A stretch of DNA of 64,000 nucleotides from a virus (lineage: Duplodnaviria; Caudoviricetes), in the IMG/VR virus record IMGVR_UViG_3300034053_000029, positions 32,001-96,000 of that record, one strand, 5' to 3'. Shown in pieces: positions 1 through 64,000 of this stretch. The notes under the pieces are model-generated. The model did not search any database. It was not told the DNA's origin and saw only the letters and a program-made list of their open reading frames with translations. Each line of letters begins with the position of its first letter. Positions within the stretch are counted from its first letter, which is position 1. Made by a program: the position numbers and the translations under genes.

Positions 1-53
1 CCATCCACCATCATTGATGACGGTGTTAGCGTACTCGATAAATTCTTGTCGGT

Positions 54-302
54 TCATGAGTGTTTTAGTAAGTAAAATGCTAGTTTATCTGGATCGTCTG
101 AGGCAATGAATATATCCCAACAACCATCTTCCTCTTCTATTATACAATAGTTACTGCCAAGAGGCAACGGAAAAAGTTCCCATAGTAGTTGGTACATAAA
201 ATTATTTGTTTCATCATCATAAACGTATGAACCAATTGCCTCTCTCATATACCACACAATTTTTCTTGGGCATTTAAGTTCTGTAATCATACCTTTTTCC
301 AA
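54..302 (-). CDS. Small hypothetical protein, C-terminal FxLK family
   Basis: 82 aa, ends LAFYLLKHS. Confidence 0.6.
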   Translation of the reverse strand: MEKGMITELKCPRKIVWYMREAIGSYVYDDETNNFMYQLLWELFPLPLGSNYCIIEEEDGCWDIFIASDDPDKLAFYLLKHS

Positions 303-573
303 ATTTTAATAAGAACAACATAGCGTGTTCATCTGGCAATTCAAACGAAATGATTGATCTGATTTCCCATGATGTATGATCTTGAAAATAGTCGAATGTT
401 GGTTGGCACTCTTGCGGCATTTCTTGCTCGTTCATCCAATCGAACATTGGTTTAAGAATGTCCTTATGCCATTTCATTATTGTTTTGTGTTTACCATATT
501 TGTCAGCAGAATCCCACTCTGGTTGCGACAAGTAAAAATCGTCCATAGGTGGGAGTGCGTACCTGACTTTCAC
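274..573 (-). CDS. Small hypothetical protein, C-terminal FxLK family
   Basis: 99 aa, ends EHAMLFLLKFGKRY. Confidence 0.65.
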   Translation of the reverse strand: MKVRYALPPMDDFYLSQPEWDSADKYGKHKTIMKWHKDILKPMFDWMNEQEMPQECQPTFDYFQDHTSWEIRSIISFELPDEHAMLFLLKFGKRYDYRT

Positions 574-2530
574 TTTGCCTCTGACATATATTTTAACAAA
601 TACAATTGCTCTAGAGTGTCGTAGAAACTTTGATCAAGATCGGGAAACGACATAGCAACGACTTGATTAAGTTCTGAACTCAATACTCTTCGACATAATT
701 CTTCTAGTTCTAGACCATCACGCAAGAGACCGGTCACTCGATAAGAACTACCACCAACACCTAAGAATGTGACTTCATCTGCCCCATTGGATATGGTTTG
801 TTTTAATATCCAAAATAGCAGTCGGAATTGGTTGTTTGAATATTTGTCTACGACCCGTGGATCAAATCTGTGCAATGGAACTATCATAATGTTTTGACAT
901 CTTATAAAGGAGATAGAAATTATTGAACGCTTCCATAGTTGCTGCATTCATTTTATCACGATCTAACATATCACACAACTCTACAATTTCTTCTAATCGA
1001 ACTTTCGGTAATCTCAATTCAACCATAGTTACATATTGATCTTTTAGTACGACATCTGCATAATTGCCACCAAATTGACCATTCAAATGAATTTGCTCAT
1101 ATTGGCGTTGATCCTTCATACGAATATCAGTCACCGAATAATTTTGTATGAATCGGTCAAATGCGCTTCTATTCACGGAGCATAGCCTCAATTAATTTAA
1201 AATTTTCGTAAGCGATCTTCAACGCTTCCCACTTCTCAAGTTTAGCAGGATCGGGAACCAGAATCAATAGTCGTTCATTAATCCCCTCGAATGTCTTTTT
1301 GAGTGATTGACCATCCATGATAATGTCACCTTTTACTTCCAATGCGCTAGGAGTAATGTCTGCTGATGATATCGATAGTGTATGGTTAGTCAATGATCCG
1401 TTTGTGGTGTATATGAACGGCGTTGGTCCATTAGGTGGAGTGATGGTGTAAGTGCCAGTCGTAGTGGCATTCACCGACCCCGATACATTACTATGTGGGC
1501 TACCAAGACCGCCGCCTCCGGCACCTAGTATTGTGGTTGTCATGAAAACAATGCCCAATGGAGAAACCATACCACCAATCCAACGATTGAAGAATATATC
1601 GCCATTAAAATTGCAACTTCATTAGGGGTCATTGGGTCATCCCAATGCTTTTCGTCATCACTCATTTTTTAAATTCCTCAATCTATCCAGTTCTTCATGT
1701 AATTTATTTAATTCCTCTGCAGCCTCTTCTAACAGGTCTGCAATACGATCTGGCATACCTTCTTGTACGGACTTCCTCGTTGGAATCTGCCTACGGATTC
1801 TGGCACGTTCCTTGAGACGAAAGATCAGATCGTCTTTCATTGTATGATATCTTCTCTTACAACACTAGCACGTTGTAATTGAATAGCATAAAGTGCTTTT
1901 AGTTGAGCAATGCTGTCCGAAGTATATCCAACAGGCCCAACTCGCAAATGTGCTAAAATTGATTCAATCGCAATTTGTAGTTCTTTGTTAGTCATTGTAT
2001 AGGTCATTACTATTCCTCTTCGTGGTAAGCTCGACTCATGTCCTTCGCAGCAATAGCAGACTGCTCTAAGATTTTAGCGTAGGCAAGTGCCAATTCTGGT
2101 GACAACCACGTTGTTATTGCGCCACCTTCATTGGTTTCCAATTTGATAGTAACCATAGCATAATTGTCATTATGATTTACGTCAATTCCGATTAGCATTA
2201 TTTTATGTCCTCCCAAGTGAACCCAAGTATCAATCGCATCATAGTTCTATGAAACCAATTTGGTTTATAAAACACACTAAATTTAGTTGCATACGCTGGG
2301 TGCGATCCAGGAAACACCCAATATCCTTTTGGTTTAGGATAATCATTGAGTCCAATTGGTTTATTGTTATCCATCATTTGATGTTCCCACATTCCTTAAT
2401 GTTTGGATTATGCTTCATAGCATCGTAGCAAGCAATTTGAACTTGCGCCTGTGTGTATTTCGTAAAAGATAATGCAGCAAACCCACCTATACCTATAATG
2501 AGAATACTCACAACGATAAGAACAAAATCA

Positions 2531-3652
2531 TTATTCATAATACTTCTCCAATAATTTCACACGTTGGCTCATGTCCATTGATTCAAATGCCTCGTAAACA
2601 CCAACCCCGTCCTTTCGTGCCTTAAACATAATCGGTGCAACCTTTCGATCCTTTACTAATAATGCAAAATCCTTTTGGGATTCGATTTTCTTATTCGCAC
2701 AATATACTTCAACTGCCTCATCTAGCAATTGACGCAGAGCATCTTCAATAGGATCAACGTATTCTTTGAACATCGGAAAATAAGTAAGCAGTTCGTCTTG
2801 TTCATTCATCAGCACCACTTCCATCATGCGTGATACTGACGGAACTCCATTACCACGAAGATGATGAACTGCCGCATACGTCTTGCTCTTGATCTTCACA
2901 CGCTCACCAGTATTATGATCGAATACGACGAAACCCTCTTGCAGGTTCGGCAATGAATCCGCCAACTTCACAAGATCGTCACCAGATGCCGCTTCATATC
3001 GCTGCGGCATACGGACATTCATCCACTCTGCAAAGAACGGAAAAGAACAGTCCGGAGATTCTTCCTTGCCAGTTTTGTTGTCGATTACGCCAAGAAAAAC
3101 CATGTGGAGTGATTCATATCGAGTAACGATTTGGTTCTCCGGACCTACGAACTCCATCAGGAAAGTTATACCATGATCAACGTCCGACATATTGCGTTGG
3201 AATTCATCGAATGAAACACCCATCGCTTTCAGAATCCAGTCCTTAAATTGACCACCAGAAGCAGTCATCGAGAATACGAAGTTGCCTTCCGCATACGCCA
3301 TCCCACGAGTGCCTATCTCCCAACGATTGTCCTCCGGCGACCAATAGATCATCACAAGAGTACCGTCTGCCTTTTCCCATACGGTGCAGTTAGAGAAGTC
3401 GAAGTCCTGCGTCCAACCCTGACCAAAATTATAGAATCGCTTGAACGGACGGCAGATCACCTTGGAACGATTTTGATCGTCTACCCAAAGCACAACGCCA
3501 CGACATTCATCGGAAATCGGATGGAAATTCGGTGAATCGATTTGTGAATAATTCAACTTCACATATCCATTCGGATAACGCTTGACTTCAACGCCAAGAT
3601 GCTCAGTTAGAGCATCTAAGCCATTATCAAATATGAATTCTTGAACTTTCAT
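2531..3652 (-). CDS. rnlA: RNA ligase 1 (T4 Rnl1/gp63-like)
   Basis: Nucleotidyltransferase motif I WEKADGT, ECRG, PFKRFYNF, EGFVV and RVKIKS motifs; 373 aa. Confidence 0.9.
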   Translation of the reverse strand: MKVQEFIFDNGLDALTEHLGVEVKRYPNGYVKLNYSQIDSPNFHPISDECRGVVLWVDDQNRSKVICRPFKRFYNFGQGWTQDFDFSNCTVWEKADGTLVMIYWSPEDNRWEIGTRGMAYAEGNFVFSMTASGGQFKDWILKAMGVSFDEFQRNMSDVDHGITFLMEFVGPENQIVTRYESLHMVFLGVIDNKTGKEESPDCSFPFFAEWMNVRMPQRYEAASGDDLVKLADSLPNLQEGFVVFDHNTGERVKIKSKTYAAVHHLRGNGVPSVSRMMEVVLMNEQDELLTYFPMFKEYVDPIEDALRQLLDEAVEVYCANKKIESQKDFALLVKDRKVAPIMFKARKDGVGVYEAFESMDMSQRVKLLEKYYE

Positions 3653-4313
3653 TTAATCCTCGTCTACTATGTGAGCAGCAAGACCGGCAACAAGTTTAGC
3701 AAACGTCTTAGCATCAACCCAAGAAGCAACATCGTCGTACTCCATTTCACATAATCCGAAAATCTGCATCCACACTTGCTTAGTGACGAAGTTGCCATCT
3801 TTGTCGATGATGGCAACTTCGACGTTGTGGCTCACACCATTTTCGCAAGTATTGGTGCATTGAATTGCAACACCATTGGAAAAGCTCAAAGTCAAATCAC
3901 CAAAATCGATGGTACAGTTATTAACAAACTCGTTTGTGCGAATCTTAAACATTTTTGGTTTCTCCTACGAACACTACAGGACGATGCGGTAAGAAGTTAA
4001 TCGGATCAACACAGAGATTGCCATACATATCGGAACTGATATACATCTGAGTGTCGATGAACATATTGGCATTCATCCAACCATTACCAACGTGTGGTAC
4101 GTTCATCGTAATACGAGTAGCAACTGTAGGAGCGATTTTCATGATCATTGTCCGTAACCGTTAAGAAAGTTAAGCATATCGTGATCTAGCGTATCAAAAT
4201 CTGTAACCCCACACATTTCTAGAATGTGCATACTCCATGCATTATCTAGCAAGCTATATCTGGATGTATATTTGTTAAACATTTTGAACACTCATGTATC
4301 AGTCGATGAGTGA

Positions 4314-4350
4314 ATTATAAACGAACCAATCTAGAAGTCAACAACTTTAG
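4314..4350 (-). promoter_or_regulatory. Early sigma70-type promoter cassette (copy 1)
   Basis: Minus strand TTGACT-16-TATAAT with conserved upstream AAAGTTGTTGAC. Confidence 0.8.
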
Positions 4351-4699
4351 TAACTCTTTGATTTCTTTACGATATTTCGTTGCTTTTCCCATACCCACCC
4401 AGTTGCTCGTTGGGTGTTATTGTATGAGGTTTGATCTTCGCTCCAAGTTTTCTTGCAATCTAGACACTTGAATTCGTACCAATACGAATCTGTGTGGGGA
4501 TCATAGTTGCCAGTGTTAGCACAAGCGGTTTGCTCTACGTTCATATGGGTACAATACCTCTCCTGGGTCGGTGTTGCTATCGGCGTTGGGTGATCCTTTT
4601 CGTACCTTATTAAGAGAGAATACAACCAGTGAGTATCAACTCCAGAGGTTGGGTAGTTCATATTGAACCAATCTTCAAAATTATCGTAGTCCATTTTAT

Positions 4700-4933
4700 T
4701 CATCCAAATTTTAACTTAAACATAATAGCGTCTTGTTCAAACTCAAACCAAAACGATCTTCCGTATTTGTGATATCTGCCGGTTATGATGTTTTCTAATA
4801 GCTCGGCCTCGCTACGACTGAACATCGGAAATGACTTGAAAGGATGACCGAATCTTACCATCGTCCAATCTCGGTCGTGGTTGATGCCAAGAAGGACAAT
4901 GTCCTCTAATGAAACGTGTTTAGTCATTTCCAC
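4700..4933 (-). CDS. Small hypothetical protein, FxLK family
   Basis: Ends FEQDAIMFKLKFG. Confidence 0.65.
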   Translation of the reverse strand: MEMTKHVSLEDIVLLGINHDRDWTMVRFGHPFKSFPMFSRSEAELLENIITGRYHKYGRSFWFEFEQDAIMFKLKFG

Positions 4934-5094
4934 TTCAACAAGTCAAATAAATTGTCAAAATACACTTTCACAATGTAATGTTTTTCTTGGTCGTCGTATC
5001 GTTCGTATACTGTTTTAGTTTCCTCGGCCCACCACATAAACTCTAATGCTTTGTATTTTGAGGTCAGGTCAACATCGGCAACTAATTTGGTCAT
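4924..5094 (-). CDS. Small hypothetical protein missed by the ORF track (56 aa)
   Basis: MTKLVADVDL...YFDNLFDLLKWK; overlaps both neighbours by stop/start. Confidence 0.55.
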   Translation of the reverse strand: MTKLVADVDLTSKYKALEFMWWAEETKTVYERYDDQEKHYIVKVYFDNLFDLLKWK

Positions 5095-6741
5095 TTCTTC
5101 TCAACAGGAACACCAACAACTTTACAATGTTGATCCCTTGGCAACGATTTCTCGCATTCAGCAATAGCAGTTTTATATCTACTCACACTTGAATCGGCAA
5201 ATCCAAGTAGTAACATTAGCAAAATGACACCAGTAAACATACCAATGATGAATGCATAGCCATTGCTATTCAACATACCCAATCCTTTCCATAATTTCTT
5301 CCAGTGTCATCTTGCGTAGGTCATCTACATTGATGAATTGGTTATTCTTTACTTCTTCGTAAGCGAGTTTCTTACCTACTTCGAAACCAGTATTCCATCC
5401 GTCTTGTTTTGATTTACGATCCTCAGACGCTTCTGACCTAAGAAAGCGATGCGAACTAATCAAATTCTGAATGGTCATCTCCACCACGCCAAGTTCCTTG
5501 CGATATTCATCAAGTGCTTCCAACACTGGTCGAGAGTCCATTGCGTCGTAGTAGTAATCCTTATTCACCATTACTACATCGGCATTGCTGAATATTGCCG
5601 TAGGCGATATACCCTGATCGATATCCTTGAATGTTTGTAGGATCATTGTTTCGCTGTGTGGAATGTTCTTATTCGTCATCTTTATTGTCCTCGTATTTCC
5701 TTAGAAATCCTTCTTCATACAATCGTTCTTGCAACCAATCGGAATCTTCGCCTTCGTTAATCTCATTGGCACACGCATACCATCCTTCTGCAAAAATGTC
5801 TTTGATCTCTTGTAGAGTAACACCTCTGAGTATCATAAAGCCAGCCCTTTGACCACCAACAAGTGAGGCAGTAAAAGCGTCAAAACTTTCGTCAAGAGTT
5901 CGATGCGATTTCACGGGCAACTCCATTGCGGATTGATTGTAGAATTAGTGCTTCGGTATCAACTTTACTTTCATTGTTACAGTCATATTCGTTATACCAC
6001 CTGACTTCTTTTTCAGTGATCCACTCAGTCTTTTTCTTCTTGACTGAATCATACGAAGTGAATAAGCCAAAGAAACTTTTTCGCTTTTCTACTGTCCATC
6101 CTTTGAACTCTACTTCAAACTCGATATAACCGTTGTCCCACATTCGCCACTTGCCGGTTGGTTTGCATTCAGAATCGTCGACCCACTTACCCAACGGATA
6201 ATTGATCGTCCAATTTGGCATGCCAACATTTACATAAAATTCTGTGGTCATCATTTTACTCCTACTTTGTAATTTTGACCATTGAATTTAGCGGATAATC
6301 GTTCATATTCTGCACGTTCTCGTTGCAAGTTATCTTCAGCGACCTTACGTTCTTTCTCTACCTTTTCTTGCTCAAGTTTAGATGCCTTTTCATCGGCAAT
6401 CTTCTTAAGTCTTGCAATTTCATTATCACGGAGCACTTTGATTTCTTCAAACAATGCTTCATGGCTTTCAATAATATCATCAAATCCATCATCAGAACCA
6501 TAAGTATAGTTGTATGCATACTCCACGGGAGCACCGTTTATGAGAATGTCAAAGTCATAATCTGGTTCACGTCGATCATGCTCGTGTATATTTTTCCATT
6601 GAATTTGACCCCATCGTTTGGCAATGCTTTCTTTATTAAGATATGTCTCAAGAATAAAGTCTGCGCCCCATGAATCCATAACACCTCCTCGACATGTATC
6701 GACACCATCACGTTTGTATGCAATCAATGTAAATATTGTGG

Positions 6742-7029
6742 TCATAATTTCACTCCGAAGTGTTCTTTTATCTTACATTCCATTACGCTATAAGGCATCA
6801 TTTTTAGTTGACAATATTCTGCCTGCTCAATTGCTATTGGTATACATTCCTTCACCGCACACTCAAATCCTTCTTGGAATGTTTGCCAATGATCCTCGAC
6901 GGTTGGATTACTATACTCTCCGTTTGGTAAGCGTGGGTAAATCTCTTTGCTGCCATCAAACGAAAGCACTGACAACCCAAAACTAGGTGCCGTGACTTTC
7001 TCAAACAGTTCTCTGATTTTATCGTTCAT
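6742..7029 (-). CDS. Small hypothetical protein, divergent NERI/HFGVE family member
   Basis: MNDKIRELFE...CAVKECI...KIKEHFGVKL. Confidence 0.65.
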   Translation of the reverse strand: MNDKIRELFEKVTAPSFGLSVLSFDGSKEIYPRLPNGEYSNPTVEDHWQTFQEGFECAVKECIPIAIEQAEYCQLKMMPYSVMECKIKEHFGVKL

Positions 7030-8540
7030 TTCATTTCCTTCCCAAGTTTGGCAGCAAGTTCAACGATAACACGCCGAGCCGCAGCAAGAGGATCAGTCAC
7101 GCCATCTTGTCTTGCGGAACGATAGTTTGGATCATAACCAACATTGTTCTCAGCACACACCATTCTTGCCTTCACATTATCAAACGCACAATCAACATAT
7201 AGATTCAAGTTCAACTTCACCATTAGTCGGAAAGCATCGCCATCGTCGGTAAGTGGGTCCCATATTCCATTGATAAGGGCATCGAATTCCTCATCAACGC
7301 TGAGTTCGCTATCAGGGTCTGGTAAGTATTCCTTGTAAGTAATGCCCGCTGCTTTTGCTGCCAACTCAAGAAGTTCCCTATCGTTTTCGTTCATAGTGTT
7401 GACTCCAATTTTGGCACCGCCAAACATCGCATTAGAGCCGCTTCTGCCTCTTGTATTTCTTCGTGGGTGCTTGCACGATCCCATTTAACTATTGCACTTC
7501 GACACTGTTGAGCATACGCATTACATCTGATGAGAGTATTACGAAGATTGTCTGTAAATAGTGCAATGTCTTCTTCCCACTTTCCAGAGTCTGACTTACA
7601 ATCCATTCCGATTGCCTTACAGTGTGAATAAAGCCAGATCAACTCTGGCGGCGGAAGTTTCTTATCGTTCATACTACACTCTCCTGTTCCACTTGTCAAT
7701 CGCTTCTTGCTTAGAATTACCAACCATTTCTACACCACACCCACCTGTAGTTTCGGGGCAATTCATACTGTAGCACCACTGTTCTTTTGGCACATCACGG
7801 AAACTGACAAAATGCCTAAGACCACTTCGCTCACTATATGCCCAACCAACACCACTTGGATATAGTGTATCGGGTTCTTCCATATCAACTTCTTTACCGC
7901 AGAACGGACAAGGTTTCATTTATTATCCTCAACGATATTTCAATAAAAGCAAAGTGTATTGCTCGTCTGTGAATTCCATTGTTGTCAATGGGCTGTATCT
8001 ATTATACGCAACCGAACCAGCAAATACTGGTACTACATTCCCGCCAAATTCTTCAACTAACGCATCAACGACAGAATTTTTCTTTTCTTGTTTCACTTGT
8101 TCTATCCAATAATCTGCTGCATTCTCTCTAACACGCTGTGGCAAATCATTCCAACTAACACGGATCATTATCCAAACCTCAATACAAGCATAGTGGCAGT
8201 TTCTTCGGTTGTGTAGATGACATTATTTCCGCCATCGAGACGACGGATATATCCGATATCTTCCAACCATTCCCAAATCTCGTCCAACTCACGAAGAAAA
8301 GCATTATGAACTTCTACTCTAACGACACTTCCGGTTGGAGGTACTTTGGAAATGTTGAAGTTCATTTTATCAACCCAAAATGATATTTGATTGAACTAAT
8401 AGCATCGTCAATCGCATCTTCCTTTGCTGCCATTCGCTCGTAGTAATCTCGTGACTCGTAGCCGCCAACATCAGCATACGACGCTTTCATATCCTCTAAA
8501 ATCTCCAACACCGTTTCCAAATCTGATTTAACTTTGGTCA

Positions 8541-8774
8541 TCATTCTACTCCGAAATAGTCCATAATATAGAATGGAAGTTTCTCTGGTTCTTTCTCGAA
8601 AACACCAATCAACCTTGCCGAATTTACAAAACTAGCACACTCTTTGACGATCAACTCTGCGAAATTTTCGGCAAATGTTTTTAGTTCGGTATTATATGAT
8701 ATCTGTTTATTGATATCTTCTTCAGCCATTATCTTTGCCTGAACAGCAAGTGCATTGATTCGCTCGTTCATCAT
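8541..8774 (-). CDS. NERI/HFGVE family microprotein
   Basis: MNERINALAVQA...FAELIVKECA...YFGVE. Confidence 0.75.
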   Translation of the reverse strand: MMNERINALAVQAKIMAEEDINKQISYNTELKTFAENFAELIVKECASFVNSARLIGVFEKEPEKLPFYIMDYFGVE

Positions 8775-8956
8775 TCTACTATTCCAAAATGTTCATTGAT
8801 GAAGTGTCCTGCCAATGGCTGAAACTTTTTATATGCAACATCAGTACATTCTTTGATAATCAACTCTGCGAATTTCTCCATTCCTGGCTTGCACATATCA
8901 TACACATCAGGATGATATCCAGCCTGTGCCGCAAGTTCTTTGATTCGTTCATTCAT
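8771..8956 (-). CDS. NERI/HFGVE family microprotein
   Basis: MNERIKELAAQA...KFAELIIKEC...HFGIVE. Confidence 0.75.
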   Translation of the reverse strand: MNERIKELAAQAGYHPDVYDMCKPGMEKFAELIIKECTDVAYKKFQPLAGHFINEHFGIVE

Positions 8957-9121
8957 CTTCGCTTACTCCCGCAATCATTTCATCCATTTCTTCAGCCAAT
9001 TCCGCTAACTCTAATCTCGCAGCAATCCGAGAAGGAATTGAGAAAAAAACATGAGAATCCTCACTGTTTAGTGCTTCCCGCAACCGCAAGTATTCTTCTA
9101 ACACTTCGGAAAATTTACGCA

Positions 9122-9367
9122 TCATTCTACTCCAAAGTGTTCTTCGATTTTACATTTCAAATCCCAGGTAGATATAGTCCGATCTTCTAGCAACTTACAA
9201 TTCTCTTCCTGGACATAACCCACCGCCACTTGAGCGCATTCCTTGACGATCAACTCTGCGAACTTTTTATACATCACCATTGGTTGTGCTACAGTATCTG
9301 TTGGTTCTTCTTCTACTGCTTCTCTTGCTGCCTGTAATAAAAATTCTGCAAGTCGCTCGTTCATCAT
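9122..9367 (-). CDS. NERI/HFGVE family microprotein
   Basis: MMNERLAEFLLQAA...KFAELIVKECA...HFGVE; start trimmed to MMNER. Confidence 0.7.
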   Translation of the reverse strand: MMNERLAEFLLQAAREAVEEEPTDTVAQPMVMYKKFAELIVKECAQVAVGYVQEENCKLLEDRTISTWDLKCKIEEHFGVE

Positions 9368-9619
9368 TCTAACTCCAAGTATATGCGTGATCAATCAGTG
9401 CGTCAATATAATCGAATGCGTAGGACTGGTAGTACCAATCTTTTCCGGCACACGATACCTCATACAAAGAATAAAGGTTGCCATTGCGAACTACTTTTGC
9501 ACCAGACTCGCTAAACCAATTGATATAACATTCTTCACCATCTGCGAGTGCGAGGACTTTTTCTTTGTCTTGTTGCTTATTTGGCATTTCGTTGCTCCGT
9601 TTCGTCATTCGATGAACAA

Positions 9620-9670
9620 ATTATAGCATACCCAAACCAAAAATCAACAACTTTGGTAAGTCGTTGATTC
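9620..9670 (-). promoter_or_regulatory. Early sigma70-type promoter cassette (copy 2)
   Basis: TTGATT-16-TATAAT; plus strand CAACAACTTTGGTAAGTCGTTGATT. Confidence 0.75.
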
Positions 9671-9857
9671 ATAACCACTTTAAAGTGAAAAGTGTCGCAT
9701 CCTCTTCATTTTGAAACACTATCTCATCGTAGGAATCAATGTACCAGTTAGTATGATGCGGTTGCCCAAAATGCTCGATACACCACGCCCAAAATCTAGG
9801 CAAGTTTCCCACATAATCAAACCGAGTAGCAGCAGGAACTTTGACTTTTACAACCAT
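9669..9857 (-). CDS. FxLKW family microprotein
   Basis: Ends FQNEEDATLFTLKWL. Confidence 0.7.
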   Translation of the reverse strand: MVVKVKVPAATRFDYVGNLPRFWAWCIEHFGQPHHTNWYIDSYDEIVFQNEEDATLFTLKWL

Positions 9858-10036
9858 TTCATTGCAAACAGAATAGCGTCTGCTTCCTTGTCGAAAAAAT
9901 AATCGATCATAGTTTTATCGTAAGTGTAATATCCGTCTTGATGTAAGTCATTAGTGATATAGCTCTTACAGTTCTTTCTCGCCCAAGTCAATGCCTCCCA
10001 AGTCGGATCGTAAGGTAGAGTAACATGAATACTCAC
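9848..10036 (-). CDS. FxLKW family microprotein
   Basis: Ends FDKEADAILFAMKWL. Confidence 0.7.
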   Translation of the reverse strand: MSIHVTLPYDPTWEALTWARKNCKSYITNDLHQDGYYTYDKTMIDYFFDKEADAILFAMKWL

Positions 10037-10290
10037 TCTTTGAATTCCTCTGCCATCATAACCGCAAGTAGAATATCATGCTTGGATGGACGTTTACCTT
10101 TCTTTACATCTTTCTCCCAACGCTTCTTATCTACATTATATAACCAATCTGCATACATTCGTGCGCCACGAGGAAGATGTTCTCTGAACTTGACATACCC
10201 TTTCACCACTTCACAATTAGCACTATATCGACTATAGTTCCATGCTTGAGGACGAAGTGGAGAATCGTCAGGGAAATATCCAATGATCAT
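10033..10290 (-). CDS. Tandem triplet paralogue 1 (85 aa, MIIGY start)
   Basis: ATG at 10290 overlaps the upstream TGA; A-x-W-x-Y motif. Confidence 0.65.
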   Translation of the reverse strand: MIIGYFPDDSPLRPQAWNYSRYSANCEVVKGYVKFREHLPRGARMYADWLYNVDKKRWEKDVKKGKRPSKHDILLAVMMAEEFKE

Positions 10291-10544
10291 TTGTATGGTT
10301 TCGCTTTCAAGAGTGCCCAAGTAAGTTCTTCATTTGTTGGACCACCAACAATTTTATTTTTCAAAAATGCACCTGTTGTAGTATCGTATAACCAAGTTGC
10401 ATGGTACATAGCATATGACGGCAATGCTTGATTTGGTAAAAGACTACATGAGTCAAAAGATGTATATTCGTGAAGTTCTCTTCTACCTCCAATTGTTATT
10501 ACACCCAGTTTACGGTCAAATTCTTCATAATAACCGATTATCAT
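10287..10544 (-). CDS. Tandem triplet paralogue 2 (85 aa, MIIGY start)
   Basis: ATG at 10544 overlaps the upstream TGA; ATWLYD...PTNEELTWALLKAKPYK. Confidence 0.65.
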   Translation of the reverse strand: MIIGYYEEFDRKLGVITIGGRRELHEYTSFDSCSLLPNQALPSYAMYHATWLYDTTTGAFLKNKIVGGPTNEELTWALLKAKPYK

Positions 10545-10774
10545 TTGTATGGTATCGCTTGTAACATCATCCAACAAAGTTCTTCTTCGGTGGGTGTAGT
10601 ATTATCCAATGTTCGACTTTTAATCACTTGCTTTGTGTCACAGTCATAAATCCATTGTGCCATTTGGATGAAATTTAAACTATACCTGCCGTGGTAAGAG
10701 TATATCTTTTCCTTTTTAAAAACAATGACGTTGGCAGAACTATTGGGGTCGTGTAAAAATTTACCTATCATCAT
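10541..10774 (-). CDS. Tandem triplet paralogue 3
   Basis: AQWIYD...PTEEELCWMMLQAIPYK. Confidence 0.65.
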   Translation of the reverse strand: MMIGKFLHDPNSSANVIVFKKEKIYSYHGRYSLNFIQMAQWIYDCDTKQVIKSRTLDNTTPTEEELCWMMLQAIPYK

Positions 10775-11255
10775 TTTGATTTGTCTTTCGAGAGAGTTGC
10801 CAACATGATGTAGTTATCGTGTGCTTGTTTCGTTGCTTCGTTGGTATTTACTTCTTTCGCTTTTTCAGCAATCCGATCCATGATTTTTCTTGTTATGTCA
10901 AACTTATTTGGATATCGAATACAAAATCTACCACCAAATGCTTCCTCACATTTATGCCATGCATCTAATTGCTCTTGTGTAAATGGTTTAGATGCATCTG
11001 GTTCTGCCAATGATGCAGTTAATATAACATCGATCAATTCGTTTTCCATAATCAATGCCGCCGCCTCGATGGACGCAAAGTCGGGATCAACATTGTATCG
11101 AGTGATTGCACTGTTCTTAGATACAACTGTTATATGATTACCAAATTGATATGCTCGACCAGATTCATAATATTGGGTTTCATACTCACCAACAGGTTCA
11201 TAACGTGGTCTGCCACCAGTTTGAACTTTCTTGTAGTAAAATTGTCGTTCTGGTT

Positions 11256-11663
11256 TCATGATACTCTTAATCCAGCTTTACGAAGAGAATCAATTGCAGT
11301 ATGACGATTCACCCCATCATCCAATTTCAATGTTTTAGATACGCCAGAATCAAGTTCATCTGCAATATCTTTTGCCTCTCTCAAACCAAGACCACTAGCG
11401 AAACGAATCTGTTTAATAATAGAAACAAAGTTGTAGTCTTGTCGACAGTTTTTACCGTACAACGTAATTGTGCTAGTGGTTTTTCCAGATAGCATATCCA
11501 TAAACACGGCATGTTTGAACTCGGTGCCAACTACCTCAGACAATCTATCCCAAGTAGCATGACCATCTTCTACGCCATACGCATCGGTAATTGCGGCAAG
11601 AAGTTCTAAACCACAATCGATTATCCGATCTTTTTGTTCGTTAGTAATGGCGTTAAAGTTCAT
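11256..11663 (-). CDS. Hypothetical protein with ribosomal L7/L12 C-terminal-like motif
   Basis: VSIIKQIRFASGLGLREAKDIAD resembles the L7/L12 CTD motif VIKxVRxxTGLGLKEAKxxV; start trimmed to MNFNAI. Confidence 0.5.
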   Translation of the reverse strand: MNFNAITNEQKDRIIDCGLELLAAITDAYGVEDGHATWDRLSEVVGTEFKHAVFMDMLSGKTTSTITLYGKNCRQDYNFVSIIKQIRFASGLGLREAKDIADELDSGVSKTLKLDDGVNRHTAIDSLRKAGLRVS

Positions 11664-12067
11664 TTCGCTTTCTCTTGTTTCATTATTTGAATGAGTCGAT
11701 TCTGTCGACAATTCTCTTCAAATTTCTCAATCCTCTTTGCATCTGCTGCACCTATTACTCTAACATATTCAAGCGCCGCCTGCCAACCAACCAAAAACGA
11801 CATAGCACCTGCAACCGTACCATAATAACCAAACTGAGTATCAGGAGCGTAGCAAGGTAGGCAATCGTGAGTATCATCACGTTTAGGAATGAGAGCAATA
11901 TCGGCAAATTGGTATTTAGAAGAAACAACAGAGAAACCGAGTTTCTCTGCTATAGTCTCCATATCTTTGATGTCTTTGTAGTCTCTGTAGTTCATCACAG
12001 TCCTCTTCTAAAATCTTCGTTTTGATAAATAATATTATAACCAAAGGAGAATCAATATGTCCAGCAC

Positions 12068-13348
12068 TTATTCATAATGAAGAGTTTCTCCGTGCGGTGC
12101 TTTAGCAGATTGGTTTTTATACATTAACCAAATTGTCGAAAACTTATCTGCATATTCCTCGCCCCAAGACGAAACATAGCCATCAGTAAAAATAATCGCT
12201 TGTTTTGGATTGTGATCATTTTCTTCGCACCACTTCCAGATACACGTTGGGTCAGTTCCACCACCACCTTTATATGTGGCATTTACAATAGCATCTATAC
12301 CATCGTCTTCTGTGAATTCGCCAGTATAATAAAAGTCAGTATCCCAAGTTCCAATTGTAATCTTATATCCAGAATATTGACCACAAATCCCAACGATTTC
12401 AGACATAAAATCACGCATTTCTGTTTGACCAATTGATCCACTAAGATCGAGAAACACACTCAATTCAATCGTCGGTTCCTTTTTCATCGAAGGAAGGATT
12501 GCATCGCAACCCCAACCACGACGAGAAGGTTTCATGAACGTGAAGTCATTCTTGATCTGAGAATCGATCTGTTGCTGAAGATACGATCTCCAATCCATTT
12601 TGCATTCTGTCAGGCCATCGATGTAACGACGGATTCCTGCAGGAATTTGGCCAGGTTGAACCGATTGTGCAGCAGCAAGCATTGCCTCTTTCAATTCATC
12701 TGCAATGGCTTGCTTTTCTTCTGCTGACAATTTTGGTCGACCTTTTCCTTCACCTTCTTCGTCGCCATCTCCTTCACCATCACCATCTTGATCACCATCA
12801 AGGTGTTCATCAAGCAATTGCTTTGCAAGTTGCTGCATATCGATCTTCTCGGCATTCTCATAAAGAGAATCATAAATTTCTTCTGATGCCATACCCTTGT
12901 ACTTTGGATCAAACAAAGTAGGAACCGTAGTAATGCGTTCTCCAATACGTTGATCGATCAGGTCACGGTTAATCGCATAGTCTGCGGCAATGTTCCATAG
13001 TTGAGGAATGCGATGACCACAACGACCACTCAGACCAACGTGATCGTATATGCAATGTAGAAGTTCATGCCCAACCAAGAATGTAACTTCCTTGTCCTTG
13101 AGCTTATTCACAAACTCAGAATTGTAATAAAGGTTACGACCATCTGTAGCGGCAGTCGGACACCAATCGTCAGCATTAACCAGTTGCAACCGAGTTGCGA
13201 TATTACCAAAGAATGGTTGTGAGAAAAGCAACGAAATGCGAGAGACAATGATCTTCTCTTTCGCCGCCTTATCCGTAGCAGGATTGGTTACGGTTCCAGT
13301 CTTTTCTTTCTTCGCTGAGACAACTTCTTTTGTCATTTTGAACCCCAA
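12068..13348 (-). CDS. DUF2201-type putative metallopeptidase plus vWA domain protein
   Basis: TAATDG, HELLH (HExxH), WNIAADYAIN, acidic linker, vWA MIDAS DLSGS, GGGGT, IFTDG. Confidence 0.85.
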   Translation of the reverse strand: MGFKMTKEVVSAKKEKTGTVTNPATDKAAKEKIIVSRISLLFSQPFFGNIATRLQLVNADDWCPTAATDGRNLYYNSEFVNKLKDKEVTFLVGHELLHCIYDHVGLSGRCGHRIPQLWNIAADYAINRDLIDQRIGERITTVPTLFDPKYKGMASEEIYDSLYENAEKIDMQQLAKQLLDEHLDGDQDGDGEGDGDEEGEGKGRPKLSAEEKQAIADELKEAMLAAAQSVQPGQIPAGIRRYIDGLTECKMDWRSYLQQQIDSQIKNDFTFMKPSRRGWGCDAILPSMKKEPTIELSVFLDLSGSIGQTEMRDFMSEIVGICGQYSGYKITIGTWDTDFYYTGEFTEDDGIDAIVNATYKGGGGTDPTCIWKWCEENDHNPKQAIIFTDGYVSSWGEEYADKFSTIWLMYKNQSAKAPHGETLHYE

Positions 13349-13570
13349 GGTTGATCGTATTTCATTATGTAGTACAACTTCACTTGTTCCATCATTTCTT
13401 TTAGCACAGGATCATTTGCTGCTGCCATCCTGATGCTATGCCACAATTGAGTTTCCTGCAGCGCAGAATTTAATAATCGCTGAGAACTCGGACCTACCAT
13501 GTGCATCATATTTTGCATATCTTGAATGGGACAACATGATTATATTTCACATTGTCCCAAGTGTCAAGAA

Positions 13571-14680
13571 TTATTGTTGAGAAGACTTCAGAATGAGCTT
13601 TCCGTACTTGCTGTAAAACTCACCGAAATTGGTCATCTTCGCAGGGTTCAACGGCAGGTTGTACTGTTGCAGCATTGCACGAACCGACATCACCGTGATT
13701 TCAACCGAGAAGTTATCCATCATGAACTTGACGCAGTTATCCACCATTTCATGCCACTTGGATTCGTTCTTCTTATCCTTGCTATATTGGTTCTTCCAAC
13801 TATCGTCAAGCTCATAAGCACAAGACGTAGCAAGAGAATACATGGCCGAGATTTCCTTCGTCTTCAACTCCGTCACTTTCTTGGTGAAGATTTCCATTGG
13901 AAGTGGCAACTTTGAACTTACCTTGCGGTGAGCAAAGAACTTGAGTGCAAGACCTTCACCAACGGTTCCAGACACAAGATCAGTCGTTGTGGTTTCGTCT
14001 TGATCGTCCTCAGAAATCAACTGAGAAACGAATTCCCAAGAACGAGGGGTTGCGAATGCCTTGCTGTTTGACTTAGGATCAAAGTCGTACAGACTGTTCT
14101 TGCTGAAGTTCAAGAATCCAACCACATCAGAGTGAATCTTGTTCTCAAGTGCCCACTCATGCCAAGAGTCAAAATCGACACGAAGTTCAAGGTGGACGAA
14201 ACGATTTGCCAATGGTGTTGGCATACGATAAGTTACCCCACGATCACCATCACGATTACCTGCAGCAAACACCACCACGTTATCAGGCAACGTGTAGGTT
14301 CCGACCTTGCGATTCAGAATCAATTGGTATGCTGCTGCTTGGGTTGCAGGTGCGGCAGAATTCAATTCGTCCATGAACAGGAACACGATAGGATACTTCG
14401 ATGCAGTTTCCAGATCAGGAAGATCGATAGGTGGTGCCCATTCCATCTTGCCAGTATCCTTGTTGTAATAAGGCATACCACGCAGATCGGTTTGCTCGAC
14501 AGTGCTTAGACGCATGTCATACAAACGACCACCCATTTCACGACAGAGACCGGCAACGATGTCACTCTTACCAACTCCTGGTGGCCCCCAAATCATTGCA
14601 GGACGCTTTGCCTTGATGCAACGCTTCAGGGAACGACGGAGACCTTGGGAGGTAACGGTGCGACTTTCGGTAACTTGCAT
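13571..14680 (-). CDS. MoxR-like AAA+ ATPase
   Basis: Walker A GPPGVGKS, Walker B FLFMDE, AAGNR, LANRF, TPRSW. Confidence 0.88.
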   Translation of the reverse strand: MQVTESRTVTSQGLRRSLKRCIKAKRPAMIWGPPGVGKSDIVAGLCREMGGRLYDMRLSTVEQTDLRGMPYYNKDTGKMEWAPPIDLPDLETASKYPIVFLFMDELNSAAPATQAAAYQLILNRKVGTYTLPDNVVVFAAGNRDGDRGVTYRMPTPLANRFVHLELRVDFDSWHEWALENKIHSDVVGFLNFSKNSLYDFDPKSNSKAFATPRSWEFVSQLISEDDQDETTTTDLVSGTVGEGLALKFFAHRKVSSKLPLPMEIFTKKVTELKTKEISAMYSLATSCAYELDDSWKNQYSKDKKNESKWHEMVDNCVKFMMDNFSVEITVMSVRAMLQQYNLPLNPAKMTNFGEFYSKYGKLILKSSQQ

Positions 14681-15460
14681 TTCTATTTCCTTTTAGATAT
14701 GGAGGTTAGATTATATTACGATTGTTTCTGAGTGTCAATACGTTCGACTTGTTTATCGAGCAACCAACCACGTTTTGTTTGACGGGTCTTTTCGACTGCC
14801 TCGATCCATTTTTGCTGCATACGTTCATTGTCTTTAAACAATAGTGTAGCACGTTCTTGAAGAGTTAGTTTATTGATAATCATGCGTTGTATCCTTGCCA
14901 ACCGAAACAGTTTCCACGAGCAGACTTGATCCCCATTGCAGACATTTTACCGAAACGGTTAATAGACTGCAGAACGTAACGAACCGACTTTGCATCAATT
15001 TTGACTACCACTTTACTCTCCTATTAAACTAAGGTTATACGAAGTGCCTTACACGCAGCTTTGATTGCAGCATCAGCAGATTTGTGCTTGACACGAGAAT
15101 GTCGATAATGGACTGAACTATACCACTCCCAACCATTATAAGTTTCCCGCACGACACACACCTTGATGCTATCGCCATCTTCAAATGTGGCAACAAGATC
15201 GTTGCCATTTCTTGAATATTTTGTGGTCATGATTCAGTCCTTACAATTGTATTCGGATTTGATACGATCAACATACCGCTGCGCTGCTGCTGCAGTTTTA
15301 AACAAACAACACAATTTGTTAATAGTTGTCCAATATGTCTCTTGACGAATCGTGTCAAATTTAAGTTGCCGAACAAGAACAAAGTTTGGGGAAATTATTG
15401 ATACGGTTGTTGGTAATGTTTTATCCATTTCATTTCTCCGTTTTGTCATTCGATGAACGG

Positions 15461-15512
15461 ATTATAAACGAACTAGGAACTAAGTCAACAACTTTCGTAA
15501 GTGATTGATTTG
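15461..15512 (-). promoter_or_regulatory. Early sigma70-type promoter cassette (copy 3)
   Basis: TTGACT-16-TATAAT; plus strand GTCAACAACTTTCGTAAGTGATTGATT. Confidence 0.82.
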
Positions 15513-15881
15513 TCTACGAAAAACCAGAAAACTTTAGATGGGTCGGCAAACCAGTCTGGACAAAACACATCAACCCCAACATTGTGAATCTTCTCACCCA
15601 TTGTCCTAGAAAGATAATTAACGAGGTTTCCATCATGCTGATAATCGGAAAGATCAAAGTCGAACTTACATCCAATTCTTTTTGCTTTCATGACAGCATC
15701 ATACTGCAATTCCCACAACGAATCCTTCATCGCATTCGATGGTTGGATTTTATTAAATATGGACGATGCCACAACAAATGCAACTTGCTTATGCATAAAG
15801 ATGCCACACCAAAAACACATATCATCGTTGAAGATCACCGGCTTGAACGACATAACCGATAGCATTCTGAACTGATCCACT

Positions 15882-16469
15882 TCAGAAGGCATTTTCATAA
15901 TCACAATCTCCACCGTTATACACATCACTAAACAAAAACTTGGTATCACCAGATTCAATTTTAGAAATTGATTCTGGACTTAATGAATATCCATATGACA
16001 TATACTTCAATGTACGCTTAATTGCATTCTCAGGATTGAACCTAGTGAAGTTGATCTGTTTTGACTTGTCATCTTCTATTGCTTCTTTTGTTGCAAGGCA
16101 CGTTTTTCCGTCAGTTAAGAACTGACACACTCTGATATCGAAATGTCCTAATAATTCCTCGGCAGATGCGAAAAATTTCTTTATCAGTTGAATCCTAATT
16201 CCGGTTCCTCTGAATGAAACTGCATTCGCAGACTCATAGAACTGGTCATAGATCGGAGATAAGATATTATACAAACGATCAAACTGCGCTTTGTTAGCCA
16301 CGAAAATGTCCATGTCAGCACGACCAACATTGACACCATGATGCCATCGAAGAGGCGCACCACCTGCGATCCAAGGTCCATGTTCGATATTGAAATCCAC
16401 CTGAGAAAAGATTTTATTATCTTGTCTAGGGATGTTCATTCTTGTTTTGACTAAATCTATGGTTTGCAT
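15882..16469 (-). CDS. Class II nucleotidyltransferase-like protein (CCA/poly(A) polymerase head-type)
   Basis: WIAGGAPLR...ADMDIF catalytic motif and FDIRVCQ. Confidence 0.65.
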   Translation of the reverse strand: MQTIDLVKTRMNIPRQDNKIFSQVDFNIEHGPWIAGGAPLRWHHGVNVGRADMDIFVANKAQFDRLYNILSPIYDQFYESANAVSFRGTGIRIQLIKKFFASAEELLGHFDIRVCQFLTDGKTCLATKEAIEDDKSKQINFTRFNPENAIKRTLKYMSYGYSLSPESISKIESGDTKFLFSDVYNGGDCDYENAF

Positions 16470-17952
16470 AATGCCCTCATAAGTTCAAACGCTTCCTTTG
16501 CGTCTTTTAGTCCTGGATGCTTTTTACATAGGTCTTCAATGTTCTTTTCTTCCATCATCTTATTATATGCCCAATCAAGTGCGTGTTGATAATGAGGTTG
16601 AAGATCGACTGACGGAGTGTCTGGATAAAACTCATGTTTATTGCCATATTCATCAATTACGAAAAATTTATGGTTATGGTTGTCCCAAAATAATGGACCA
16701 CTTCCGTTAGGGACGCTGTGTGCATATACAGGTTGAAATTGTGAACCTACTTTAATATCACGAACTATCATAGACGCATAATTTCCATCGCAACGTGTTG
16801 ACCGATAACTTGGGCATAGTCATCGTTTTCTGGAATGACTAGCAGTTTCTTGAATGAACGATCCTTCTGATGATCCCAATGATATTGCTGAAGTACAACA
16901 CCCCCTTGAGCAAAATGAATGGTAAACTTTAGCTGTTTCTCACTTAAATCTTCATCACAAGCAACCAGAGTTTGATTTGGTTGTGCTGCGTTATATTTGT
17001 GGTTGTCTTCATCAACTGCTTGACTAACCATTCTTCGTAGCCAATGTCTAAACCATTTCATTTGATGCCTTTCATTTATAAATGGTGCCCCTGGTCTGAT
17101 TTGAACAGACGATCAACAAATTATGAGTTTGCTGCTTTCACCACTAAGCTACAGGGGCGTATTCCTCACCGTTGAAGAACTCTCAAGAACAGATTCTGCT
17201 CAAGTTCCTCAATGTACTGATTAAGATTTTCAACTTCGGCTTTATAGGTGGAAGTCTTTTTTGCACCGACACCCAATTTGGATATTTTGGAAACCCACTT
17301 GCGAAGATTGACTACCAATTTATAAGCCTCTGCATCCATTAGTTTGCCGCCTTGCGGATCATCATACCAACAGAATTGATCGAGCAATTCCTTCTCGATC
17401 TGCCACCAATCGTTTGCTTCCACAAGTTTAGTCACCATAGACCCCTCAGAGGATGTTGCGTTCTTTTACTCCGGCTTCAAACATATCCCACAGACGATTA
17501 AATTTAATTTCGTATATGGTCTTCATACCCAAGATTATATTAGCAGTCTGGTCTTGTGTCAAGTCACGTTCAAGCACTTCCTCAAGAATCATGTCAAGAT
17601 CGTCTGTGACATTCCAGCACTTCAAAAGTTCCTGCTCAAAGTCAAATCGATTAAATTTCATTTCAAATTTTCTCCTAAAGGTTCAACTCGCTCAACTACA
17701 ACATTATCGGCAATTACGTTTGCCCTTGCAATCGCTTGTGTCGGTGTTTCTGCGACAATCATGATAGCCTCTCGCAAATTAGTTTGTCGCACGACACCTT
17801 GTAAAACATACAATTTATTTTTCATAAGTTTCCTATGCTGTTAGCCATTTAGTGACAAATACTACGGTTGCGACAAAATATGCAATCATAATAATGATCA
17901 AGATTATGTTGTACCAGTTTATTCTACCATAATCGTCTTTAAGATTCCACAT

Positions 17953-18729
17953 CTAAATCTCCACTACCATATCCGTGTAAGGTTTCCCCATATTGTTACG
18001 TTCACGATAATATCCATAAGGGTTACGAACTACTCGCATTCCATTGGTGGGCCAAATCATATCAAGTGGGTCATGCGAATGTCCCTGGCACCAAAGAGTG
18101 ATTCCTTCCATGTCCATAATGTCATCGCACTGAGCAGTAAAATACCAATTAAGAGTATCTGTCCCAGGATTCTGTTTCCACTTAGGATCAACCGTTTCGT
18201 AGCTCGACATGAAGTGAGTTACCACGACGATCTTCTTATCTTCAGCACGAAGTTTCTCGACCATCATTTTCAAGTAAGCACGATCAGCAAGATGTTTATC
18301 ATAAGCCATTTGTGGAGTGAATCTGGTTCCACCATTGTTTGCGGTAATAACCCGAAAGTCATTAATACAATCTTTTGCCGCATGCATAACGAAGAAGTCT
18401 TGATTCTTGAAGTCAGTCCATAGAGTTACACCAATGAATACGGTATTGTAATATTGCCAAACACCACGATCAAGAAGATGAACATTCTTGCTTAAAAGGC
18501 GTTGATCTGGTCGCCAGTCAATGTCTTTTCTGTAGAAAGAATGGTTGCCTAGAACACAGATTACATGTTTGAATTTTGTCGAAATCTCGTTGATAGATAA
18601 TTCAAACTTCCTAGAGTCGATATCACCTGCGACAACCGCAATATCTGCCTTTGGAGTAATCATCGACCAGATCGTTGCCGGATCATGGAATTGTTCACAG
18701 TGAACATCTGAAAAAATTTGCAAGCGCAT
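17953..18729 (-). CDS. Calcineurin-like metallophosphoesterase
   Basis: DVH, AGDI, GNH, VVVTH, GHSH motifs. Confidence 0.9.
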   Translation of the reverse strand: MRLQIFSDVHCEQFHDPATIWSMITPKADIAVVAGDIDSRKFELSINEISTKFKHVICVLGNHSFYRKDIDWRPDQRLLSKNVHLLDRGVWQYYNTVFIGVTLWTDFKNQDFFVMHAAKDCINDFRVITANNGGTRFTPQMAYDKHLADRAYLKMMVEKLRAEDKKIVVVTHFMSSYETVDPKWKQNPGTDTLNWYFTAQCDDIMDMEGITLWCQGHSHDPLDMIWPTNGMRVVRNPYGYYRERNNMGKPYTDMVVEI

Positions 18730-18792
18730 AATATCTTTCCTAAAAAGTATGTAATTATTTTACGATTTTTCACTGAAAATGTCAAGCAGCAT

Positions 18793-18865
18793 GATAAATA
18801 TCATGTAGCAACAAAAAATGCTAGTCACGAAGCGTCAACTTCTACTAGCCCTAGACATTCTAACA
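18793..18865 (+). promoter_or_regulatory. Late promoter plus structured leader, family A copy 1
   Basis: GATAAATA 18793-18800; GCTAGT-CAC-GAAG-CGTCAA-CTTC-T-ACTAGC-CCTAGA at 18820-18855. Confidence 0.75.
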
Positions 18866-18883
18866 TTTATCAAGGAGACAAAT

Positions 18884-19573
18884 ATGTCCAGCACTAGTAT
18901 TTATCAATTCAAACCTACATTTCTATACATCAAACAACATACCGTAACTGGTAAATTATACTTTGGTAAGACTACCAAGAATCCAGAAACATATCTTGGT
19001 AGTGGAAAATATTGGAGAAACCACATCAAGAAGCACGGAATAAAATATGTAATAAATTTGTGGTATTGTTTATTTTTAGACGAAAGCGATTGTAAGAATT
19101 TTGCATTATCTTTTTCTGAACAAAATGATATTGTTGAGTCGAGTATATGGGCAAATCTGATTAATGAGAATGTGTCTGGTGGTGGAAATATTGGAAAATT
19201 AAACGGAATGCACAAATCCAATAGAGATTACGATACCGATAAAGAAAAGAAGAGAATTAACAACATGAGAGCATCGAGAGCATTAGCATCAAAAGACCAA
19301 AATGTAAAATCATATTCTAGAGTCAAATCTGAAGAAGAACGTAAGAAGATTAGCGATAAAGCTAAACATCGATCTTTAGTAATATGTCCACATTGTGGCA
19401 AAGAATGTAATCAAATAAACGCAATTAGACATCATTTAGATAGATGCAAATCAAACCCAAATATATCAGAAGAAGATATGTTTATCAATAAGGTGACTAG
19501 AATACACGACAGAAAGTTAATGCAAATTGGTGGTTTTGCTGCTTGGATAAAGTGTAGCAAACATCTTCCTTAA
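18884..19573 (+). CDS. Seg-like GIY-YIG homing endonuclease
   Basis: FLYIKQH...LYFGKT, YLGSG; start MSSTSIY after AGGAG; antisense to neighbours. Confidence 0.85.
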   Translation: MSSTSIYQFKPTFLYIKQHTVTGKLYFGKTTKNPETYLGSGKYWRNHIKKHGIKYVINLWYCLFLDESDCKNFALSFSEQNDIVESSIWANLINENVSGGGNIGKLNGMHKSNRDYDTDKEKKRINNMRASRALASKDQNVKSYSRVKSEEERKKISDKAKHRSLVICPHCGKECNQINAIRHHLDRCKSNPNISEEDMFINKVTRIHDRKLMQIGGFAAWIKCSKHLP

Positions 19574-20138
19574 TCTTCATTCTTGCCTCACTACTATGTC
19601 AGATGGATATCCATCACGATTAATCAAAGTGTCTCGCACATATTTTTCGGTGCAACTGACATTATAGAATACTATGTCGTATTCAGTCAAATACCCTGAT
19701 TCCTCGGAGTAGCGATAAACGATAAATCTACGCATGATTAGTTACAATTGTCCCAACAGATGCTGTAATATTCATATTTGTTTGGAAACTCAGTTTCCAA
19801 TTTGTCAATCATTTTGTATTCCTCACCGACTTGATACTCTCCATCAAAACAAGACCATTTGTCTCGACTTCCGTCTGACTTGATCCCATAGACGGTAGAA
19901 ATGTCACTTCGACGTTCTTCATAAATTTTAGCCATGCCAGTACCTAACTATTCCAATAATATTAATAATACCAAACATCACATTAACTTCAACCAAAGAA
20001 CGTGACGCATTCGATTTGTATGCCAACCAACCACCAAGGATACTGGACATAAGGAACAACCAGTATCCTGTGACATTTTGACCGACATTGAGTGCAATCA
20101 ATACCGCACCAATAAGACTACTGGCACGGTAGAGATTT

Positions 20139-20534
20139 TCACACCAATTCATAAGCACGGTCCCAACGACCGATCTTCACTTCGACGTAGTGCTTAACGT
20201 GATGGTAATCGGACATGATATCGGACTTGTCGAACCAACCCTCACCACGAAGTGCTTCAACAGCGGCAACTGCAAAATCCTTAGCCTTGCCAGTGAATTG
20301 TTCCTTCACCCAATACGGATTCACATTGATGCTATCCTTCGCCGGATTAAAACGAGGATCATTCTTGTGAGTTTCGTTGAAGTTCTTGATGAAGTCGATC
20401 TTACCGGACTTTACCGTGAGAACCAACGTCGAATGATTATCAACCGACAACGAACCAGAAAGACCGTATTGCTTCAGAAGTGCCTTGATCTTCGGGGCAA
20501 TCGCTTTTTTCTCAGATTGGGAAATGTAAGCCAT
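20139..20534 (-). CDS. Conserved early hypothetical protein
   Basis: First gene after promoter copy 4, AGGAG RBS; FDKSDIMSDY motif. Confidence 0.7.
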   Translation of the reverse strand: MAYISQSEKKAIAPKIKALLKQYGLSGSLSVDNHSTLVLTVKSGKIDFIKNFNETHKNDPRFNPAKDSINVNPYWVKEQFTGKAKDFAVAAVEALRGEGWFDKSDIMSDYHHVKHYVEVKIGRWDRAYELV

Positions 20535-20566
20535 TTGTTTCTCCTAGTGCGTTGTCGATGTGATGA

Positions 20567-20612
20567 ATTATAAACGAACGATTCTGGAAGTCAACAACTT
20601 TCGTAAGTGGCT
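20567..20612 (-). promoter_or_regulatory. Early sigma70-type promoter cassette (copy 4)
   Basis: TTGACT-16-TATAAT; GTCAACAACTTTCGTAAGTG. Confidence 0.82.
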
Positions 20613-20616
20613 GAAA

Positions 20617-21183
20617 CTAAAGGGTTTTTACATACTCCACTACATCATCGAAAAACGAATTGCCCTGATGGTCGGCAGAATCATAGAATCTTTTGTATGG
20701 GTGATATTCGGGAACATCATACGGATCAACCACTTGGTCGTTCTTTGCAATAAAGAAATGACGATTCACCAGACTGCCTTTTGATGAGTACTTATTGAAT
20801 GACTCAACAATTTCACAAGTCATTGATTTGCTTGTGTTTGTTTGGTAATCAACATAGCCGGAATCTAGATATTTCTTGAGCGAAATTTCTGGTGACATTG
20901 CAGGATTAACAAGCACTTGCGTTGCATCCCACTTCTCACCCATTCTTGCCGCCCAAAACCCACCTAGACTAGTTCCAACAAACACGACCTTAGTGAAACT
21001 TCCATCGTAGTAATGTTTTGTTATTACCCGATCAAGAAAGTCATCTAATGTCGCTTCTGCTTTGACTGGATCAACTGGGATACTAGGTGCCTCAACCAGA
21101 AACCCTGCGTCTCGTAAGTCTTTGACTTTACTAGAGTTTGGTGAACCACCAAGTCCGTGAAAATAAACAACTAAGGTTTTCAT
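20617..21183 (-). CDS. YqiA/YcfP-like alpha/beta hydrolase
   Basis: YFHGLGGSPNS, nucleophile elbow GTSLGG, VNPA, D-x-V-V, DH. Confidence 0.85.
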   Translation of the reverse strand: MKTLVVYFHGLGGSPNSSKVKDLRDAGFLVEAPSIPVDPVKAEATLDDFLDRVITKHYYDGSFTKVVFVGTSLGGFWAARMGEKWDATQVLVNPAMSPEISLKKYLDSGYVDYQTNTSKSMTCEIVESFNKYSSKGSLVNRHFFIAKNDQVVDPYDVPEYHPYKRFYDSADHQGNSFFDDVVEYVKTL

Positions 21184-21235
21184 GATAAATTAAAAATCTC
21201 ATTTAGGAGATACCATTATATTCGATATCTAACAC

Positions 21236-21751
21236 TCAGTCAAGATATACTAAGTGTTTGTTTTCAAAGCGTTCTAGAACTGCTTCAATGAGTTTATCTA
21301 GCAGCACCTTTTTACCGGCAACCTGACCTTTATATTTTGGTCTTTCAAAATCATCAACTGGTTTGGTATGGTCTAAGTAAGTTTCGTGTTCGATCTTACC
21401 ACCACGAACATAAGTGACGATTTTATGACCGGTGGCTTTATGTATAAAACAAAACTTCCCATCCGTCAGCTTTCCACTTGCTCCGACATTATTTTTCTCA
21501 AGCCAGTTATGTGCTTTCTTAATATGCACTTTGACTGACGATAATGGAAGAGGAAGATTCTGCTGATTGACTCGTCTTGAATTGACTCTGGATATGAAAT
21601 GGGACGAATACCTGACATTACGACCATTATCTATTTCGGTTGCATCACCATCAAAATTTGTTTGGTGTGAATCAGATTGTCTAAATTTATCTATGTTAGT
21701 CATCTGTATCCTTTGGCTTTCCGTACATTGCTTTCTTATGAATATGCCCAC
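21236..21751 (-). CDS. Hypothetical late protein
   Basis: 171-aa ORF within the late cluster. Confidence 0.6.
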   Translation of the reverse strand: MGIFIRKQCTESQRIQMTNIDKFRQSDSHQTNFDGDATEIDNGRNVRYSSHFISRVNSRRVNQQNLPLPLSSVKVHIKKAHNWLEKNNVGASGKLTDGKFCFIHKATGHKIVTYVRGGKIEHETYLDHTKPVDDFERPKYKGQVAGKKVLLDKLIEAVLERFENKHLVYLD

Positions 21752-22262
21752 CGATTAATCTTGTGTAATGATGACCGTCATCATCTTTTGAAATTATTTC
21801 TTTGCCTGTGAGACGTTCTGCTTCTGAATTTGGAACTTTATTTGCTCCCATCTTCTCAGCAACTTTAGCAGCAGGACCAGACTTTTCTGCCCATGCATTT
21901 CGTTTATGCTGACCACGATCTAGATCATCTTCTCGTGCGATTTCACGATAACCTTTTTTACCTTCAACAGAACCATCTGTGCTTGACACGACGGCCTTTC
22001 TACCAAATTGTTTCTTGTAACCAGACCACGCAACCACCTTACCATTTCGCTTTACACCTTTAATGGTATGAATGCTATCTGCTAGTTCTTCCGCAGAAGC
22101 GGCACCTGCGTACCCACCCATAGGTTCATATGACTTCTGTAATTCATCCCAATGGGATTTTACGAAGTCATGCTTGGCAGCAACATAATCGTCATGCTTA
22201 TCGAACTTGTCAGGATGAATTGTTATCATCCTTTCTGTGATGAAAGTCTTGAATGTGATCAT
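21696..22262 (-). CDS. Putative capsid-targeted internal head protein
   Basis: Starts MITFKTFITE; late promoter CATAAATA at 22289-22296. Confidence 0.7.
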   Translation of the reverse strand: MITFKTFITERMITIHPDKFDKHDDYVAAKHDFVKSHWDELQKSYEPMGGYAGAASAEELADSIHTIKGVKRNGKVVAWSGYKKQFGRKAVVSSTDGSVEGKKGYREIAREDDLDRGQHKRNAWAEKSGPAAKVAEKMGANKVPNSEAERLTGKEIISKDDDGHHYTRLIGGHIHKKAMYGKPKDTDD

Positions 22263-22504
22263 ACCTATCCACAATAGTTATTTGTGAATATTTATGCATA
22301 CTCAATAACCAGTGATGGTGATGGTCAGGGTATCAAAGGAAGCACGGAATGCGATATTCCGAGTGGTCATAGCAGCACAACCGTCAAAGAACTCTTCAGC
22401 AGTATTGAAAGTGATGATCATGATAGTCTCCTTGTTGATGTAACGAATTATAGAGACTTTCTGAAACTTGTCAATGAGTTTATTAAGTCATTGATTTACA
22501 AAAG

Positions 22505-22540
22505 AAAAAAGGCAACACCCTTTCGGAATGTTGCCTTTGT
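22505..22540 (-). terminator. Intrinsic terminator
   Basis: AGGCAACA-CCCTTTCGGAA-TGTTGCCT hairpin with plus-strand A tract (U tract on minus). Confidence 0.75.
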
Positions 22541-22554
22541 GGTGCGACTTGTGA

Positions 22555-24288
22555 TTATTTTTTCTTTTTCTTTTTCAATCCGCTAATATCAACTGCTTGA
22601 GCAGGTGCGTATGTCTTACCTTTCGCAGACTCTTGATCGTGTGGATGGTCGATATCCCAAATACCACCGTTATGCTTTGCCTTCTCAGCAGCACCCCTTG
22701 CATCATGGGTGAATTCGCTACTAGCAGTTTTTTCTAGATTAGTTGATAGGGTTGGTGATGTAGCAACGATAGCACCATGAACACCTTTTTTGGATTTGTA
22801 TCTGTCTTTTGGCAAATACTCATCATCTTTAAATCGAGCATCAGATGGGGTTGCATGCCCATTGACCATCACAGTTCTATGCAATCCGTGAAGAACATGC
22901 TGATTATGATAACGGTATAACGTACCATTAACTTTCAGATGACCTGAATGTGCCTTATCTGGAGTGGTTGGCTTACCGTCACCATCGTAGTGTGCTTCTG
23001 ATGGAAGATTCTTTTCTTCTTCAGTTTGATCCTTATGAGCAACACCACTCGACCAATACCTAGCAGTCTTTACATGAGTTGCAAATTCTTTTTCGTCTTC
23101 AGAACCTCTGCGTAAATTGTGAACAACATATGAATGTTTTGCAGGAACTTCATGTCCCTCATCGTTCTTTACCTTGTCTCCATTAGAATCTGTCGATGTA
23201 ATTGTTTGTCTTACTCTGGTTGCGTCTCTTCCAACGTTTTCATCAATGGTGCCACCATTCTTTACTTTTGGGCCAGTGTTTGAATAAGTTACATGGTGAT
23301 CGTTCTCTGGATCATTCAATGCATTTGTCTTGCTATATTGATATGAAATAATCGAAGACTTTCCTTCAGACTTGCGCTGTTTGTTTAAATGCTTTAGAAC
23401 GTGTCTAGTCGATCTATCATTTTCTGCCAATGTGTTTGGACGAACAACGTGTCTCTCACCATTCTTATCTGATCTTTCAGCATCATTTCTAACGCTATGA
23501 GTATGAGCTAAGATGTAATCATGTGTCATTGCAGGATCATGCATTGCTTGAGTATTTGCAGCACGACCTACCGCAGCATGAGCATATTGTGTTTCTGCAT
23601 TGTGAGCAAAACACGCACCTTTTCTAACATCGGCACCACCAGATGAATCAATGCCACCACCACACCCTTTTGTTTGACCAGGGCAGGTATTGATGATGTG
23701 ATGTTTTTCTGATTCTCCAGTGCCGGAAGTGTATACAGAATGTCCTGCAACGTGCTTACAAGCAGAAGCGGCAAATGGTCTACCCTTCTCATCATGTTCA
23801 AATTTAATTGAATCAGTCTTTTCACTGTCTGAAGTTGTTCTGCCAGATGTGGATAAGTGCTTTGCCTTTTTTAATCTTTCAACTGCAGCTTTTTCACGTT
23901 TAATCTGCTCGTCTTTTGGAAGTTTAAAATGTTCATCTAATGCTGCTTTATGTCCTCTCTCAACTTCACCAATACTAAGTGGTGGTCTGTCTTCATGACC
24001 ATAAACTTCTGCTCTAGCTTTATTTCTTTCTTGCATACCAATGTGGTTTTTACCATTTTCCCACATATGTTTTGGCACATTAACAGATGATGCGGCCTTA
24101 CCCTTAACTCCGGCATCTGCTTTAACAATTATGCGACCCGCATGATCTGGATCGTTCTCTACAGACTCATGTAACTCTTCATTATGAATAGTTTCAAACT
24201 CATCAAAATGTTGTTGTTGAACTTCATTTTCTCTTGGCGTACTATTCGCTTTAAACGCTTTAAATCTAATCATTATTCTCTCCATCAA
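22555..24288 (-). CDS. His-rich 577-aa late protein with Gp88-like Cys motif
   Basis: MIRFKAFK near the N-terminus; NTCPGQTKGC...CFAHNAE...VRPNTLAEND...YQYSK; late promoter 24309-24316. Confidence 0.7.
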   Translation of the reverse strand: MMERIMIRFKAFKANSTPRENEVQQQHFDEFETIHNEELHESVENDPDHAGRIIVKADAGVKGKAASSVNVPKHMWENGKNHIGMQERNKARAEVYGHEDRPPLSIGEVERGHKAALDEHFKLPKDEQIKREKAAVERLKKAKHLSTSGRTTSDSEKTDSIKFEHDEKGRPFAASACKHVAGHSVYTSGTGESEKHHIINTCPGQTKGCGGGIDSSGGADVRKGACFAHNAETQYAHAAVGRAANTQAMHDPAMTHDYILAHTHSVRNDAERSDKNGERHVVRPNTLAENDRSTRHVLKHLNKQRKSEGKSSIISYQYSKTNALNDPENDHHVTYSNTGPKVKNGGTIDENVGRDATRVRQTITSTDSNGDKVKNDEGHEVPAKHSYVVHNLRRGSEDEKEFATHVKTARYWSSGVAHKDQTEEEKNLPSEAHYDGDGKPTTPDKAHSGHLKVNGTLYRYHNQHVLHGLHRTVMVNGHATPSDARFKDDEYLPKDRYKSKKGVHGAIVATSPTLSTNLEKTASSEFTHDARGAAEKAKHNGGIWDIDHPHDQESAKGKTYAPAQAVDISGLKKKKKK

Positions 24289-24311
24289 TAAAGGGTAATT
24301 TGTTATTATAT

Positions 24312-24791
24312 TTATGGTTTCATTCCATTACGGTGTAACCAATCATGCCAATAAGTTTTGCTTCCAATCCTTGAAGATTCGGCTTTATTGACACCCATCT
24401 TGTCTTTCCATTCCTTTGATCGTTTCTTGCTTTCCTCAACATCAAATCCTGTGTAGTCATCTTTTACCCATTGATGTTTATGGTGCCATACTTTAGGTGG
24501 ATTCGATTGTTTTGTGAGTTTGGACTTTCCATTTGCATGAACCTTGATTGAATCTCCAACCGTAGGTTCATGGGCAGTATCGAAATCTGGAGAATGAATG
24601 AACGAGAAAGAACCCTCTTTCTTGTTATGCTTTATTGCGGTATATTCAAAGTCCTTTGGGAGTTGTCCCTTGGCTTTATTTAATTCATCTTGAGGAAGGA
24701 CATGATCATATGATTTATGAATATAATGATCATGTCCCATCACCTTACCGACTTCGACCTTCTCTTCCAGATATTGCTTGAAGGATATCAT
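24312..24791 (-). CDS. Putative internal head protein resembling the non-MTase domain of DNA phosphorothioation-associated putative methyltransferases
   Basis: MISFKQYLEE; GKV...YIHKS, SPDFD, SNPPKVWHHK, DDY, RIG...W..WL. Confidence 0.6.
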   Translation of the reverse strand: MISFKQYLEEKVEVGKVMGHDHYIHKSYDHVLPQDELNKAKGQLPKDFEYTAIKHNKKEGSFSFIHSPDFDTAHEPTVGDSIKVHANGKSKLTKQSNPPKVWHHKHQWVKDDYTGFDVEESKKRSKEWKDKMGVNKAESSRIGSKTYWHDWLHRNGMKP

Positions 24792-25378
24792 TTTTTGGTT
24801 ACAGTATGAACACCATTTTTTATACTATGATCATATTCACTTTCTGGAAATACATTATGCATAGCTTCTTGATAATGTGGATCATTAAGTTTTTTGTGGT
24901 GTTGCCAAGATTGGTCCTTTTGAGTCATTCTACCATTACCACTAGAGTCTCCGGTGTAAACGGAAAAATGAAATTTGCTGCCGGATGCAGGTTTCATAAA
25001 ACTCTTACATTGTTTTAGATGAGAAACTAGATGTTTCTTTTCTTTGATGACATTTCCGACATTATTTGAAAAAACGTGATCGGACTTACCACTATTTTGT
25101 TTCTCTACTTTGTCGTTGTGTTCTTGTGACCTGTTGAATGGGTCGAACACAGATGCATTTGCACCAGTAGTATCTTTGATGTGGGCAACACCTTTGTCAT
25201 ATTTTCCACCACCAACATCAGTTACCACATGATCTGGCTTAATGATACCTTTGGATGATACTTGTTTAATTGCAGATGCAACCTGATTTAGTGATGTTCC
25301 TGCTGACTTTTCCTTTTGGTCATCAAAATCACCAATACGTTCCAAAATCATTTCTAATATAATGGCGTTTAGTGACAT
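24788..25378 (-). CDS. SAM-dependent methyltransferase-like protein
   Basis: Motif I VTDVGGGKYD, FDPF, SNNVGNVI, later T..D.SWQ segment. Confidence 0.7.
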   Translation of the reverse strand: MSLNAIILEMILERIGDFDDQKEKSAGTSLNQVASAIKQVSSKGIIKPDHVVTDVGGGKYDKGVAHIKDTTGANASVFDPFNRSQEHNDKVEKQNSGKSDHVFSNNVGNVIKEKKHLVSHLKQCKSFMKPASGSKFHFSVYTGDSSGNGRMTQKDQSWQHHKKLNDPHYQEAMHNVFPESEYDHSIKNGVHTVTKK

Positions 25379-25379
25379 A

Positions 25380-25760
25380 TTACTTCCCCGATAGTTTTAC
25401 ATTATGACGATCTTCCAACTCTGCAGTAGTAGGTTTCGTGTTATGCACTTTTGTTGTTGCATTCACGCTGACCGGAACTGGATTCTCCAATTCATGGTAT
25501 TCATCGCCAGATTTTTTATCAGGATCAGAATTTGAACTTTGAGTAAGCCTCGAATCCCATGTCTGTGTATATCTTGCACCTGCAGGTGGAGTTTGACCTT
25601 TACGAACCCTAATATGAGTGTGCTTATTACCTGCTTTATCTGATGCATCTTGGGCATCTTTAACTTCATCATAGTTTGAGTCGGATTTGCTACCAAATCC
25701 CTCTAAAATCTTTTTGATCGACTCGTTGTATTTTTTATTATCAAACCCATTCTCATTCAT
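25380..25760 (-). CDS. Hypothetical late protein
   Basis: TATAAATA at 25794-25801; ...KKILE motif. Confidence 0.65.
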   Translation of the reverse strand: MNENGFDNKKYNESIKKILEGFGSKSDSNYDEVKDAQDASDKAGNKHTHIRVRKGQTPPAGARYTQTWDSRLTQSSNSDPDKKSGDEYHELENPVPVSVNATTKVHNTKPTTAELEDRHNVKLSGK

Positions 25761-25969
25761 GTAATTATCCTTTATGATTGATTCATATGAATATATTTAT
25801 AGAATGTCCTTTTGGAGAATTTTCCATAATAATTCCATCACTTCTATATATCGGATAATATGTCAATGTGGTTGATGCCTCAATGACTTCCGAATTACCC
25901 AACGTCACTACATTGTATTGTGTCGAAAGAACACCACACGGAGAGACGTATGGGTAATATGTCGGGTAG

Positions 25970-26521
25970 TTACAGATCACCATGATGGTCGAATGTCACT
26001 GGAATTTTTTGCATTTCGGCAATGAGGTCTTCCATATTGTAAAATTTAAAATTGTTGGTGTCAATCCCAACGTCTTTAATGCGACCTTGGAGACCAGTAG
26101 GACTAGAATGACAGTGGCCATGAAAATGTATTGCTCCATGCCCCATACCATTCCATCGAGCCATAGGGAAATGGCACATAACAATCTTCTGTTTGTTGAT
26201 CGTGATTTCCTTTAGCTTTTCGACCCAAACAAAATATCGATGAAGCTCGACTTCCTTACGGATTCGATAATCGTGGTTTCCAAGAACGAGCTTGATTTGT
26301 CCTGTGAGCTTTGGCAGAAGATCATACAGACGTTCCTTGCGACCCATAGCAAGATCGCCAAGCACATAAATTTCATCGTGTGGCTTGACCGTTGAAGTCC
26401 AGTAATCAAGTAACGCCTCACTCATGGCATCACTTGTGTCAAATGCGCCACGAGATTCTTGGCAGTATTTTACGATATTCTCATGGTAAAAATGGGTATC
26501 CGCTGTAATCCAAATTGTCAT
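25970..26521 (-). CDS. Calcineurin-like phosphoesterase
   Basis: ADTHFYH, LGD, GNHD, CHFP, HGHCH. Confidence 0.9.
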   Translation of the reverse strand: MTIWITADTHFYHENIVKYCQESRGAFDTSDAMSEALLDYWTSTVKPHDEIYVLGDLAMGRKERLYDLLPKLTGQIKLVLGNHDYRIRKEVELHRYFVWVEKLKEITINKQKIVMCHFPMARWNGMGHGAIHFHGHCHSSPTGLQGRIKDVGIDTNNFKFYNMEDLIAEMQKIPVTFDHHGDL

Positions 26522-26736
26522 AATTTACTCCTAATCAGGTAATGCCTTGTAATGTGCAAGATGTTCAAAAAGTTTGATGATGTAACCGGCAGATGATCCA
26601 GAATGGTCTCGACCATCCAATATGGATAACATCTTAATTACATCGGTGCACAATATCTCTTGCATACCGTCTTTCCAAACTCCGTCAGTAACCCAACCTT
26701 TCCTGACAAACTCACTCATAGCAAATTCTGCGCTGT

Positions 26737-27129
26737 TCATACTTTAATCTCCCATTGAAAACGTGCCTTCATGCGTTCAATAGCTGCCTCTGGCACGTTA
26801 TGAATTGATCCAAACTCACCTTGAACGGTAATAATTTGCAACTTAATTCCCTTCTCTTTCGCCAGATCGATATACGGTTGACATTCCTTTTGAGTAGTGA
26901 AGGTGTTCGATACAATTACACTCATATTGTGACCGAGATATTCATCGGTCTGCCGGAAGCACCACTGATGAGCAGAATGCAATTTCGATTGGTCAAAAAC
27001 GTATTGACCATTTTTCATGAAATACATATCTGCTTCAAAATTAATGGAGTTATTATCTGCACCTAGTGCCTTAGCCAAAGTGGATTTACCTGACCCAGGA
27101 AGACCACGGATGAGTGTTAGTGTTTGCAT
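26737..27129 (-). CDS. P-loop kinase (AAA_33 / polynucleotide kinase-like)
   Basis: RGLPGSGKST, EAD, VIVSNT, HNVP. Confidence 0.85.
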   Translation of the reverse strand: MQTLTLIRGLPGSGKSTLAKALGADNNSINFEADMYFMKNGQYVFDQSKLHSAHQWCFRQTDEYLGHNMSVIVSNTFTTQKECQPYIDLAKEKGIKLQIITVQGEFGSIHNVPEAAIERMKARFQWEIKV

Positions 27130-27572
27130 TATAATCCCTTAATTGTGTCCTTCAACTCCAAATACATTTCATTGTATTTGCGAAGTCGAGCAGTATCTTT
27201 TTCCGTTATCCCTTTAAGCCTACGAATGTCGCTGTTATGACGAAGATCAGCAAGTTTTACAAGAATGGCATCTTTATTGGTCTTAATCCCATCAACATAT
27301 TCACGGTGAGTTTGTCCACGGTATTTGGTCAATAGTCGAAGTGCATCAACTACCCTCTTGGTGAATCCCATTTCAGATAGATCATTAAACGTAACGTCAG
27401 TGTCTTCAACAACATCGTGCATCACCGCAATCATCATAACTTCAAGATCATCAGTTTTGGTGTAATGCATAACTTTCAATGGATGCAAGATATAAGGCAT
27501 ACCACCTTTATCGAATTGCCCCATATGTTTTTCAGAGGCAAGTGCAATTGCTTTAGCTAGAAGAGTTTTCAT
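27129..27572 (-). CDS. HD-domain hydrolase, SpoT/Mesh1-like
   Basis: PYILHPLKV, AVMHDVVEDT, VKLADLRHN. Confidence 0.85.
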   Translation of the reverse strand: MKTLLAKAIALASEKHMGQFDKGGMPYILHPLKVMHYTKTDDLEVMMIAVMHDVVEDTDVTFNDLSEMGFTKRVVDALRLLTKYRGQTHREYVDGIKTNKDAILVKLADLRHNSDIRRLKGITEKDTARLRKYNEMYLELKDTIKGL

Positions 27573-27782
27573 AATACGTCATCCTTAATTTCTTTTTTAT
27601 GAGCAGCACGTTCCGATTTCCAAAACACTCGCTTGCACCAACGAAGGTGTTTCCACCATTGCGGAGACCGAGTTCGTGTTCCTTTTTTAACTGATGCCAT
27701 GATGCCTCCTGTGAAGATTGAATTATACGCCTTATTTAGAACAAGTCAAGAAAAATATAAGTTATTGATTTACAAATGGAAA

Positions 27783-27812
27783 AGGGACAAACCCCTTACG
27801 AGATTTGTCCCT
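27783..27812 (-). terminator. Intrinsic terminator hairpin
   Basis: AGGGACAAA...TTTGTCCCT with adjacent plus-strand A run. Confidence 0.65.
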
Positions 27813-27825
27813 CAATTCGACATTG

Positions 27826-27873
27826 TATAAATAATATGTGGATCACGATGCGCTAACATCTATCCACCCTAGA
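27826..27873 (+). promoter_or_regulatory. Late promoter plus structured leader, family A copy 2
   Basis: TATAAATA 27826-27833; GTGGAT-CAC-GATG-CGCTAA-CATC-T-ATCCAC-CCTAGA at 27838-27873. Confidence 0.75.
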
Positions 27874-27900
27874 ACTTAAACTAAACATGGGAGTCCCAGC

Positions 27901-28542
27901 ATGAATATTTATGCCGAAATGATATCAACAATTGCAATTAAAAACAAATATACCAAATGGTATCTGTCGATTATTTCAAACTCAAAATATAAAGAAGGGT
28001 ATTGTGAAAAACATCATATTCTTCCAAAGTGTTTCAAACTTGGTGGAGAAAAAGACCCATCAAATATCGTCAAATTGACTGCTAAAGAGCATTTTGTTTG
28101 TCATTTGTTATTGACTAAAATGTTCTTAGACAAAAAGAAATTTCAAATGATATACGCTTGCAATCGGATGTGTTTCAAACAAACACCAAATCACAAACGA
28201 GAATATGCAGTTTCATCTTCAGTATATGCTATAGTTAAATCAGAACAATCAAAGTATATGAAAATTAACAATCACAATAAAGATGGCAGTCAATCTAAAG
28301 CAGCATGGGATGTTGCATCCGAAGAAAGACATATAAATCAATCAGCAGTTGCAACTAAAAGGAATATAGAATATTGGGCAACAAGAAAGAAACCAATATT
28401 AGATTTTATATGTGAAGTGTGTGGAATTGAGTTTACATCAAAAAAGGAAAATCGTCGTTGTTGCGGCAAATCTTGTGCAGCAAGACTCAGAAATAAAATG
28501 CGGTGGCTTGGGAAACAAGGTATGCCACCAACCCCGGTTTGA
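27901..28542 (+). CDS. HNH homing endonuclease
   Basis: EKHHILPK...NIVKLTAKEHFVCH; C-terminal CxxC...CxxxC. Confidence 0.85.
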   Translation: MNIYAEMISTIAIKNKYTKWYLSIISNSKYKEGYCEKHHILPKCFKLGGEKDPSNIVKLTAKEHFVCHLLLTKMFLDKKKFQMIYACNRMCFKQTPNHKREYAVSSSVYAIVKSEQSKYMKINNHNKDGSQSKAAWDVASEERHINQSAVATKRNIEYWATRKKPILDFICEVCGIEFTSKKENRRCCGKSCAARLRNKMRWLGKQGMPPTPV

Positions 28543-28800
28543 GTACTCCTTATGCTGCTAAGGCCCAAACAGCGTCATTAGATGCGCCATTTACATAGTT
28601 TATCATCTTCGACCGAGTTGCCCCAATCCTAACGGCTTCTGATTATTGCCGATTCTCCAGATCATATCTATGCCCAATCGAAAGGATTATACAGGCCCAT
28701 GGATAAGCACACATCTCTATGTGCTTATTGGTGGACCTGACGGACACCACGCCGTGTCTTGAACATTTCAACTTTCCTTCAACGAATTCTTAAAATCCTT
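28500..28800 (-). ncRNA. ssrA: Circularly permuted (two-piece) tmRNA
   Basis: 3' acceptor CAGGTCC-A-CCA (ends 28729) lies upstream of 5' GGGCCTG (starts 28698), with a G3:U70 pair. 30-nt hairpin intervening segment. TTCGA-TTGGGCAT pairs with ATGTTCAA-GAC. Tag frame GGC GCA TCT AAT GAC GCT GTT TGG GCC TTA GCA GCA TAA (28588-28550). Outer ends approximate. Confidence 0.88.
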
Positions 28801-28905
28801 CTCTATTCACAAATAATGCACCGTCATAAACCATCCATGATCCACAAAATGTTAACCAGTCACACTTAGATTCTTTCCATACATCAAAGAACTCTTTTTT
28901 CATGT

Positions 28906-29760
28906 TCATGATTTAACCCAACTCGAATTAACCTTAATGAATCCACTAAATGACTTTGGCTCACGTTTCAAAAATCCATAGTCAAGTTTCATGAATCCTT
29001 TTGTCGTTGCGGTTTCTCCGGTATTCCTATCAGTATCTTTAGACACACTCATGTATGACGAATCATCATGGTCGGAATCACGGAACAATACTTGTCCATG
29101 TTTCTTGTCAATACCAAATAACATTAATGCATGATACATATGATTATCATCAGAGACAGATTTCTTTCTGAGCTTCAACGTACCATCAGATAAAAACTTA
29201 CTATTCATAATGGTTCCTGCAGTCTTTGCCATAGCAATAACAGGAACACCGGTCTTGACAACTTCCAATGCAGAATCCAAATCATCAACTTTCTCAGCAT
29301 CGATGGACAACTTCTTACCATTGATCACGACGTTCTTAGACAACCCATCGATAACCTGTTCTAGCGTCAAACCCTTCGTAGGAATTTTAGGATACCATTG
29401 ATCTGAAATAACGGATGGAGAGATACCAAGTTGCATAGCAACCGAATGGACTACCTGCAGGTACAAACAGGCATCACCCTTCGCCTTGATTTTTTTAAAT
29501 TCTTGGTGATGGAGTGCGTTCTTCAAGAACATTAGATTTTCATCGTCATGAATATGTGATGTAGTTGACTCCGAGTTTTTCTTGATCGGAATCAACTCAC
29601 CGTGCGCCTGACGATAAACTGCTTTTCCATCCTTGCCCCAACGAGCAACGTGCATATAGGTTAATCCCATATCTTTTGCACGTTCACTCGTTTCAGACTC
29701 AAGAATCTGATTCACCATTTGTTTTACTTCAGATAACGGTTTCATAGGATAATTCCACAA
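28906..29760 (-). CDS. Papain-fold (C39-like) peptidase domain protein
   Basis: DACLY (Cys), GVPVI, YHALMLFGID (His), FRDS. Confidence 0.6.
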   Translation of the reverse strand: MWNYPMKPLSEVKQMVNQILESETSERAKDMGLTYMHVARWGKDGKAVYRQAHGELIPIKKNSESTTSHIHDDENLMFLKNALHHQEFKKIKAKGDACLYLQVVHSVAMQLGISPSVISDQWYPKIPTKGLTLEQVIDGLSKNVVINGKKLSIDAEKVDDLDSALEVVKTGVPVIAMAKTAGTIMNSKFLSDGTLKLRKKSVSDDNHMYHALMLFGIDKKHGQVLFRDSDHDDSSYMSVSKDTDRNTGETATTKGFMKLDYGFLKREPKSFSGFIKVNSSWVKS

Positions 29761-30344
29761 TGTTGTTCCAAATATTTAGGTACTCTTGAATGTTTGGGTA
29801 TGAACCCTGCTACATATTCTGCTTGATCTGCTAGGATATTACGGTTAGCGAGAATCAATGCTTCATATCTATTTGGTATATAAGGAACCCAAAGTAGTTC
29901 CATGCCGACATCTTCTAAAAACATATTTCCTTTTTTACCATTACATTTTTTGCACGACGAAATGCAGTTCATCCACGAGTCCTTACCACCTTTAGAAACA
30001 GGTATGATATGGTCTCTAGTCAAATGCGACTCTGAAAAATGATGACCACAATATCCACATATTAAGAGATCACGCTTAAATAAAGATGAATTACTCAGTA
30101 CTGGAGTTTTTGCTGCTTGATGTTTGAACTTACCCTTGATACCGATTATCGTACCAATGGTCATAGACGTTCTTTCTCCGGTCATGCGAGAAGTTCCTCC
30201 CATGATCATGTCTGGATCACCTAGTTCAAACGAAATAAGATTTTTTGCTTTTGCTGTCACTGCTGTTTCCCAATGTAACCATTGGTGCGGAAGTCCATCA
30301 CTTGTTAAACCTAAAACTAAATTATGTCTCATCTCAATATCCAT
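29742..30344 (-). CDS. HNH endonuclease (McrA-like Zn/HNH)
   Basis: CGYCG...TRDHIIPVSKGG...NCISSCKKCNGKK. Confidence 0.88.
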   Translation of the reverse strand: MDIEMRHNLVLGLTSDGLPHQWLHWETAVTAKAKNLISFELGDPDMIMGGTSRMTGERTSMTIGTIIGIKGKFKHQAAKTPVLSNSSLFKRDLLICGYCGHHFSESHLTRDHIIPVSKGGKDSWMNCISSCKKCNGKKGNMFLEDVGMELLWVPYIPNRYEALILANRNILADQAEYVAGFIPKHSRVPKYLEQHCGIIL

Positions 30345-30348
30345 TTCA

Positions 30349-30428
30349 TATAAATATATAGGTTAGCTAATATCGTCACATATCAGCAACTCGCTCGGAG
30401 ACGAGCTGTCCCTATGACAATATTTATT
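30349..30428 (+). promoter_or_regulatory. Late promoter plus structured leader, family B copy 1
   Basis: TATAAATA 30349-30356; TATAGG-TTAG-hairpin-hairpin-TGTC-CCTATG. Confidence 0.65.
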
Positions 30429-30440
30429 CTCGGAGATTAT

Positions 30441-31310
30441 ATGTATAACAACCCAAGATGCTCATGTGTTCTTTGTCACTTAGAGGTGTCATCTACTGTA
30501 TTATCAAAACATATTGGCGGAAAACTGTGTCAGGAAACAGTGAAATTCCCAAACAAAAAAGTTGGATTTTGTAAATACTGTAATATTGATATATCAAATC
30601 TAAATAAAAGTGAAAAACAAAATCATGTTCAATGGTGTAGTCACAACCCAAATAAAACCACAAAAAGAAAACAAGTTTCAGAGCAATTGAATGCGTCTTG
30701 GAAAACAAATAAAGACGATAGAATCTCTAAAGTTAAATACACTAAATCAATTAGGTATGGTGATGAAAACTATAATAACCCATCAAAGAATAAGGAAACA
30801 AATATTATCAATAATGGTGGTTATTCAAACAATAGAGAACAAGCAAAAGAGACTTGCATAAACAAATATGGTGTTGATAACCCAAATAAACTAAAATGTG
30901 TCAGAGATAAAATAGAAAACACAAATTTAGAAAAATATGGTGTTAGACATTTGATGCAAGATCATAATGTTTTTGAAGAGAGGCAATCCTACAGAAAAAC
31001 AAACAAACAATTCACTTTTCCTTCTGGAAAAGTTGTGAATGTTCAAGGGTATGAGCCTTTAGTCATACAACAACTTTTAGATTCAGGGTATTCTGAAGAT
31101 CAAATTCAAGTTACAGGAAGAAAAGGATTTAAATATGTGTTTGAAGGAAAAGAACGAATTTATCATCCTGATATTATCATACCACACGAAAATCGTGTAA
31201 TCGAGGTCAAATCAAAATATTGGTATGAAAGAGAACTAAGTAAAAACCTTGCCAAACAACAAGGAACAATATCTGCAGGATTTACCCACGAATTTGTTAT
31301 CGTAAAATAG
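30441..31310 (+). CDS. Putative homing endonuclease with PD-(D/E)XK C-terminus and KYGV repeats
   Basis: N-terminal CxxC motifs, KYGVDNP/KYGV repeats, YHPDIII...IEVKS; start trimmed to ATG after GGAG. Confidence 0.75.
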   Translation: MYNNPRCSCVLCHLEVSSTVLSKHIGGKLCQETVKFPNKKVGFCKYCNIDISNLNKSEKQNHVQWCSHNPNKTTKRKQVSEQLNASWKTNKDDRISKVKYTKSIRYGDENYNNPSKNKETNIINNGGYSNNREQAKETCINKYGVDNPNKLKCVRDKIENTNLEKYGVRHLMQDHNVFEERQSYRKTNKQFTFPSGKVVNVQGYEPLVIQQLLDSGYSEDQIQVTGRKGFKYVFEGKERIYHPDIIIPHENRVIEVKSKYWYERELSKNLAKQQGTISAGFTHEFVIVK

Positions 31311-31361
31311 AACCATAATCAATCCTTTCTATTTACGGTAAAATCCTTACCGTAGTAAGGA

Positions 31362-31760
31362 TCATGTTTGTTTGTATCTCTTTTTGTAGTCGGCGTATTG
31401 AAGATCGTACCATTCAATGTGGTTCTGAAACTCTTTTATTATTTCTTCGGCAACATATTTAGCCGAGTCTTTATGCTTAACAACTGTGGCTAGTCTTCGT
31501 TTAAGAAATGAAATTAGAATTCCATGCGATTCTTTATGCGCTTCGAGATATGGATATTCAAAACTTGCCATAAACTCTTCTTCAGTTTTACAATGAATTT
31601 CAAGAACCGTTTGTAATTGAGAAATAAGAGACAATAGGATAACGTCATCCACTTCAGTATATTTCCATTTCATATTTTCTAAAATGGCAAATATTTGTAG
31701 ATGTTCTTCATCGACTTTCTCGACTCCGACTTGATAGTACTTGTAGCGTTCTTTATCCAT
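31362..31760 (-). CDS. Bacteriohemerythrin-like protein
   Basis: VDEEH, HCKTEEEFM, AHKESH, NHI...DLQY ligand pattern; late promoter 31765-31772. Confidence 0.8.
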   Translation of the reverse strand: MDKERYKYYQVGVEKVDEEHLQIFAILENMKWKYTEVDDVILLSLISQLQTVLEIHCKTEEEFMASFEYPYLEAHKESHGILISFLKRRLATVVKHKDSAKYVAEEIIKEFQNHIEWYDLQYADYKKRYKQT

Positions 31761-31923
31761 CTATTATTTATGATAATCGTCACAACTGACATCAAACATA
31801 ATAAATTCTTTGGACACTACATGACATTTACCAAAATCGTCCTTGAATACCTTAGTTACAGGTATCGTGATACAACCAGATAAAATAAGGACTACTATCA
31901 CAGTTTTCATAATTAAATCCAGT

Positions 31924-31970
31924 TGCGGAAGGATGGTAGAATCGAACTCTATGTTACATAACCTTCCGTA
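31924..31970 (-). pseudogene. tRNA remnant (acceptor stem plus T arm only)
   Basis: CGGAAGG...GAGTTCGATTCT...CCTTCCG; no D or anticodon arm. Confidence 0.55.
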
Positions 31971-32136
31971 TGTTAATCAATTTTATTAATTGCTACCACA
32001 AACAGGACGCAGAACATAATTAAATTAATCACCGCCCAAATTTCCATAGACTCTGTACCAACTCCAACTATGGTCGGTAAAGTAATGTAACCAGTCAAAA
32101 GAAATTCTGTTAAATCGTCCATTTACTATTTATGCT

Positions 32137-32167
32137 TGGAACATGAGACAGGAATCGAACCTGCTTA
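32137..32167 (-). pseudogene. 3' tRNA fragment, copy of the tRNA-Gly 3' end
   Basis: TAAGCAGGTTCGATTCCTGTCTCATGTTCCA, 29/31 identical to 36384-36414. Confidence 0.7.
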
Positions 32168-32179
32168 GAACTCAACTAT

Positions 32180-32262
32180 GATAAATATATGTGAGTTAGA
32201 TGGTTATTGGTCGTAACCATCAGCTTGAGGAAGACTACAAGTTGTCCTCACATACTATTTAT
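32180..32262 (+). promoter_or_regulatory. Late promoter plus structured leader, family B copy 2
   Basis: GATAAATA 32180-32187; TATGTGAG-TTAG-hairpin-hairpin-TGTC-CTCACATA. Confidence 0.65.
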
Positions 32263-32275
32263 TAAGGAAGACATT

Positions 32276-33088
32276 ATGAAAAATCAAACCTGCAAGCACT
32301 GCAATCAGACACTACCGAACCTTTCACCTAAGGTATTTTCTAACCACGTTAGGTGGTGTGATAAAAATCTGAATAGAAAGAAAGTAGGCCCAATTGGTAT
32401 AGCCAAAAGGGCAAAAACGATCAAACAGAATACTTTTAATAGAAAAATAATATTATGGAAAGAATATTACTTAACACCAAAAATATGTGTTGAATGTAAA
32501 AATGAAATTGATTGGTTTAGAAAAGACCAGATGTGTTGTTCTGCATCGTGTGCAGCAAAAGTTTCTAATAGAAATAAAACACCAGAACAAAAACACAAAG
32601 CAAAAAATTGTGGTAAATTGCTAGGCAGAAATAATAAAAAGGTTAAAGAACCAATTGCACCATATTCAAAAGTGTATAAGTGTACTTGTAAGGTATCTGG
32701 TATTGTTTGGTACAGTAAAACAGTAAAGCATATACACCCTAGTGTAACTGAAACTAAACAACAGTACTCATATCAATGTAGATTCAATTTCCAAATTAAA
32801 ACTTATTCTAATTGGTTTTATTATTCATCAGAGTTGATCAATCATTTTGGTTGGTATGCTGCCAAAAATAAAGGTGACAATCTAACCGGATGTTCTAGAG
32901 ATCACTTATACTCTGTAAATGACGGATTTATCAATAATGTTGATCCAAAAATAATTTCTCATCCAGCTAATTGTGAGATAAAACCACATAAACAAAATCA
33001 ATCCAAAGGCAGATCATCTTCAATAACTTTAACAGAATTGTTAGATAGAATTACAACTTTTGAAAATAAGTATGGGAGAGTGGTATGA
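32276..33088 (+). CDS. HNH-type homing endonuclease with Zn fingers
   Basis: CxxC motifs; SRDHLYS...HPANC...HKQNQSK; start trimmed to MKNQ. Confidence 0.78.
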   Translation: MKNQTCKHCNQTLPNLSPKVFSNHVRWCDKNLNRKKVGPIGIAKRAKTIKQNTFNRKIILWKEYYLTPKICVECKNEIDWFRKDQMCCSASCAAKVSNRNKTPEQKHKAKNCGKLLGRNNKKVKEPIAPYSKVYKCTCKVSGIVWYSKTVKHIHPSVTETKQQYSYQCRFNFQIKTYSNWFYYSSELINHFGWYAAKNKGDNLTGCSRDHLYSVNDGFINNVDPKIISHPANCEIKPHKQNQSKGRSSSITLTELLDRITTFENKYGRVV

Positions 33089-33147
33089 GAATCGAACTCA
33101 TTTGATTAGTTTTGCAGACTAACACCTAACCATTCGGACAACCACTC
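33074..33147 (-). tRNA. tRNA-Cys(GCA)
   Basis: GAGTGGT/ACCACTC acceptor stem, U73, loop CTGCAAA; encoded end is CCC, not CCA. Confidence 0.88.
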
Positions 33148-33188
33148 TCACATAATTACTCTAGTCATTCGGCCAACGTCATATTGTT

Positions 33189-33262
33189 TGGAAGGGGTAC
33201 TTGGAATCGAACCAAGTCTAATGCTGTCAAAGAGCATGGTGCAGCCAATACACTTTACCCCT
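33189..33262 (-). tRNA. tRNA-Gln(TTG)
   Basis: Cloverleaf, loop CTTTGAC, CCA. Confidence 0.9.
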
Positions 33263-33268
33263 ATTGTT

Positions 33269-33342
33269 TGGTGGGTCATGAAGGTACTGCCCCTTCGTCG
33301 ACTGGTTAAAAGCCAGATGTTCTACTATTGAACTAATGACCC
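33269..33342 (-). tRNA. tRNA-Lys(TTT)
   Basis: Loop CTTTTAA, atypical T loop GGCAGTA, CCA. Confidence 0.88.
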
Positions 33343-33918
33343 GAAATAGGCGAGTTTCATTTCTCCCTAAAGAAACTAATCCTCGATCTTCACTGTTATT
33401 CCACAGCATGGCAGACTAGCCACTGTTCCAATTAAAAGGGATAATGACAAGCGGAACATAATCTCTAGTTACTCGTCATTATTTTTCGCTCACGATTTTG
33501 CTCTCTACCACAAAGGGAGCGTGGTAGGCGAGGAAGCACCGAAGTTCTTATTTGCTAATATGTACCAATGCCCACAATGCTACGATTGGAGCAATGACCA
33601 ATCCAATTGCTATAATTCCACCGATCATGTGACTCTCCTATCGAAATAGCAGCAATGGAACTGCTGCACTTACCATAAACAATGCGACACCGTGTATCGC
33701 TAACCATAGACTGAATTTTAGTTCATCTACGACTTTATCAATCACGACGTGTATCCTTGATATCACGCATAATCATTGATTCTGCTAGTTGACGATGTGA
33801 GTGTGATTCAAACGTGGAAAGCCACTCTAGAAATTTAATAATTAAAGTCATGTAATGCTCCTAATGAAAGATAATATTTATGCTGCAATGCAGCACATTT
33901 CTCCTTCTCCAACCCTCA

Positions 33919-34443
33919 TTAGGATTTATTCAAACTAAGTTTCTGCGGCACTTTTAATGACGATTCTATTGCCCTAGAAAGTGGGACTTGTCTAACATAT
34001 TCATTACTTGCTTTGCGGTTATTCCACGGAACAAGATCATATTCTAATATTACGTTACTGTCAAGAACAACAGCACGAGTACAAAGATTATTCATCTGAA
34101 CGTATTTCACCAGAAAGTTATTAGCAAACTTGAATGGGACATTCTTAAATAGCTTTTGTTCTTTTTTCCAAAGACAATCTTTACGTTCAATGCAGTTGAT
34201 CGTTTTAAATGGAAAATCAATATCGCCTTTCCAATTTTCATGTCGCACTTCAACTTCCCATGCAGCAATAACTTTTTTATCAGCATTCAACGATAAAACA
34301 TCTATTCCAAATTTGTTAGGGTTCTCGATATGAAATGGGACATCTGTAATTCTATACTTCAATCTAGCAATCAGTGCATCTTTACCTTTTTTATCCCATT
34401 TATTGTGTTCTTCCTCATCGAATGGTTTTAATGATCCTATCAT
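33919..34443 (-). CDS. Hypothetical protein, possible PD-(D/E)XK fold
   Basis: GIDVL...WEVEVR; start trimmed to MIGSL because the longer ORF overlaps a tRNA. Confidence 0.6.
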   Translation of the reverse strand: MIGSLKPFDEEEHNKWDKKGKDALIARLKYRITDVPFHIENPNKFGIDVLSLNADKKVIAAWEVEVRHENWKGDIDFPFKTINCIERKDCLWKKEQKLFKNVPFKFANNFLVKYVQMNNLCTRAVVLDSNVILEYDLVPWNNRKASNEYVRQVPLSRAIESSLKVPQKLSLNKS

Positions 34444-34458
34444 ATGATCCTCATAAAA

Positions 34459-34553
34459 TGGTACTCCCGACTGGACTCGAACCAGTATCATCAGCCAATC
34501 TAGCCGCAATGCCGAGGTATAAGCTCGGAGTTTTACCGTTAAACTACAGGAGT
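34459..34553 (-). tRNA. tRNA-Ile(TAT) with long variable arm
   Basis: ACTCCTG/CGGGAGT acceptor stem, CCGAG-CTTATAC-CTCGG anticodon arm, about 25-nt extra arm, CCA. Confidence 0.82.
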
Positions 34554-34619
34554 ATTAAATAAAACTGGATACGCATAGTTGAGTAAAAGTCAATTGTGAT
34601 TGCTGTAGGTATCCAAAAC

Positions 34620-34696
34620 TGGTCGGAGATGAGAGATTCGAACTCCCGACATCTTGCTCCCAAAGCAAGCGGTCTACCAGACTGACCTAATCTCCG
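34620..34696 (-). tRNA. tRNA-Pro(TGG)
   Basis: Loop TTTGGGA, CCA. Confidence 0.92.
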
Positions 34697-34703
34697 ATAA
34701 TGC

Positions 34704-34778
34704 TGGCGCCCCCACACGGAATCGAACCATGAACTAGACTTTAGAAGAGTCCTGTTATATCCATTTAACTATAGGGAC
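34704..34778 (-). tRNA. tRNA-Arg(TCT)
   Basis: Loop CTTCTAA, CCA. Confidence 0.92.
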
Positions 34779-34785
34779 GAAATTC

Positions 34786-34864
34786 TGGCTCCGTATCTAG
34801 GGAACGATCCTAGCTAGTCAGTGATTAACAGTCACGCCCATGCACCAAGCTCGGGTTATACGGA
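34786..34864 (-). tRNA. tRNA-Asn(GTT)
   Basis: Loop CTGTTAA, G73, CCA. Confidence 0.9.
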
Positions 34865-34872
34865 ATTGTTAC

Positions 34873-34946
34873 TGGTGCCTATTGACGGAATCGAACCGCC
34901 ATAACAAGATTACAAATCTAGCGTAATACCATTATACGAAATAGGC
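34873..34946 (-). tRNA. tRNA-Thr(TGT)
   Basis: Loop TTTGTAA, CCA. Confidence 0.9.
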
Positions 34947-34953
34947 ATAAAAC

Positions 34954-35026
34954 TGGTTGCGACCACGGGAGTTGAACCCGCTTCCATCTTGGCTTATGAG
35001 GCCAGAGTCTACCACTAGAAGTCGCA
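34954..35026 (-). tRNA. tRNA-Met or Ile2 (CAT), short D arm
   Basis: Loop CTCATAA, TGCGACT/GGTCGCA acceptor stem, CCA. Confidence 0.8.
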
Positions 35027-35259
35027 ATTAATTAAAAGTATCTTGTCTTGGGTTTAAGGACACCATTTAATCCTCCTTACAGGTCTCTAGTAATCATCTA
35101 GCATAGCAAGGATATTGACAGTGACTTTGACAAGCAAGTTCGTTGATTAGACGATTTGTTCCCATACTTATTTAAACGGAATGACTTTTTGCTCCTTATT
35201 TTTATGTCCGGTAAGCAAACGGACTGCCATTAAATTGATTGCTGTAATCATTCCAAAAC

Positions 35260-35335
35260 TGGTGGAGACGGTCGGAATCAAACCGACCACAGAATCATTG
35301 CAAGTGATTCTCGCCCTCTTGGTACATTCGCCCCC
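35260..35335 (-). tRNA. tRNA-Ala(TGC)
   Basis: Loop CTTGCAA, G3:U70, CCA. Confidence 0.9.
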
Positions 35336-35393
35336 GTTATTTCTGTAACATATGCATAGTATATAGTGTCTGCATATTGAAGTCAAGTAATTT

Positions 35394-35476
35394 TGGTGGG
35401 ACAGGAGAGATTTGAACTCTCAAGCCGAAGCGTCTGAGCTTAAATCAGATGTGTTTGCCAATTTCACCACAGTCCC
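35394..35476 (-). tRNA. tRNA-Leu(TAA)
   Basis: Loop TTTAAGC, variable arm, CCA. Confidence 0.9.
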
Positions 35477-36229
35477 ATGTTCTTTAATTTGTTCAAGAAT
35501 ACCATCCCAATTAAATGATCTCTTATCTGAACTTAGTAATATTATTATGCTAACTCCAAGCTCTATTTCACAAAGATTAATTTTTTGTATTTGTAATTCT
35601 TGTATTTTGATTATTCTTTCGCTTCGTTCATTTGTAGATTTCTTACACCACATACTCTTTGGGTCTAAATAAACATTAAAATCTGGTAAATAAAAATCTG
35701 GTTCATACTTACGACCATCTGACAATACTAGTGGTGTTGGTCTCGACCACACAATTCTATTTTTATCCAATATATTAGCAACTTGCCATTCATGTATAGA
35801 TTCTAAATTAAACTTTAACCCAAATGAATCTATGTAAGGTATATAATTTCTTTTCCACCGTAATGTTGGATTTGCTGCTACTCCAGCTATACTTGGTTTC
35901 CATTTTCCAATGATGAACGATTCGTGTCGAGATTCTATTTGTTTTGATATACTTTGGTGAGTATCTTTTGTGTGCCCTTTACTCCAGTTCATCTTATCCT
36001 TAATTTCTTGAGGTAAGTTTTCATATCTTTGTTTGGCAGGTACTCTGCCACCATTTATATATGATTCTTTCGTACCTTTGCTATTTTTCTCTTTACATTT
36101 CGGACATTGTGTTGATCTAGGACTACACATCAAATTGCCAGATAAGTTTATATATTTTGCAATCTGATTACACCCATAATGACAAAGTTCTGCTGTTATT
36201 ATTTGTTCTGATTTTCTATGTTTTCCCAT
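35420..36229 (-). CDS. Putative homing endonuclease, PD-(D/E)XK type
   Basis: N-terminal CxxxC/CxxC; YEPDFYL...YLDPKS; start at MGKH after GAGG; C-terminus runs into tRNA-Leu. Confidence 0.78.
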   Translation of the reverse strand: MGKHRKSEQIITAELCHYGCNQIAKYINLSGNLMCSPRSTQCPKCKEKNSKGTKESYINGGRVPAKQRYENLPQEIKDKMNWSKGHTKDTHQSISKQIESRHESFIIGKWKPSIAGVAANPTLRWKRNYIPYIDSFGLKFNLESIHEWQVANILDKNRIVWSRPTPLVLSDGRKYEPDFYLPDFNVYLDPKSMWCKKSTNERSERIIKIQELQIQKINLCEIELGVSIIILLSSDKRSFNWDGILEQIKEHGTVVKLANTSDLSSDASA

Positions 36230-36301
36230 TTGTGCCTCGATGATAAATGTATACATATATTTATCATTTTACACTCTTGAGTATACCAATTATTTAAAAT
36301 C

Positions 36302-36375
36302 TGGTACTTCGTGATGGTTATGCTCCACCGTAGCCGCTTTATCAAAACGGTATTCTTCTATTGAATTAACGAAGC
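36302..36375 (-). tRNA. tRNA-Ile(GAT)
   Basis: Loop TTGATAA, CCA. Confidence 0.88.
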
Positions 36376-36383
36376 ATTATTAC

Positions 36384-36470
36384 TGGAGCAGGAGACAGGA
36401 ATCGAACCTGCTTACGGCTTTCGCCTTACTTGATTGGAAGTCAAGCGCCTAACCAATAGGCTACACCTGC
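36384..36470 (-). tRNA. tRNA-Gly(TCC) with long variable arm
   Basis: CTTGA-CTTCCAA-TCAAG, U73, extra arm GGC-GAAA-GCC, CCA. Confidence 0.85.
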
Positions 36471-36477
36471 ATAATTT

Positions 36478-36551
36478 TGGCGAGTCTGTAAGGAATTTAA
36501 CCCTATCCGCCGAGGTTGGAACTCGGAATGCTAACGTAACACTTCAGACCC
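36478..36551 (-). tRNA. tRNA-Trp(CCA)
   Basis: Loop TTCCAAC, G73, CCA. Confidence 0.88.
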
Positions 36552-36560
36552 ATATTGTTT

Positions 36561-36632
36561 TGGTGCCCAATGAAGGAGTCGAACCTTCTCAGTCGTGATT
36601 CGTATTCACAACGCCGTTCCGTCGGATTGGAC
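36561..36632 (-). tRNA. tRNA-Arg(ACG)
   Basis: Loop ATACGAA, short D arm, CCA. Confidence 0.82.
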
Positions 36633-36638
36633 TTTATT

Positions 36639-36714
36639 TGGTGCCGCCTCGTGGTTTCGATCCACGCTTTCCACCTTTTCAGGGTAGCACTTTCACCAGA
36701 TTAGTTTAAGCGGC
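36639..36714 (-). tRNA. tRNA-Phe(GAA)
   Basis: Loop CTGAAAA, CCA. Confidence 0.9.
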
Positions 36715-36721
36715 AATGATT

Positions 36722-36808
36722 TGGTGCGAGTGACAGGCATCGAACCTGTAAGACCGTTAAGTCGCTGACTTCTAAAGACAGTGTGTTTCCCAATTTCACC
36801 ACACTCGC
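36722..36808 (-). tRNA. tRNA-Leu(TAG)
   Basis: Loop TTTAGAA, variable arm, CCA. Confidence 0.9.
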
Positions 36809-36818
36809 ATTGTGTTAC

Positions 36819-36915
36819 TGGAGGAAAAGGTGAGATTCGAACTCACGGCCCACGGATGGTTACGGGACGCTGGTTTTCAAGACCAGAGCAATAAACCGGA
36901 CTCTGCCACTTTTCC
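36819..36915 (-). tRNA. tRNA-Ser(TGA)
   Basis: Loop CTTGAAA, long variable arm, CCA. Confidence 0.92.
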
Positions 36916-36925
36916 ATTGTGTTAC

Positions 36926-37015
36926 TGGCGGAAGAATGAGGTCACGATCCCCATGCCATATTTCAGGCACCTATCGTTTAGCAAACGATGCTGTCACCTT
37001 GACAATTAATCTTCC
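36926..37015 (-). tRNA. tRNA-Ser(GCT)
   Basis: Loop TTGCTAA, long variable arm, G73, CCA. Confidence 0.9.
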
Positions 37016-37024
37016 ATTTAATTT

Positions 37025-37100
37025 TGGTCAGAGTGGGGAATTACGATATCCCAACCTCCTGTATCCAAGACAGGCCGTCTTCCTTTGACAATACACTCAG
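37025..37100 (-). tRNA. tRNA-Pro(TGG), second divergent copy
   Basis: CCTGT-CTTGGAT-ACAGG, CCA. Confidence 0.82.
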
Positions 37101-37108
37101 ATAATTCT

Positions 37109-37183
37109 TGGTATCGCACTGGGGTTTCGATCCCCACTCACTAGTTTGAAGGACTAGTTGCCACGCCAGCTGCATCGTGCGAT
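37109..37183 (-). tRNA. tRNA-Glu(TTC)
   Basis: CTAGT-CCTTCAA-ACTAG (C at position 33), CCA. Confidence 0.8.
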
Positions 37184-37294
37184 GTATAAATTCTTGCTAT
37201 GTCCTTTTGCGAGGACTCTAGTTGTGGCTTGAGAGGCATCGTTCCTAGAATCGAGAGGCACTTCCACCAAACCGTAAAGCGACGGTCTGCATTT

Positions 37295-37369
37295 TGGCGA
37301 CACGGAAGGGAATCAAACCCTCATAAGTCTCCTAGACAGGGAGATGCATTATCAATCTGCCACCGTGCC
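37295..37369 (-). tRNA. tRNA-Asp(GTC)
   Basis: Loop CTGTCTA, G73, CCA. Confidence 0.9.
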
Positions 37370-37375
37370 AAATTT

Positions 37376-37454
37376 TGGGGTGATCGACCAGACTCTCACT
37401 GGCTAATATACTACTTCACAGGTAGTAGGCTCGAATACTTCGCTTTCGATCACC
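37376..37454 (-). tRNA. tRNA-His(GTG)
   Basis: Loop CTGTGAA, G-1:C73, CCA. Confidence 0.88.
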
Positions 37455-37835
37455 ATTGAATTCTCTCTCAGATCAAGGGCGTGTCTGAGATTGTGTAATT
37501 TGCCCGACTGCACTAAGGCAGTCTTACACTTTTGAATGATTAAGAGCATTCACGACTCTAATTATTCTTTTGTGGAAGTTAGGAAGTCGTTTCGATGGCG
37601 GGTCATTGGCGCCCTACTTTCCACCGCTAACTTCCACGAATTCTGTGGGGTGTGGATTTTACGAGCTTGCCTAACGCCCCTTTGCTCGATCTACGGGAGT
37701 GATCCAGCCTGCAGTAACCAAATCATCCTATCTTAATTCAAATCTTCTTTAGAATCGACTCACATGAAACAATGTAGGCTGTTGGATGCGCCCCATTTGA
37801 CCGAACCAACTTCGGCTCATGTAAATCTCAAAAGA

Positions 37836-37894
37836 GATAAATAATAATGCTAGTCACGAAGCGTCAACTTCTACTAGCCCTAGACATTCTAACA
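37836..37894 (+). promoter_or_regulatory. Late promoter plus structured leader, family A copy 3
   Basis: GATAAATA 37836-37843; 49 bp (37846-37894) identical to 18817-18865. Confidence 0.78.
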
Positions 37895-37912
37895 ACTTGA
37901 AAGGATCAAATT

Positions 37913-38743
37913 ATGTCCAGCACCAGTATTTATCCATCAACGAAGATCGTTCCTTATGTTTATAAGTTGACTCATAAAGTCACTAAACAATTTTACTTTG
38001 GTGTTAGGTTTAGTAAAAACCAAAAACTACCATCGCACATCGATTTAGGAACACATTATTTCACATCATCGAAATGCATCAAACAACTTGGTTTTGATAA
38101 CTTTGACACCGAAATCCTAGCAGAATTTCCTTTCGACGGCGGAAGAATTGATGCTTACTTACTTGAACAACAATTAATCGAAGAGAACTTCTCAAATTCA
38201 CTCATCTTGAATAAGAACATATCAAAAACCAATAAAGGTTCTTTTTACTTTTGGATGCACAAAGGATCAACTTGTCAAGCAATCTCAGATGCAAACAAAG
38301 GCAGGAAATTAAGAGATTATGATTACAAACATTCGCTAGAAAGTAAAAATAAAATTAGCGAAGGTGTTGGTCGTAAATGTTCTTGCATATTATGCAAAGT
38401 CGAACTATCATCAATTACATCACTTAAATCACACTTCAAAAGTTGTTTTGAAGATTGGGAATCGATGCAGTGTTTATTCCCAAACTTAAATCAAAAGAAA
38501 CATCTCATCAAACCAAAAAGAATTAAGTCGCCCAAAATTATAAAACAAAAGCGAATCAAAAAAGAATTTAACAACTGTTTAGAATGTCAATCTAAAGTAA
38601 ATCGTCGTTCTAAAAAGTTTTGTAATTCGTCTTGTGCAGCAAAATACAACAATAAACTAAGACCCAAAGGGCACGAATCAAGAATAAAAAGCAATGAATC
38701 GAGAATAAACAAATTAAAATCTAGGTGTGCGTCTAATCTCTAG
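37913..38743 (+). CDS. Seg-like GIY-YIG homing endonuclease
   Basis: PYVYKL...FYFGVR, YFTSS, C-terminal Zn motifs; starts MSSTSIY. Confidence 0.85.
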   Translation: MSSTSIYPSTKIVPYVYKLTHKVTKQFYFGVRFSKNQKLPSHIDLGTHYFTSSKCIKQLGFDNFDTEILAEFPFDGGRIDAYLLEQQLIEENFSNSLILNKNISKTNKGSFYFWMHKGSTCQAISDANKGRKLRDYDYKHSLESKNKISEGVGRKCSCILCKVELSSITSLKSHFKSCFEDWESMQCLFPNLNQKKHLIKPKRIKSPKIIKQKRIKKEFNNCLECQSKVNRRSKKFCNSSCAAKYNNKLRPKGHESRIKSNESRINKLKSRCASNL

Positions 38744-38995
38744 AAAATAAACACACACCTAAAATTTTAACAAGCAGACTTCTTTCCGACAATACTTTCA
38801 CATAATAAGGGACGACTCGAACGTCCATCGTCGGCTTGAGCGCCGATCTGCCTCCCAGCACTTATTCCACTACTGGCATCATCTTCGATCTGTCTTTTGC
38901 TTGTTGATCAGACAAGTGCTTTATCGTTCTTACCCAATCTCAGGCGACCGACTTGAACGGTGCATCGAACTATGTCGCTTCACAGCGAGATATTT

Positions 38996-39085
38996 TGGTG
39001 GGGCATGGACGGAATCGAACCTCTTGCCTAGAAGGACTGCGTTTACAGCGCAGCGGCGACACCAGTCTGCCCTTATTGCACACCC
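38996..39085 (-). tRNA. tRNA-Tyr(GTA)
   Basis: Loop CTGTAAA, variable arm, CCA. Confidence 0.9.
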
Positions 39086-39268
39086 CAAATTTATTAGCGG
39101 AGAAGTACCATCTTCTCCTTTCACCTGTACTCAGGATCACCTTTTGGGCGTGACATTAACTGTTTGGTAATGTTGCCTCAGTGGATACCAACCACCTTAC
39201 TAGAGGTTACAGTAGCATTGTCTACTCAACAATAACAGTCAAATTTATTACGCACTCTTTTGAATGCG

Positions 39269-39359
39269 GATTGTTAAGTATTCTTGAAAGAATCGAACTT
39301 TCGTCCTACCCGCCCCCTGCCGGAAAGCCTCAGACACCATTTAAGAACACTTAACAATC
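39269..39359 (-). ncRNA. tRNA-like small RNA with T arm and 17-bp closing stem
   Basis: GATTGTTAAGTGTTCTT / AAGAATACTTAACAATC; GAAAG-TTCGATT-CTTTC. Confidence 0.6.
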
Positions 39360-39531
39360 GGTGGCTCGATCACTCACACCACCTGATGTTTTCGATCTAT
39401 CTCCCACGATAGCTTCTCAACACCCTCCGACTTTTCACACCATGTTTTAAGTGCGGTGCCTGGCCTCGTTACCAGATAACTTAACACACTCTGCTACTGA
39501 GACTACATTTTATTCTACTTCTGAAACCTTG

Positions 39532-39648
39532 TCAATAACTATTTTGGTACTTCTCTTTCCGTTTGAAGGAACCCTTACCCTTCTTGGAACCAACAACACG
39601 CATCCGGTACTTTGGAGTGCGAAGGTCTTTAGCGATTGGGTTTTTCAT
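39532..39648 (-). CDS. arfA: ArfA-like alternative ribosome-rescue factor (38 aa)
   Basis: KNPIAKDLRTPKYRMRVVGSKKGKGSFKRK aligns by eye with the ArfA core [29 protein letters not shown]. Confidence 0.75.
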   Translation of the reverse strand: MKNPIAKDLRTPKYRMRVVGSKKGKGSFKRKEKYQNSY

Positions 39649-39803
39649 TTTACTTACCTTTAGCAAAAAGTGTATAACCAGAAACCCGTTGCAACACAAC
39701 CACCGCAAGCATATTATTAACACATTTCCACTCACGATGCACAGGATTAAAAACGTAGTATTTCATTTCCGTATTCCTCTTGTTGCGTCATTCGATGGAA
39801 CGA

Positions 39804-39852
39804 ATTTTACTCTCTTTTAAACTTTCGTCAACTACTTTCGTAAGTGACTGAT
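39804..39852 (-). promoter_or_regulatory. Early sigma70-type promoter cassette (copy 5)
   Basis: TTGACG-16-TAAAAT; CAACTACTTTCGTAAGTGACTGATT. Confidence 0.75.
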
Positions 39853-39859
39853 TTACAAA

Positions 39860-39890
39860 AGAAAAACCCGAAACTTTTTGGGTTTCGGGT
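39860..39890 (-). terminator. Intrinsic terminator
   Basis: ACCCGAAAC...GTTTCGGGT hairpin with adjacent plus-strand A tract. Confidence 0.7.
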
Positions 39891-40622
39891 CATCTTTGGT
39901 GCCACATTTTTTACTTTTAAGATGACCCTACATACAATCTCCCTGCTCGGAATACGCACGACCAAAGAGACTAACTGGCATTGGATTATGCCATAAGTTA
40001 GTTCTAATTGTAGTGGGTATGCGTTTCATTGGTCTTTTTATTCCTAAAAATTTATATGATTCTATTATACTTATATGGTATTTATGTAAATTGGGATTTC
40101 TCTTACAAACTGTTACAACTCTGGATGGAGTTCGTGATATAACCCGCACTACAGGGAATGTCTTTCACATTCAGTCATTGGCGACTTTTACCAATTAGCA
40201 GATAGTCTTTCCTACCAGTCAACCGTCTTTCCAGTTTGTCATCCACTTTTAGGATTTCTCCCTACTTATGATATTAGAATGTCTTTTTATTTTTGCAGAA
40301 TCCATCCAATTGTTTATTTATACTACCTGATTACTTGAGAACTGCAGACTTCATTCCACGATGACCACGCCAATGAATCTTTGCATTACCTGCCTTGGTG
40401 TATTCTACCTTGGAAACAGTTACGGTGCGTGGAAGATGAAGTTTCTCCTGAGTGCCGTTATCGTTAATGCGAGTTCCTGCAGGAATCATAACCTTTGATC
40501 CTTCGGAAATCATTGACTTGATGGTTTGGGTGGTTTGTGTTGTCTTCATATGTGATACCTTTCATAATAAATGTCGCAGTTTAAAAAGAAAGCTAGTTTG
40601 CGACATGACTAGCATTCGGAAA

Positions 40623-41000
40623 TCAAATTTTCTTTAATCCATTAATATGATCTTCACTATCCATTGTATCGGAGTGCCACATCTTATGCAGAAAATCATG
40701 GTTCAATCTAATCCAATCTTTCACTTTCTCAACATGATCAGAGGGGATTTTTACTTGTCCTGCTCTCTTTTGTGGATCATGCTCAATTGATAGGGAAAAA
40801 GAATCATCAAAATCAAATTTACCTTTAGTGTTTGAAACTTTAACTCTTGGGCCATGTTTTGCTCCACCTTTACCAGACACAAATATTGGATATTCTAATC
40901 CAGTATGCTTCGATGCCAAATTTGTCATCTCATAAAGAGACATTTGATCCGGAGCGATTATGTTATATATTGCCTCGTATAGTTGAGAAACCTTGTCCAT
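40623..41000 (-). CDS. Conserved hypothetical protein
   Basis: LYEMTNL...TGL...HGPRVKVS. Confidence 0.65.
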   Translation of the reverse strand: MDKVSQLYEAIYNIIAPDQMSLYEMTNLASKHTGLEYPIFVSGKGGAKHGPRVKVSNTKGKFDFDDSFSLSIEHDPQKRAGQVKIPSDHVEKVKDWIRLNHDFLHKMWHSDTMDSEDHINGLKKI

Positions 41001-41003
41001 ATT

Positions 41004-41288
41004 TTATCCTAGCCTAGATGACAAATCAAGACCAGATGTTTGTTGCAGATATGCAGTTTCAATTTGAAGTGGCGCTTCGATCTTAGTGACGATTGCGCCA
41101 ATAGCAATACTGACGGTTTCATCTGGTGCTGACATGATGTATGGAACTAGTGCTGCTCCCATACCTTGTTGGGTTTGCATCATTTGGAACACACGAGGCT
41201 TTTCATAAACCATACCAAACACTTCTCCAACCTCTCGTGCGATTACTTCCTCGCCGCTAACCAACTTAATAACAACTATATCACTCAT
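41004..41288 (-). CDS. Conserved T4-like small beta-barrel protein
   Basis: VIKLVSGEEVIA N-terminus. Confidence 0.65.
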   Translation of the reverse strand: MSDIVVIKLVSGEEVIAREVGEVFGMVYEKPRVFQMMQTQQGMGAALVPYIMSAPDETVSIAIGAIVTKIEAPLQIETAYLQQTSGLDLSSRLG

Positions 41289-42231
41289 TTATAATCCTTT
41301 CAATATCTAAAATACATTTTTGTTTTTCGGCATTCGCCATTGAGAGGATTTCTTTTGACCACGAAAATCCATCCAACATTTTTACTTTCGATAGTATATC
41401 TGCACCACTAGAAACAATCAAGTCTTTCGGGAAAATATTTTCATAACCAGAAAGCGTTAATGTGTTTAGACAATCAGCATCAAATAGAAGAGGAACATTA
41501 CTATTCAATGCTTCATAGAATCGATTCGCAAGACAGCTATAATCAGTATGCGTTGTCTTATCTTCAATATACAACGACGCTGCATATTTTGTCAATCCAC
41601 CAGAAAGAATATCTAGTCTAGGGATGAATCTAGAATTTACTCCAATTTCCCTAAATTTGTCGATGTTCTTTTGGTGCGTCGATGTTATGCAAGATGGAAG
41701 ATACTTAACAAACGACTCGGCACGATCTTTTCGATAAGCTCCATAGTAGCAGCACCACTTAATTTTATCATCAAAGAAATCGCTCAGAAAGCTAGATTGG
41801 AATGTTGAAGTCAAATTCGGATCAAAAATTAACGCATTCAAATTTGTCACTTCCCACCTATCAATCCACTTGGTGTTTGCCTTTAATGAATACTCCATCT
41901 TGTGATTTGCAATCACGGTATATTTCTTGTCTGCCTCTTTGACGTAAGCCCACAACAACATCGACTCACCTAGCACATAGTCATTACTCAAGAAGAATAA
42001 CTTTGCATTGGGACTATTCTTTACCCAATCGGTACTAACAAAAGAATATGCGCTTGAATGACAAAATATGATTACATCATAATCCGATTTTATATTATCG
42101 TTGACCGTTGGGTATGACCAGATCAAATCTCCACCAAAATGATCGGCAAGTATTTTGGCATTTTGCCAATGCAATGATACCTGTGGATTGCTGTTACTCG
42201 ATTTATGAGAATCTATAATTAATATTTTCAA
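41281..42231 (-). CDS. GT-B glycosyltransferase, T4 beta-glucosyltransferase-like
   Basis: MKILII start; YYGAYRKDR and LYIED...NRFYEAL resemble the T4 Bgt YGGSFR and LRVWE motifs. Confidence 0.65.
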   Translation of the reverse strand: MKILIIDSHKSSNSNPQVSLHWQNAKILADHFGGDLIWSYPTVNDNIKSDYDVIIFCHSSAYSFVSTDWVKNSPNAKLFFLSNDYVLGESMLLWAYVKEADKKYTVIANHKMEYSLKANTKWIDRWEVTNLNALIFDPNLTSTFQSSFLSDFFDDKIKWCCYYGAYRKDRAESFVKYLPSCITSTHQKNIDKFREIGVNSRFIPRLDILSGGLTKYAASLYIEDKTTHTDYSCLANRFYEALNSNVPLLFDADCLNTLTLSGYENIFPKDLIVSSGADILSKVKMLDGFSWSKEILSMANAEKQKCILDIERIINE

Positions 42232-42872
42232 ACTGAACCTTTCAAGTGCTTTGAAATTTCGTTATACCGTTGAGCAACCTTTTGATCATACCCGTTTGGT
42301 GCAGCATTCGATCCATTGTAACATAACAAGGCAGAACTTGTCGACTTGAACTTGGAAAGACAATCCTTCAAGACCCATGACCCCAAGTAAATGTTCGTAT
42401 GGATATCAAATAATTCTGGAGTTCCAATATCCTTGATTGCTGCCTTTAGCTTTGACAGATGCCATGATGGAATGACTTGCATCACTCCCAAGGCACCTGC
42501 ACCACTAATGCTATGCTTATTGAACGTGGATTCGACCTCTTGAACTGCTAGAACCAGACGGTAATCGACACCAAACTCTTCAGACCACTTGAGACTAGAC
42601 TTTGCAATTTGAATTGCGTCAGCATCATCGATCTTCTGATTTTTATTTTTAATGTAGTCTACCACCTTTTGCGTCGTTGTTTTTTGATAAAATCCTGCAG
42701 CCTCTATCGCTTGATTATACATATGACTTGAGGTCTCTTGGGTGACACTTGTACCACCAATAAACACACCAATCAGCATACCAATCTTGATGCCACGCAG
42801 AAACTTGTTCTTTAATACATACTTGCCATTTTTAAAGTAATACTCTCCCAACGATGGAATCGTTGTTCCCAT
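42228..42872 (-). CDS. Lytic transglycosylase (SLT domain)
   Basis: LAVQEVESTFN, SGAGALGVMQV, NIYLGS, YNG. Confidence 0.9.
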   Translation of the reverse strand: MGTTIPSLGEYYFKNGKYVLKNKFLRGIKIGMLIGVFIGGTSVTQETSSHMYNQAIEAAGFYQKTTTQKVVDYIKNKNQKIDDADAIQIAKSSLKWSEEFGVDYRLVLAVQEVESTFNKHSISGAGALGVMQVIPSWHLSKLKAAIKDIGTPELFDIHTNIYLGSWVLKDCLSKFKSTSSALLCYNGSNAAPNGYDQKVAQRYNEISKHLKGSV

Positions 42873-43075
42873 TTTACTTCTCCTATCGAATGATTACTCC
42901 GACTTCTGGATCAAATTGGATTTTTGCAGGTACAAGAGTACCGTTTCCATCGTCCATCAAAACATTGGGTGGTTCAAATCCAGAACCAACTTCTAAGCGC
43001 CCATTCGCCTTAGCCCATACAAAGTAATCGTAGTTAATTTGCTGAAGTTCCTTGATAAAGGAATCCAGAGATATA

Positions 43076-43648
43076 CTATTTAGCATTATGAATTCCCCAA
43101 CTTAGTGCTTGATTATAGAATGAACGAACCGACTTGTCAATGATAGCGATGTTTTCGTATATCATATTCTTTTGGATTTCACGAATCCTCTCGGAAAATG
43201 TCGTACAAATTGCCGCCTCTGCTAGTGCAGTCTCATGGTCATTCACGATACGCATACCCAATTTCTTAGCAATGGTTTGCATGGGTTTGTTATCTCGCAA
43301 ACACTCCATAACTAGCTTAGTGACACCTGATGCCTTGCACCAAGTGATAATACGCTTCATTAGATCGACACCTAGACCTTTGCCCTTATATTCATCAGAA
43401 ACTGACATACCAAGTTCATATTGGTCGGAATCGACTTTACCTAGATGAACGAAGGCAACTAGATTTGCTCCAGAGAAACACCCAAAACACACATCACCAT
43501 TCCATCGAATACGCTCGACATAAGATTCGATTCCAACATTGGTAATATTGGAAAAGAATCGTAGTCTACGGTCATCCTCATTGAGAGCAAACAAATGATC
43601 TAGAATTTGATGATCATTGGTTTCATTCAATTCACAAATTGGTAGCAT
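43076..43648 (-). CDS. GNAT acetyltransferase
   Basis: RRLRFF, SVSDEYKGKGLG, N..M..IAKKLG. Confidence 0.82.
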   Translation of the reverse strand: MLPICELNETNDHQILDHLFALNEDDRRLRFFSNITNVGIESYVERIRWNGDVCFGCFSGANLVAFVHLGKVDSDQYELGMSVSDEYKGKGLGVDLMKRIITWCKASGVTKLVMECLRDNKPMQTIAKKLGMRIVNDHETALAEAAICTTFSERIREIQKNMIYENIAIIDKSVRSFYNQALSWGIHNAK

Positions 43649-43655
43649 ATATGTC

Positions 43656-43889
43656 CTATGAATATTTTAATAGTAAAAGTATAAAGGCATTTTCTTCCAT
43701 TTCAAACCAATCGTCGCCAGAAAGTTCGGCTCGATATGAATTGGATGGTCTCGGCATCGTCTTCGCATTATGTTCGGTGATGAACATCTGCCAAGGAGAT
43801 TCATAACCAGCGGCAATATATCCTTGGACAATTACATCTTTGAACTTCTCCGGAAGATGCTCTTGCCAACAACGAATAATATTAGCCAT
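43656..43889 (-). CDS. FxLK family microprotein
   Basis: Ends EENAFILLLLKYS. Confidence 0.6.
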   Translation of the reverse strand: MANIIRCWQEHLPEKFKDVIVQGYIAAGYESPWQMFITEHNAKTMPRPSNSYRAELSGDDWFEMEENAFILLLLKYS

Positions 43890-44913
43890 CGTTTTTCAAG
43901 AGCCAACTATTACTGATTGCCTTGAATGAAGTCGATCCATCAACCGCTTTGAACACTACTCCCTCACGAGACTTTGCATTCAGTGATGGGCCTTCTGCAT
44001 ACTTTAGAATGTCATCGACCGTATTCAATTCAAGATCAGACAATCGATCAAAGTTAGCAAGGATAGGAACGTGCTTCAATCCAAATTGCTTACATAATTC
44101 TTGTCTACGAGCAGTTGACAGATATTCACATTCAACTGGATCATATATGTCAAATACATACAGGTCTTGTCCCTTGATCCCTTCCTTGTTTCCTTGGACA
44201 CCTTCACCAATCAATTCGCCACTGATTTGAATTGGTCGACCATACGCCTTCAGTTGTTCTTCCAAGTTATATTTCTTGCATACTTGAACAAACGAATTAC
44301 CTTCCTGATCCGTCTTGAGATTCATATTACGACTACAAACGGTGTAAGTCAGGTCGTTGACCAATCCAACAGAGCAAGATGATCCATCGAGTTTGATCGT
44401 GACTTCATACTCATGCTGCTTCAAGTAATAGAATTCTTTGTTAGAAAATCCTTGGATGCGCTCTTGATCGGTCTTGCGCCACTCGGACGGGAAATTACCA
44501 CGAACCGTTCCAGATAGACAAGCAGCAATTGGTGCTTCCCACTTTTGAATACGCAGTTCATCGGTAACATCTTCACCTTCAACAAAGATAGGAGATAGTG
44601 CATGATCTACCAATAATTCAATTGGTAGAATCAAACCTTGACTGATCTGACCACGCAGTTTTACTGTACGAAGACGCTCGCCCTTCACTCCGTTGTATTC
44701 TCTTGGGAAAGCACCTTTCGACAAGAACGGAGCAAGTTCAGTAGGAACCCAAGAATCGATTTCCAGATAGATAACCAGATCACCGATATTGAACTCACCA
44801 CGCTTGACAACAACCCACCAAGAATTGATCTGCGCTTTTTCAATTGCGTCTGCCCCCTCGATAGGTTGAATATCTACGATCTTTTGAATGGATGCTAGTT
44901 TACGTTCAGTCAT
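43882..44913 (-). CDS. RNA ligase, DRB0094/Rnl2-type family
   Basis: RKLASIQ...IEGADAIE, TIKLDGSS, GELIG, YVFDI, REGVVFK, FKAIS. Confidence 0.9.
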   Translation of the reverse strand: MTERKLASIQKIVDIQPIEGADAIEKAQINSWWVVVKRGEFNIGDLVIYLEIDSWVPTELAPFLSKGAFPREYNGVKGERLRTVKLRGQISQGLILPIELLVDHALSPIFVEGEDVTDELRIQKWEAPIAACLSGTVRGNFPSEWRKTDQERIQGFSNKEFYYLKQHEYEVTIKLDGSSCSVGLVNDLTYTVCSRNMNLKTDQEGNSFVQVCKKYNLEEQLKAYGRPIQISGELIGEGVQGNKEGIKGQDLYVFDIYDPVECEYLSTARRQELCKQFGLKHVPILANFDRLSDLELNTVDDILKYAEGPSLNAKSREGVVFKAVDGSTSFKAISNSWLLKNDG

Positions 44914-45422
44914 TATTAATTCGCCTTAGTCACCGAGGTCTTGAACAGGAAATTAGACAAAATATACAAACCCCATGCTTGCAGTAAAGTAATTTCACTC
45001 ACACCTGCAACCACACCAACCAAACAATAATTCCACAGCAGCATAATAGGGATTGCAAGCAATATACCAAATACAATTACCAAAGCAATAAACATCACAC
45101 CAAGAATAGCACCTTCTTTCATTTTATTTCCTTCACTCAAAAGATTCATCAATCGCCTGATACAGATCAGACTCATTTACCATATATTCTTCAGCAACCA
45201 ATTTGACTGCGAACTCAATCGGCATCCCTGCCATAACGTGCTTTCGCACTTCGTTCAGAGCATCACGATAGCAGAACATATTATTTCTCCAAAATACGAA
45301 CGGTGTAACCTTCGTCTTGCCAGTAATCGGCAAGACTTTGTGCTTGCTTCTCAGACTTACAGTTATACGCTTCGATTAGGTTATCACCAGAATAAACAAG
45401 AACTGACATTTCAATCTCCCAA

Positions 45423-45941
45423 TTAAATGAAGGACTTCGACTTACCAGTATATTCTACCTTACTTCCACACGATTTGCAACTAACTGTCTTGCGAGGATT
45501 TTGAAGGGCAAGAACAGTTTTCTTCGTCACCCAATGAGACTGACAGGTGCAAACAACTTCATAGCGAATCTTAGTGCGAGTTTGCTTGACGCTAGATACA
45601 TCATATGAATGGCACCGTGTTCCACGCCCACCAAGGCTTTTATCGACTGCCTTAAACTCAGGGCCATGTGCTTGCTTGGCATAGGGTCGCACTTTGTGAG
45701 TGACCAAATGAGCAACTTCATGGATGATCGTATCAACAAAAGATGACGCATTTTCTTTCGCCAACACTTCATTAAACTCAAGACGATTTTTCTGGCAATA
45801 TGCCAAACCTGCATGACCACCTTTGGAATAAAAGCCAACGGTTGGAACGGTAAGCCGGAGATTAGGATAAATCCGGTTAGCCTTCTCGACAATCTCGACA
45901 ACCTTAGCTTTGATGGTAGTACGATCCATGATTCGCTCCAC
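45423..45941 (-). CDS. SprT-like metalloprotease
   Basis: TIIHEVAHL, HGPEFK, CxC/CxxC; first gene after promoter copy 6. Confidence 0.85.
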   Translation of the reverse strand: MERIMDRTTIKAKVVEIVEKANRIYPNLRLTVPTVGFYSKGGHAGLAYCQKNRLEFNEVLAKENASSFVDTIIHEVAHLVTHKVRPYAKQAHGPEFKAVDKSLGGRGTRCHSYDVSSVKQTRTKIRYEVVCTCQSHWVTKKTVLALQNPRKTVSCKSCGSKVEYTGKSKSFI

Positions 45942-45961
45942 ATCGTTAGTTGATGGGATGA

Positions 45962-46012
45962 ATTATAAAGATCGTACTACATCTTGTCAACAACTTTCGT
46001 AAGTGGTTGATT
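45962..46012 (-). promoter_or_regulatory. Early sigma70-type promoter cassette (copy 6)
   Basis: TTGACA-17-TATAAT; GTCAACAACTTTCGTAAGTGGTTGATT. Confidence 0.85.
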
Positions 46013-46572
46013 TAAAAGGCTTCTACTCCAAAGTTGTCTAGTAATATTCTGGTCTGTTCGAGAGAATCTTCTAGTGCGTCATGGAATGTCTTGTCGGACT
46101 TTGCTCGAATTGCTCTAACGTCAATCCCCAAAACCTTACATAAAGTTCTCATGTCCATTTCACGATGATAGTCCCAAGGTGCAACCATCTTACACCTTGA
46201 GTAAGCGGTTTTCAATACTGCCGCATCAAAAGAAATTCCGTTTGCCCAAAAACTATACTCTTGACCATCACTAAACCATTGTTCAAATTTCAACAATGCC
46301 TCTTTGATATCGATCTGATTAGTCTGCCAAGAGTGTTGTGCTGTTTTAGATTGCTTTGCCCACCATTCACAAGTGTCTTTGCTAATGTGTAGTCCGACAC
46401 TCTTACAAGAAATTGGATCAATATTCACTTTGAATTTGTCTAGTATGACCGACCCTCGAAAATCAAACTTACATGCGCCTATCGAAACGATACACGCATG
46501 AGTTTCCGTGCTGAGTGTCTCTAGATCGACCATACAACCTTTTATGGTCTGGAATGCTAACAACTCACTCAC
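46012..46572 (-). CDS. DEDD 3'-5' exonuclease (DexA-like)
   Basis: VDLETL, WANGISFD, DMRT, HDALED. Confidence 0.85.
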   Translation of the reverse strand: MSELLAFQTIKGCMVDLETLSTETHACIVSIGACKFDFRGSVILDKFKVNIDPISCKSVGLHISKDTCEWWAKQSKTAQHSWQTNQIDIKEALLKFEQWFSDGQEYSFWANGISFDAAVLKTAYSRCKMVAPWDYHREMDMRTLCKVLGIDVRAIRAKSDKTFHDALEDSLEQTRILLDNFGVEAF

Positions 46573-47129
46573 GATAAGTTTCCAATAATGTCGCAGATAC
46601 CAAACTTCTTAGCCTCTTCTGCATTCAAATATACGTCTTGATGTGGTAACAAGTATTTCTTGATATCTTTTTCGGATATTCCTGTGAATTTTTTATAGTG
46701 CGCCAACATTCTTTCACTAGTTAGGTCGTATTCTCTTGTCGCTGCAATCAACTCATGTTGTTTTCCGACATTACCCCAACTCCAAGTGTGACTCATGATG
46801 CTTGTATTTTTTGTTAAAGTTCTAAATCCCTTTTTTCCTGCTAAGAATATCATCAATCCTGCTGATGCAATTTGTCCTAATCCAATTGTTCTAATTGGAA
46901 TATGCGACCCAATCATCACATCGATAATACTAAATGCTGCATGCATATCACCACCAGGACTATTAATCAGCATATTCAATACTTCAGGTTTATCTTCAGC
47001 AAAATTTGAATCAAATACCCATTGTGTAATTTGTTCCGATCTCTCTAAGCTAACATCACCATACAACATATAAAATGATTGATTTGGTCGCTTGTTGTCC
47101 ATCTGTAAATCATTTAGCTTTAATAGCAT
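46569..47129 (-). CDS. clpP: ClpP-like protease subunit
   Basis: INSPGGD, GQIASAG (Ser), IMSH (His), QDVYL (Asp), AKKFGICD. Confidence 0.85.
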   Translation of the reverse strand: MLLKLNDLQMDNKRPNQSFYMLYGDVSLERSEQITQWVFDSNFAEDKPEVLNMLINSPGGDMHAAFSIIDVMIGSHIPIRTIGLGQIASAGLMIFLAGKKGFRTLTKNTSIMSHTWSWGNVGKQHELIAATREYDLTSERMLAHYKKFTGISEKDIKKYLLPHQDVYLNAEEAKKFGICDIIGNLS

Positions 47130-47191
47130 AGATTCTCCAATTGTATAAATATATCAATAACATAACAAAAAGTATAACTAAAATTCGGGAG

Positions 47192-47380
47192 CTAATTGCT
47201 CCCTTCTTTTTTAGAGTACCCATTCTTGTAGTTATAACCAGTAACAAATCCTTTTGGTGCAGGAATTTGCTTCTCCATAACGAACTCACATCTATGACAG
47301 GTAACAATTTCAGAAGAAGTTCTCACCGACATTTCCTGCAAAATACCACACTGTGGACATTTATAATCAAAAATCAACAT
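47192..47380 (-). CDS. FmdB-type zinc ribbon protein
   Basis: FDYKCPQCG...CHRC. Confidence 0.7.
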   Translation of the reverse strand: MLIFDYKCPQCGILQEMSVRTSSEIVTCHRCEFVMEKQIPAPKGFVTGYNYKNGYSKKEGSN

Positions 47381-47997
47381 TAACTTTCCTTATATGATGA
47401 CATTATTTTATTATAACTGTTAAGTCTATCATCAAGACCATTGTAACCTCCATTGATAGCTTTGGTCAATCCTTTGAAGTCATTTTTATCAACAAATCGA
47501 TTCAGATCGTTCTTTGACCAGTACCAACATGCAGAAGTAATAGACCAAGATGGAGATAAAAGTAAATCTGGATTCGATATGAACTGCTCATTACCAACTG
47601 CCCATTTAGAGAAAGATGAATAATTATTCTTTCCGGTTATCTGTAGGATTCCTCTTCCTCGATATCGATACCCATCGCCAGAAGCAACGTCGCCATTACC
47701 CATTCTATTAGCATAGACTCTATTTGCAATATCCATAGGTTTTCTTGCAAAAAGTTCAGCATCTTTCTCGTTGAAGTATTTTGGAAATACTCGTAGAAGT
47801 CCTTCCTTCGAGTAATTTAAATTCTCAACAAATACCGTAAATCCACCGGACTCGTGACCACATTGAGCAAGAAATGCACAAATTCGATCCTTTGAATCGA
47901 TATTATGTTTAGGTAATATCGAATTCAAATTTTCAACAAATTCTTGGGCATTAGAACATTTTGGGAACCAAGATTTAAATTGCAAAAGATTTATCAC
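47380..47997 (-). CDS. Glycoside hydrolase family 19 endolysin
   Basis: AFLAQCGHESGG, YANRMGNG, YRGRGILQITGKNNY, INGGYNG. Confidence 0.92.
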   Translation of the reverse strand: MINLLQFKSWFPKCSNAQEFVENLNSILPKHNIDSKDRICAFLAQCGHESGGFTVFVENLNYSKEGLLRVFPKYFNEKDAELFARKPMDIANRVYANRMGNGDVASGDGYRYRGRGILQITGKNNYSSFSKWAVGNEQFISNPDLLLSPSWSITSACWYWSKNDLNRFVDKNDFKGLTKAINGGYNGLDDRLNSYNKIMSSYKES

Positions 47998-48737
47998 ATC
48001 AACCCCTCAACAGTTAGAATAAGTTCTTTACAGAATCCTGATCGACAAATATCTTGTGGATAGAAATGAATAACGTCGAACCAATTAGGCATTTTTTGAG
48101 TAACATTCAACAACCAATCGAAGCACGATTCTTCTTTTCGTTTATTTAGATCGGTTTGTTTGGTATCACCCAAAAGAATGACTTGACAATTCTCACCAAC
48201 ACGAGTTAATACGCTATAGATTTCTTGGACATTGGCGTTTTGAAATTCATCTACGATAACGATACAATCATCTAGAGTAATTCCTCTAACATATGACGTT
48301 GTAATAAACTCAACCATTTCCTTTTTGGTGAGTACTTCCCAAGCAGTACCGTTTGCACACATTTGATTAATCAACTGCTTGTATGGTATTTTATATGGAT
48401 CGGCCTTTTCTTCAAGACTGCCAGGAAGGAATCCTAGATCACGGCTTGCTACTGCACTTCTAACGATTACGATCTTTTTTGTCTTTCTAGCAAAAAGTTG
48501 CACCAAGGCATGATTTATTGCACAATACGATTTTCCAGTTCCTGCGCTTCCATGGGCAACTACATTCATACCCTCTTGCATTGCATACATCATTTGCCTC
48601 TGACCTTCGGTTAATGCACTAAATCCTTCTTTGAGAGCTAGATGATCCTTATTTATTGCTTGTCTTGGTGAGTAGCTTTTTGATGGTTGGGCAGATGGTT
48701 TCTTTGTCTTTCTTTCCTTGGTGATAGATGTTTGCAT
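47994..48737 (-). CDS. phoH: PhoH family ATPase
   Basis: GSAGTGKS, GFLPG, RGITL, DEFQN, GDTKQTD. Confidence 0.92.
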   Translation of the reverse strand: MQTSITKERKTKKPSAQPSKSYSPRQAINKDHLALKEGFSALTEGQRQMMYAMQEGMNVVAHGSAGTGKSYCAINHALVQLFARKTKKIVIVRSAVASRDLGFLPGSLEEKADPYKIPYKQLINQMCANGTAWEVLTKKEMVEFITTSYVRGITLDDCIVIVDEFQNANVQEIYSVLTRVGENCQVILLGDTKQTDLNKRKEESCFDWLLNVTQKMPNWFDVIHFYPQDICRSGFCKELILTVEGLM

Positions 48738-48760
48738 GGGTTCCTTTATTATTGTTGTTA

Positions 48761-49033
48761 TTAAATCTTACTGATGGTTGATGAAGTTGCAAGATTCGAC
48801 CCAGGAGTTCTTTCGTGGATACGTTTCAAAAGTGAATTAAACTCATTACTAGGTTTCTTTAGCCCAAGTCGAGTCGGATCGCCAAATGACGGCATTTCTA
48901 CCTTTTTAGCAACCTTACCAATAACTCCACATGAAGGACAAGGATTATTTACAGGAATATCTCTTTCAGATATTACATGTTTTTCTTCCCATTCATTTGA
49001 ACAGGAATCACATATATAATTATAATACGGCAT
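48761..49033 (-). CDS. FmdB-type zinc ribbon protein
   Basis: MPYYNYICDSC...CPSC; start trimmed. Confidence 0.72.
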   Translation of the reverse strand: MPYYNYICDSCSNEWEEKHVISERDIPVNNPCPSCGVIGKVAKKVEMPSFGDPTRLGLKKPSNEFNSLLKRIHERTPGSNLATSSTISKI

Positions 49034-49180
49034 TTTGCTCAGTCTTAATACGAAATACGTTCCACTTGGTCTGATATGTTTTAAATAATTCTTCAATTAT
49101 CCATTTTGATTTACTCATAACATGTATCTTTTGCGTTAGAGAATCTACGATCATGTATTTCATATAATGCTCCTTGAAAA

Positions 49181-49621
49181 TTATTTAACGTATTGTGGGA
49201 GTACCTCTTGAACAAGTTCCTTAGTAAGCCATGGATAAATTTCATGCAATGCTTTATCTTTAGCGGAAACTAAAATATCTGCTTCTTTTGGATTGATGCC
49301 TTCAAGCAACTGAATAAACACTTGCTCTTTTTTAATTTGTCTTGTTCTTGTGTCGGACTTTAGACAAAGCATAATTCTCTTGATACAGGATGCCAATGGT
49401 GCATATAGGTCTTGGTGGTCTGATTCATTACGATTATAAGGTGGCATTCCTTCTGGCAAAGAAAATATGACAGTAGAATCAAAATTCATTGCAAGCAAAT
49501 AATTTAGTGGTGGTAGTTGACCATAATCCCACAGGGTCGCTTTTCTATTATCCGATTTCTCGATAGCCTCAAAAAATTCGTGAGCGAATTTGGGCTTAAT
49601 ATTCTTATACTCTTTCATCAA
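49181..49621 (-). CDS. Conserved T4-like hypothetical protein
   Basis: LPEGMPPY...FIQLLEGINPKEA. Confidence 0.65.
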   Translation of the reverse strand: MMKEYKNIKPKFAHEFFEAIEKSDNRKATLWDYGQLPPLNYLLAMNFDSTVIFSLPEGMPPYNRNESDHQDLYAPLASCIKRIMLCLKSDTRTRQIKKEQVFIQLLEGINPKEADILVSAKDKALHEIYPWLTKELVQEVLPQYVK

Positions 49622-50520
49622 AATTCTCCTATATGTTCAAACAACTGTTTGCATCTATGTGTAGATAGATAGCTCATGATTTTACTTTTTGAACCACTGA
49701 TTTCATATCCTATATATGTATCCACTATAGATTTCTCGATATCTGGTGGAATGAAATCAAAATCGATAAGAAGTTGATTTCGATTCCAATTTCTTTTTTC
49801 TTGATCAGTCACACAGGCATTTCTACCTTTTTCAAGAAACTTCTGCAGATACTCTTTTTTAATTGGAGTTTGTCTGATCTGTTCCGCAATGCAATTATCA
49901 TTACTCAATATATTGGGTATCGCATCGTCCGAGGCTTTTACGATGTGTTCAATAACAAATTCACGAAGCGGAACGTCTGGAGAAATATATTTACATTTTC
50001 GTGGTGCCCATTGCCTAATATTTTTATACTTCTGAAGCTGAAAGAAGTCCATATCCTCACTAACAATTAGAATGTCTTTTGGTTTATCCATCATCCCAAT
50101 CTGAGTAGTATAATTTTCCTGACTCCATTTGCATAATATCGCAATGATATCATCTGCCTCTGCTCTATCAACTTCAATAACTTTAAACCTGAAATTATCT
50201 TTAATATCTTGTTTAAGATTGTTCAATGTTTCGGATAAGAATTTCCAATCCACTTTGGATTTTTCACGGTTACGCTTTCGATCCCCTTTATAGAATGGGA
50301 ATACTTCTCGTCTCCAATAATTTCTACTATCACAACAAATTACTAGGTCGCCAAATTCTTTAAACTTCTTCTTGTATGAGACTATTGAAGATAAAACAAG
50401 ATGGCGAATAGCAGACTTATTATCGTCACTTTCAACAAGCGATTCCCCTGCAAAAGCAGAGAGAACCGCATTGATCGAAACCTGATTATAGTCAAATAAA
50501 ATAATTTTTGTTACTCCCAA
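49618..50520 (-). CDS. rnh: T4 RNase H (5'-3' exonuclease)
   Basis: FDYNQV, WRREVFPFYKG.R, EADDIIA, DMDFFQL, D.IPNI, RNQLLIDF. Confidence 0.92.
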   Translation of the reverse strand: MGVTKIILFDYNQVSINAVLSAFAGESLVESDDNKSAIRHLVLSSIVSYKKKFKEFGDLVICCDSRNYWRREVFPFYKGDRKRNREKSKVDWKFLSETLNNLKQDIKDNFRFKVIEVDRAEADDIIAILCKWSQENYTTQIGMMDKPKDILIVSEDMDFFQLQKYKNIRQWAPRKCKYISPDVPLREFVIEHIVKASDDAIPNILSNDNCIAEQIRQTPIKKEYLQKFLEKGRNACVTDQEKRNWNRNQLLIDFDFIPPDIEKSIVDTYIGYEISGSKSKIMSYLSTHRCKQLFEHIGEF

Positions 50521-51131
50521 ATCGAATCATTGAATTTTAAGATGCTCACCAAACTTCGACTTGAACATTTCAACATACGCATCTGCAAGTTGGGATGCAA
50601 TTGGCAACTGTTTAGCACTAACAATCTTACCACTAGTAATTTGTGCCACCATTGCTTCACGCCAAATCAAATCCAAATTGACTACAGGCTTATATGTTTC
50701 CTTAGCTTGCCACACACTAGGATTTGGATTTGATTTTTGTTCTGGATTACCTTTTGGTTCTTTATCAACTTCTGGTACATTTTTTAATGCAGCTAGGTTC
50801 GCTTTTCTAACTTCACGAGCTTTAGCTAGACCCTCAAGTTGCTTTTGCTTCCTCTCGTCGAACCTTGAGGTAAGCACATCGGTTGTTGCTTGAATCTTCA
50901 TTTCATCTGGATCAGTCATAATTTCCTCACGTTATTTGCTGCACACAATGGTATTTATTCATCTGTCTGAGTGAATGCATCCTTAGTTCTCTTGGTTCCC
51001 TTATTTCTAAAATAGGTAGACGAACTAGGATTCCACCAAGAGTTTTTCTTAGCCTTACAACGTGATCCATTGATGTTGAATGGTTGTGCTGCAGGATTTG
51101 ATGGGTGGTTCTTATATTGCATATATTCTCC

Positions 51132-51407
51132 TTATGCGTTTTGTACTGCGTCCCAAAGGGCAGAAAAGTCTTCAAACTCAACTTCTTTTTTCTCGAAGTC
51201 TGCACGATGTTGATGACGAATGAGTGCAGAGATTGTGGCTTTTGGAAGCTCGAACTCTTCGACGGCAGTTTCGATAATTGACTTTAGTTGATCTTTCTCA
51301 GAATCAATACGAAGAAGACAATCACACCCTTCTTGCACGAATCCCTTTAGCTTCTTCAGATCGGCAGGATTTGTTGGAATGATGATGGTTTTAGTTGCGT
51401 TTGTCAT
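51132..51407 (-). CDS. dsbA: T4 DsbA-like dsDNA-binding protein
   Basis: PTNPADLKKL... helical protein in the T4 gene order next to rnh. Confidence 0.72.
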   Translation of the reverse strand: MTNATKTIIIPTNPADLKKLKGFVQEGCDCLLRIDSEKDQLKSIIETAVEEFELPKATISALIRHQHRADFEKKEVEFEDFSALWDAVQNA

Positions 51408-51409
51408 AT

Positions 51410-51664
51410 TTAAATTGAACCTTTCACATAAAATTGGATAACAGAGTCTTTTCTAAAAGACCTCCATGCTTGCTTCTCTACATCAAAAACTCTAACTACT
51501 TCATCGGACAAGTGTCGCTTAGTTCCTTGTCCATCCTCATATTCTACTTTAGGAAGAACATCCTCGTCAAGAGTACAAACCATATTTCTTTTTGACCCAT
51601 CGACTTTCGTAAATTCAACACAAACTTCATTATTTTTCAGCAACTTAATCAAATCTTCAATCAT
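51410..51664 (-). CDS. WYL_2/DUF2693-like small protein
   Basis: VEFTKVDGSKRNMVCTL...VFDVEKQAWRSFR; start trimmed. Confidence 0.75.
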   Translation of the reverse strand: MIEDLIKLLKNNEVCVEFTKVDGSKRNMVCTLDEDVLPKVEYEDGQGTKRHLSDEVVRVFDVEKQAWRSFRKDSVIQFYVKGSI

Positions 51665-51692
51665 AAATACCTCACAAAGAAAAGGAACCCAC

Positions 51693-52142
51693 ATGTGGAA
51701 ATACAAAGGCAAAGAAATCACTGATGAAGACATTAAAGAATCTTATATCGGATTCATCTACCTCATTACTCAAAAATCTACTGGTAAAAAATACATCGGT
51801 AAAAAACTTCTAACTTCTGCTGCAACAAAAACTGTCAACGGAAAAAAGAAAAAGATCAGAAAACCTAGTGACTGGAAAAATTACTGGTCATCGTCACCAT
51901 CCATCAAAGAACTCATAGAGCAATGTGGAGAATCGGATTTTGACCGTGAAATCTTAGTGTTCTGTTCTAGCAAAGGATCACTCCTATATAACGAAGAAAT
52001 GGCACTATACATGGTTGGTGCATTAGAAGATGATGTATGGATAAACGCAAACATCCGTAGTAAAGTTTATTCTTCTTGGGTAAAGAAAGACGAATCAGTT
52101 GAACTAAGACAAACCATTAGGGCATTATCTATTTCAGCTTAG
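51693..52142 (+). CDS. Short GIY-YIG-type nuclease
   Basis: GFIYLIT...YIGKK, YWSSS; CATAAATA at 51662-51669. Confidence 0.8.
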   Translation: MWKYKGKEITDEDIKESYIGFIYLITQKSTGKKYIGKKLLTSAATKTVNGKKKKIRKPSDWKNYWSSSPSIKELIEQCGESDFDREILVFCSSKGSLLYNEEMALYMVGALEDDVWINANIRSKVYSSWVKKDESVELRQTIRALSISA

Positions 52143-52281
52143 TCATCTTCAAACTCATTTGATTCTTCTTGAGCTAGTTCTGCTCCGCATGACGGACAAT
52201 AAGTTACGTCAAATCCTTTTGGCATATTAATCGTAAAATTAGCATCACACTCATAACACAAATATTCTCTTTTTGGCATTT

Positions 52282-52581
52282 CTAGTCTCCGTTAACAAAC
52301 ACATTGGGTGATCCATTAGCGGCAACTTCATCACAACTAATACTATCTCCTGCCCTATGGATTGGTGTGTTATTTATAAGAACATTTGGTGAACCGCTAG
52401 TAGCAGTTTCTTTAGTTTCTGGATCATGATCTGTGATGTGATCGACGTATTCGTTACCAACAATAACTGCAAGTATTCCATTAACATATACGTTAGATGA
52501 ATTTCCTTGTGATGTTACTCTTGGTTCAAATGGATCATGCCCAGCCGACTCATCTACACCTTGTCTAATTACTTTTGGCAC
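52282..52581 (-). CDS. PAAR protein (T4 gp5.4-like spike tip)
   Basis: HDPF, NVYVNG, GSPNVLIN, HRAGD, GSPNVFVNG. Confidence 0.88.
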   Translation of the reverse strand: MPKVIRQGVDESAGHDPFEPRVTSQGNSSNVYVNGILAVIVGNEYVDHITDHDPETKETATSGSPNVLINNTPIHRAGDSISCDEVAANGSPNVFVNGD

Positions 52582-52805
52582 GTTTAACCTCTATCCATAG
52601 CATCGTATTTTCCATCACCAAATAAGAGAATATAGCAAGTAAACTTGTTTCTTTATCACAATCTGATAAATTTTCACTATTTATGATATTTTGATATTGT
52701 TCAATTGCTCCTAGAATCGCTACTTGCTTAACAGAATCATAATTAAATGACTCGAAATCAATTGGCTTTTCCAAGGCAATTTCATCTACCAATTCGGAGA
52801 TATAT

Positions 52806-53435
52806 TCAATCTTCATTTGATTTTAGCTTCTTTTTTGAAATAATCATATGCTTATTTCTTGTAGATTCATCATATTTTTCTTCTGAAAATGATTTTGATA
52901 AGTGATCTTCCATAACTTCATGAGTAGTCTTATGTAACTTATTACCATCCCAATGATATACATGATGTCCGGAATCTAATGCACGTTTAACTATCCTATG
53001 CCAAAGTTTATGTCCCTCGGTATATTGTTCATCTGACGAACGTAATGGATTCTTGCTTTTCAAAAAATGATTCCAGATAACATTTGTTGCATGTCCTTTT
53101 GGTAAATCAGAATTATCTTTTGTGTGTTGTCTACTTACTTGTTTTTGTTGATCGTGTTTATATGGAAACTCTTTAGTTGGTTCAACTTCGTTCACCGCAG
53201 TTTGATGTAATGCTTCTTTTTTGTTATGGTCTAACGTAGTGTATGTAGTCGAAGAATTGTCACCAAACTTAGATTTATCGATATGAACCTTGATATTGTC
53301 TGTAATGTTTTCGTGTTGCTTATCTTTTTTATGCCTATCATACAATACCAACCTATTTGGTTTACTATCAAATAACGAATACGGTCTACCTATATTGACT
53401 GCCATCTCTTTTATTAATTGTAAATATGATTTCAT
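52806..53435 (-). CDS. Putative capsid-targeted protein, GNAT-like
   Basis: MKSYLQLIKE; KGHAT...SSDEQYTEGHKLW. Confidence 0.6.
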   Translation of the reverse strand: MKSYLQLIKEMAVNIGRPYSLFDSKPNRLVLYDRHKKDKQHENITDNIKVHIDKSKFGDNSSTTYTTLDHNKKEALHQTAVNEVEPTKEFPYKHDQQKQVSRQHTKDNSDLPKGHATNVIWNHFLKSKNPLRSSDEQYTEGHKLWHRIVKRALDSGHHVYHWDGNKLHKTTHEVMEDHLSKSFSEEKYDESTRNKHMIISKKKLKSNED

Positions 53436-53730
53436 ATTGAAACACTTTCCCCGTTAGTTGATATTGATATCGATTTTATTTCATTATTTTCATAATGTAT
53501 CAAATATTTAACACCATTTCTTTCAAATTCTAACCCATTCATCATATCAAAATAAAAGAAACCACGATCTAATATTTTATATAGGGACGAATTTATATTC
53601 TTGTTAGATAAATCTAATGTTTTAATAGCAGAGAGTATGAGATTTACATAACTAGAATCTATAATGTCTAAAAAAGGAATCATGGACATTATAGATTCTT
53701 GGTCGAACTTGCCGTTAATTACGGAGTCTT

Positions 53731-53955
53731 TCATGCTTCTAGCAATAGCTTAGAAATATTTTCCACGCCACCTTGAATCAACATTCCATCTTGGTAGAAT
53801 TGTGGAACTGATCTATGACCTTCGGACAAAAGAAACTCTCTAGCAGAAAGAGTTTCATCTATCTTTATTTCGTTAAATTGGATGTTCTTAGAACGTAGTA
53901 TCATTTTCGCACTATCACATGCAGGACAATTGTTTTTTGAATATACTGTAATCAT
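53731..53955 (-). CDS. Glutaredoxin (NrdC/NrdH-like)
   Basis: CPAC, SVPQF, IQGG. Confidence 0.9.
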   Translation of the reverse strand: MITVYSKNNCPACDSAKMILRSKNIQFNEIKIDETLSAREFLLSEGHRSVPQFYQDGMLIQGGVENISKLLLEA

Positions 53956-53980
53956 ATTTTTCTCCTTAAAATAAAAATCA

Positions 53981-54038
53981 TATAAATATACTTGTGGATC
54001 ACGGTTCTGTCAAACCCATCCACTCTAGACATTCTACA
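53981..54038 (+). promoter_or_regulatory. Late promoter plus structured leader, family A copy 4
   Basis: TATAAATA 53981-53988; GTGGAT-CAC-GGTT-CTGTCA-AACC-C-ATCCAC-TCTAGA at 53994-54029. Confidence 0.75.
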
Positions 54039-54053
54039 TTGAAAGGAACCAAT

Positions 54054-54839
54054 ATGTCCAGCGAAACTATTTATACATCAGAAAAAATTCTCCCATACGT
54101 CTATATTTGTATCCACAAAACCACCGAAGAGTTTTATATCGGATATAGAAGTGCAAATAAAGTTCCATCTAGCGAAGATTTGGGTAAAGTATACTTTACT
54201 AGCTCGAAACGAGTAAAACCAATATTCGAAGAATTTAATTTTTACATTATAGCAGAATTTTTTGATTCTAACGATGCATATAACCACGAACAAACTTTAA
54301 TAAAAGATCATTTTAATGATGCTCTATGTATAAATCAACACTACATTTCTCCAGACAATTTTTACGGTAAATTTAATCCAGGAACAACAAAAATAAGTAG
54401 AGAAAAAGCAAAAAGTAGAATGTTGTCTGAACACAATCCTTGTTACAACCAATCAAAAGAAACTAAGAATAAATTATCTAGTATTGTTTCGCTCAGAAAT
54501 TCAAAATTAACATCGGATGAAAAGAAACTAAAGTACGGCAATTATGCCGAAACCAATGGATTCTACAAAAAGAAGCATTCAGAAGACACAATTTTGATAT
54601 TAAGAGAGAAAAACACTAGATACGAATACAAATTAATTTCACCATCAGGAGAAATTTTTACAACATTATCTCTTAAAAACTTTTGCAATGAACATAATTT
54701 AAATAGACAGAGTTTAAATAGATTTATGAATAAAGGAAAAGTACCACCAGCTAGAATTGACGCAAAAGAACAAAGAATCAACACAAGCGGGTGGGAAGTA
54801 TGCATATTAAATGAGACACCCACCCGCCATGCAAGATAG
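54054..54839 (+). CDS. Seg-like GIY-YIG homing endonuclease
   Basis: PYVYIC...FYIGYR, YFTSS; starts MSSETIY; 3' end overlaps nrdJ. Confidence 0.85.
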   Translation: MSSETIYTSEKILPYVYICIHKTTEEFYIGYRSANKVPSSEDLGKVYFTSSKRVKPIFEEFNFYIIAEFFDSNDAYNHEQTLIKDHFNDALCINQHYISPDNFYGKFNPGTTKISREKAKSRMLSEHNPCYNQSKETKNKLSSIVSLRNSKLTSDEKKLKYGNYAETNGFYKKKHSEDTILILREKNTRYEYKLISPSGEIFTTLSLKNFCNEHNLNRQSLNRFMNKGKVPPARIDAKEQRINTSGWEVCILNETPTRHAR

Positions 54840-56684
54840 CGTTTGAGCGCCAACAGTTTGATCATCCAATTCGAAAAATTTACTCCAATCGATGTCTGGA
54901 GTTTTTGTCATCATTTCGTTATATTGTTCTTCAGTAACTTCTTGGAATGGTGCTTGAACATAACTATGATTTGTATGCGGTAGGAATGACACACCACTAA
55001 CCTCATCAAAATTCTTATACGTCCATGCACCAACCTCAAGCCACTCATGTTCCTTGACGTAGATCGTCACTGAAGGTTTATGCTCACACCAATGTCTCTG
55101 GAACATTAACCAATGATCTAATTGCTGAATTGCGGTTCTATCGTCACGGAAAACCGCATCTTTTGGTGACTTTTCAGGGAAATAAAACACGGTGGTATTA
55201 TCCGGTTTCATTACGTCTGCTTCATGATACACACCTTGCTCGATTAGGAATTTTGTTAATGGGTCTTTGTTGTCCTGACGAATCGTTCTAAAATAAAATG
55301 GAGCATACCTAGAATGAAGACCACCTGTTCCTGCATCAACCAATTGTGTGCTTGATCCCTCTGGTTTTACACAAGTAATAGCGCAACTAGGCTTAATATC
55401 AAGTTTTTCTGCCCACTCTTCATTTACTTTTCTTGCATGGACACGAAGTTCATCAAGCATGTCCTCTGCCTCTTTGCATACTTTATTCAGAATAGGATGA
55501 TCCATGATTCCAGTCATCGAAACTCCAAGAAGTCTTTCTTCTTCAGTATTCTTTTTCCATTCTTCTGATAAGAATTGAAAATCAGTTAACGACGATTGGA
55601 AAGTCCCTAGAATAGTAGCAACACCAATTTTTCTCTTCAGAGTTTCTAGAGTATCTGTTGCTCTCACGGTAATCGTACTCAAATTACAAAATTGCTTATC
55701 ACGAAGAATAATTTCGGAACATGGGTTTGTTCCATAATTCATATCTAATGCTCGTAGCCCATACTTTGCCGCTTGCTTTTGAGCAGCAACTCGACTGAAA
55801 ATCCCACGCTCTCCAGACTTTGATTTAATCAGAGACAACCACTCTTCCATGAATGTTTCAATTTCTGGTTTCTCGGTATATACAGCACTATTATTTGCCA
55901 AAGCACGTTGTGGCTGAGACTCCCACCACGCACCGATCTTGGCATGGCGCATACGATCATCTGATAGATTTGACAGAGAGATTAATGCTGAACGACGTAC
56001 TCCACCAACAACGACAACTTCACCAATCTTACACATTATGTCATGGACTTCGATGGAAGTCAACTTTCTTCCTAGTGATTGATTGAACACATGAATACTA
56101 AAATCGAATAATTCTTTCAATGGCCCAGGGCCACTAGCACGACCACCAAATGTTTTTAATCTAGCACCTGCAGGTCGAAGTTTTGAATAATCAATCTTAG
56201 GAATGTCACCGTCATATAGGGACGAAATCAATTTCTTATACGCTTTTGCCCAACCAATTTTTGAATCATCCACGACAATCATATTATCGGTTTGCTTCAA
56301 TTGATCTGGAACTACTGGAAGTCTAGCAATTTCTTGACGCTCACATGAAAACCCTACACCAGTACCATTCATGAGAATGTATAACGCTTCACTAAAAGAA
56401 CGCTTATTGTTGATAGCAATATACGAACAATTATATGCAGAAATATTATCACGCTCAACCGCTTTACCTGCAGTCATCAATAATCGAAGTGACGGAAGAA
56501 CTTCCAAATTGGATATCTCATTATACACTTCAGAATATGGGAAAACCTCACCAAACTTACTCTTCCAATAATCACAATATCGACTAACAGTTTCTTCCCA
56601 CGTTTCACGCCTCTTTTGATCATCTAGATATCGTGCGTATCTAGATTTATGCATAAACTCTTGTTTCGTTGTCATTGTTACCAT
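54807..56684 (-). CDS. nrdJ: Class II (B12-dependent) ribonucleotide reductase
   Basis: YNCSY, VVGGVRRSA, TNPCSEI, CNLS, TCVKPEG, C-terminal CxxxxC. Confidence 0.92.
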   Translation of the reverse strand: MVTMTTKQEFMHKSRYARYLDDQKRRETWEETVSRYCDYWKSKFGEVFPYSEVYNEISNLEVLPSLRLLMTAGKAVERDNISAYNCSYIAINNKRSFSEALYILMNGTGVGFSCERQEIARLPVVPDQLKQTDNMIVVDDSKIGWAKAYKKLISSLYDGDIPKIDYSKLRPAGARLKTFGGRASGPGPLKELFDFSIHVFNQSLGRKLTSIEVHDIMCKIGEVVVVGGVRRSALISLSNLSDDRMRHAKIGAWWESQPQRALANNSAVYTEKPEIETFMEEWLSLIKSKSGERGIFSRVAAQKQAAKYGLRALDMNYGTNPCSEIILRDKQFCNLSTITVRATDTLETLKRKIGVATILGTFQSSLTDFQFLSEEWKKNTEEERLLGVSMTGIMDHPILNKVCKEAEDMLDELRVHARKVNEEWAEKLDIKPSCAITCVKPEGSSTQLVDAGTGGLHSRYAPFYFRTIRQDNKDPLTKFLIEQGVYHEADVMKPDNTTVFYFPEKSPKDAVFRDDRTAIQQLDHWLMFQRHWCEHKPSVTIYVKEHEWLEVGAWTYKNFDEVSGVSFLPHTNHSYVQAPFQEVTEEQYNEMMTKTPDIDWSKFFELDDQTVGAQTLSCMAGGCLI

Positions 56685-56693
56685 ACAATCTCC

Positions 56694-57137
56694 TTACTTA
56701 TTTGTTGAACCGAATCCACCCTCACCACGTTCAGTTTTTGATAGTACATTTTTATCATATACTTGATACCAAGAGAATTTTGGTGGTTGATACAACGTAA
56801 TTTGTGCAATTTTATCCAATTTCTTAATGCGATACGGGATATTTCCTGTATTCCAAACGAGTACACCGAGTTGTCCACGATAATCGTGATCAATCTTACC
56901 TACACTGTTTGCAATTCTAATTGGAGTCTTTAACGAAAGACCTGATCTTGGGAACACTAAAATTTCATATCCATCTGGAATTTCAAAATATAATCCTGTT
57001 GGAACAACTTGTGTCTCCCCTGCCGGAATATCAATATCAACACTAGACATCACATCCATGCCTGTAGAACCTAAAGTCTCATACTTTGGTAGTGGCATTT
57101 CTGTCTCATTAAATACTTTAACCTCAACACTTCTCAT
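56694..57137 (-). CDS. dut: dUTPase
   Basis: GMDV, VPTGL, PRSGLS, GKIDHDYRG, RGEGGFGST. Confidence 0.95.
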   Translation of the reverse strand: MRSVEVKVFNETEMPLPKYETLGSTGMDVMSSVDIDIPAGETQVVPTGLYFEIPDGYEILVFPRSGLSLKTPIRIANSVGKIDHDYRGQLGVLVWNTGNIPYRIKKLDKIAQITLYQPPKFSWYQVYDKNVLSKTERGEGGFGSTNK

Positions 57138-57166
57138 AATGTATCCTTTCTCAATTGGTGTCTTAT

Positions 57167-57730
57167 TTATACAATCTTGTTTTTCAAATCGTAGTAGTAA
57201 TACAAGAAATTTTCATATGCTTCTATGCTAGAAACTGGTCGCTCAAACTCTTGTAATTTTTTAAATGAGACCTTTGGCAAGTCCCATTCTGACCCTCTGC
57301 TATACATGAAATTATACGCCTCAACTGCCCTCTGAATCAAGTCTGCTTCATGGACTTTTTCGGCATCTTCCTTAGATGGAAGAGGAATGGTCAATGCTTC
57401 GTAAATCTTATCCACTAGTCGACTCTCGACCTTTTTAATCTCTTCTCTCAAACTTGGAATGTGTTTGATTGGTGAAGGGATATCTCCTATATATGCCTCT
57501 CCTGCATCATGAAGCAATCCATGCATTTGCATGATAGGTGTATTGACTGAGAACTCTCGCATGACTTGAATAGAATGTTGGGCAACCGAATAAGGAATAC
57601 TTGGTATGGTTGCCCCACAGAATCTAGGCAGTCTGGATAAATGCCATGCGATATCTTCGATATCAATGTCCTTAATATCTGGATCAAGGACATTGATTTT
57701 TCGACCACTTACGGTTTCAAGTGTTGACAT
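57167..57730 (-). CDS. HD-domain 5'-deoxynucleotidase (YfbR-like)
   Basis: RFCG, YSVAQHS, LLHDAGEAYIGD. Confidence 0.88.
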   Translation of the reverse strand: MSTLETVSGRKINVLDPDIKDIDIEDIAWHLSRLPRFCGATIPSIPYSVAQHSIQVMREFSVNTPIMQMHGLLHDAGEAYIGDIPSPIKHIPSLREEIKKVESRLVDKIYEALTIPLPSKEDAEKVHEADLIQRAVEAYNFMYSRGSEWDLPKVSFKKLQEFERPVSSIEAYENFLYYYYDLKNKIV

Positions 57731-58389
57731 TAGTCAGTCAGAACCTCTTCAAGTGATGGGAATTCGGCAAGGATAACCTTCCATGCCTTATCTGCAATGT
57801 CCATGTGTTCTTTTTGAGTTCCATTTGAACGACGTAGATCGCAGTAATGTAGCCATGAACGCAAAGTACCTGCCATATACATTGTACTTTGAGTCATACC
57901 TTCTGGAAGCAATACTCTTGCTTGTTCCTTAGCAATACCCATTTCCAGTGCATTCTTATAATGCGAACCACATATTTGTTGCACATCTTTTTGCATTGCT
58001 TCCCATGCAGCATGCATCTTTGAATCTGGATCAATGGTGATGCTGTTTTGACGATTCTTTTGATCTTGCAAACGTGCTTCTCTTGTTTCAAACTGATCCG
58101 TAACAGCAGCATATCGTTGGCTAAACTCTTGGAATGAAAACGAACGATGACGTAGAATCTGTCGACCAATGTCCCTAGTGGTTTTAATTTCAAGTGTCAG
58201 TGAGACCATTTCAAATGGACTCCAATGACTATGTTTTGCCAAGTACTTCAGTAACTTTGGTGCAGTTGAATTATTGATCTGATTTCCAGGGTTAGATACT
58301 CTTGCTGCATAAGCAATGAATTGCTCTGCAGTATTTACCCCTTCAATACCGACAGGATGTGTGATTGCAACTAACTTAACTTCACTCAT
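57730..58389 (-). CDS. thyX: Flavin-dependent thymidylate synthase
   Basis: HWSPFE, RHRSFSFQEFSQRY, EQAR..LP, QKEH. Confidence 0.95.
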   Translation of the reverse strand: MSEVKLVAITHPVGIEGVNTAEQFIAYAARVSNPGNQINNSTAPKLLKYLAKHSHWSPFEMVSLTLEIKTTRDIGRQILRHRSFSFQEFSQRYAAVTDQFETREARLQDQKNRQNSITIDPDSKMHAAWEAMQKDVQQICGSHYKNALEMGIAKEQARVLLPEGMTQSTMYMAGTLRSWLHYCDLRRSNGTQKEHMDIADKAWKVILAEFPSLEEVLTD

Positions 58390-58607
58390 AACGATCTTCC
58401 GATGCTGACACGAAATTTCCTTCTTTGTTGACTACACCAATTTGTGCTTCATGGTCGAATACAAAACCACAACCCTTCAGAAAATCGAAGAACTTCCACA
58501 TAGGGCCATCATATCCACTCCATGTATCACTCTCGGTCTCAAATTGAACGACAGTTTTAGTTTGATCATCGTCATCAAAACATTCAAACGAATACACCTT
58601 TGCCATA

Positions 58608-59624
58608 TTAACTCCTTTTCCACTTGTTTAATTTCATAATACCGGATGCTCCTTGATATGTGTTTTCATCAATCATCTTCACCAGAGCATCAGGCATCAT
58701 ACCATGTTGTAACGCCTCGTTCAAGTCCTTATGAAAATAAGTTTCTGGTGGTATGAATACCGACTTGCCAGATCGTAACGCATCACCAATCATCTTCACA
58801 ATTTCTTTATTTCTTCTTTCATTATCCCACACAAACACAACCTTTTTACTAGAATCATCAAAAGTTGTCAATGCACTAGAACCAACTGCAACGCAATTCG
58901 GAATGCATAGGCTATCTATTGGACCTTCGACACAATAAATTTTCTTAATAGTATCGACCCTATCCATACCAAATACTTTGTCGTAATGCTCGTCTAGGAG
59001 TATCGTGTAGTATTTCGGGTCTTCGCCATTAATCGATCTTGCTTGATACCCAAATATTTCTTTATTCTCATTCAACCACGGAATGATTATTCTAGGATGA
59101 TCCCTTGATCCTTCTTTATATTCGAATTTATCTGTATTTGAAGATGCCCATTTAAAAAATGACTCAGCATAATAAAACATCTGATTATGTTTCTCAGGGA
59201 GCTTCCTAGACATGATGTACTGTTTTGCAATATGGTCATCATCCAACTCGATGACCTTTGGTAAATCATCCAAAATAGATTTCTTTTTGGTTGATTGTTT
59301 CGGTATCACTATTTTCTTTGGTTGGACTCTTTCTTGCCTATCCGAACCTTGATATTTTTCCATCACAAATTGCTTAAAAACAAACGGATCAAATTGTTTT
59401 AGGAAATTGTAGAATGATGCGGCATATGAACAATTATGACAATAGAAAAATAGCGAACCTTCCTTCTCAAGAAAGTAACCACGACGTTTTCTTTTATTTG
59501 ATTGAGAGTCACCACATTGAGGACATTTACAAATGCTCATATGTGGTGATACCTTCTTCTCTGTCCATAGAGACAGTCTAGATGATATTTGTTTTAAGTA
59601 TTTGATTTCTAACCAAGCTGACAT
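58608..59624 (-). CDS. DNA primase (T4 gp61-like)
   Basis: CPQCGDS...CHNC Zn finger, YQARS, VEGPIDS, WDNE, KDLN. Confidence 0.92.
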   Translation of the reverse strand: MSAWLEIKYLKQISSRLSLWTEKKVSPHMSICKCPQCGDSQSNKRKRRGYFLEKEGSLFFYCHNCSYAASFYNFLKQFDPFVFKQFVMEKYQGSDRQERVQPKKIVIPKQSTKKKSILDDLPKVIELDDDHIAKQYIMSRKLPEKHNQMFYYAESFFKWASSNTDKFEYKEGSRDHPRIIIPWLNENKEIFGYQARSINGEDPKYYTILLDEHYDKVFGMDRVDTIKKIYCVEGPIDSLCIPNCVAVGSSALTTFDDSSKKVVFVWDNERRNKEIVKMIGDALRSGKSVFIPPETYFHKDLNEALQHGMMPDALVKMIDENTYQGASGIMKLNKWKRS

Positions 59625-59679
59625 GATCCCTCACCTTTAAGATGAGTTATTATCACACGAAAGCTGACCTAATTCAAGC

Positions 59680-59967
59680 CTACTTAGCGTTTTCGAACAA
59701 CTTTTTGTTAGCTATTGATTTTACTATGTTTTCTAGCTTTTCTGCGTACTCTGCGAGAGAAGAAAAGTCTTTTTGAACCGATCTTGACAGGTCGCCATGA
59801 TTTGTGATATCAGAATTTGTGCCCAAAACAGGTCTTTTGGGAACCTCTATAGAGTATTCCTTATACACAGGTCTATCTGCACATGGGTCTTTTGGCGGGT
59901 CTTGTGTAGTTGCACACCCAACCAAAACCAACGATAATAATATAATTTTATTCACTTTGCATTCCAT
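59680..59967 (-). CDS. o-spanin (Rz1-like lipoprotein)
   Basis: Lipobox LVGC, Pro-rich; follows the i-spanin. Confidence 0.7.
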   Translation of the reverse strand: MECKVNKIILLSLVLVGCATTQDPPKDPCADRPVYKEYSIEVPKRPVLGTNSDITNHGDLSRSVQKDFSSLAEYAEKLENIVKSIANKKLFENAK

Positions 59968-60323
59968 CGTTCTGTAATGTCAATCACAACAGATTTTAGT
60001 TCGACCATCGAATCTGGACACGAAACTGGTACTGGTTTATTATTCCACCAATCTTTTCGCAATTTCTCATATTGGGTAGAAACTGCTTGGTTTTTTCCAT
60101 TGGCAATATCAAGCTCTCGTTGAGTTGTCAAGAACTTCGACTCAGCTTCCTTGAGGGATTCGTTTTGTGATTCTATACGATCCGCAAGTTCTTTGTTTTT
60201 AGATTCCCACAAGATTTTCTGAGATTCAAGAACTTCAATCTTAGAAGACTGAATCTTTATGTATGCACCAATACCGGCAACAATTGCGGCTATGGCAATA
60301 TAGAGGTAGATTTTATTGAACAT
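59952..60323 (-). CDS. i-spanin (Rz-like)
   Basis: N-terminal TM helix, coiled coil, C-terminal Cys. Confidence 0.7.
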   Translation of the reverse strand: MFNKIYLYIAIAAIVAGIGAYIKIQSSKIEVLESQKILWESKNKELADRIESQNESLKEAESKFLTTQRELDIANGKNQAVSTQYEKLRKDWWNNKPVPVSCPDSMVELKSVVIDITERWNAK

Positions 60324-61260
60324 GATTTATTTAATGCTGCACGAAGTTTTCTGGAACGCTTTTCGTTTGATGCTTTATAATCAGATTGAATTGATGCCGA
60401 CATTGGAGATATTGCATTTGCTACTTGTCCTGCAAAATTTCCGTCCTCAACAATCATAGATATTTCTTCAACAATATATTCTTCGGTGTGATCAAGATAG
60501 TATTCAAAATGCTCTATGAATAATTCATCATTCTTTGCAAGCAAACATTCTCTCATTGCAGAGTATGCAGCACCAACGGCAGGTAGCATTGCTTTATTTG
60601 ATATCGACCAGTTAGTAAAATTTGATGACGGCATATTCTTACCAAGATAATATTGCCCTGCAGAGGATGGTAATACCCAATTAGTACCTCTACCGGAAGT
60701 TTTTAATAGGTCTTTAACTCGTAACACGAGAGTATGAAACATATTAAAAAACTTGGTCTCATTTGAGTTTTGTGGATTTCGTTTTACGTTCCCATTGGAA
60801 TCAATTATACCAATCCTACATGCTTCCCACTGACTAATTGGAGTAACTAGGTAATGAATGAATCGTTGTGCCGTCAGATTATCAATTACAGTTTGATCCA
60901 CTATATTCCCCTAAGAAATTCAACAAAATCCCAATCCAAATCGATTGATGTCATATCAATATTTATATCCATCGGGAGATAATTAAGGAATGTTGCAACT
61001 GTTTTTATATATGTGTAATGATTTTCCGGAAGTTTATGAAGTAAAATCACAGTTCCGGCCTTTGGGTCGAACACGTTATAGAACATCATAAAATTGTTTA
61101 GGAGAAGTTGATAATTAATATCTTCTCCAATCAATTTTCGGTTAATTAATTTCTTGATTCTTAGTGTTAAGTTAAAATCATTCGTAAACTCTTCCGCAGT
61201 TTTGCAAGAAGGGTTGTTATAATGTTTTATCGCATAATTAAAAAGTTCACTGTCAGTCAT
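60290..61260 (-). other. Two conserved T4-like hypothetical late genes (60290..60901, 60901..61260)
   Basis: LGIID..G-like motif; YAIKHYNNP...LLLNNF motif. Confidence 0.6.
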
Positions 61261-61263
61261 TCA

Positions 61264-63175
61264 TTAGACTACTATAGACGCAAGATGTAAGCTAAGAACG
61301 ATCCATTTTCCACCAACGTATTTGAATTTTGCACTTGACCCGATAGAGGTAAGTGTAACTTTGTCAAACCCTAACGTAGATGCCGGATCAATATATGCTT
61401 TTGCTCCATTGTTAGAATACCACATGATAATTGTTTTCTCTTGCCCGTTTGTTCCTGCACCTAAAATATACGTTTGATCGGTTGTCACAGAAACCAAAGT
61501 AGTATCATTGTCTGCAGTAATCGTTAATCCACCATCTGCATCATGTTTTAGGTTATATTGTCCAACCATAACTCCAGATTGTGCGGCAACCAATGATACG
61601 GTTGGAGTATCTGGAATTACTGCAACTGGATTTTTTCCAACTTGCATTGAACCATAAACGTGCAATTGTTGTTGTGGATCGTCGGTTCCTATTCCAACTT
61701 TATTTGTCGTAGAGCCAACGGCAGAAAAAATGACAGTACCATTATTTGTAACTTTTAATTTGTTTCCTTGAACATTGAAATCAAAATCTAATGAAGATTT
61801 CATCCCATTGAATAATGTGGCAAGGGATACCTTTTTTGACGATGTTCCCTGAATAACCAAAAATAATTCCGAACCAACCGTGGTTGCTAATGATGGCAAT
61901 TGAGATATTTTTACGCTAGGCAATTGTGACTCCTTTGCTACCTTTAACATACCAATATCCAGATACATTCTTTAGGTAAACAGTATTTCCTGTTTGATTG
62001 AATGTGATGGTGGTTACACCAACACCAGAAGTAACGGTAAGCGTACCTGTATATGATGGCGTCATGGACTTAACGACTATTTCTTTTTCTAAGCCATGAG
62101 TTCCTGCCGCAAGTGTTAATGTGATGTTACTTGAAACCGCAGTATCGATTATAGTTGTTTTCGTGGTTAGTGAAATTACACCACTAGCAATAGTTTCCGG
62201 AGTATCCTTAACTACTGGAGAGACAGGAATATTCGAGAACAATACTGAACCCGAAACTTTTCTAGTCTCTCCACCTTGAACCATAATGAAGGTGTCTGCT
62301 GCTGCCACCGTAGTAGCAGCAGTTAACTCAGATATTTTACGATCAGTCATTTATTAAGCTAGAATAATTCCAGTTACGTCTTGACCAACCCAGTTTGGTG
62401 TCACAGCATTTCCACCAATATCCGTGATCGTAGCGCCGTTAGCATCATGAGTTACAGAAACTATTTGACCTGCAGCAGAAACTGCAGCATTGTTCTGATA
62501 CTCATACACTAAACGATTTGGATTAGACTTTAATGGATCATAAACTGCATATTCAGTAACACCAGAACCGAAGTTGAGAATTGCAATTCTTGGTGTGCCA
62601 GATACCGACAATGACTCATTTGACTCTAGGACAAAACGTAGGATTTCGGCATTAGCGTATGTCTTATCTGCTGGAAGAGTATATGTAATAACTGGTGCTG
62701 TTGTACCATCATTGCTTTGTGATTTTGACAAACCAAAACGCACCGCAGATACGATAGTGTTTGGTGTAGTTGCACGACCACTCAAACGACCGGAAGTAGC
62801 AACTTCAAATCCACGATCAGTTAATGTATATGTGTATGCAGTAACGATTTTCTTCGTACCATCGGCAGCATCAATTCTCTTTAGCTCATTTGTATATGCC
62901 AATGAAGTAGCGGTCATTGCTGCAGCAGCAGACTTGTTAAACACAAGTGCACCAGACCAAGTTGAAGGCGCACCAACGGCTCCCTTTACTTTGATCTTGT
63001 TATTTACAGTATCAACACCGGATACTCTGCCGAAACCACCACCTGCAGAAGTTACCTTCTCACCAACTTGAACATCTGCCAAGTTTGCGGTAGTTCCACC
63101 TACGGTAAGTGTTGCGAATAAATCTGCTGGTGCTTTAAAGTTCGCAGCAGTCGTTGAAAGATTTTGTTGTGACAT
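61264..63175 (-). other. Three putative virion structural/fibre genes (61264..61968, 61916..62350, 62354..63175)
   Basis: KISELT/KISQLP starts, Thr/Gly/Ala-rich beta-strand composition, VGIGT motif. Confidence 0.65.
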
Positions 63176-63195
63176 AATTACTCCTTTTGTTTTTA

Positions 63196-63961
63196 TTATT
63201 TAGTGACGGACTTAACGATGCCAAGAACTCTCGATGGTTGTTCAACTTTAGCATTCACATATTGTTCAAGTTGAATCGCTTTTCTATAAGCAGACTTGAC
63301 AGTGGCATCAAATGTGAAATTGGTTCCTTCGGCAATAATTGTATCCTCATCAAGAATGAGATATTTGTGAGTATTGCCTTCTTTAATGATTTCGATTTTC
63401 CAGTTGTCCATTTGAATGTCTTCCTTCTTATATTTTTGATTTCCTCTTAAACTATAATCCAATGCACCATGAATATTTGATGCTTTTGATTTTGCTAGTT
63501 TGTGCGCTTCACTTGTTGTTTTTTGTTGGGCGATTAAATTACGACCAATATTAACTACACTATGAACATCTGGATGTGATTTTTCAGTCACACCTGCTTT
63601 ATGGAGTTCTCCTACAATACCAGAATGCCATGTATCGGCATATTCTTGTGGTGTGATAAGGTTTTTTGGAAGTAAGTGAAATGCCAACTTTGCTAATACG
63701 TTGGCAACACCTTCTTCCAATTGTGAAGATTGATTAGTCATTTTTATTTTCCTGACTGACGAAACTCTCTTCATATGCCTCTTTCAACTGTCCAAGAGTA
63801 AATGAAGCTATGACATTTTCATGCATACGTTCATGATCCTTCATGGCAATTTTAGCGGCACCTTGTTTACGATATCCAGTTAATTCATTTCCATCTTTAC
63901 CTTTAACGATTACACCAAGATGATCAACAACTGAGAACCCTTTACCTGGGATCATAGTCAC
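63196..63961 (-). other. Two hypothetical late genes (63196..63774, 63734..63961)
   Basis: ORF track; consistent strand and spacing. Confidence 0.55.
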
Positions 63962-64000
63962 GGAGAATCTTTCATGATTGATTGCAGGACCATGTTGTGC

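Follow-up and report, generated by a model that had tools for sequence, protein, structure and literature searches.

A covarying cassette at the 5' ends of phage homing endonuclease genes may encode an antisense RNA

Results

A structured element precedes homing endonuclease genes

The DNA analysed here, hereafter the window, is a 64,000-nt stretch from the 210-kb genome (210,171 bp) of a T4-like phage. Four copies of a structured element lie in it, each at the start of a putative homing endonuclease gene (Table 1), and the coordinates and architecture given for them in the initial annotation were confirmed: a 6-bp stem, CAC, a 4-bp stem, a 6-nt loop, a 4-bp stem, 1 nt, a 6-bp stem and YCTAGA. 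In a strict pattern scan of the whole genome the fully paired instances were exactly these four, the remaining pattern matches being poorly paired. A covariance model of the hairpin identified seven copies in the genome (E 5e-14 to 1e-7), the extra three lying beyond the window at genome positions 12923 (+), 121738 (+) and 140049 (-). The association with nuclease genes was exclusive: all seven copies lie at the 5' end of a homing endonuclease gene, and in four other large phage genomes every copy (21/21) adjoins a nuclease ORF. The cassette also occurs in uncultured large phages, at dozens of nuclease genes.

The genes behind copies 1, 3 and 4 are paralogues with ~25% identity. Those of copies 3 and 4 match a homing endonuclease family, phrog_314, and the copy 3 gene adjoins a tRNA cluster. 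For the copy 1 gene no Pfam or PHROG family scored above threshold and the GIY-YIG match was sub-threshold only; by BLAST, it is similar to the element-associated nuclease ORFs L132, L137 and L143. Copies 1 and 3 are nevertheless identical over exactly 49 bp (18817-18865 and 37846-37894), as had been noted before, and copy 2 does precede an HNH-type gene. More broadly, the element is carried by several GIY-YIG subfamilies, by HNH_3 enzymes and by phrog_655-type HNH enzymes, which supports the earlier proposal that the cassette is portable between unrelated nuclease folds. Rfam 15 returned only tRNAs across the whole window at gathering thresholds, and at E <= 10 no match overlapped any element on either strand of seven 3-kb loci holding all seven copies.

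Table 1. Features of the four cassettes, in window coordinates. Energies are fold energies in kcal/mol.
Feature	Position	Strand	Remarks
Copy 1 sense late-promoter box	18793..18800	+	GATAAATA; 19 nt 5' of hairpin
Copy 1 predicted antisense RNA	18808..18892	-	R2 match 41.9 bits; 5' G opposite C18892; antisense -25.0 vs sense -13.7
Copy 1 tract	18812-18819	-	AUUUUUUG; within predicted antisense RNA
Copy 1 P1as/P2as hairpin	18820-18849	-	within predicted antisense RNA
Copy 1 P3as	18851-18858 with 18884-18891	-	inner helix and UCCUU anti-Shine-Dalgarno apical loop
Copy 1 putative GIY-YIG-type homing endonuclease gene	18884..19573	+	229 aa; starts MSSTSIY
Copy 1 antisense late-promoter box	18898..18905	-	GATAAATA; 5 nt before antisense start G; reads TATTTATC on sense strand, spanning Ile-Tyr codons
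Copy 2 sense late-promoter box	27826..27833	+	TATAAATA; 4 nt 5' of hairpin
Copy 2 predicted antisense RNA	27827..27900	-	R2 match 50.6 bits; starts opposite C27900; antisense -19.1 vs sense -13.8
Copy 2 P1as/P2as hairpin	27838-27867	-	followed by U-rich tail
Copy 2 P3as	27869-27876 with 27892-27899	-	within predicted antisense RNA
Copy 2 HNH-type homing endonuclease gene	27901..28542	+	213 aa; phrog_655 E 9e-33; phrog_12434 (HNH) E 1e-8
Copy 2 antisense late-promoter box	27906..27913	-	CATAAATA; in codons 2-5 (N-I-Y-A) of HNH gene
Copy 3 sense late-promoter box	37836..37843	+	GATAAATA; 5 nt 5' of hairpin
Copy 3 predicted antisense RNA	37837..37921	-	R2 match 50.4 bits; starts opposite C37921; antisense -24.7 vs sense -13.5
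Copy 3 P1as/P2as hairpin	37849-37878	-	within predicted antisense RNA
Copy 3 P3as	37880-37887 with 37913-37920	-	within predicted antisense RNA
Copy 3 GIY-YIG-type homing endonuclease gene	37913..38743	+	276 aa; phrog_314 E 1e-17
Copy 3 antisense late-promoter box	37927..37934	-	GATAAATA
Copy 4 sense late-promoter box	53981..53988	+	TATAAATA; 5 nt 5' of hairpin
Copy 4 predicted antisense RNA	53982..54062	-	R2 match 54.8 bits; starts opposite C54062; antisense -23.1 vs sense -14.8
Copy 4 P1as/P2as hairpin	53994-54023	-	within predicted antisense RNA
Copy 4 P3as	54025-54032 with 54054-54061	-	within predicted antisense RNA
Copy 4 GIY-YIG-type homing endonuclease gene	54054..54839	+	261 aa; phrog_314 E 3.5e-14
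Copy 4 antisense late-promoter box	54068..54075	-	TATAAATA

Pairing statistics place the conserved fold on the antisense strand

The initial annotation held that the stem leaves the ribosome-binding site uncovered, which is true of the hairpin (P1/P2) only, as a further helix had been missed. In this third helix, which covaries, the post-hairpin tail CUANNNNN pairs with NNNNNCAG, at or just 5' of the start codon, thereby enclosing the Shine-Dalgarno sequence of the nuclease gene in a loop of 6 to 28 nt. One or two A.C mismatches interrupt this helix on the gene strand, where it is often missing from the minimum-energy fold. Scoring G.U and A.C equally, we counted 354 Watson-Crick, 83 A.C, 7 G.U and 20 other cells in the gene-strand helix, and the non-standard cells of P1/P2 were likewise 11 A.C/C.A versus 4 G.U/U.G in the gene-strand-model alignment. 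Because an A.C departure on one strand is a G.U pair on the other, we read the fold as belonging to the antisense strand.

On that strand, 98.9% of 1076 cells in 63 distinct sequences pair, G.U accounting for ~101 of the cells and non-standard combinations for 12 at most, and a MAFFT alignment of 21 sequences, to which no model had been fitted, gave 98.1%. Compensatory changes were present at 15 of the 18 pairs, a result matched by 0/500 shuffles (63 sequences, antisense strand), so that with relatives added the covariation suspected from the four copies is far beyond chance. An antisense-strand G.U is retained in 61/63 sequences, and the CRC/GYG bulge and closing G-C pairs are conserved. Mean fold energies over the 63 sequences were -19.5 kcal/mol for the antisense and -12.8 kcal/mol for the sense strand (a gap of ~6.7), the antisense fold being the stabler one in 60/63 (Wilcoxon p = 7e-12), and shuffle z-scores of the sense folds reached only about -1. 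According to these pairing statistics, selection acts on the fold of the antisense strand, and not, as first described, on an mRNA leader. Strand-biased mutation could add to the G.U/A.C asymmetry, but would not explain the G.U kept in 61/63 sequences. P1/P2 is also well paired when read on the gene strand, so the hairpin may serve a separate role in the mRNA.

Two late-promoter-like boxes face one another across the element

A NATAAATA box precedes all four copies, in agreement with the ATAAATA-type late promoter first assigned to each, and stands closer to the stem in copies 2-4 than in copy 1 (Table 1). In all of the phage's own copies and in 37/52 relatives, the whole structure is found 3-20 nt downstream of the box. 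Because NATAAATA is also found 20-40 nt 5' of long structural ORFs in this phage, we take it to be a working late promoter.

The downstream conservation of CCAGC and TATTTAT seen earlier was present in all copies as CCAGC-N5/6-TATTTAT, and on the other strand this motif reads as a late promoter, NATAAATA-N5-GCUGG. Judged by sequence, it is now best described as a candidate late-promoter box with its start site on the antisense strand. An antisense NATAAATA-N5-G(C/T)UGG occurs in 7/7 own copies; among the relatives, TAAATA stands exactly 5 nt from the antisense start G in 34/52 and 4-6 nt from it in 39/52, a clean TAAATA at 4-6 nt being missing in about a quarter. The box occurs in three reading frames and is retained in GIY-YIG, HNH_3 and phrog_655-type HNH genes, the HNH products starting M-x-I-Y, M-Y-L or M-L-F-I. 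Its Tyr codon is TAT in 29/31 genes, versus only 9-12/31 for the following three Tyr codons, and its Ile codon is ATT in 28/28; synonymous codon choice is constrained at this box. As expected of cis-antisense control, the sequence has a putative promoter that opposes the target gene from within or beside its first codons.

At the other end of the predicted antisense RNA, copies without an adjacent sense promoter have 5-7 consecutive U behind the hairpin (genome positions 50820 and 12923; copies L070, L110, L031, L043, L056 and L094). A simple terminator scan called nothing at copies 1 and 3, and in most copies the tail is only U-rich, for instance ACUAUUAUUUAU, so termination of the antisense transcript may be leaky. 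Just past the U tract of copy 1, outside the conserved element, the minus strand carries a sigma70-like promoter that apparently belongs to the neighbouring gene.

A model for antisense control of nuclease expression

Since the conserved fold is on the antisense strand, the most likely product of the cassette is a small antisense RNA acting to restrain the nuclease. Specifically, we propose, with a probability of roughly 0.6, that convergent late promoters flank a cassette encoding an ~80-nt antisense RNA which silences nuclease translation much as IS10 RNA-OUT or P22 sar silences its target. The cassette would be a self-contained expression-control unit of ~85-110 bp that a free-standing homing endonuclease gene carries at its 5' end, with two T4-type late promoters facing one another over the structured segment. 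From the sense promoter, the nuclease mRNA would start at, or close to, the position where hairpin P1/P2 begins. From the promoter in the first codons of the gene, an antisense transcript of ~75-90 nt would start at the G opposite the C of CCAGC and fold into two hairpins: a 5' hairpin, P3as, with the conserved G.U and an apical loop complementary to the gene's Shine-Dalgarno sequence, and the bulged hairpin P1as/P2as, after which a U-rich tract would end the RNA.

By coordinates, the antisense fold overlaps the Shine-Dalgarno sequence plus the AUG or position -1 of its target, again as expected of cis-antisense control. Over its first ~80 nt, a stretch that takes in the Shine-Dalgarno sequence as well as the start codon or the preceding base, the nuclease mRNA would be perfectly matched by the predicted RNA, which should therefore pair with it. 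Pairing probably begins by loop-loop contacts, and the resulting duplex would block ribosome binding and invite duplex cleavage. We infer firing of the antisense promoter, termination after the hairpin and translational repression alike; if they hold, nuclease expression would stay low regardless of insertion site. A cis-antisense regulator was not among the functions proposed in the initial annotation. Both promoters are late-type, which counts against the antisense reading in respect of when the nuclease would escape repression.

Discussion

Alternative explanations

We regard it as unlikely that the functional RNA is instead the 5' end of the nuclease mRNA, with a terminal hairpin at the late start shielding the message from 5'-end-dependent decay, a tail/start-codon helix dampening translation constitutively and the antisense signals arising as by-products. 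The hairpin does start 3-6 nt past TAAATA in 37/52 copies, at or near the expected +1, P1/P2 is nearly all Watson-Crick on the gene strand, the third helix surrounds the Shine-Dalgarno sequence and overlaps or borders on the AUG, and hairpins masking the ribosome-binding site are the established control of T-even endonuclease genes (PMC2988022). Yet the gene-strand third helix carries a conserved A.C mismatch, often a second (83 A.C against 7 G.U), and the mean sense fold is weaker by 6.7 kcal/mol, with shuffle z near -1. Such a leader also leaves unexplained the fixed-distance TATTTAT, retained in different reading frames and nuclease folds despite codon preference, and the U runs that stand behind the hairpin on the opposite strand only. 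The antisense-strand structure might alternatively act without a dedicated small RNA, on long transcripts, such as early or late ones from flanking genes, that run through the cassette opposite to the nuclease gene; its role as a terminator, insulator or processing site would spare the neighbours, and the TATTTAT box would then be weak, or serve late re-expression of the neighbour. We consider this improbable as well. The upstream neighbour is divergent, and hence co-directional with the antisense strand, at 42 of 58 loci, the hairpin with its U-rich tract is terminator-like, and the sigma70-like promoter directly after copy 1 recalls the terminator-plus-early-promoter PeSL cassettes (PMC2839356). 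At the other 16 loci, however, where the neighbour is co-directional with the nuclease, such a role makes little sense, as for the copy that sits between terminase and tail-sheath genes; because neighbour orientation varies, the antisense RNA would not simply be the neighbour's leader. Moreover, the terminator scan was negative at copies 1 and 3, the promoter box is under nucleotide-level constraint, and in every copy the 5' helix starts one base past the predicted antisense start, fitting an RNA begun there.

An element acting as DNA or through a bound protein, whether a single-stranded hairpin or an operator for mobility, replication or nuclease autorepression, seems very unlikely. I-TevI represses itself via an operator over its late promoter (PMC2988022), a DNA hairpin would tolerate G.T wobble too, and the conserved CRC/GYG bulge and closing G-C pairs are compatible with protein contact. 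The stems, though, vary freely in sequence while pairing is kept, and the nucleases have unrelated DNA-binding and catalytic folds, which together make a common protein-specific DNA site unlikely; nor does a third-helix loop of 6-28 nt resemble a dimeric operator. Hairpin-ended ssDNA transposons of the IS200/IS605 type have structured ends on both sides, whereas here there is one element per gene, always 5', and neither covariance model found a second at nuclease-gene 3' ends. For this reason the ssDNA mobility end once suggested for the element is unlikely; for the other early suggestions, an RNA cofactor or guide and a protein-bound operator, we found no support.

Comparison with known systems

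Our searches of the searchable literature and of RNA libraries found no published description of such control on homing endonuclease genes. The T-even hairpins that sequester the ribosome-binding site together with a late promoter, at I-TevI, I-TevII, I-TevIII, segB and Aeh1 mobE (PMC2988022), resemble the cassette in that a late promoter stands beside an RNA helix engaging the Shine-Dalgarno sequence or AUG of a homing endonuclease gene, and in a purpose, proposed for the cassette, of restraining nuclease translation. There the promoter is nested in the hairpin, which frees late transcripts from masking (PMC2988022); here, by contrast, both arms are downstream of the promoter, the putative masking helix has gene-strand mismatches with the fold selected on the opposite strand, and a putative second promoter faces the first. 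The odd seg43(25) hairpin of Aeromonas phage 25, checked as well, is not this motif. In cyanophage S-PM2, the antisense RNA CfrI, detected experimentally (Millard et al. 2010, in PMC2984593), likewise lies opposite a homing endonuclease gene of a T4-like phage. As that source describes it, CfrI is ~225 nt long, links the endonuclease gene to psbA and has no known function, and the description includes no portable covarying cassette or anti-Shine-Dalgarno loop (PMC2984593). Dassa et al. (2009) described hairpins with conserved motifs and TATAAATA 5' of endonuclease genes in metagenomic 'fractured genes' (PMC2677866). Like the cassette, these lie in the 5' UTRs of free-standing endonucleases, GIY-YIG and Vsr-like, in uncultured marine and freshwater phage DNA, but as described they act translationally on the sense strand and include the promoter, and the description offers no antisense reading (PMC2677866).

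PeSLs are mobile regulatory cassettes of T4-type phages that combine a promoter and a stem-loop (Arbiol et al. 2010, PMC2839356). They too are small, scattered in plastic T4-type regions and implicated in modular shuffling, but they consist of sigma70-type early promoters and terminators and are not tied to endonuclease genes (PMC2839356). The present element is not a PeSL, lacking a sigma70-type early promoter within its conserved part; its own promoters are of the late type, stand face to face and are always at the start of a nuclease gene.

Antisense control of transposase is exerted by the RNA-IN/RNA-OUT system of IS10/Tn10, reportedly described by Simons and Kleckner in 1983. In both cases the nuclease or transposase gene of a selfish element has an opposing promoter in or near its 5' end, a short, stable, bulged stem-loop RNA (here predicted) is complementary to the start of the mRNA, ribosome-binding region included, and the module moves with the element and limits its expression, again as predicted here. 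The two differ in that the promoters of the cassette are T4-type late, its predicted RNA has two hairpins, one with an anti-Shine-Dalgarno loop, and an overlap of ~80 nt, and its hosts are phage homing endonuclease genes rather than insertion sequences; there is no sequence or Rfam relationship, and the cassette is known from sequence alone. The sar RNA of phage P22, an antisense RNA of ~70 nt, is transcribed from a promoter that faces the one of its target gene, whose ribosome-binding site it covers. Like sar and similar phage cis-antisense RNAs, the cassette would place a small antisense RNA over the target's ribosome-binding site from facing promoters; it differs from sar in target, promoter type and fold, and in being a multi-copy, portable cassette present in many phages.

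Element copies in the window and the phage genome

The window comprises bases 32001-96000 of a complete IMG/VR record of 210,171 bp with terminal repeats and 38% G+C. The four element copies described in the initial annotation were recovered on the plus strand, with the layout it had given them (6-bp stem, CAC bulge, 4-bp stem, 6-nt loop, 4-bp stem, 1 nt, 6-bp stem, YCTAGA), and the 49-bp identity it had noted between copies 1 and 3 was exact. By a strict pattern scan, these four are the only fully paired instances in the whole genome. A covariance model of the hairpin built on the gene strand (R1) found seven copies in the genome, and a model of the antisense strand (R2) recovered the identical set.

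The genes behind copies 1, 3 and 4 are three paralogues, ~25% identical, whose products start MSS..IY. Those of copies 3 and 4 match phrog_314; that of copy 1 is without a family match, yet similar to other element-linked nuclease ORFs. Copy 2 does precede an HNH gene, as had been proposed (phrog_655/phrog_12434 HNH-type endonuclease). At the seventh copy, the element overlaps the end of a terminase ORF. A five-codon ORF upstream of the copy-2 gene is probably a by-product of the conserved CCAGC, and just past the same gene lie sub-threshold matches to tmRNA families. Copy 3 follows a tRNA cluster, a setting that we take to recall T4 segB.

Positions of the element copies and of features observed near them or related to them
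Feature	Position	Strand	Description
Copy 1	window 18820 (stem start)	+	nuclease gene 18884..19573
Copy 2	window 27838 (stem start)	+	HNH gene 27901..28542
Copy 3	window 37849 (stem start)	+	nuclease gene 37913..38743
Copy 4	window 53994 (stem start)	+	nuclease gene 54054..54839
Copy beyond the window	genome 12923	+	R1 covariance model
Copy beyond the window	genome 121738	+	R1 covariance model
Copy beyond the window	genome 140049	-	R1 covariance model
Locus L014 with the copy at 140049 (the seventh copy) and its GIY-YIG gene	genome 139149-141517	-	outside the window; flanked by large terminase and tail-sheath genes, all on the same strand
Sigma70-like promoter	window 18757-18785	-	near-consensus TTGACA-17-TAAAAT, 11/12; right after the copy-1 antisense U tract
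Gene preceded by the sigma70-like site	window 17953-18729	-	
Five-codon upstream ORF, copy 2	window 27887-27903	+	ATG GGA GTC CCA GCA TGA; TGA overlaps the HNH start codon ATG
tmRNA-like matches	window ~28550-28787	-	permuted tmRNA RF04321, 44.1 bits against a gathering threshold of 47; beta_tmRNA, also sub-threshold
14 tRNA genes	window 33077-37369	-	cluster ends ~470 nt before copy 3
Possible cassette remnant	window 12024-12080	+	GATAAATA, Shine-Dalgarno sequence, ATGTCCAGCAC, early stop (16-codon ORF); no hairpin
Leaderless genes	window 51662-52142 and 30349-31310	+	behind NATAAATA boxes
Cassette before truncated ORF	L149:1410-1499 (244-kb uncultured phage)	-	GIY-YIG-like ORF truncated after 30 codons

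A widespread family tied to nuclease genes

Further copies with new stem sequences came to light in pattern scans of IMG/VR. We then retrieved 104 loci encoding homologues of two GIY-YIG subfamilies. Model R1, applied to 100 of them, gave 67 matches (48 distinct sequences), each on the gene strand. With two exceptions, the matches were located 10-90 nt upstream of the start of the homologue; in L101 and L043, the match precedes another nuclease-like ORF of that locus. Among the loci, the antisense model R2 matched 65 times. Five large uncultured phage records (184-369 kb), searched in full, added 21 copies, which lie in four of the records (9, 7, 3 and 2 copies, respectively). Every one of these 21 adjoins a nuclease-like ORF, the ORFs comprising several GIY-YIG subfamilies, phrog_655-type HNH, HNH_3 (PF13392) and one truncated gene.

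A cassette in another uncultured phage stands before an ORF truncated after 30 codons, indicating that the element can outlast its own nuclease gene. A short window segment that lacks a hairpin looks like a decayed remnant of the cassette family. The cassette is absent from some late-promoted plus-strand genes: of the two leaderless genes in the table, one is a SegE-type GIY-YIG ORF (PF19835, E 4e-31) and the other a DUF7487 ORF.

The element is a new, widespread and strongly covarying RNA family. The elements had no match in Rfam 15 at gathering thresholds or even at E <= 10. Among deposited phages, neither megablast with the copy-1 region nor blastn with a relative's element gave a match. 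Some cultured phages carry related GIY-YIG genes; of these, S-SRM01 and RSP15 were without a match, and the only matches in S-N03 and ACG-2014f were weak and located elsewhere in the genome. One copy was found in a deposited phage, Pseudoalteromonas phage vB_Psh_XG4 (an unverified record), directly 5' of a nuclease gene. Aeromonas phage 25, whose seg43(25) gene has an 'unusual hairpin' according to the Edgell review, was fetched and scanned; its hairpin is a different, simple one, the motif is absent there, and the element was not found in the phage.

A third helix at the initiation region

The tail that follows the bulged hairpin (helices P1 and P2) is complementary to the initiation region of the nuclease gene. 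CUAGACAU pairs with AUGUCCAG in copies 1, 3 and 4; in the copy at genome position 12923, UUAGUCAU pairs with AUGACCAA, amounting to two compensatory changes, and in the copy at 140049, CUAGUU pairs with AACCAG directly before the AUG. This third helix is present in 52 of 58 distinct sequences in two layouts. In type I, the AUG lies within the 3' arm and the loop is 12-28 nt; in type II, the 3' arm stops 1-2 bases short of the AUG, and a loop of 6-10 nt contains the Shine-Dalgarno sequence. The initial annotation's statement that the stem does not cover the ribosome binding site is therefore incomplete, since the tail is complementary to the initiation region.

Pair types favor folding of the antisense strand

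An A.C mismatch on one strand is a G.U pair on the opposite strand, and pair types can thus be counted by strand. When the third helix was read on the gene strand with G.U and A.C scored equally, we counted 354 Watson-Crick, 83 A.C, 7 G.U and 20 other cells. In P1 and P2 aligned to the gene-strand model, A.C/C.A cells outnumbered G.U/U.G cells (11 vs 4). Our initial reading, in which the gene strand would form a 5'-terminal mRNA stabilizer and start-codon mask, was demoted once pair types had been counted on both strands.

On the antisense strand, the 63 distinct sequences found with R2 showed 98.9% pairing, with compensatory changes at 15 of 18 pairs, ~101 G.U cells and no more than 12 non-standard ones; one G.U was kept in 61 of 63. 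This alignment was fitted to R2, hence the weight we give to the unfitted pair-type counts and to an unfitted MAFFT alignment of 21 type II sequences. The latter had 98.1% standard pairs on the antisense strand and two-sided changes in 13 of 18 pairs, and none of 500 shuffles was as good. The antisense strand also had the more stable predicted fold in 60 of 63 sequences (mean -19.5 vs -12.8 kcal/mol for sense; Wilcoxon p = 7e-12). In the type I copies of the window, a longer antisense helix ends in a UCCUU loop that is complementary to the Shine-Dalgarno sequence. The covarying structure reported in the initial annotation stands; the interpretation given there is partly supported, the pair types favoring an antisense reading over an mRNA leader.

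A predicted convergent late promoter

The conserved CCAGC-N-TATTTAT reads on the opposite strand as NATAAATA-N5-GCUGG. The full octamer with a 5-nt spacer is present in all seven genome copies; in the 52 relatives, the distance between TAAATA and the start G is exactly 5 nt in 34 cases and within 4-6 nt in 39. NATAAATA also stands 20-40 nt ahead of many long minus-strand structural ORFs of the same phage, identifying it as the phage's working late promoter.

Codon choice bears on the same box. In 31 distinct genes behind the element, the in-box Tyr codon is TAT in 29, against only 9, 11 and 12 at the three Tyr codons that follow; the in-box Ile codon is ATT in 28 of 28. The box occurs in three reading frames and is kept in HNH genes, whose products for this reason start M-x-I-Y, M-Y-L or M-L-F-I. 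Judged by its sequence, the antisense box is constrained at the nucleotide level. The copy-2 HNH gene had also been considered a recent chimera with its first four codons taken from a GIY-YIG gene; this idea is unnecessary, as the antisense start and promoter would impose the shared CCAGCATGAWTATTTATG and other HNH genes have the same pattern.

On its 3' side, the antisense bulged hairpin is followed by a U-rich stretch that complements the sense promoter; copies in which the sense promoter is displaced or missing have 5-7 consecutive U there instead. A simple terminator scan, which demands an uninterrupted stem, called no site after the antisense hairpins, so that the 3' end of the antisense RNA is a putative one.

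The 5' neighbor gene was divergent from the cassette at 42 loci, co-directional with it at 16. A sigma70-like site beyond copy 1 appears to be the own promoter of its minus-strand neighbor, and several relatives have similar TTGAC boxes after the element. The mixed neighbor orientation, the copy between terminase and tail-sheath genes and the promoter of the copy-1 neighbor argue that the antisense RNA would not simply be the neighbor's leader.

Proposed mechanism and significance

As far as the sequences allow us to judge, the element most likely regulates homing endonucleases in cis through an antisense RNA. Two convergent late promoters would flank the cassette. The nuclease mRNA would begin at or near P1, since the sense box lies 3-6 nt upstream of P1 in 37 of 52 copies, and the antisense RNA would begin one base before its own 5' hairpin. 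Its complementarity would span the initial ~80 nt of the mRNA, with the Shine-Dalgarno sequence and either the AUG or position -1 among them, and would place the anti-Shine-Dalgarno sequence in an antisense loop opposite the Shine-Dalgarno loop of the mRNA. We infer that pairing of the two RNAs would block translation and probably lead to cleavage of the duplex. Nuclease expression would thereby be limited from any transcript crossing the gene, making the cassette independent of its landing site. We put the probability of this antisense-RNA mechanism at roughly 0.6.

An extension that we regard as improbable is that the cassette is more than a cis brake. In mixed infections, the small RNA would then work in trans, silencing matching nuclease genes that co-infecting relatives carry; identical copies such as 1 and 3 would be cross-regulated, selection for private specificities would underlie the free covariation of the stems, and the antisense RNAs would form an RNA-level layer of immunity or competition in the conflict between homing endonuclease and phage genome.

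Few selfish genes of large phages are as common as homing endonucleases, and to our knowledge how these are kept harmless to the carrier has been worked out for only a few T-even examples, through hairpins and autorepression. If the cis-antisense mechanism is correct, a portable cassette equipped with two promoters and its own antisense RNA would solve this problem generally, whatever the insertion site. At least three unrelated nuclease folds share the cassette, and genomes of uncultured T4-like and jumbo phages carry as many as nine copies. The catalogues would gain a new, strongly covarying RNA family, the peculiar M-x-I-Y or M-Y-L starts conserved among unrelated nucleases would be accounted for, and a compact, self-insulating expression module would become available.

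Comparison with known systems

T-even endonuclease genes are controlled by autorepression and by hairpins that mask the ribosome binding site and enclose a late promoter (PMC2988022). The promoter of the present cassette is outside the structure, and it therefore lacks the nested-promoter feature of those hairpins. Conserved hairpins and TATAAATA have been reported 5' of metagenomic endonucleases (Dassa et al., 2009; PMC2677866) and possibly overlap with the present element. In the literature on antisense control of homing endonucleases, we found nothing beyond CfrI of S-PM2, an antisense RNA opposite an endonuclease gene with unknown function (PMC2984593); the predicted antisense RNA would share this arrangement and differs in that CfrI is ~225 nt. 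The copy-1 U tract together with the sigma70-like site resembles the terminator-plus-early-promoter arrangement of PeSL. In logic, the closest systems are IS10 RNA-OUT and P22 sar, and the cassette, if it acts as proposed, would be the homing endonuclease counterpart of IS10's RNA-OUT.

Follow-up and report, generated by a model that had tools for sequence, protein, structure and literature searches.

Two-piece tmRNA genes of aquatic phages are among the closest described systems. The OM43 phage Melnitz and the pelagimyophages are T4-like phages with a tmRNA in permuted order and an intact degradation tag, and they encode no SmpB of their own (Buchholz et al. 2022, PMC9004378). The same study counted 53 two-piece tmRNAs among 18,146 phage genomes (50 aquatic), and it mentions neither ArfA nor ClpP. 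Huge phages likewise carry tmRNA, release-factor-like genes and many tRNAs, which have been read as maintaining translation (Al-Shayeb et al. 2020, PMC7162821), and they often encode SmpB. The tmRNAs of Bxz1-type mycobacteriophages and Bacillus phage G, whose hosts are Gram-positive and actinobacterial, are one-piece and occur with neither a phage SmpB nor ArfA (Hudson et al. 2014, PMC4131195). ArfA itself is also on record in a phage, as a mini-ArfA of 35-45 aa was reported, and is transcribed, in a pelagiphage (PMC12753301). Each kind of gene in the set described below has already been reported from phages; no report of a conserved trio of tmRNA, ArfA and Clp-family peptidase was found in the literature.

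The locus compared here with these systems lies in the window, that is, the whole 64,000-nt stretch of DNA that was analysed, which belongs to the complete 210-kb genome of a T4-like water phage. This phage carries a two-piece tmRNA, an ArfA of 38 residues and a protease of the Clp family, in addition to about 20 tRNAs and one RNA ligase, and the set recurs in many related uncultured phages. A sequence-only reading had described the region from 25970 (the end of the phosphoesterase gene) to 47129 (the start of clpP) as an integrated translation-rescue system. Every element that it listed was found there (Table 1), but "integrated" does not describe parts that lie up to 18 kb apart, with HNH endonuclease, hemerythrin, SLT, GNAT-like and unknown genes between them; the rescue and repair genes occupy 21 kb, are interspersed with unrelated genes and form no operon. 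The reading preferred here, to which we give about an even chance, is that dispersed accessory genes top up the capacity of the host to free stalled ribosomes in infection, with no operon-like system. The spacing of the parts (5-18 kb, with unrelated genes between) also suits the idea that the genes are independent and have no joint function, having been acquired separately and co-occurring through shared carrier ancestry, with the peptidase serving lysis, maturation or some other end. This we regard as rather unlikely, on evidence given below with the peptidase and the related phages.

Table 1. Positions in the window of the features discussed in the text
Feature	Position	Strand	Basis
tRNA-Met(CAU), outside the 25970-47129 region	17083..17158	(-)	ARAGORN; Rfam 73 bits
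Calcineurin-like metallophosphoesterase	25970..26521	(-)	Pfam PF12850/PF00149; phrog_547 "phosphoesterase" 175 bits
Small P-loop kinase (AAA_33)	26737..27129	(-)	Pfam 52 bits; PHROG "ATPase" 135 bits, "polynucleotide kinase" 48 bits
HD-domain hydrolase, similar to the (p)ppGpp hydrolase domain of SpoT/RelA	27129..27572	(-)	Pfam HD_4 below cutoff; phrog_990 206 bits; NCBIfam spoT_relA 53 bits, partial
Circularly permuted (two-piece) tmRNA gene	28491..28819	(-)	Rfam RF04321, RF01850; relaxed ARAGORN; nhmmer profile of relatives
tmRNA terminator-like hairpin with U-run, at its end	28529-28491	(-)	sequence reading
tmRNA tag frame, encoding GASNDAVWALAA, then stop	28588-28550	(-)	alignment, sequence, relaxed ARAGORN
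tmRNA 5' acceptor strand GGGCCUG with G3:U	28698-28692	(-)	sequence reading
tmRNA spacer hairpin, 30 nt	28728-28699	(-)	folds as 11-bp hairpin
tmRNA 3' acceptor strand CAGGUCC	28739-28733	(-)	preceded by T-arm; followed by A, CCA (28731-28729)
tRNA array	33073..37369	(-)	15 above Rfam cutoff; ~21 tRNA-like genes by relaxed and hand-checked calls
tRNA-Tyr(GUA), class II, first tRNA downstream of arfA	39001..39085	(-)	weak Rfam tRNA-Sec match; cloverleaf fold, GUA anticodon; synteny
Second near-consensus promoter (11/12), overlapping arfA stop codon	39535-39507	(-)	consensus scan; pattern match only
arfA, alternative ribosome-rescue factor A, 38 aa	39532..39648	(-)	Pfam PF03889 32.3 bits (cutoff 25.5)
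Terminator-like hairpin (39891-39865), then sigma-70-like promoter (39831-39804), upstream of arfA	39804..39891	(-)	consensus scan; pattern matches only
ATP-dependent RNA ligase, DRB0094/Naegleria (Rnl5) type	43882..44913	(-)	Pfam PF21189 (N-terminal OB fold), PF09414 (nucleotidyltransferase)
Rv2179c-like 3'-5' exoribonuclease, overlapping clpP stop codon	46012..46572	(-)	Pfam PF16473 129 bits
Clp-family (S14) serine peptidase (clpP), 186 aa	46569..47129	(-)	Pfam PF00574 95.5 bits

The tmRNA of the window has the permuted order, as the Rfam alignment covers model positions 1-213, comprising the acceptor piece with its CCA, the spacer and the coding piece. GGGCCUG and CAGGUCC form seven pairs with G3:U70, followed by a discriminator A and the CCA end, which is a tRNA-Ala-like acceptor. 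The molecule has a UUCGA D-loop and a P2 helix formed by UUGGGCAU and AUGUUCAA, and its tag frame (GGC GCA UCU AAU GAC GCU GUU UGG GCC UUA GCA GCA UAA), in which the resume codon comes after UAAAU, ends in a hydrophobic ALAA and a stop codon. In comparison with the tmRNAs of Melnitz and the pelagimyophages, the window copy is much more divergent, being missed by ARAGORN at default settings and by Rfam at the gathering score; furthermore, it is fitted best by the betaproteobacterial and not the alphaproteobacterial clan model, and no glutamine riboswitch was detected here. Its match to the Rfam model tmRNA_permuted (RF04321; 28550-28787, (-)) is significant despite 44.1 bits against a cutoff of 47 (E 1.9e-7 to 6e-6, the latter over 23 kb), as is that to RF01850 (33 bits against 84, E 4e-7). 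Relaxed ARAGORN returned a permuted tmRNA with the identical tag, and an nhmmer profile built from the tmRNAs of relatives alone gave its single significant match in the 210-kb genome at this place (E 3.8e-4). One helix of the Rfam model is unmatched, and the precursor folds only mildly better than shuffled sequences (z -2.0). Across relatives, the acceptor stem occurs in the fully complementary versions GGGGGUG/CACCUCC, GGGGAUG/CAUCUCC and GGGCCUG/CAGGUCC, the last identical in the window and the relative G007, and G3:U is kept in all. The pairs of the P2 helix covary as do those of the acceptor, and the tags of relatives are of the ANDxxxALAA type.

The T-arm is noncanonical, having four pairs (ACGG/CCGU) and an 8-nt loop in place of five pairs and a GUUCRANUC-type loop. 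An atypical T-loop in a phage without SmpB would suit a decoy role, in which the tmRNA would sequester host SmpB and keep phage proteins from being tagged, with ArfA giving tag-free release, and a phage tmRNA consisting of the tRNA-like domain only was proposed to titrate SmpB in this way (PMC4131195). We hold this to be very improbable, as the window copy retains an intact tag frame, with UAAAU upstream and ALAA at its end, and all three are conserved across relatives. T-loops are also noncanonical in the G007 tmRNA and in the tRNA-Lys of the phage itself, and because the latter is similarly odd, the loop is no sign of decay.

The phage ArfA carries a KKGKGS motif that is invariant in an alignment of 25 homologues (523 homologues were found, and 24 were aligned), and all 24 aligned homologues share the start Met; an SD-like AAGG lies 8-11 nt upstream of the ATG. 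Residues 3-36 align (E 4e-4) to residues 14-47 of E. coli ArfA (PF03889) in chains of the 70S-ArfA-RF2 structures (PDB 5MGP, 5U4I, 5H5U), so that both the KGKGS motif and the segment contacting the ribosome and RF2 are covered, whereas the E. coli protein extends further, by ~10 residues at its start and ~25 at its end. The SAR11 mini-ArfA and gp30 of pelagiphage HTVC027P (PMC12753301) are among the closest known counterparts; in Pelagibacteraceae, this form of 35-45 aa is encoded on the chromosome. In E. coli, translation of arfA takes place on a non-stop mRNA truncated by RNase III, and tmRNA represses the gene; that of the phage, in contrast, has its own in-frame TGA after codon 38, and no stable hairpin was found in its mRNA (fold against shuffles, z +0.93). 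Because of this stop codon and the missing hairpin, phage ArfA would escape the tmRNA feedback that controls the E. coli gene, which would also suit the decoy idea.

As to the peptidase, the sequence-only reading stands in part. Its triad, Ser89-His114-Asp165, is indeed intact, as it aligns with that of solved ClpPs and is invariant in orthologues, but equivalence to ClpP does not follow, since the scores fall far below the NCBIfam equivalog cutoffs (66 bits against 308.6 for TIGR00493, 82.8 against 249 for PRK00277). A ClpP-related head-maturation model gave 62.8 against a cutoff of 120. Positions 1-22 of PF00574 are unmatched, as are the ~20 N-terminal residues of canonical ClpP, and because of this and the scores, docking to host ClpX is only putative. 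No gene for an unfoldase partner or adaptor was found beside clpP in the window or in relatives. The gene sits in a PhoH-endolysin block and its constant neighbours in relatives are cell-wall hydrolases and PhoH, which favours a separate role for the peptidase, as does its best PHROGs match, "head maturation protease". Against the latter, the genome carries a separate gp21 prohead protease, so the peptidase is not the head protease, head maturation being already covered. A Clp-family peptidase also fits tagging better than the blocking of tags by a decoy.

In relatives, the tmRNA, the peptidase and ArfA or an ArfA-derived gene travel together. A permuted tmRNA occurs with ArfA or its relative DUF7230 in all eight complete relatives that have the peptidase. 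Viral records selected by ArfA have a permuted tmRNA in 9/20 cases, and the six records with the peptidase all fall within these nine; those selected by the peptidase have the tmRNA in 18/20, and the ArfA-related DUF7230 is present in all four complete ones. The tmRNA and the peptidase are either both present or both absent in 11/11 complete or near-complete genomes (nine with both, two with neither), among them those of a 345-kb phage and of an isolate of the Kyanoviridae, with peptidases only 37-51% identical to that of the window, and this agreement weighs against unconnected genes. The cultured cyanophage BUCT-ZZ01 also has the peptidase plus a tmRNA. Nevertheless, because the genomes come largely from related phages, the co-occurrence may reflect shared descent and not selection for joint function. 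The case for independent genes draws further on the position of the tmRNA, which in the window is shifted relative to the peptidase block, and on tmRNA phages without this peptidase: the pelagimyophages and other such phages are not among 166 phage records that have it.

SmpB, which the sequence-only reading had reported as lacking in the window, is indeed absent from it and from the whole 210-kb genome, and the search of the full genome that it had called for recovered neither smpB nor clpX. ClpA (AAA_2), SspB, Pth, RtcB and RF2 were not found in the genome either, the sole RF-1 domain match being a small GGQ gene. Moreover, SmpB was found in none of the 20 ArfA-selected records, which together with the genome of the window gives 0/21 tested in this lineage; in this respect the lineage differs from the huge phages, and alongside its tmRNA it has a Clp-family peptidase and either ArfA or DUF7230. 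Both rescue routes are encoded, as had been claimed, with host SmpB needed for the first, and the searches support a phage that would have to borrow SmpB, RF2 and an unfoldase from its host.

If dispersed accessory genes do top up host rescue, cutting of the spacer hairpin would turn the tmRNA precursor into two base-paired pieces, and host AlaRS would charge it via the G3:U pair. Delivery by host SmpB and EF-Tu would place it on ribosomes that have stalled at the 3' end of an mRNA; these would add the ALAA-ending tag and then terminate, and the tagged products would pass to host ClpX with host ClpP, possibly with the phage peptidase as well. ArfA, made early from the sigma-70-like promoter, would recruit RF2 of the host, by which peptides would be released untagged, and the tRNAs, perhaps together with the RNA ligase, would maintain the decoding supply. 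The trigger could be destruction of host mRNA by the phage itself or the action of host ribonucleases, and the data fit either.

T4 Pnkp and Rnl1 repair tRNA cut by the PrrC anticodon nuclease. Both T4 and the phage of the window combine an RNA ligase with a kinase and a phosphoesterase of end-healing type, next to tRNA genes, and at one syntenic position, upstream of both the tRNA array and ArfA, three lineages hold ligase genes of two families: Rnl5-type in the window and G007, true T4-type Rnl1 with Pnkp in the relative L059. These ligases, the T4 pair being the classic answer to PrrC, and the apparently early expression of arfA suggested by its promoter pattern would suit a dedicated counter-defence against host ribonucleases (anticodon nucleases, RelE-type interferases, retron or CRISPR RNases), in which cut tRNAs would be replaced, RNA resealed and the resulting stalled ribosomes cleared. 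This seems improbable, less so than the decoy but more so than unconnected genes: no sequence feature links the genes to any defence system, and phage-induced decay of host mRNA also yields non-stop complexes. Furthermore, the ligase, kinase and phosphatase genes claimed earlier are firm only as to the ligase, which is at equivalog level (NCBIfam TIGR02306, 192.7 against 151.15) and matches PDB 5COT over its full length (residues 4-337, E 2.4e-76), yet is of the type that seals nicks in duplex RNA and not the tRNA-repairing Rnl1. Kinase and phosphoesterase are placed at the level of generic families; the former may tentatively be called a polynucleotide kinase, and a search of solved structures with it returned no informative relative. 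A T4-type pair of bifunctional Pnkp and Rnl1 was considered for the window and rejected, as the window instead has separate genes for a kinase (AAA_33, stand-alone) and a phosphatase that is calcineurin-type and not HAD, which lie 17 kb from the Rnl5-type ligase and whose action on RNA is putative.

The description of an almost full tRNA set was generous in its wording. Sixteen tRNAs are firm at the default thresholds of ARAGORN and Rfam, and relaxed ARAGORN, folds and hand checks bring the candidates to about 23, for 18 of the 20 amino acids; tRNAs for Val and His were found by neither default nor relaxed calls. The tRNA-Tyr is likewise the first tRNA after arfA in the relatives L059 and L060. 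ORFs of unknown families are interspersed in the tRNA array.

The permuted tmRNA, the Clp-family peptidase (clpP) and an ArfA-type protein, either ArfA itself or DUF7230, form a trio that is conserved in a large clade of phages. Among 20 larger viral records selected for ArfA, nine contain a permuted tmRNA and six the peptidase, all six belonging to the nine with tmRNA; SmpB was found in none of the 20. The peptidase occurs on at least 458 contigs, and 18 of the 20 largest such records, including all four complete genomes, contain the tmRNA. None of these 20 passed the Pfam ArfA model, and all four complete genomes encode the ArfA-related mini-protein DUF7230; most phages with tmRNA and peptidase carry DUF7230 and not canonical ArfA. 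One cultured relative, the Synechococcus cyanophage BUCT-ZZ01 (host S. elongatus PCC 7942), possesses two of the three genes: it encodes the peptidase and also a tmRNA scoring 112 bits, with no ArfA found. The counts do not represent independent events because the carrier phages are related, and a rival explanation is that the genes are functionally unrelated and linked by descent alone. If they are unconnected, the locus is an ordinary case of the translation-support genes that are common in large phages.

The most economical reading is that of a dispersed ribosome-rescue accessory set, which would raise the rescue capacity during infection and would depend on the host to supply SmpB, AlaRS, EF-Tu, RF2 and an unfoldase. 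The sequence-only reading had described an "integrated system", which overstates the gene arrangement: PhoH, endolysin and peptidase are contiguous in the window, and the divergent tmRNA lies 18 kb from this block. The tmRNA is located between endolysin and peptidase in three relatives (G004, G006 and G011).

The window corresponds to bases 32001-96000 of a 210,171-bp IMG/VR record with direct terminal repeats and a completeness rated 100%, and has a GC content of 38%. The phage is T4-like. UvsX/RecA is encoded, together with T4-type Rnl1 and Pnkp, on the contigs closest to it, and its best cultured relatives, gene by gene, are freshwater cyanophages of the Kyanoviridae. No close DNA-level relative was present in a collection of 50,697 phage records, against which megablast and blastn with the region and with the tmRNA gave no useful match, and the unknown ORFs flanking tmRNA and arfA, used as queries, found no relatives either.

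Positions of the trio genes and associated elements (window positions; L-prefixed names in this table are records of relatives)
Feature	Position	Strand	Detail or basis
tmRNA gene	28491-28819	minus	
tmRNA short T-arm	first element in gene order	minus	sequence reading
tmRNA 3' acceptor strand CAGGUCC-A-CCA	end 28729	minus	sequence reading
tmRNA spacer, 30 nt, with 11-bp hairpin	between CCA and GGGCCUG	minus	fold
tmRNA 5' acceptor strand GGGCCUG	from 28698	minus	7-bp stem, including a G3:U pair
tmRNA D-loop UUCGA	after GGGCCUG	minus	sequence reading
tmRNA P2 helix, UUGGGCAU paired with AUGUUCAA	after D-loop	minus	sequence reading
tmRNA tag frame: UAAAU, then 12 codons, ALAA-stop end	after P2	minus	sequence reading
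tmRNA GC hairpin and U-run	last element in gene order	minus	sequence reading
arfA	39532-39648	minus	
Terminator, then sigma-70-like promoter	upstream of arfA; strong bidirectional terminator 39865-39891		pattern
Rnl5-type ligase	43882-44913	minus	
clpP	46569-47129	minus	
DUF7230 in relatives	L118:9992-10132, L096:9998-10141, L323-L327 and others		

No tmRNA was reported in the window by ARAGORN at default settings or at the Rfam gathering score. A permissive Rfam search over 23 kb matched the tmRNA_permuted model along its whole length at 28550-28787(-), with 44.1 bits versus a cutoff of 47 (E 6e-6), and the betaproteobacterial two-piece model gave 33 bits at the same gene. Relaxed ARAGORN called a permuted tmRNA with the identical tag, GASNDAVWALAA. 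Further weak points are a T-arm of four pairs with an 8-nt loop, the absence of one helix of the model and a fold z-score of just -2.0. The odd T-loop is best read as a style of the lineage and not as decay, because the T-loop of the phage's own tRNA-Lys is similar. The tmRNAs of nine relatives score 84-155 bits; the one most similar to the window gene, from G007 (101 bits), has an identical acceptor stem and a likewise odd T-loop. In the alignment of relatives and window, the acceptor stem exists in three versions, each fully complementary and all retaining the G3:U pair, which specifies alanine, and the P2 pairs change in step. A sequence-only profile of the nine relatives' tmRNAs, from which the window was excluded, had a single significant match in the whole genome, the tag region of the window tmRNA (E 3.8e-4). 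The window gene is very probably a real tmRNA. The puzzle of phages that carry a tmRNA but no SmpB dates back to the examples from mycobacteriophages. A rival to the accessory rescue set is that the tmRNA functions as a decoy.

The possibility that the tmRNA is a captured attachment-site fragment was rejected, as the gene is complete, its tag frame is intact and homologues occur in lytic T4-like relatives. An exact search of viral contigs with a 17-mer of the T-arm and acceptor yielded 54 loci, none tmRNA-like beyond the 17-mer itself. Unlike the tmRNA of the OM43 phage Melnitz, which has a glutamine riboswitch, no such riboswitch was detected at the tmRNA of the window or at those of three relatives.

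The clpP product matches PF00574 with 95 bits, leaving profile positions 1-22 unmatched, and is far below the NCBIfam cutoffs, those for ClpP as well as that for the ClpP-related head-maturation protease. In an alignment with solved ClpPs, Ser89, His114 and Asp165 occupy the triad positions, and none of the three varies among six orthologues. A search of the whole genome for clpX, as proposed in the sequence-only reading, found no ClpX/ClpA-type ATPase, nor was SspB present, and no ClpX-like partner or adaptor adjoins clpP. In relatives, the peptidase has cell-wall hydrolases, PhoH and a gene resembling methyltransferases as its neighbors. A role as prohead protease is unlikely, since the genome encodes one of the gp21 type (PF03420). 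Between the GH19 endolysin and clpP, the window also contains a terminator-like hairpin and a 62-aa zinc-ribbon-like ORF with two CxxC pairs, 47192-47380(-).

ArfA was recognized by a PF03889 match above cutoff in ORF 39532-39735. Its start was placed at 39648, giving a protein of 38 aa, because MK(K/R)N opens all 24 homologues aligned with it, out of 523 short homologues found. Residues 3-36 align with residues 14-47 of E. coli ArfA, as in the chains of the ribosome-ArfA-RF2 structures. The E. coli gene is controlled by tmRNA through a non-stop design; by contrast, phage arfA has its own TGA stop codon, an SD-like AAGG and an mRNA devoid of a stable hairpin, so that this design is absent and an E. 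coli-style non-stop arfA was rejected. A tblastn search of phages with the 38-aa protein returned one weak match; rarity of phage ArfA was rejected as its explanation, given that the query is short and of low complexity, that phage ArfA is published and that at least 430 viral contigs encode a mini-ArfA. For pelagiphage HTVC027P, ArfA has been reported and its transcription shown (PMC12753301). Chromosomal forms of 33-41 aa with KGKGS occur in at least 391 genome records, and the best 80 (L161-L240) are all Pelagibacteraceae, complete chromosomes included. A 2024 survey of rescue pathways found arfA in 0 of 2,376 Alphaproteobacteria (PMC11633108), a count that does not include the short ArfA of SAR11, of 35-40 residues.

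DUF7230 is homologous to mini-ArfA (HHalign 99.4%, E 2e-21). It is 42-59 aa long, has in common with mini-ArfA the invariant core N-x-x-AKDLRTPKYRMR and shows a 3-residue deletion inside KGKGS; judged by its sequence, this Pfam family is an ArfA relative.

About 1.4 kb flanking arfA (38744-39531 and 39736-40330) lacks a convincing ORF and contains a tRNA-Tyr and two degenerate tRNA-like elements (38803-38866 and 39277-39350), such elements being the only known RNA family found in the ORF-poor 1.6 kb around the gene. A near-consensus promoter overlaps the stop codon of arfA. There is also a late-promoter motif at 40315-40322, with the bidirectional terminator 430 nt after it.

In the closest relatives ArfA heads the tRNA array, and tRNAs near ArfA at 80 loci numbered 37 within 5 kb downstream versus 1 upstream. 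Sixteen tRNAs of the phage pass default thresholds; cloverleaves checked by hand bring in Lys, Tyr, Ala and another tRNA with CAU, and calling at relaxed settings contributes Asn, Arg(ACG), Ser(GCU), Glu and, with some doubt, Pro, for a total of about 23 genes and 18 amino acids, with Val and His absent. Several of these tRNAs and the tmRNA were missed or under-scored by standard tools because their T-loops are non-canonical, as in tRNA-Lys UUU (GGCAGUA, 33272-33342), tRNA-Asn GUU (GAUCGUU, 34786-34864) and the tmRNA (28741-28756). Unusually long for their class are tRNA-Ile(UAU), of 95 nt (34459-34553), and tRNA-Gly(UCC), of 87 nt (36384-36470). The tRNA array of a related T4-like contig includes a GOLLD RNA that scores 188 bits and has a tRNA embedded in it, at 2.3 kb from ArfA on the downstream side (L059:12435-12906); no GOLLD match was found in the window.

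A dedicated anti-RNase defense function of the set, the counter-defense of the sequence-only reading, would be a further rival. Among the RNA-repair-type genes, the RNA ligase is a full-length enzyme of the DRB0094/Naegleria type (Rnl5), the kinase and the phosphoesterase are generic family members, and Pth and RtcB are absent from the genome. Three lineages have a ligase upstream of ArfA and of the tRNAs, with an orthologue in G007 and, in L059, a syntenic T4 Rnl1 with Pnkp. This position is the best hint that links RNA repair with the tRNA/ArfA region.

Two-piece phage tmRNAs (PMC9004378), phage tmRNAs without SmpB (PMC4131195) and the rescue and termination genes of huge phages (PMC7162821) were already documented; no report of the trio was found in the literature searched, the coverage of which was incomplete. 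The occurrence of a tmRNA, a Clp-family peptidase and an ArfA-type factor in one large uncultured water-phage group provides a concrete three-gene hypothesis. A bolder form, which we regard as rather doubtful, is that the trio is a selected module throughout a large aquatic T4-like clade. With it the phage would carry out trans-translation and the turnover of tagged proteins for itself, borrowing SmpB, RF2 and ClpX from the host, and DUF7230 would be a new class of ArfA-derived rescue factor.

Two other small genes deserve mention. An RF-1/GGQ-domain gene of ArfB-like size lies outside the window, at about 19578-19960 of the phage's own genome (L004:1456-1838(-)), and intact homologues with frames of 132-179 aa occur in four of the eight complete relatives. 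In the phage its reading frame breaks in two inside a run of nine A right after the GGQ codons, and ten A would give a single frame, GGQ-KK-NKTSSAV; the split could reflect slippage, a pseudogene or an assembly error in the homopolymer. The other gene, at 27129-27572, is situated between tmRNA and kinase; it encodes an HD-domain protein that resembles the hydrolase domain of SpoT/RelA and is a candidate small alarmone hydrolase.

Follow-up and report, generated by a model that had tools for sequence, protein, structure and literature searches.

What is the structured element that stands ahead of each of two nuclease genes in this window (the whole 64,000-nt stretch of phage DNA analyzed here), and how might it bear on the genes beside it? 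Homing endonucleases need near-silence to spare their phage, and the controls known previously are, to our knowledge, lineage-specific hairpins of T-even phages. The elements and the adjoining genes are arranged as follows:

29742-30344, minus strand: HNH endonuclease gene (HNH_5, E 2.5e-15)
30357-30416, minus strand (putatively functional): copy 1, three-way junction, covariance model score 28.2 bits (E 4e-5, outside the seed); P1, 30357-62 with 30411-16; UUAG, 30363-66; P2, 30367-86; CAA, 30387-89; P3, 30390-405; C-UGUC, 30406-10
30441-31310, plus strand: nuclease gene 1, 289 aa, DUF7487 (PF24308, E 1e-40), with an HPD...EVK motif
32188-32254, minus strand (putatively functional): copy 2, three-way junction, both strands of which fold, covariance model score 59.1 bits (in the seed); P1, 32188-95 with 32247-54; UUAG, 32196-99; P2, 32200-20; CA(G), 32221-23; P3, 32223-42; UGUC, 32243-46
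32276-33088, plus strand: nuclease-like gene 2, 270 aa, PHROG 23051, with a C-terminal RDH...N...H motif

The minus-strand HNH gene begins 12 nt beyond copy 1, placing this junction between two divergent nuclease genes. Gene 1 is PD-(D/E)XK-like by virtue of its HPD...EVK motif, as had been claimed from the sequence, and it matches PHROG endonuclease and homing endonuclease families; one relative is annotated as an HJR family nuclease. The companion claim, that gene 2 encodes an HNH nuclease, is plausible: its motif and its atlas neighbors lean that way, and a Pfam search with this protein gave no match.

Both elements are copies of one widespread, uncatalogued phage structured-RNA fold. The three-way junction and conserved junction words of the original prediction were borne out: the two copies fold alike, with the shared topology P1-UUAG-P2-CA(A)-P3-(C)UGUC-P1', and there are 66 three-stem relatives. 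Copy 1 reads TATAGG-TTAG-[CTAATAT/ATATCAG]-CAA-[CTCG/CGAG]-C-TGTC-CCTATG, in which the outermost pair of P1 is U.G, P3 can alternatively be drawn as GCUCG/CGAGC, and a single A.C mismatch in P2 on the plus strand becomes a G.U pair on the minus strand. Copy 2 reads TATGTGAG-TTAG-[ATGGTTA/TAACCAT]-CA-[GCTTG/CAAGT]-TGTC-CTCACATA, with TATGTGAG at 32188-95 and CTCACATA at 32247-54. Relative to the motif consensus (G/UUAG/AU...AU/CAA/P3/C-UGUC/C; three helices; model R1), copy 1 departs at the first P2 pair, which is C-G rather than A-U, and copy 2 departs at CAG and U-UGUC. Read on the minus strand, the order of parts is P1-GACAG-P3-UUG-P2-CUAA-P1'. Copy 1 has a folding energy of -20.1 kcal/mol (z -2.9) on the minus strand versus -14.6 kcal/mol (z -1.6) on the plus strand; for copy 2, the minus strand gives -18.8 kcal/mol, z is -3.9 on each strand, and the junction forms on both. 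As single-copy z-scores are modest, the support for the fold is comparative rather than thermodynamic. A descriptor of stem, TTAG, TGTC, and stem, applied to the whole 210-kb genome, recovers two convincing sites only, both of them the window copies.

The comparative support comes from a scan for the junction words alone across publicly available contigs from viruses and metagenomes, which returned 202 distinct matches, 66 of them with all three stems (0.015 expected after shuffling). Within the alignment, 98.4% of cells are paired, versus 61% for shuffled columns and 36 to 51% for slid controls, and double changes occur at 17 of the 21 pairs. Members were gathered by a pattern that fixes most junction words, from which the window copies and one other locus (L194) depart (CAG, UUGUC). 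A second viral scan, with the P1 pair enforced, gained just two loci, so IMG/VR holds only a small family by the strict pattern, of about 50 to 60. Among GTDB genomes, one of five pattern matches is real (on a Lachnospiraceae MAG contig). A covariance model was seeded with 24 foreign members plus copy 2, and the rest of the window holds no further match above 12.2 bits. In total, the search for homologues that the original prediction had proposed yielded more than 65, from dozens of unrelated uncultured phages of freshwater, marine, gut, rumen, and sediment origin. The same model found nothing convincing in the cultured phages T4, KVP40, Aeh1, phiWae14, Va1, GAP32, Serratia BF, pEa_SNUABM_49, Vibrio 2.275.O, and CkP1; an 18.7-bit match within T4 rIIA was judged to be chance. 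In a search for close relatives with empty sites, megablast of positions 29700-33200 against phages returned no match, a peptide-pattern search of IMG/VR with gene 2 and its hemerythrin-like neighbor returned nothing, and a class II RNR query for close relatives retrieved distant phages only.

The fold matches no cataloged RNA family. When the window and 11 member loci were compared with Rfam 15, only tRNAs passed the gathering threshold and the junction matched no family; the top subthreshold match on copy 2, Parabacteroides-1, reaches 17.5 bits, its gathering score being 93.4. A tRNA or tRNA-like identity was rejected: ARAGORN and the Rfam tRNA model call neither copy, and neither loops nor junction have the geometry of a tRNA; the only tRNA-derived piece nearby is a 31-nt tRNA-Gly fragment. 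The motif is not described in the literature full text searched, and it could stand unnamed in a 2023 catalog of some 10,000 candidate phage RNAs (PMC10690425).

The genes beside the relatives are, by domain content, homing endonucleases of at least four folds. Among 51 adjacent proteins, matches include NUMOD3 (13), DUF7487 (12), GIY-YIG (5, with 4 to the SegE GIY-YIG model), DUF559/MTES_1575 (3), and HNH (3, with 1 to HNH_3). A DUF7487-specific association was ruled out, the motif occurring at only 3 of 79 DUF7487 loci. The portable cassette of structured element plus nuclease that had been proposed from the window holds.

The relatives occur in two arrangements. In the cis class (class R; 41 relatives), the element on the strand that reads GACAG forms the nuclease's own 5' UTR; in the window class (class F; 16 cases, both window copies among them), the opposite strand carries the nuclease gene. 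Each arrangement carries its own match between a junction loop and the nuclease start signals. In the cis class (n = 41), the P2 loop has at least 6 nt of complementarity to the start region in 76% of members versus 8 to 12% in controls, with either the Shine-Dalgarno sequence or the AUG as its partner. At the same cutoff, the figures for the P3 loop and a linker hairpin are 44% versus 2%. In the window class, it is the P3 loop that duplicates 7 to 11 nt of the nuclease start region and is, when read on the GACAG strand, complementary to it: in 14 of the 16 cases, at least 7 nt of the loop are identical to the start region, versus 4% of shuffled loops. The identity extends to nonconsensus bases and, in one unclassified member (L173), to the first codons. 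The window copies show this as follows:

30394-30401: P3 loop word of copy 1, CTCGGAGA, an exact 8-nt copy of the gene 1 start region
30429-30443, plus strand: translation start region of gene 1, CTCGGAGA, 4 nt, ATG at 30441
32228-32235: P3 loop word of copy 2, AGGAAGAC, an exact 8-nt copy of the gene 2 start region
32265-32278, plus strand: translation start region of gene 2, AGGAAGAC, 3 nt, ATG at 32276

The predicted duplex between the minus-strand P3 loop and the start region has an energy of -15.0 kcal/mol for copy 1 (-5.2 ± 2.1 shuffled) and -13.0 kcal/mol for copy 2 (-5.0 ± 2.2 shuffled). For the P2 loops of the two window copies, a search of the nuclease mRNAs gave no significant target.

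Since the loops match nuclease start signals, the element most likely throttles nuclease translation, and the loop matches weigh on two readings of another kind. A self-cleaving ribozyme, or a signal for processing by RNase P, Z, E, or III, might separate nuclease mRNAs from tRNA or operon transcripts, and some context would suit it: the small three-way junction has a conserved core, as a hammerhead does, a tRNA gene immediately precedes about 9 of the 41 members of the cis class, and copy 2 lies beside a tRNA-Gly fragment. Against this, no Rfam 15 ribozyme or other family is matched at E values up to 10, the element is called by neither ARAGORN nor the Rfam tRNA model, the junction strands (3 to 4, 2 to 3, and 4 to 5 nt) do not fit a hammerhead core, and the loop matches would be left unaccounted for. 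We regard this as very improbable, and as the least probable of the readings considered here.

The second is an element acting as DNA, whether as a branched cruciform, a single-strand structure, or a protein operator serving homing, recombination, replication, or promoter control. Such an element would account for the occurrence of the motif beside nuclease genes in either orientation; both strands can fold because non-Watson-Crick pairs make up only about 3% of the total; the tracking of neighboring genes by motif orientation (see below) could equally reflect replication direction; and I-TevI binds an operator over its own late promoter (PMC2988022). It is nonetheless hard to see why the loops of a DNA element should covary with the adjacent Shine-Dalgarno sequence and AUG, and a single operator would not be expected for nucleases of at least four folds, which makes a DNA-level role very unlikely.

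If the element acts as RNA, the strand matters. Choosing by consensus folding energy was rejected, as the strands do not differ (-17.6 versus -16.8 kcal/mol by RNAalifold, which rates them equal). Gene orientation, P1 G.U pairs, and the spacing of promoter words favor the GACAG strand, which is the minus strand of the window. With the nuclease gene excluded, the GACAG strand carries the neighboring genes at 24 of the 30 loci of the cis class and at 8 of the 11 of the window class; the motif keeps to the direction of the host operon, and it is the nuclease gene that changes orientation. Where P1 departs from Watson-Crick pairing, the pair is G.U on the GACAG strand in 11 instances and on the other strand in 2. 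In L088, where a gene 2 homologue is accompanied by T4-type boxes on both sides, P1 pairs on the GACAG strand only, and P2 of copy 1 is complete on the minus strand only. Leaning the other way are the closing pair of P3 in copy 2, which is G.U on the plus strand, and the G.U count over all stems of the window class (7 on the UUAG strand versus 4).

The promoter words of the window are these:

30349-30356, plus strand: TATAAATA, late-promoter word abutting P1 of copy 1, predicted start ~30362
32180-32187, plus strand: GATAAATA, late-promoter word abutting P1 of copy 2, predicted start ~32193
30421-30428, minus strand: AATAAATA, late-promoter-like word 5 nt before P1 of copy 1, facing the plus-strand word, predicted start ~30415
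32256-32263, minus strand: AATAAATA, late-promoter-like word 1 nt before P1 of copy 2

Each copy has a late-promoter word on one side and a nuclease gene on the other, as first described. The promoter-word scan places minus-strand ATAAATA at 30427 and 32262, only 21 such minus-strand words occurring in the 64 kb. By the spacing rule of T4 late promoters, transcription starts about 6 nt past the promoter word; the predicted plus-strand start at ~30362 is the final base of the P1 5' arm of copy 1, and starts placed by this rule would cost copy 1 its whole P1 5' arm and copy 2 the greater part of its own. On the GACAG strand, ATAAATA lies 4 to 6 nt ahead of P1 in six cis-class members, copy 1, L088, and L094, and the opposite-strand box abuts P1 at 0 to 1 nt, such that its start would fall within P1. 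A further ATAAATA box stands between the junction and the start region in four cis-class relatives.

These positions bear directly on the main rival explanation, which was also the view of the original prediction, namely, that the plus-strand nuclease mRNA carries the junction as a 5' leader acting in cis. Such a leader could act by the T-even scheme, in which a late promoter lies inside an inhibitory structure so that only read-through transcripts fold and are silenced, or the P3 loop could copy the ribosome-binding site to serve as a decoy or standby. The geometry is appropriate: the late-promoter words abut P1, and the genes, which have Shine-Dalgarno sequences 12 to 17 nt past the end of P1', start 24 nt (gene 1) and 21 nt (gene 2) beyond it, inside the span of roughly 20 to 120 nt set for members of the motif. 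Folded with its flanks, copy 2 forms a long stem that reaches the Shine-Dalgarno AAGG (-31.8 kcal/mol, z -4.4), and CAUAUAA of copy 1 pairs with UUAUAUG across the AUG, these extensions to the copy 2 AAGG and the copy 1 AUG being weak in the flank-inclusive folds. The window-class G.U counts over all stems also lean toward the plus strand, and the arrangement fits the T4 late-promoter/hairpin paradigm as known from I-TevI, segB, mobE, and gene e (PMC2988022, PMC3014915). However, a late mRNA starting within P1 would be unable to form the junction, and the neighboring genes lie on the other strand, making same-strand read-through RNA unlikely, as judged by gene orientation only. For a decoy, the Shine-Dalgarno consensus would suffice, yet loop identity tracks nonconsensus bases and codons. 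Moreover, on the strand that this reading requires, P1 of L088 does not pair and P2 of copy 1 does not pair in full, and no sequence there was found that could pair with both the loop and the start region. A leader folding within the nuclease mRNA, as originally predicted, is not supported in that form: the late start would remove the P1 5' arm, the neighboring genes would supply no same-strand transcription from upstream, and the family favors the opposite strand. We consider it unlikely.

The reading that we favor, and to which we give about an even chance, is that a minus-strand three-way-junction RNA restrains the nuclease mRNA. Across the family, the role of the element would be to present loops that match the nuclease translation start region, the active folded molecule most likely being the RNA that reads P1-GACAG-P3-UUG-P2-CUAA-P1'. 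In most relatives, the P2 loop would pair with the Shine-Dalgarno sequence or AUG of the nuclease mRNA that carries it, restraining translation in cis, and the P3 loop may often kiss a helper hairpin preceding the start region. In the window, where the nuclease genes run opposite to both the junction and the minus-strand genes around it, the junction would be made as a minus-strand RNA, either from the putative AATAAATA promoter that faces the late promoter of the nuclease or within operon transcripts that read through. The P3 loop of this RNA, UCUCCGAG for copy 1 and GUCUUCCU for copy 2, could then base-pair in trans with the plus-strand nuclease mRNA at its start region. The remainder of the RNA would be antisense to that mRNA over its first ~55 nt, and the outcome would be less synthesis of a potentially toxic nuclease. 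The fold, the family with its covariation, the loop matches, and the gene associations are observed directly, and from them we infer the transcribed and folded strand, the promoter activity, and the repression.

RNA from the predicted minus-strand start of copy 1 is predicted to fold into the junction, whereas RNA begun at the minus-strand box of copy 2 would lose it, because the box is only 1 nt from P1: a start ~6 nt past the box would leave 4 bp of P1, and folding gives a truncated form without the junction and a read-through form with it. A read-through minus-strand RNA would, however, already be a perfect antisense to the start region, so the extra loop copy would be redundant unless a short RNA is made or processed.

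Compatible with this minus-strand model is the proposal that the invariant junction (UUAG/CAA/CUGUC or its complement) is a pocket for a small molecule or for a phage or host protein, making the element a riboswitch-like or protein-controlled switch over whether the loops dock on the start region. No variation is seen at some 12 nucleotides of the junction or at the closing pairs, all stems being free to vary; the loop/start-region pairing resembles an expression platform, and the size and information content are like those of small aptamers and ribozymes. The invariance is partly by construction, however, because the search pattern fixed most junction words, and autoregulation by the nuclease is unlikely given that the adjacent nucleases have unrelated folds. 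We consider the pocket improbable, and no less improbable is its fuller form, in which the junction senses a metabolite or a phage or host factor and represents a new riboswitch-like class for selfish nuclease genes. Were this true, the address loops would be exchangeable and one module could serve as a cis 5' UTR or as a small antisense RNA acting in trans, a natural, portable, programmable translational regulator spreading with homing endonucleases.

Several known systems share features with the favored minus-strand RNA. The hairpins at T-even-type homing endonucleases and late genes (I-TevI, I-TevII, I-TevIII, segB, Aeh1 mobE, and gene e) are likewise RNA structures 5' of a homing-endonuclease gene that control access to the ribosome-binding site, carry TATAAATA in the 5' arm, and lose that arm in late transcripts; in the window, TATAAATA and GATAAATA abut P1, the start being placed by the T4 rule (PMC2988022, PMC3014915). 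Those hairpins are simple and lineage specific and enclose the ribosome-binding site directly on the gene's own strand, whereas here a single conserved three-way junction spans unrelated phages and nuclease folds, the start region would be reached via loop-loop or loop-strand contacts, and the window fold is apparently selected on the opposite strand. The T-even scheme also calls for longer same-strand early or middle transcripts, which, judging by gene orientation only, would not be supplied in the window, where the flanking genes lie on the opposite strand.

Another comparison is with the cis-encoded antisense control of selfish genes, as in IS10/Tn10 RNA-OUT/RNA-IN and hok/sok. Like RNA-OUT, the element proposed here would be a short, stably folded antisense RNA from a putative facing promoter that overlaps the 5' end of the mRNA and blocks the translation start, and the minus-strand folds of the window are stable, with a P3 loop complementary to the start region. 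In contrast to RNA-OUT, the overlap here ends short of the start region, which is matched by the separate P3 loop; a conserved three-way junction takes the place of a single stem-loop; and most relatives carry it as a cis 5' UTR. CfrI, an antisense RNA of cyanophage S-PM2 reportedly described by Millard et al. in 2010 (ISME J 4:1121), is said to link psbA to a homing-endonuclease gene as a longer transcript that spans both that gene and the psbA junction, and it similarly ties an antisense transcript to a homing-endonuclease gene in a T4-like phage; we know of no conserved three-way junction or programmable loops described for it.

To these systems, the element adds a conserved, portable RNA module whose loops are rewritten to fit the start signal of each gene, in cis and, apparently, trans configurations. 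If confirmed, it would constitute a new Rfam RNA family, a natural, modular, readdressable translational repressor of interest to RNA engineering, and a marker by which free-standing homing-endonuclease cassettes, with their boundaries, could be annotated in phage genomes from metagenomes. It would further allow a test of whether restraint is carried by the selfish nuclease gene or imposed by the phage backbone.

Two features of the surroundings are of note in their own right. Copy 2 adjoins a tRNA-Gly fragment of 31 nt and the 3' end of gene 2 overlaps a minus-strand tRNA-Cys; gene 2 homologues in phages GAP32, BF, and pEa_SNUABM_49 likewise lie antisense within tRNA clusters. At copy 1, the minus-strand P3 loop could also form 8 bp with GAGAUGAG of the minus-strand HNH gene, a match that arises in 1 in 100 shuffles.

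The window spans positions 32001-96000 of an IMG/VR virus record of 210,171 bp, which is complete and has terminal repeats, and its minus strand carries nearly all of the genes, together with a 15-gene tRNA cluster. The few plus-strand ORFs are all nuclease genes, each behind a (T/G/C)ATAAATA word, i.e., a T4-type late-promoter box. Two of these ORFs follow a three-way junction (stems P1, P2, and P3, with P1′ as the closing 3′ arm), and on re-reading, the sequences and coordinates that the original prediction gave for both copies are correct:

30357-30416, read on the plus strand: junction copy 1, TATAGG-TTAG-[CTAATAT..ATATCAG]-CAA-[CTCG..CGAG]-C-TGTC-CCTATG (from the sequence)
30441-31310, plus strand: gene 1, DUF7487 (E 1e-40), with an HPD...EVK motif
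32188-32254, read on the plus strand: junction copy 2, TATGTGAG-TTAG-[ATGGTTA..TAACCAT]-CA-[GCTTG..CAAGT]-TGTC-CTCACATA (from the sequence)
32276-33088, plus strand: gene 2, PHROG 23051, with a C-terminal RDH...N...H

Late-promoter words (TATAAATA in copy 1, GATAAATA in copy 2) directly adjoin P1, and downstream of P1′, an ATG with a Shine-Dalgarno sequence lies at 24 nt in copy 1 and at 21 nt in copy 2. Across the whole genome, a simple descriptor matched copies 1 and 2 only, and a model search added none.

The PD-(D/E)XK-type fold claimed for gene 1 is supported by its HPD...EVK motif and by a relative annotated as "HJR family nuclease." The HNH assignment of gene 2 has in its favor the RDH...N...H motif and protein-atlas neighbors that lean toward HNH at lead-level scores, but with no match in Pfam or the PDB, it is plausible but unproven. 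Homologues of gene 2 in the jumbo phages GAP32, Serratia BF, and pEa_SNUABM_49 (loci L331, L332, and L333) are situated antisense inside tRNA clusters, where their 3′ ends overlap or abut a tRNA-Met gene; gene 2 likewise overlaps tRNA-Cys. The junction motif is absent at all three homologues.

Outside the window, on loci gathered for a different reason, the descriptor picked out two foreign elements that share the junction words but differ in their stems. We scanned public viral contigs and metagenome contigs for the junction-word pattern AGTTAGAT...ATCAA...CTGTCC[T], and the viral and metagenome scans together yielded at least 202 distinct matches, with at least 120 rows in each. All three stems form in 66 of the 202 distinct matches listed, versus 0.015 expected when the variable parts are shuffled; further homologues, whose absence was to count against the original prediction, thus number at least 66. 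In a 25-sequence alignment, 98.4% of pairing cells are paired (61% with shuffled columns, 36 to 51% with slid partners), and 17 of 21 pairs display double-sided changes. A covariance model of the motif (R1) scores foreign members at 45 to 70 bits and, besides copy 2, the one site it recovers in the window is copy 1, which lies outside its seed (28.2 bits, E 4e-5).

Member contigs among the matches listed derive from lake, marine, sediment, rumen, termite, and human gut habitats. The motif is absent from the ten cultured phages in which it was sought, including T4, KVP40, Aeh1, and three jumbo phages with gene 2 homologues, and among 185,579 prokaryote genomes scanned with the pattern, there was one real match, on a Lachnospiraceae MAG contig. 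No Rfam 15 family covers the motif at threshold in the window or in 11 member loci (the best sub-threshold matches being noise), and a literature search, whose coverage did not extend to the phage RNA candidates catalogued in 2023, found no description. The motif is real and widespread, and apparently uncatalogued. In several motif-bearing contigs (L011/L180, L142, L147, and L151), nuclease ORFs are broken by TGA or TAG (in L011, by TGA at a distance of eight codons from the gene start), which points to stop-codon recoding in these phages.

The homing-endonuclease genes next to the motif are free-standing and represent at least four catalytic folds, as follows from the domains of 51 adjacent proteins among the matches listed: NUMOD3 (13 proteins), DUF7487 (12), GIY-YIG (5; 4 match the SegE GIY-YIG model), DUF559/MTES_1575 (3), and HNH (3; 1 matches HNH_3, and 1 has a His-Me zinc loop). 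A tie to any one nuclease fold was rejected, since just 3 of 79 DUF7487 loci have the motif.

Members fall into two arrangements, named for the strand of the gene: the F strand reads UUAG...UGUC, and the R strand, its complement, reads GACAG...CUAA (the minus strand in the window). In class R (41 of 65 members among the matches listed), the R strand carries the gene, downstream of the motif. Here, complementarity of the P2 loop to the Shine-Dalgarno sequence or AUG extends over at least 6 nt in 76% of members, versus 8 to 12% in controls (non-cognate or shuffled), and reaches 12 nt at most. In 44%, versus 2% of controls, the P3 loop is complementary to that of a hairpin situated after the motif and before the start region. 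With this layout, that of a cis 5′-UTR repressor design, there is little doubt that R is the functional RNA in class R. A subgroup (L172, L192, L199, L304, L266, and L272) is located directly after a tRNA gene and has a P3 loop, G(C/U/A)NGCAAC on the UUAG strand, that kisses a conserved downstream hairpin loop; it may represent a distinct tRNA-cluster lineage of the cassette.

In class F (the two window copies and, among the matches listed, 14 members), the gene lies on the F strand 18 to 37 nt after P1′, with a late-type box immediately next to P1. In 14 of 16 cases, versus 4% of shuffled loops, the P3 loop exactly repeats 7 to 11 nt of the gene start region, and this identity covers nonconsensus bases, as well as the first codons in L173 (an unclassified locus of the same layout). 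In the window, CTCGGAGA is present twice at copy 1 (30394-30401 and 30429-30436) and AGGAAGAC twice at copy 2 (32228-32235 and 32265-32272). Such identity on F makes the R-strand loop complementary to the F-strand mRNA.

Independent lines of evidence favor R as the folded strand in the window. With the nuclease gene set aside, R is the strand of the neighboring genes at 24 of 30 loci in class R and at 8 of 11 in class F, tRNA genes following the same pattern: the motif stays aligned with the host operon, and it is the nuclease gene that changes direction. Of the non-Watson-Crick pairs in P1, 11 are G.U on R and 2 are G.U on F. In L088 (a T4-type contig with a gene 2 homologue), P1 pairs on R only, and the P2 stem of copy 1 is likewise complete on the minus strand only. 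An ATAAATA precedes P1 on the R strand by 4 to 6 nt in six class R members, by 5 nt in copy 1, and by 4 nt in L088 and L094, such that, by the box-to-start spacing rule of T4 late promoters, the predicted R transcript starts at P1. RNA from the inferred minus-strand start of copy 1 is predicted to adopt the junction fold at −20 kcal/mol, and the predicted duplexes between minus-strand P3 loops and start regions have energies of −15.0 and −13.0 kcal/mol (−5 ± 2 for shuffles). Against R, consensus folding energy is equal on both strands; G.U pairs over all stems of class F number 7 on F and 4 on R, most of them near loops or in related sequences; and the minus-strand box of copy 2 is 1 nt from P1, so that a transcript beginning at this box would lack the junction, which forms in read-through RNA only. 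The cis leader of the original prediction (or a decoy) is unlikely: the F-side box abuts P1 at 0 to 1 nt, and the mRNA would therefore start within the P1 5′ arm, leaving the junction unclosed, while neighbor orientation and P1 G.U pairs favor the opposite strand.

We propose that the motif is a scaffold presenting "address" loops to the translation start region of a nuclease gene. In class R, it would clamp that region in cis; four members have an ATAAATA after the motif but before the start region, and late transcripts from it would escape the clamp, as late transcripts escape the inhibitory structure in the T-even scheme (PMC2988022, PMC3014915). In the window, where the nuclease gene is inverted, the junction would belong to minus-strand RNA, either a short transcript that starts from the facing box, operon read-through RNA, or both. 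It would overlap the nuclease mRNA in antisense over the first ~55 nt, with its P3 loop reaching the start region just past the overlap; we give this reading about an even chance. Sensing of a ligand or protein by the junction is quite unlikely, and would be compatible with the antisense model. That the motif is a DNA-level element we consider very unlikely, and that it is a ribozyme or processing signal, extremely unlikely.

The motif is proposed to work similarly to the RBS-sequestering hairpins of T-even phages and to IS10 RNA-OUT. It probably lies outside the former family, since P1′ ends 12 to 17 nt short of the Shine-Dalgarno sequence (when flanks are folded too, weak extensions reach AAGG in copy 2 or the AUG in copy 1) and same-strand read-through is unlikely. 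Restricting the translation start of a selfish nuclease is a known type of control, which we infer to be the function of the motif; what is new is the conserved junction with rewritable loops and an apparent cis/trans duality.

Several further features accompany these loci. Just downstream of copy 2 on the minus strand, a 31-nt stretch (32137-32167) agrees at 29 of 31 positions with part of the tRNA-Gly encoded in the window (36384-36470), namely its T-arm, acceptor 3′ strand, and CCA. Gene conversion driven by a nuclease within the tRNA cluster probably left this scar. A second piece, at 31903-31962, resembles a tRNA more weakly. Four seg-type nuclease genes belong to the "family A" of the original prediction (plus strand, 18794-18900, 27826-27905, 37837-37925, and 53981-54060), in which (T/G)ATAAATA, a covarying hairpin (GCTAGT..ACTAGC or GTGGAT..ATCCAC), and CCTAGA(C/A) precede the gene. 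Lastly, on the minus strand, the P3 5′ arm and part of the loop of copy 1 (CUCGUCUC) can pair over 8 bp with GAGAUGAG (30332-30344 with 30398-30405), which spans the second in-frame AUG of a divergent HNH gene. This duplex, at −12.0 kcal/mol, is reached by 1 of 100 shuffles, and one P3 loop region might address two nuclease genes, or the pairing might be due to chance.

Follow-up and report, generated by a model that had tools for sequence, protein, structure and literature searches.

We analyzed a 64,000-nt stretch of DNA (the window; positions 32,001 to 96,000 of IMG/VR record IMGVR_UViG_3300034053_000029) from a complete 210,171-bp phage record. The phage is T4-like, as is its major capsid gene (Gp23, E 2.5e-135), and the minus strand of the window carries a long tRNA array. 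A sigma70-type promoter (TTGACA-17-TAAAAT; 39507..39535, minus strand) that matches the consensus at 11 of 12 positions heads this array of tRNAs and non-coding RNAs, and equivalent promoters were read from the sequence of two related loci, L090 and L091. The interval under study lies between two divergent tRNA genes of the minus strand, a tRNA-Tyr(GUA) with an encoded CCA (about 38996..39086) and a tRNA-His(GUG) with G-1 and C73 (37376..37454), as the preliminary description of this DNA had stated. Both were missed by ARAGORN and by the Rfam gathering scan, and their identities come from reading the sequence; tRNA-Tyr also gave a weak tRNA-clan match, and its L090 orthologue was called tRNA-Tyr. 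Many tRNAs of the array (33000-39100, minus strand; Tyr, His, Glu, Pro, Ser-GCT, Arg-ACG and others) were too divergent for default ARAGORN and were mostly seen only with a lowered threshold, at which Tyr and His still escaped. Immediately before the array promoter lies a 39-aa ArfA-like ribosome-rescue ORF (39535-39651, minus strand; Pfam PF03889, E 2e-8), whose position is kept in L090, L091 and a third related locus, L094. We also noted a second structured block without an ORF at 39090-39500 (minus strand; folding z -3.1), which has a long stem and a T arm cap and is homologous to L090 12889-13184 (E 1e-37). In the tRNA-Asp/tRNA-Glu interval, a 106-nt non-tRNA element of no known family (37188-37293, minus strand) is 88% identical to L091 13325-13430.

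Between tRNA-Tyr and tRNA-His, a 941-nt cassette on the plus strand (37831..38771) separates an upstream segment A from a downstream segment B, and structured RNA was confirmed on both of its sides. The cassette has 32% G+C, as against 45-48% in its flanks, and holds one ORF, to which leader and tail add about 110 nt. Its boundaries were obtained by placing freshwater metagenome contigs on the region, which gave two partial contig joints (runs X1 and X4). In the X1 contig, 37830 was joined to 38804 with 36 letters between, the short side of this joint being 26 nt plus the 36 homologous letters at 80% likeness. These letters hold a 10-mer identical to 38772-38781 that is preceded by 4 other letters; the cassette therefore spans 37831-38771, replaces 4 nt of the X1 allele and extends beyond the limits first proposed for it (about 37830-38745). 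In the X4 contig, 37750 was joined to 38772, and a different 34-nt hairpin stood in for module B1 and the cassette. The uninterrupted alleles that the preliminary description had proposed to look for were thus found, since both contigs join the flanks without the cassette. Pieces of the endonuclease gene were detected in the same metagenome samples as the cassette-less joints and one X5 contig runs across 37830 into the cassette leader, so alleles of both kinds occur. The cassette is a true, polymorphic insertion, present in some strains only, and in this respect the first description was right. The gap from tRNA to tRNA in the cassette-less allele is about 600 nt. Since the X4 joint shares the junction of the cassette, the same junction also marks module exchange; most likely, the cassette sits at a boundary between RNA modules, antisense to the tRNA array.

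The ORF of the cassette (37913..38743, plus strand) is an intact frame of 276 aa for a free-standing endonuclease of the GIY-YIG type (PHROG 314, homing endonuclease, E 1e-17), in agreement with the earlier assignment. Residues Y17, Y28, G30, E85 and N100 are kept in its homologues, at Tyr/Gly/Glu/Asn positions typical of GIY-YIG domains, and the C-terminus is Cys-rich with a weak NUMOD3. The structure of the N-terminal domain was predicted with a pLDDT of 84-95 over residues 11-100, and the best fold matches were all GIY-YIG domains (I-TevI, UvrC) at weak E-values of 0.2-1. Rfam gave no signal for group I or group II introns on either half around the cassette. Catalytic-domain residues, no intron and cassette-less alleles at the site together identify a seg-type free-standing GIY-YIG endonuclease. 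Phage tRNA clusters are known to harbour endonuclease genes, as shown by T4 segB and its relatives: segB, which encodes a GIY-YIG homing endonuclease of the free-standing kind, lies beside rnaC/rnaD in the T4 tRNA cluster (PMC2988022, PMC13096335), and SegB homologues are enriched near tRNAs (PMC13096335). As with segB, an intron-free GIY-YIG gene lies here in a phage tRNA array, beside stable RNAs of unknown function and in some strains only. Unlike segB, the cassette is antisense to the array, as is segD in T4 (PMC2988022), its endonuclease belongs to a different GIY-YIG subfamily, and a shared hairpin leader leaves the ribosome-binding site uncovered. T4 rnaC and rnaD had no sequence similarity to segments A and B (z -1.5 to -0.2).

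The cassette leader (37836..37888, plus strand) has a late-promoter-like ATAAATA followed by a conserved two-stem hairpin. It recurs, with changed stems, before four other endonuclease-like ORFs of the genome and also in L094 and L179, and Rfam gave no match for the copy in the window. The leader copies, which accompany divergent GIY-YIG genes, were located at genome positions 12909, 50814, 69831, 86025 and 121726, at L094 6485-6585 and at L179 1896-1989, and their shared stems covary between copies. A second late-promoter-like octamer, a putative promoter, lies on the minus strand within codons 5-8 of the endonuclease gene (37927..37934) and points into segment B. TATTTAT, which is the late-promoter motif on the opposite strand, occupied that place (codons 5-7) in 6/6 leader-bearing endonuclease genes inspected. 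ATAAATA was not enriched genome-wide, and the promoter calls are therefore based on position and on the T4 consensus. With this octamer the cassette may bring along a late promoter for the downstream half; in T4, promoters are embedded in seg genes (PMC2988022). At its far end, an inverted repeat with 26-bp arms (38716..38767) spans the stop codon and is a candidate terminator that a strict terminator scan did not call.

Segment A contains three modules, all on the minus strand. A1 (38930..38992) is a set of small hairpins, one of them T-loop-like, and is not conserved in L090. A2 (38900..38916) is a 5-bp hairpin with the loop CTGATCA, which holds a palindromic hexamer and is also Ile-anticodon-like; the loop is kept in relatives, and the stem beneath it differs in both L090 and L094. 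A3 (38803..38867) folds as a tRNA-like cloverleaf without CCA both here and in L090, with a 5-nt D loop, a canonical T arm and a 6-nt anticodon loop (7 nt in L090); its acceptor stem has a different sequence in L090 with the pairing retained. Judged from its sequence, A3 is a minimal tRNA mimic with the normal order of arms. It is like the YrlA bacterial Y RNAs in mimicking the tRNA elbow without a normal acceptor end (PMC4201824). YrlA RNAs are characterized by the permuted order T-AS-D and by a Ro60 gene within 4 kb. The permuted order occurs in modules of L090, L091 and L179, whereas A3 of the window is not permuted; no Ro60/TROVE gene was found in the genome, and Rfam gave no Y RNA match. 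The permuted modules (T arm, closed acceptor stem, D arm) span L090 14447-14586, L091 13691-13840 and L179 about 5360-5432 and sit inside a terminal helix, which has bulges in the L090 and L091 copies. The same helix occurs at L094 8837-8938, where the tRNA-like core that it encloses is not permuted. None of the elements of this kind in L090, L091 and L094 matched Rfam.

Segment B starts with B1 (37757..37827, minus strand), a three-way junction with complementary loops GTTGG/CCAAC and a folding z of -3.1. B1 was present in X1, X2 and X5 and was replaced by the 34-nt hairpin in X4; it is an exchangeable module. Behind it lies an undescribed RNA of about 280 nt, which we call B-core (37460..37739, minus strand) and which has a homologue in L094 (nhmmer E 2e-9). 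B-core comprises a hairpin with a CTGCAG loop (37725-37700) within a stretch nearly identical in L094, a probable H-type pseudoknot (37688-37647), a long helix (37637-37572) and a conserved 3' domain (37567-37466). Where B-core begins, this phage and L094 agree in 38 of 39 aligned columns. The pseudoknot stems differ between this phage, X1 and L094 and still pair, the X1 sequence having been rebuilt only from its listed differences to the window. The 3' domain was aligned from four phages, and 13 of its 19 pairs had changed on both sides, a count taken on the same small sample of four sequences from which the structure was derived; it was reached by none of 500 shuffles, and slid controls were far lower. 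All three helices of the domain show compensatory changes, helix 1 being fully paired with changes at 6/6 pairs, and RNAalifold independently recovered helices 1 and 3. The RNA modules had no match in Rfam 15, neither half gave an Rfam signal for tmRNA or RNase P RNA, and we found no description of the B-core RNA in the literature. These comparisons indicate that B-core is a conserved RNA uncatalogued in Rfam, which probably contains a pseudoknot and whose 3' domain covaries strongly.

The covariation also bears on whether the flanks could be mostly decaying, functionless tRNA debris, a neutral site that the endonuclease had entered. The folding z-score of the 5' half (-0.2; -2.4 for the 3' half and -2.4 for the joined sequence) gives segment A no folding excess, and the missing CCA and 6-nt anticodon loop of A3 fit such decay. 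Against it stand the compensatory changes in the three 3'-domain helices, A2, the A3 acceptor stem and the pseudoknot stem, as well as the near identity to L094 at the start of B-core. For B-core the debris explanation is largely refuted, and for the flanks overall we regard it as hardly credible.

The preliminary description had read the two segments as a ROOL/GOLLD-class giant RNA split by the cassette. Neither half matched ROOL (RF03087) or GOLLD (RF02032) at E<=10, and the genome and the related loci, including uninterrupted homologues, were negative too. In this search, the uninterrupted homologues and positive controls stood in for the joined sequence. As controls, two L. salivarius pMP118 ROOL halves of similar sizes, possibly in the RF03087 seed, matched RF03087 at E 4e-16 and 8e-5, and the whole GOLLD of Caulobacter phage RB23 matched at E 3e-29. 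Because a 241-nt fragment of this GOLLD escaped the same search, it is chiefly the uninterrupted L094 block that carries the negative result for GOLLD. Direct local alignment to the ROOL and GOLLD controls gave z about 0. The size and location of the joined RNA are those of ROOL (a phage RNA of about 550-660 nt near tRNAs), a likeness that is not diagnostic. ROOL is further marked by intertwined, end-paired and co-inherited 5' and 3' regions, and here the halves lie apart or show no linkage in L090, L091 and L094. For GOLLD, we found no match to the conserved ~416-nt 3' domain in the phage's own genome or in the L094 record, and the space between the tRNAs is about 600 nt, whereas GOLLD RNAs often exceed 800 nt. 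By eye, 37625-37594 resembles a short ROOL consensus stretch, and these words probably drove the first ROOL reading; the resemblance is not retained in L094. An invariant CCTTGA is also present in the ROOL consensus. These likenesses, with the fit in size and location and the escape of a true GOLLD piece, would suit a very divergent ROOL or GOLLD RNA. We consider such an RNA very unlikely, given that the controls match where the halves, the genome and the homologues do not, that the control alignments show nothing above chance and that L094 lacks the ROOL-like stretch; the ROOL/GOLLD assignment is not upheld. In common with ROOL and GOLLD (PMC12286853), the RNA here is a phage RNA that belongs to a tRNA island and has many helices, palindromic loops and a probable pseudoknot; it differs in having no model match, no conserved end-to-end helix, separable and reshuffled parts and a conserved core of only about 280 nt. 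As a separate observation, a hairpin loop at L090 about 13490-13503, GGGTCGCTCCC, is identical to a ROOL consensus word and close to one in T4 rnaD, and is absent from the window.

A perfect 9-bp complement had been proposed to link the far ends of the joined RNA, its 5' partner lying in A1. The complement exists (38943-38935 with 37493-37485) and extends to 13/14 pairs; 9 perfect pairs between the halves were reached by 19% of shuffles and a 14-mer with one mismatch by 1.4%. A stretch of the endonuclease ORF near 38280 is complementary to this same 3' motif over 10 nt, one more than the 9-bp match. No equivalent partner is kept in the relatives, where the best complements are 6-8 nt and the 8-mer of L090 lies inside its own endonuclease gene. 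Two successive local helices share the 3' motif (37498-37485), as the 3' strand of the first and the 5' strand of the second, and compensatory changes back each of them. On this structure, the long-range pairing would clash with two covarying helices.

We then compared the locus with three related loci (L090, L091 and L094) reached via neighbouring proteins and with the two partial contig joints. In L090, where a neighbour protein is 93% identical, the order is an A homologue, tRNA-Gly, a GIY-YIG gene, tRNA-Glu and a block ending in the 3' domain of B. L094 carries a whole B-core (8947-9235, E 2e-9) after another tRNA-like element and before tRNA-Tyr, and it has no A homologue (A versus the L094 block z -0.5; B versus the block z 22). 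L090 and L091 match mainly the 3' domain of B-core, the match of L091 being weak at the sequence level. The parts are thus separable, being found apart or re-paired in the relatives, and the boundary used by the cassette is also that of the X4 swap. Given this reshuffling in three related phages, a string of modules is the best reading of the interval. A single fixed giant RNA closed end to end, as first envisaged, does not survive this comparison and the capture of the 3' motif by local helices. Of the two findings that the preliminary description had named as telling against its reading, we obtained the lack of any large-RNA model match, yet the two halves are adjacent in the closest relatives (X1 and X4). 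Pattern scans of viral contigs and metagenomes for further relatives gave chance matches or nothing, except for the contig of L094; no relatives were found in bacterial genomes, blastn gave no match among 50,697 GenBank phages, and the 3'-domain model R1, run on about 170 loci and 50 records, recovered there only the four sequences on which it was trained. The RNA modules thus appear to be confined to a small phage clade.

The order of palindromic hairpin, tRNA-like domain and B domain recurs in the window, L094 and L090. Because of this recurrence we keep in play, as unlikely but worth weighing, the reading of A and B as domains of a single composite RNA, 450-600 nt long and of a new class, whose two pieces are made separately and meet in trans or whose split is tolerated. 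The adjacency of the halves in X1 and X4 and the 13/14-bp complement agree with such an RNA, and palindromic loops could link separate molecules. It is opposed by the tRNAs that separate A-type and B-type blocks in L090, by tRNA-like domains ahead of B that are unrelated in sequence between phages and by a long-range pair that relatives lack and that could form only at the cost of two covarying helices.

The reading that we favour as probable is that an intron-free homing cassette occupies a neutral joint in a string of RNA modules, with transcription as part of the tRNA operon, host processing and a cassette promoter that possibly restarts the downstream part. The array would be transcribed from the sigma70 promoter at 39535, and host tRNA-processing enzymes would cut the transcript at tRNA borders and perhaps at A3. 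The cassette would spread by intronless homing, cutting cassette-less alleles that are then repaired by copying the cassette. Splicing would not be needed, because no conserved helix crosses the insertion site. The late-promoter motif in the first endonuclease codons could restart transcription of B1, B-core and tRNA-His. For segment A we favour tRNA mimicry, which could serve as a decoy or as a processing signal, and A2 and A3, as mimics of an anticodon loop and a tRNA, might conceivably occupy host proteins that bind or cut tRNAs. B-core would be a compact RNA that might perhaps self-associate via palindromic loops, somewhat like the ornate RNAs without being one of them.

Palindromic loops form symmetric kissing bridges in OLE and GOLLD, where palindrome switches were taken as evidence of intermolecular bridges (PMC12286853). 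We counted 8 palindromic loops against a shuffled mean of 1.6 and maximum of 7 (300 shuffles), the 8 comprising only 4 distinct hexamers, two of which are equally explained as tRNA anticodon loops. One switch, TGATCA/TCATGA, keeps the palindrome and parallels those of OLE and GOLLD (PMC12286853). The modules could be one new class of phage RNA that self-assembles via palindromic kissing loops and is made in two pieces, the second from the endonuclease-borne promoter, with the phage dependent on the insert; we hold this to be distinctly improbable.

New at this locus are a conserved, uncatalogued RNA of ~280 nt, a minimal tRNA mimic, natural alleles with and without the insert, and swapped modules. 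The alleles with and without the insert and those with swapped modules are ready test pairs for the role of stable non-tRNA RNAs in phage tRNA islands, and the same pairs bear on how genes that lie behind an antisense selfish cassette escape being silenced by it. Elsewhere in the genome (122482-122586, plus strand), the 3'-domain model gave a weak second match (22 bits, E 0.016) just behind another leader-bearing endonuclease gene.
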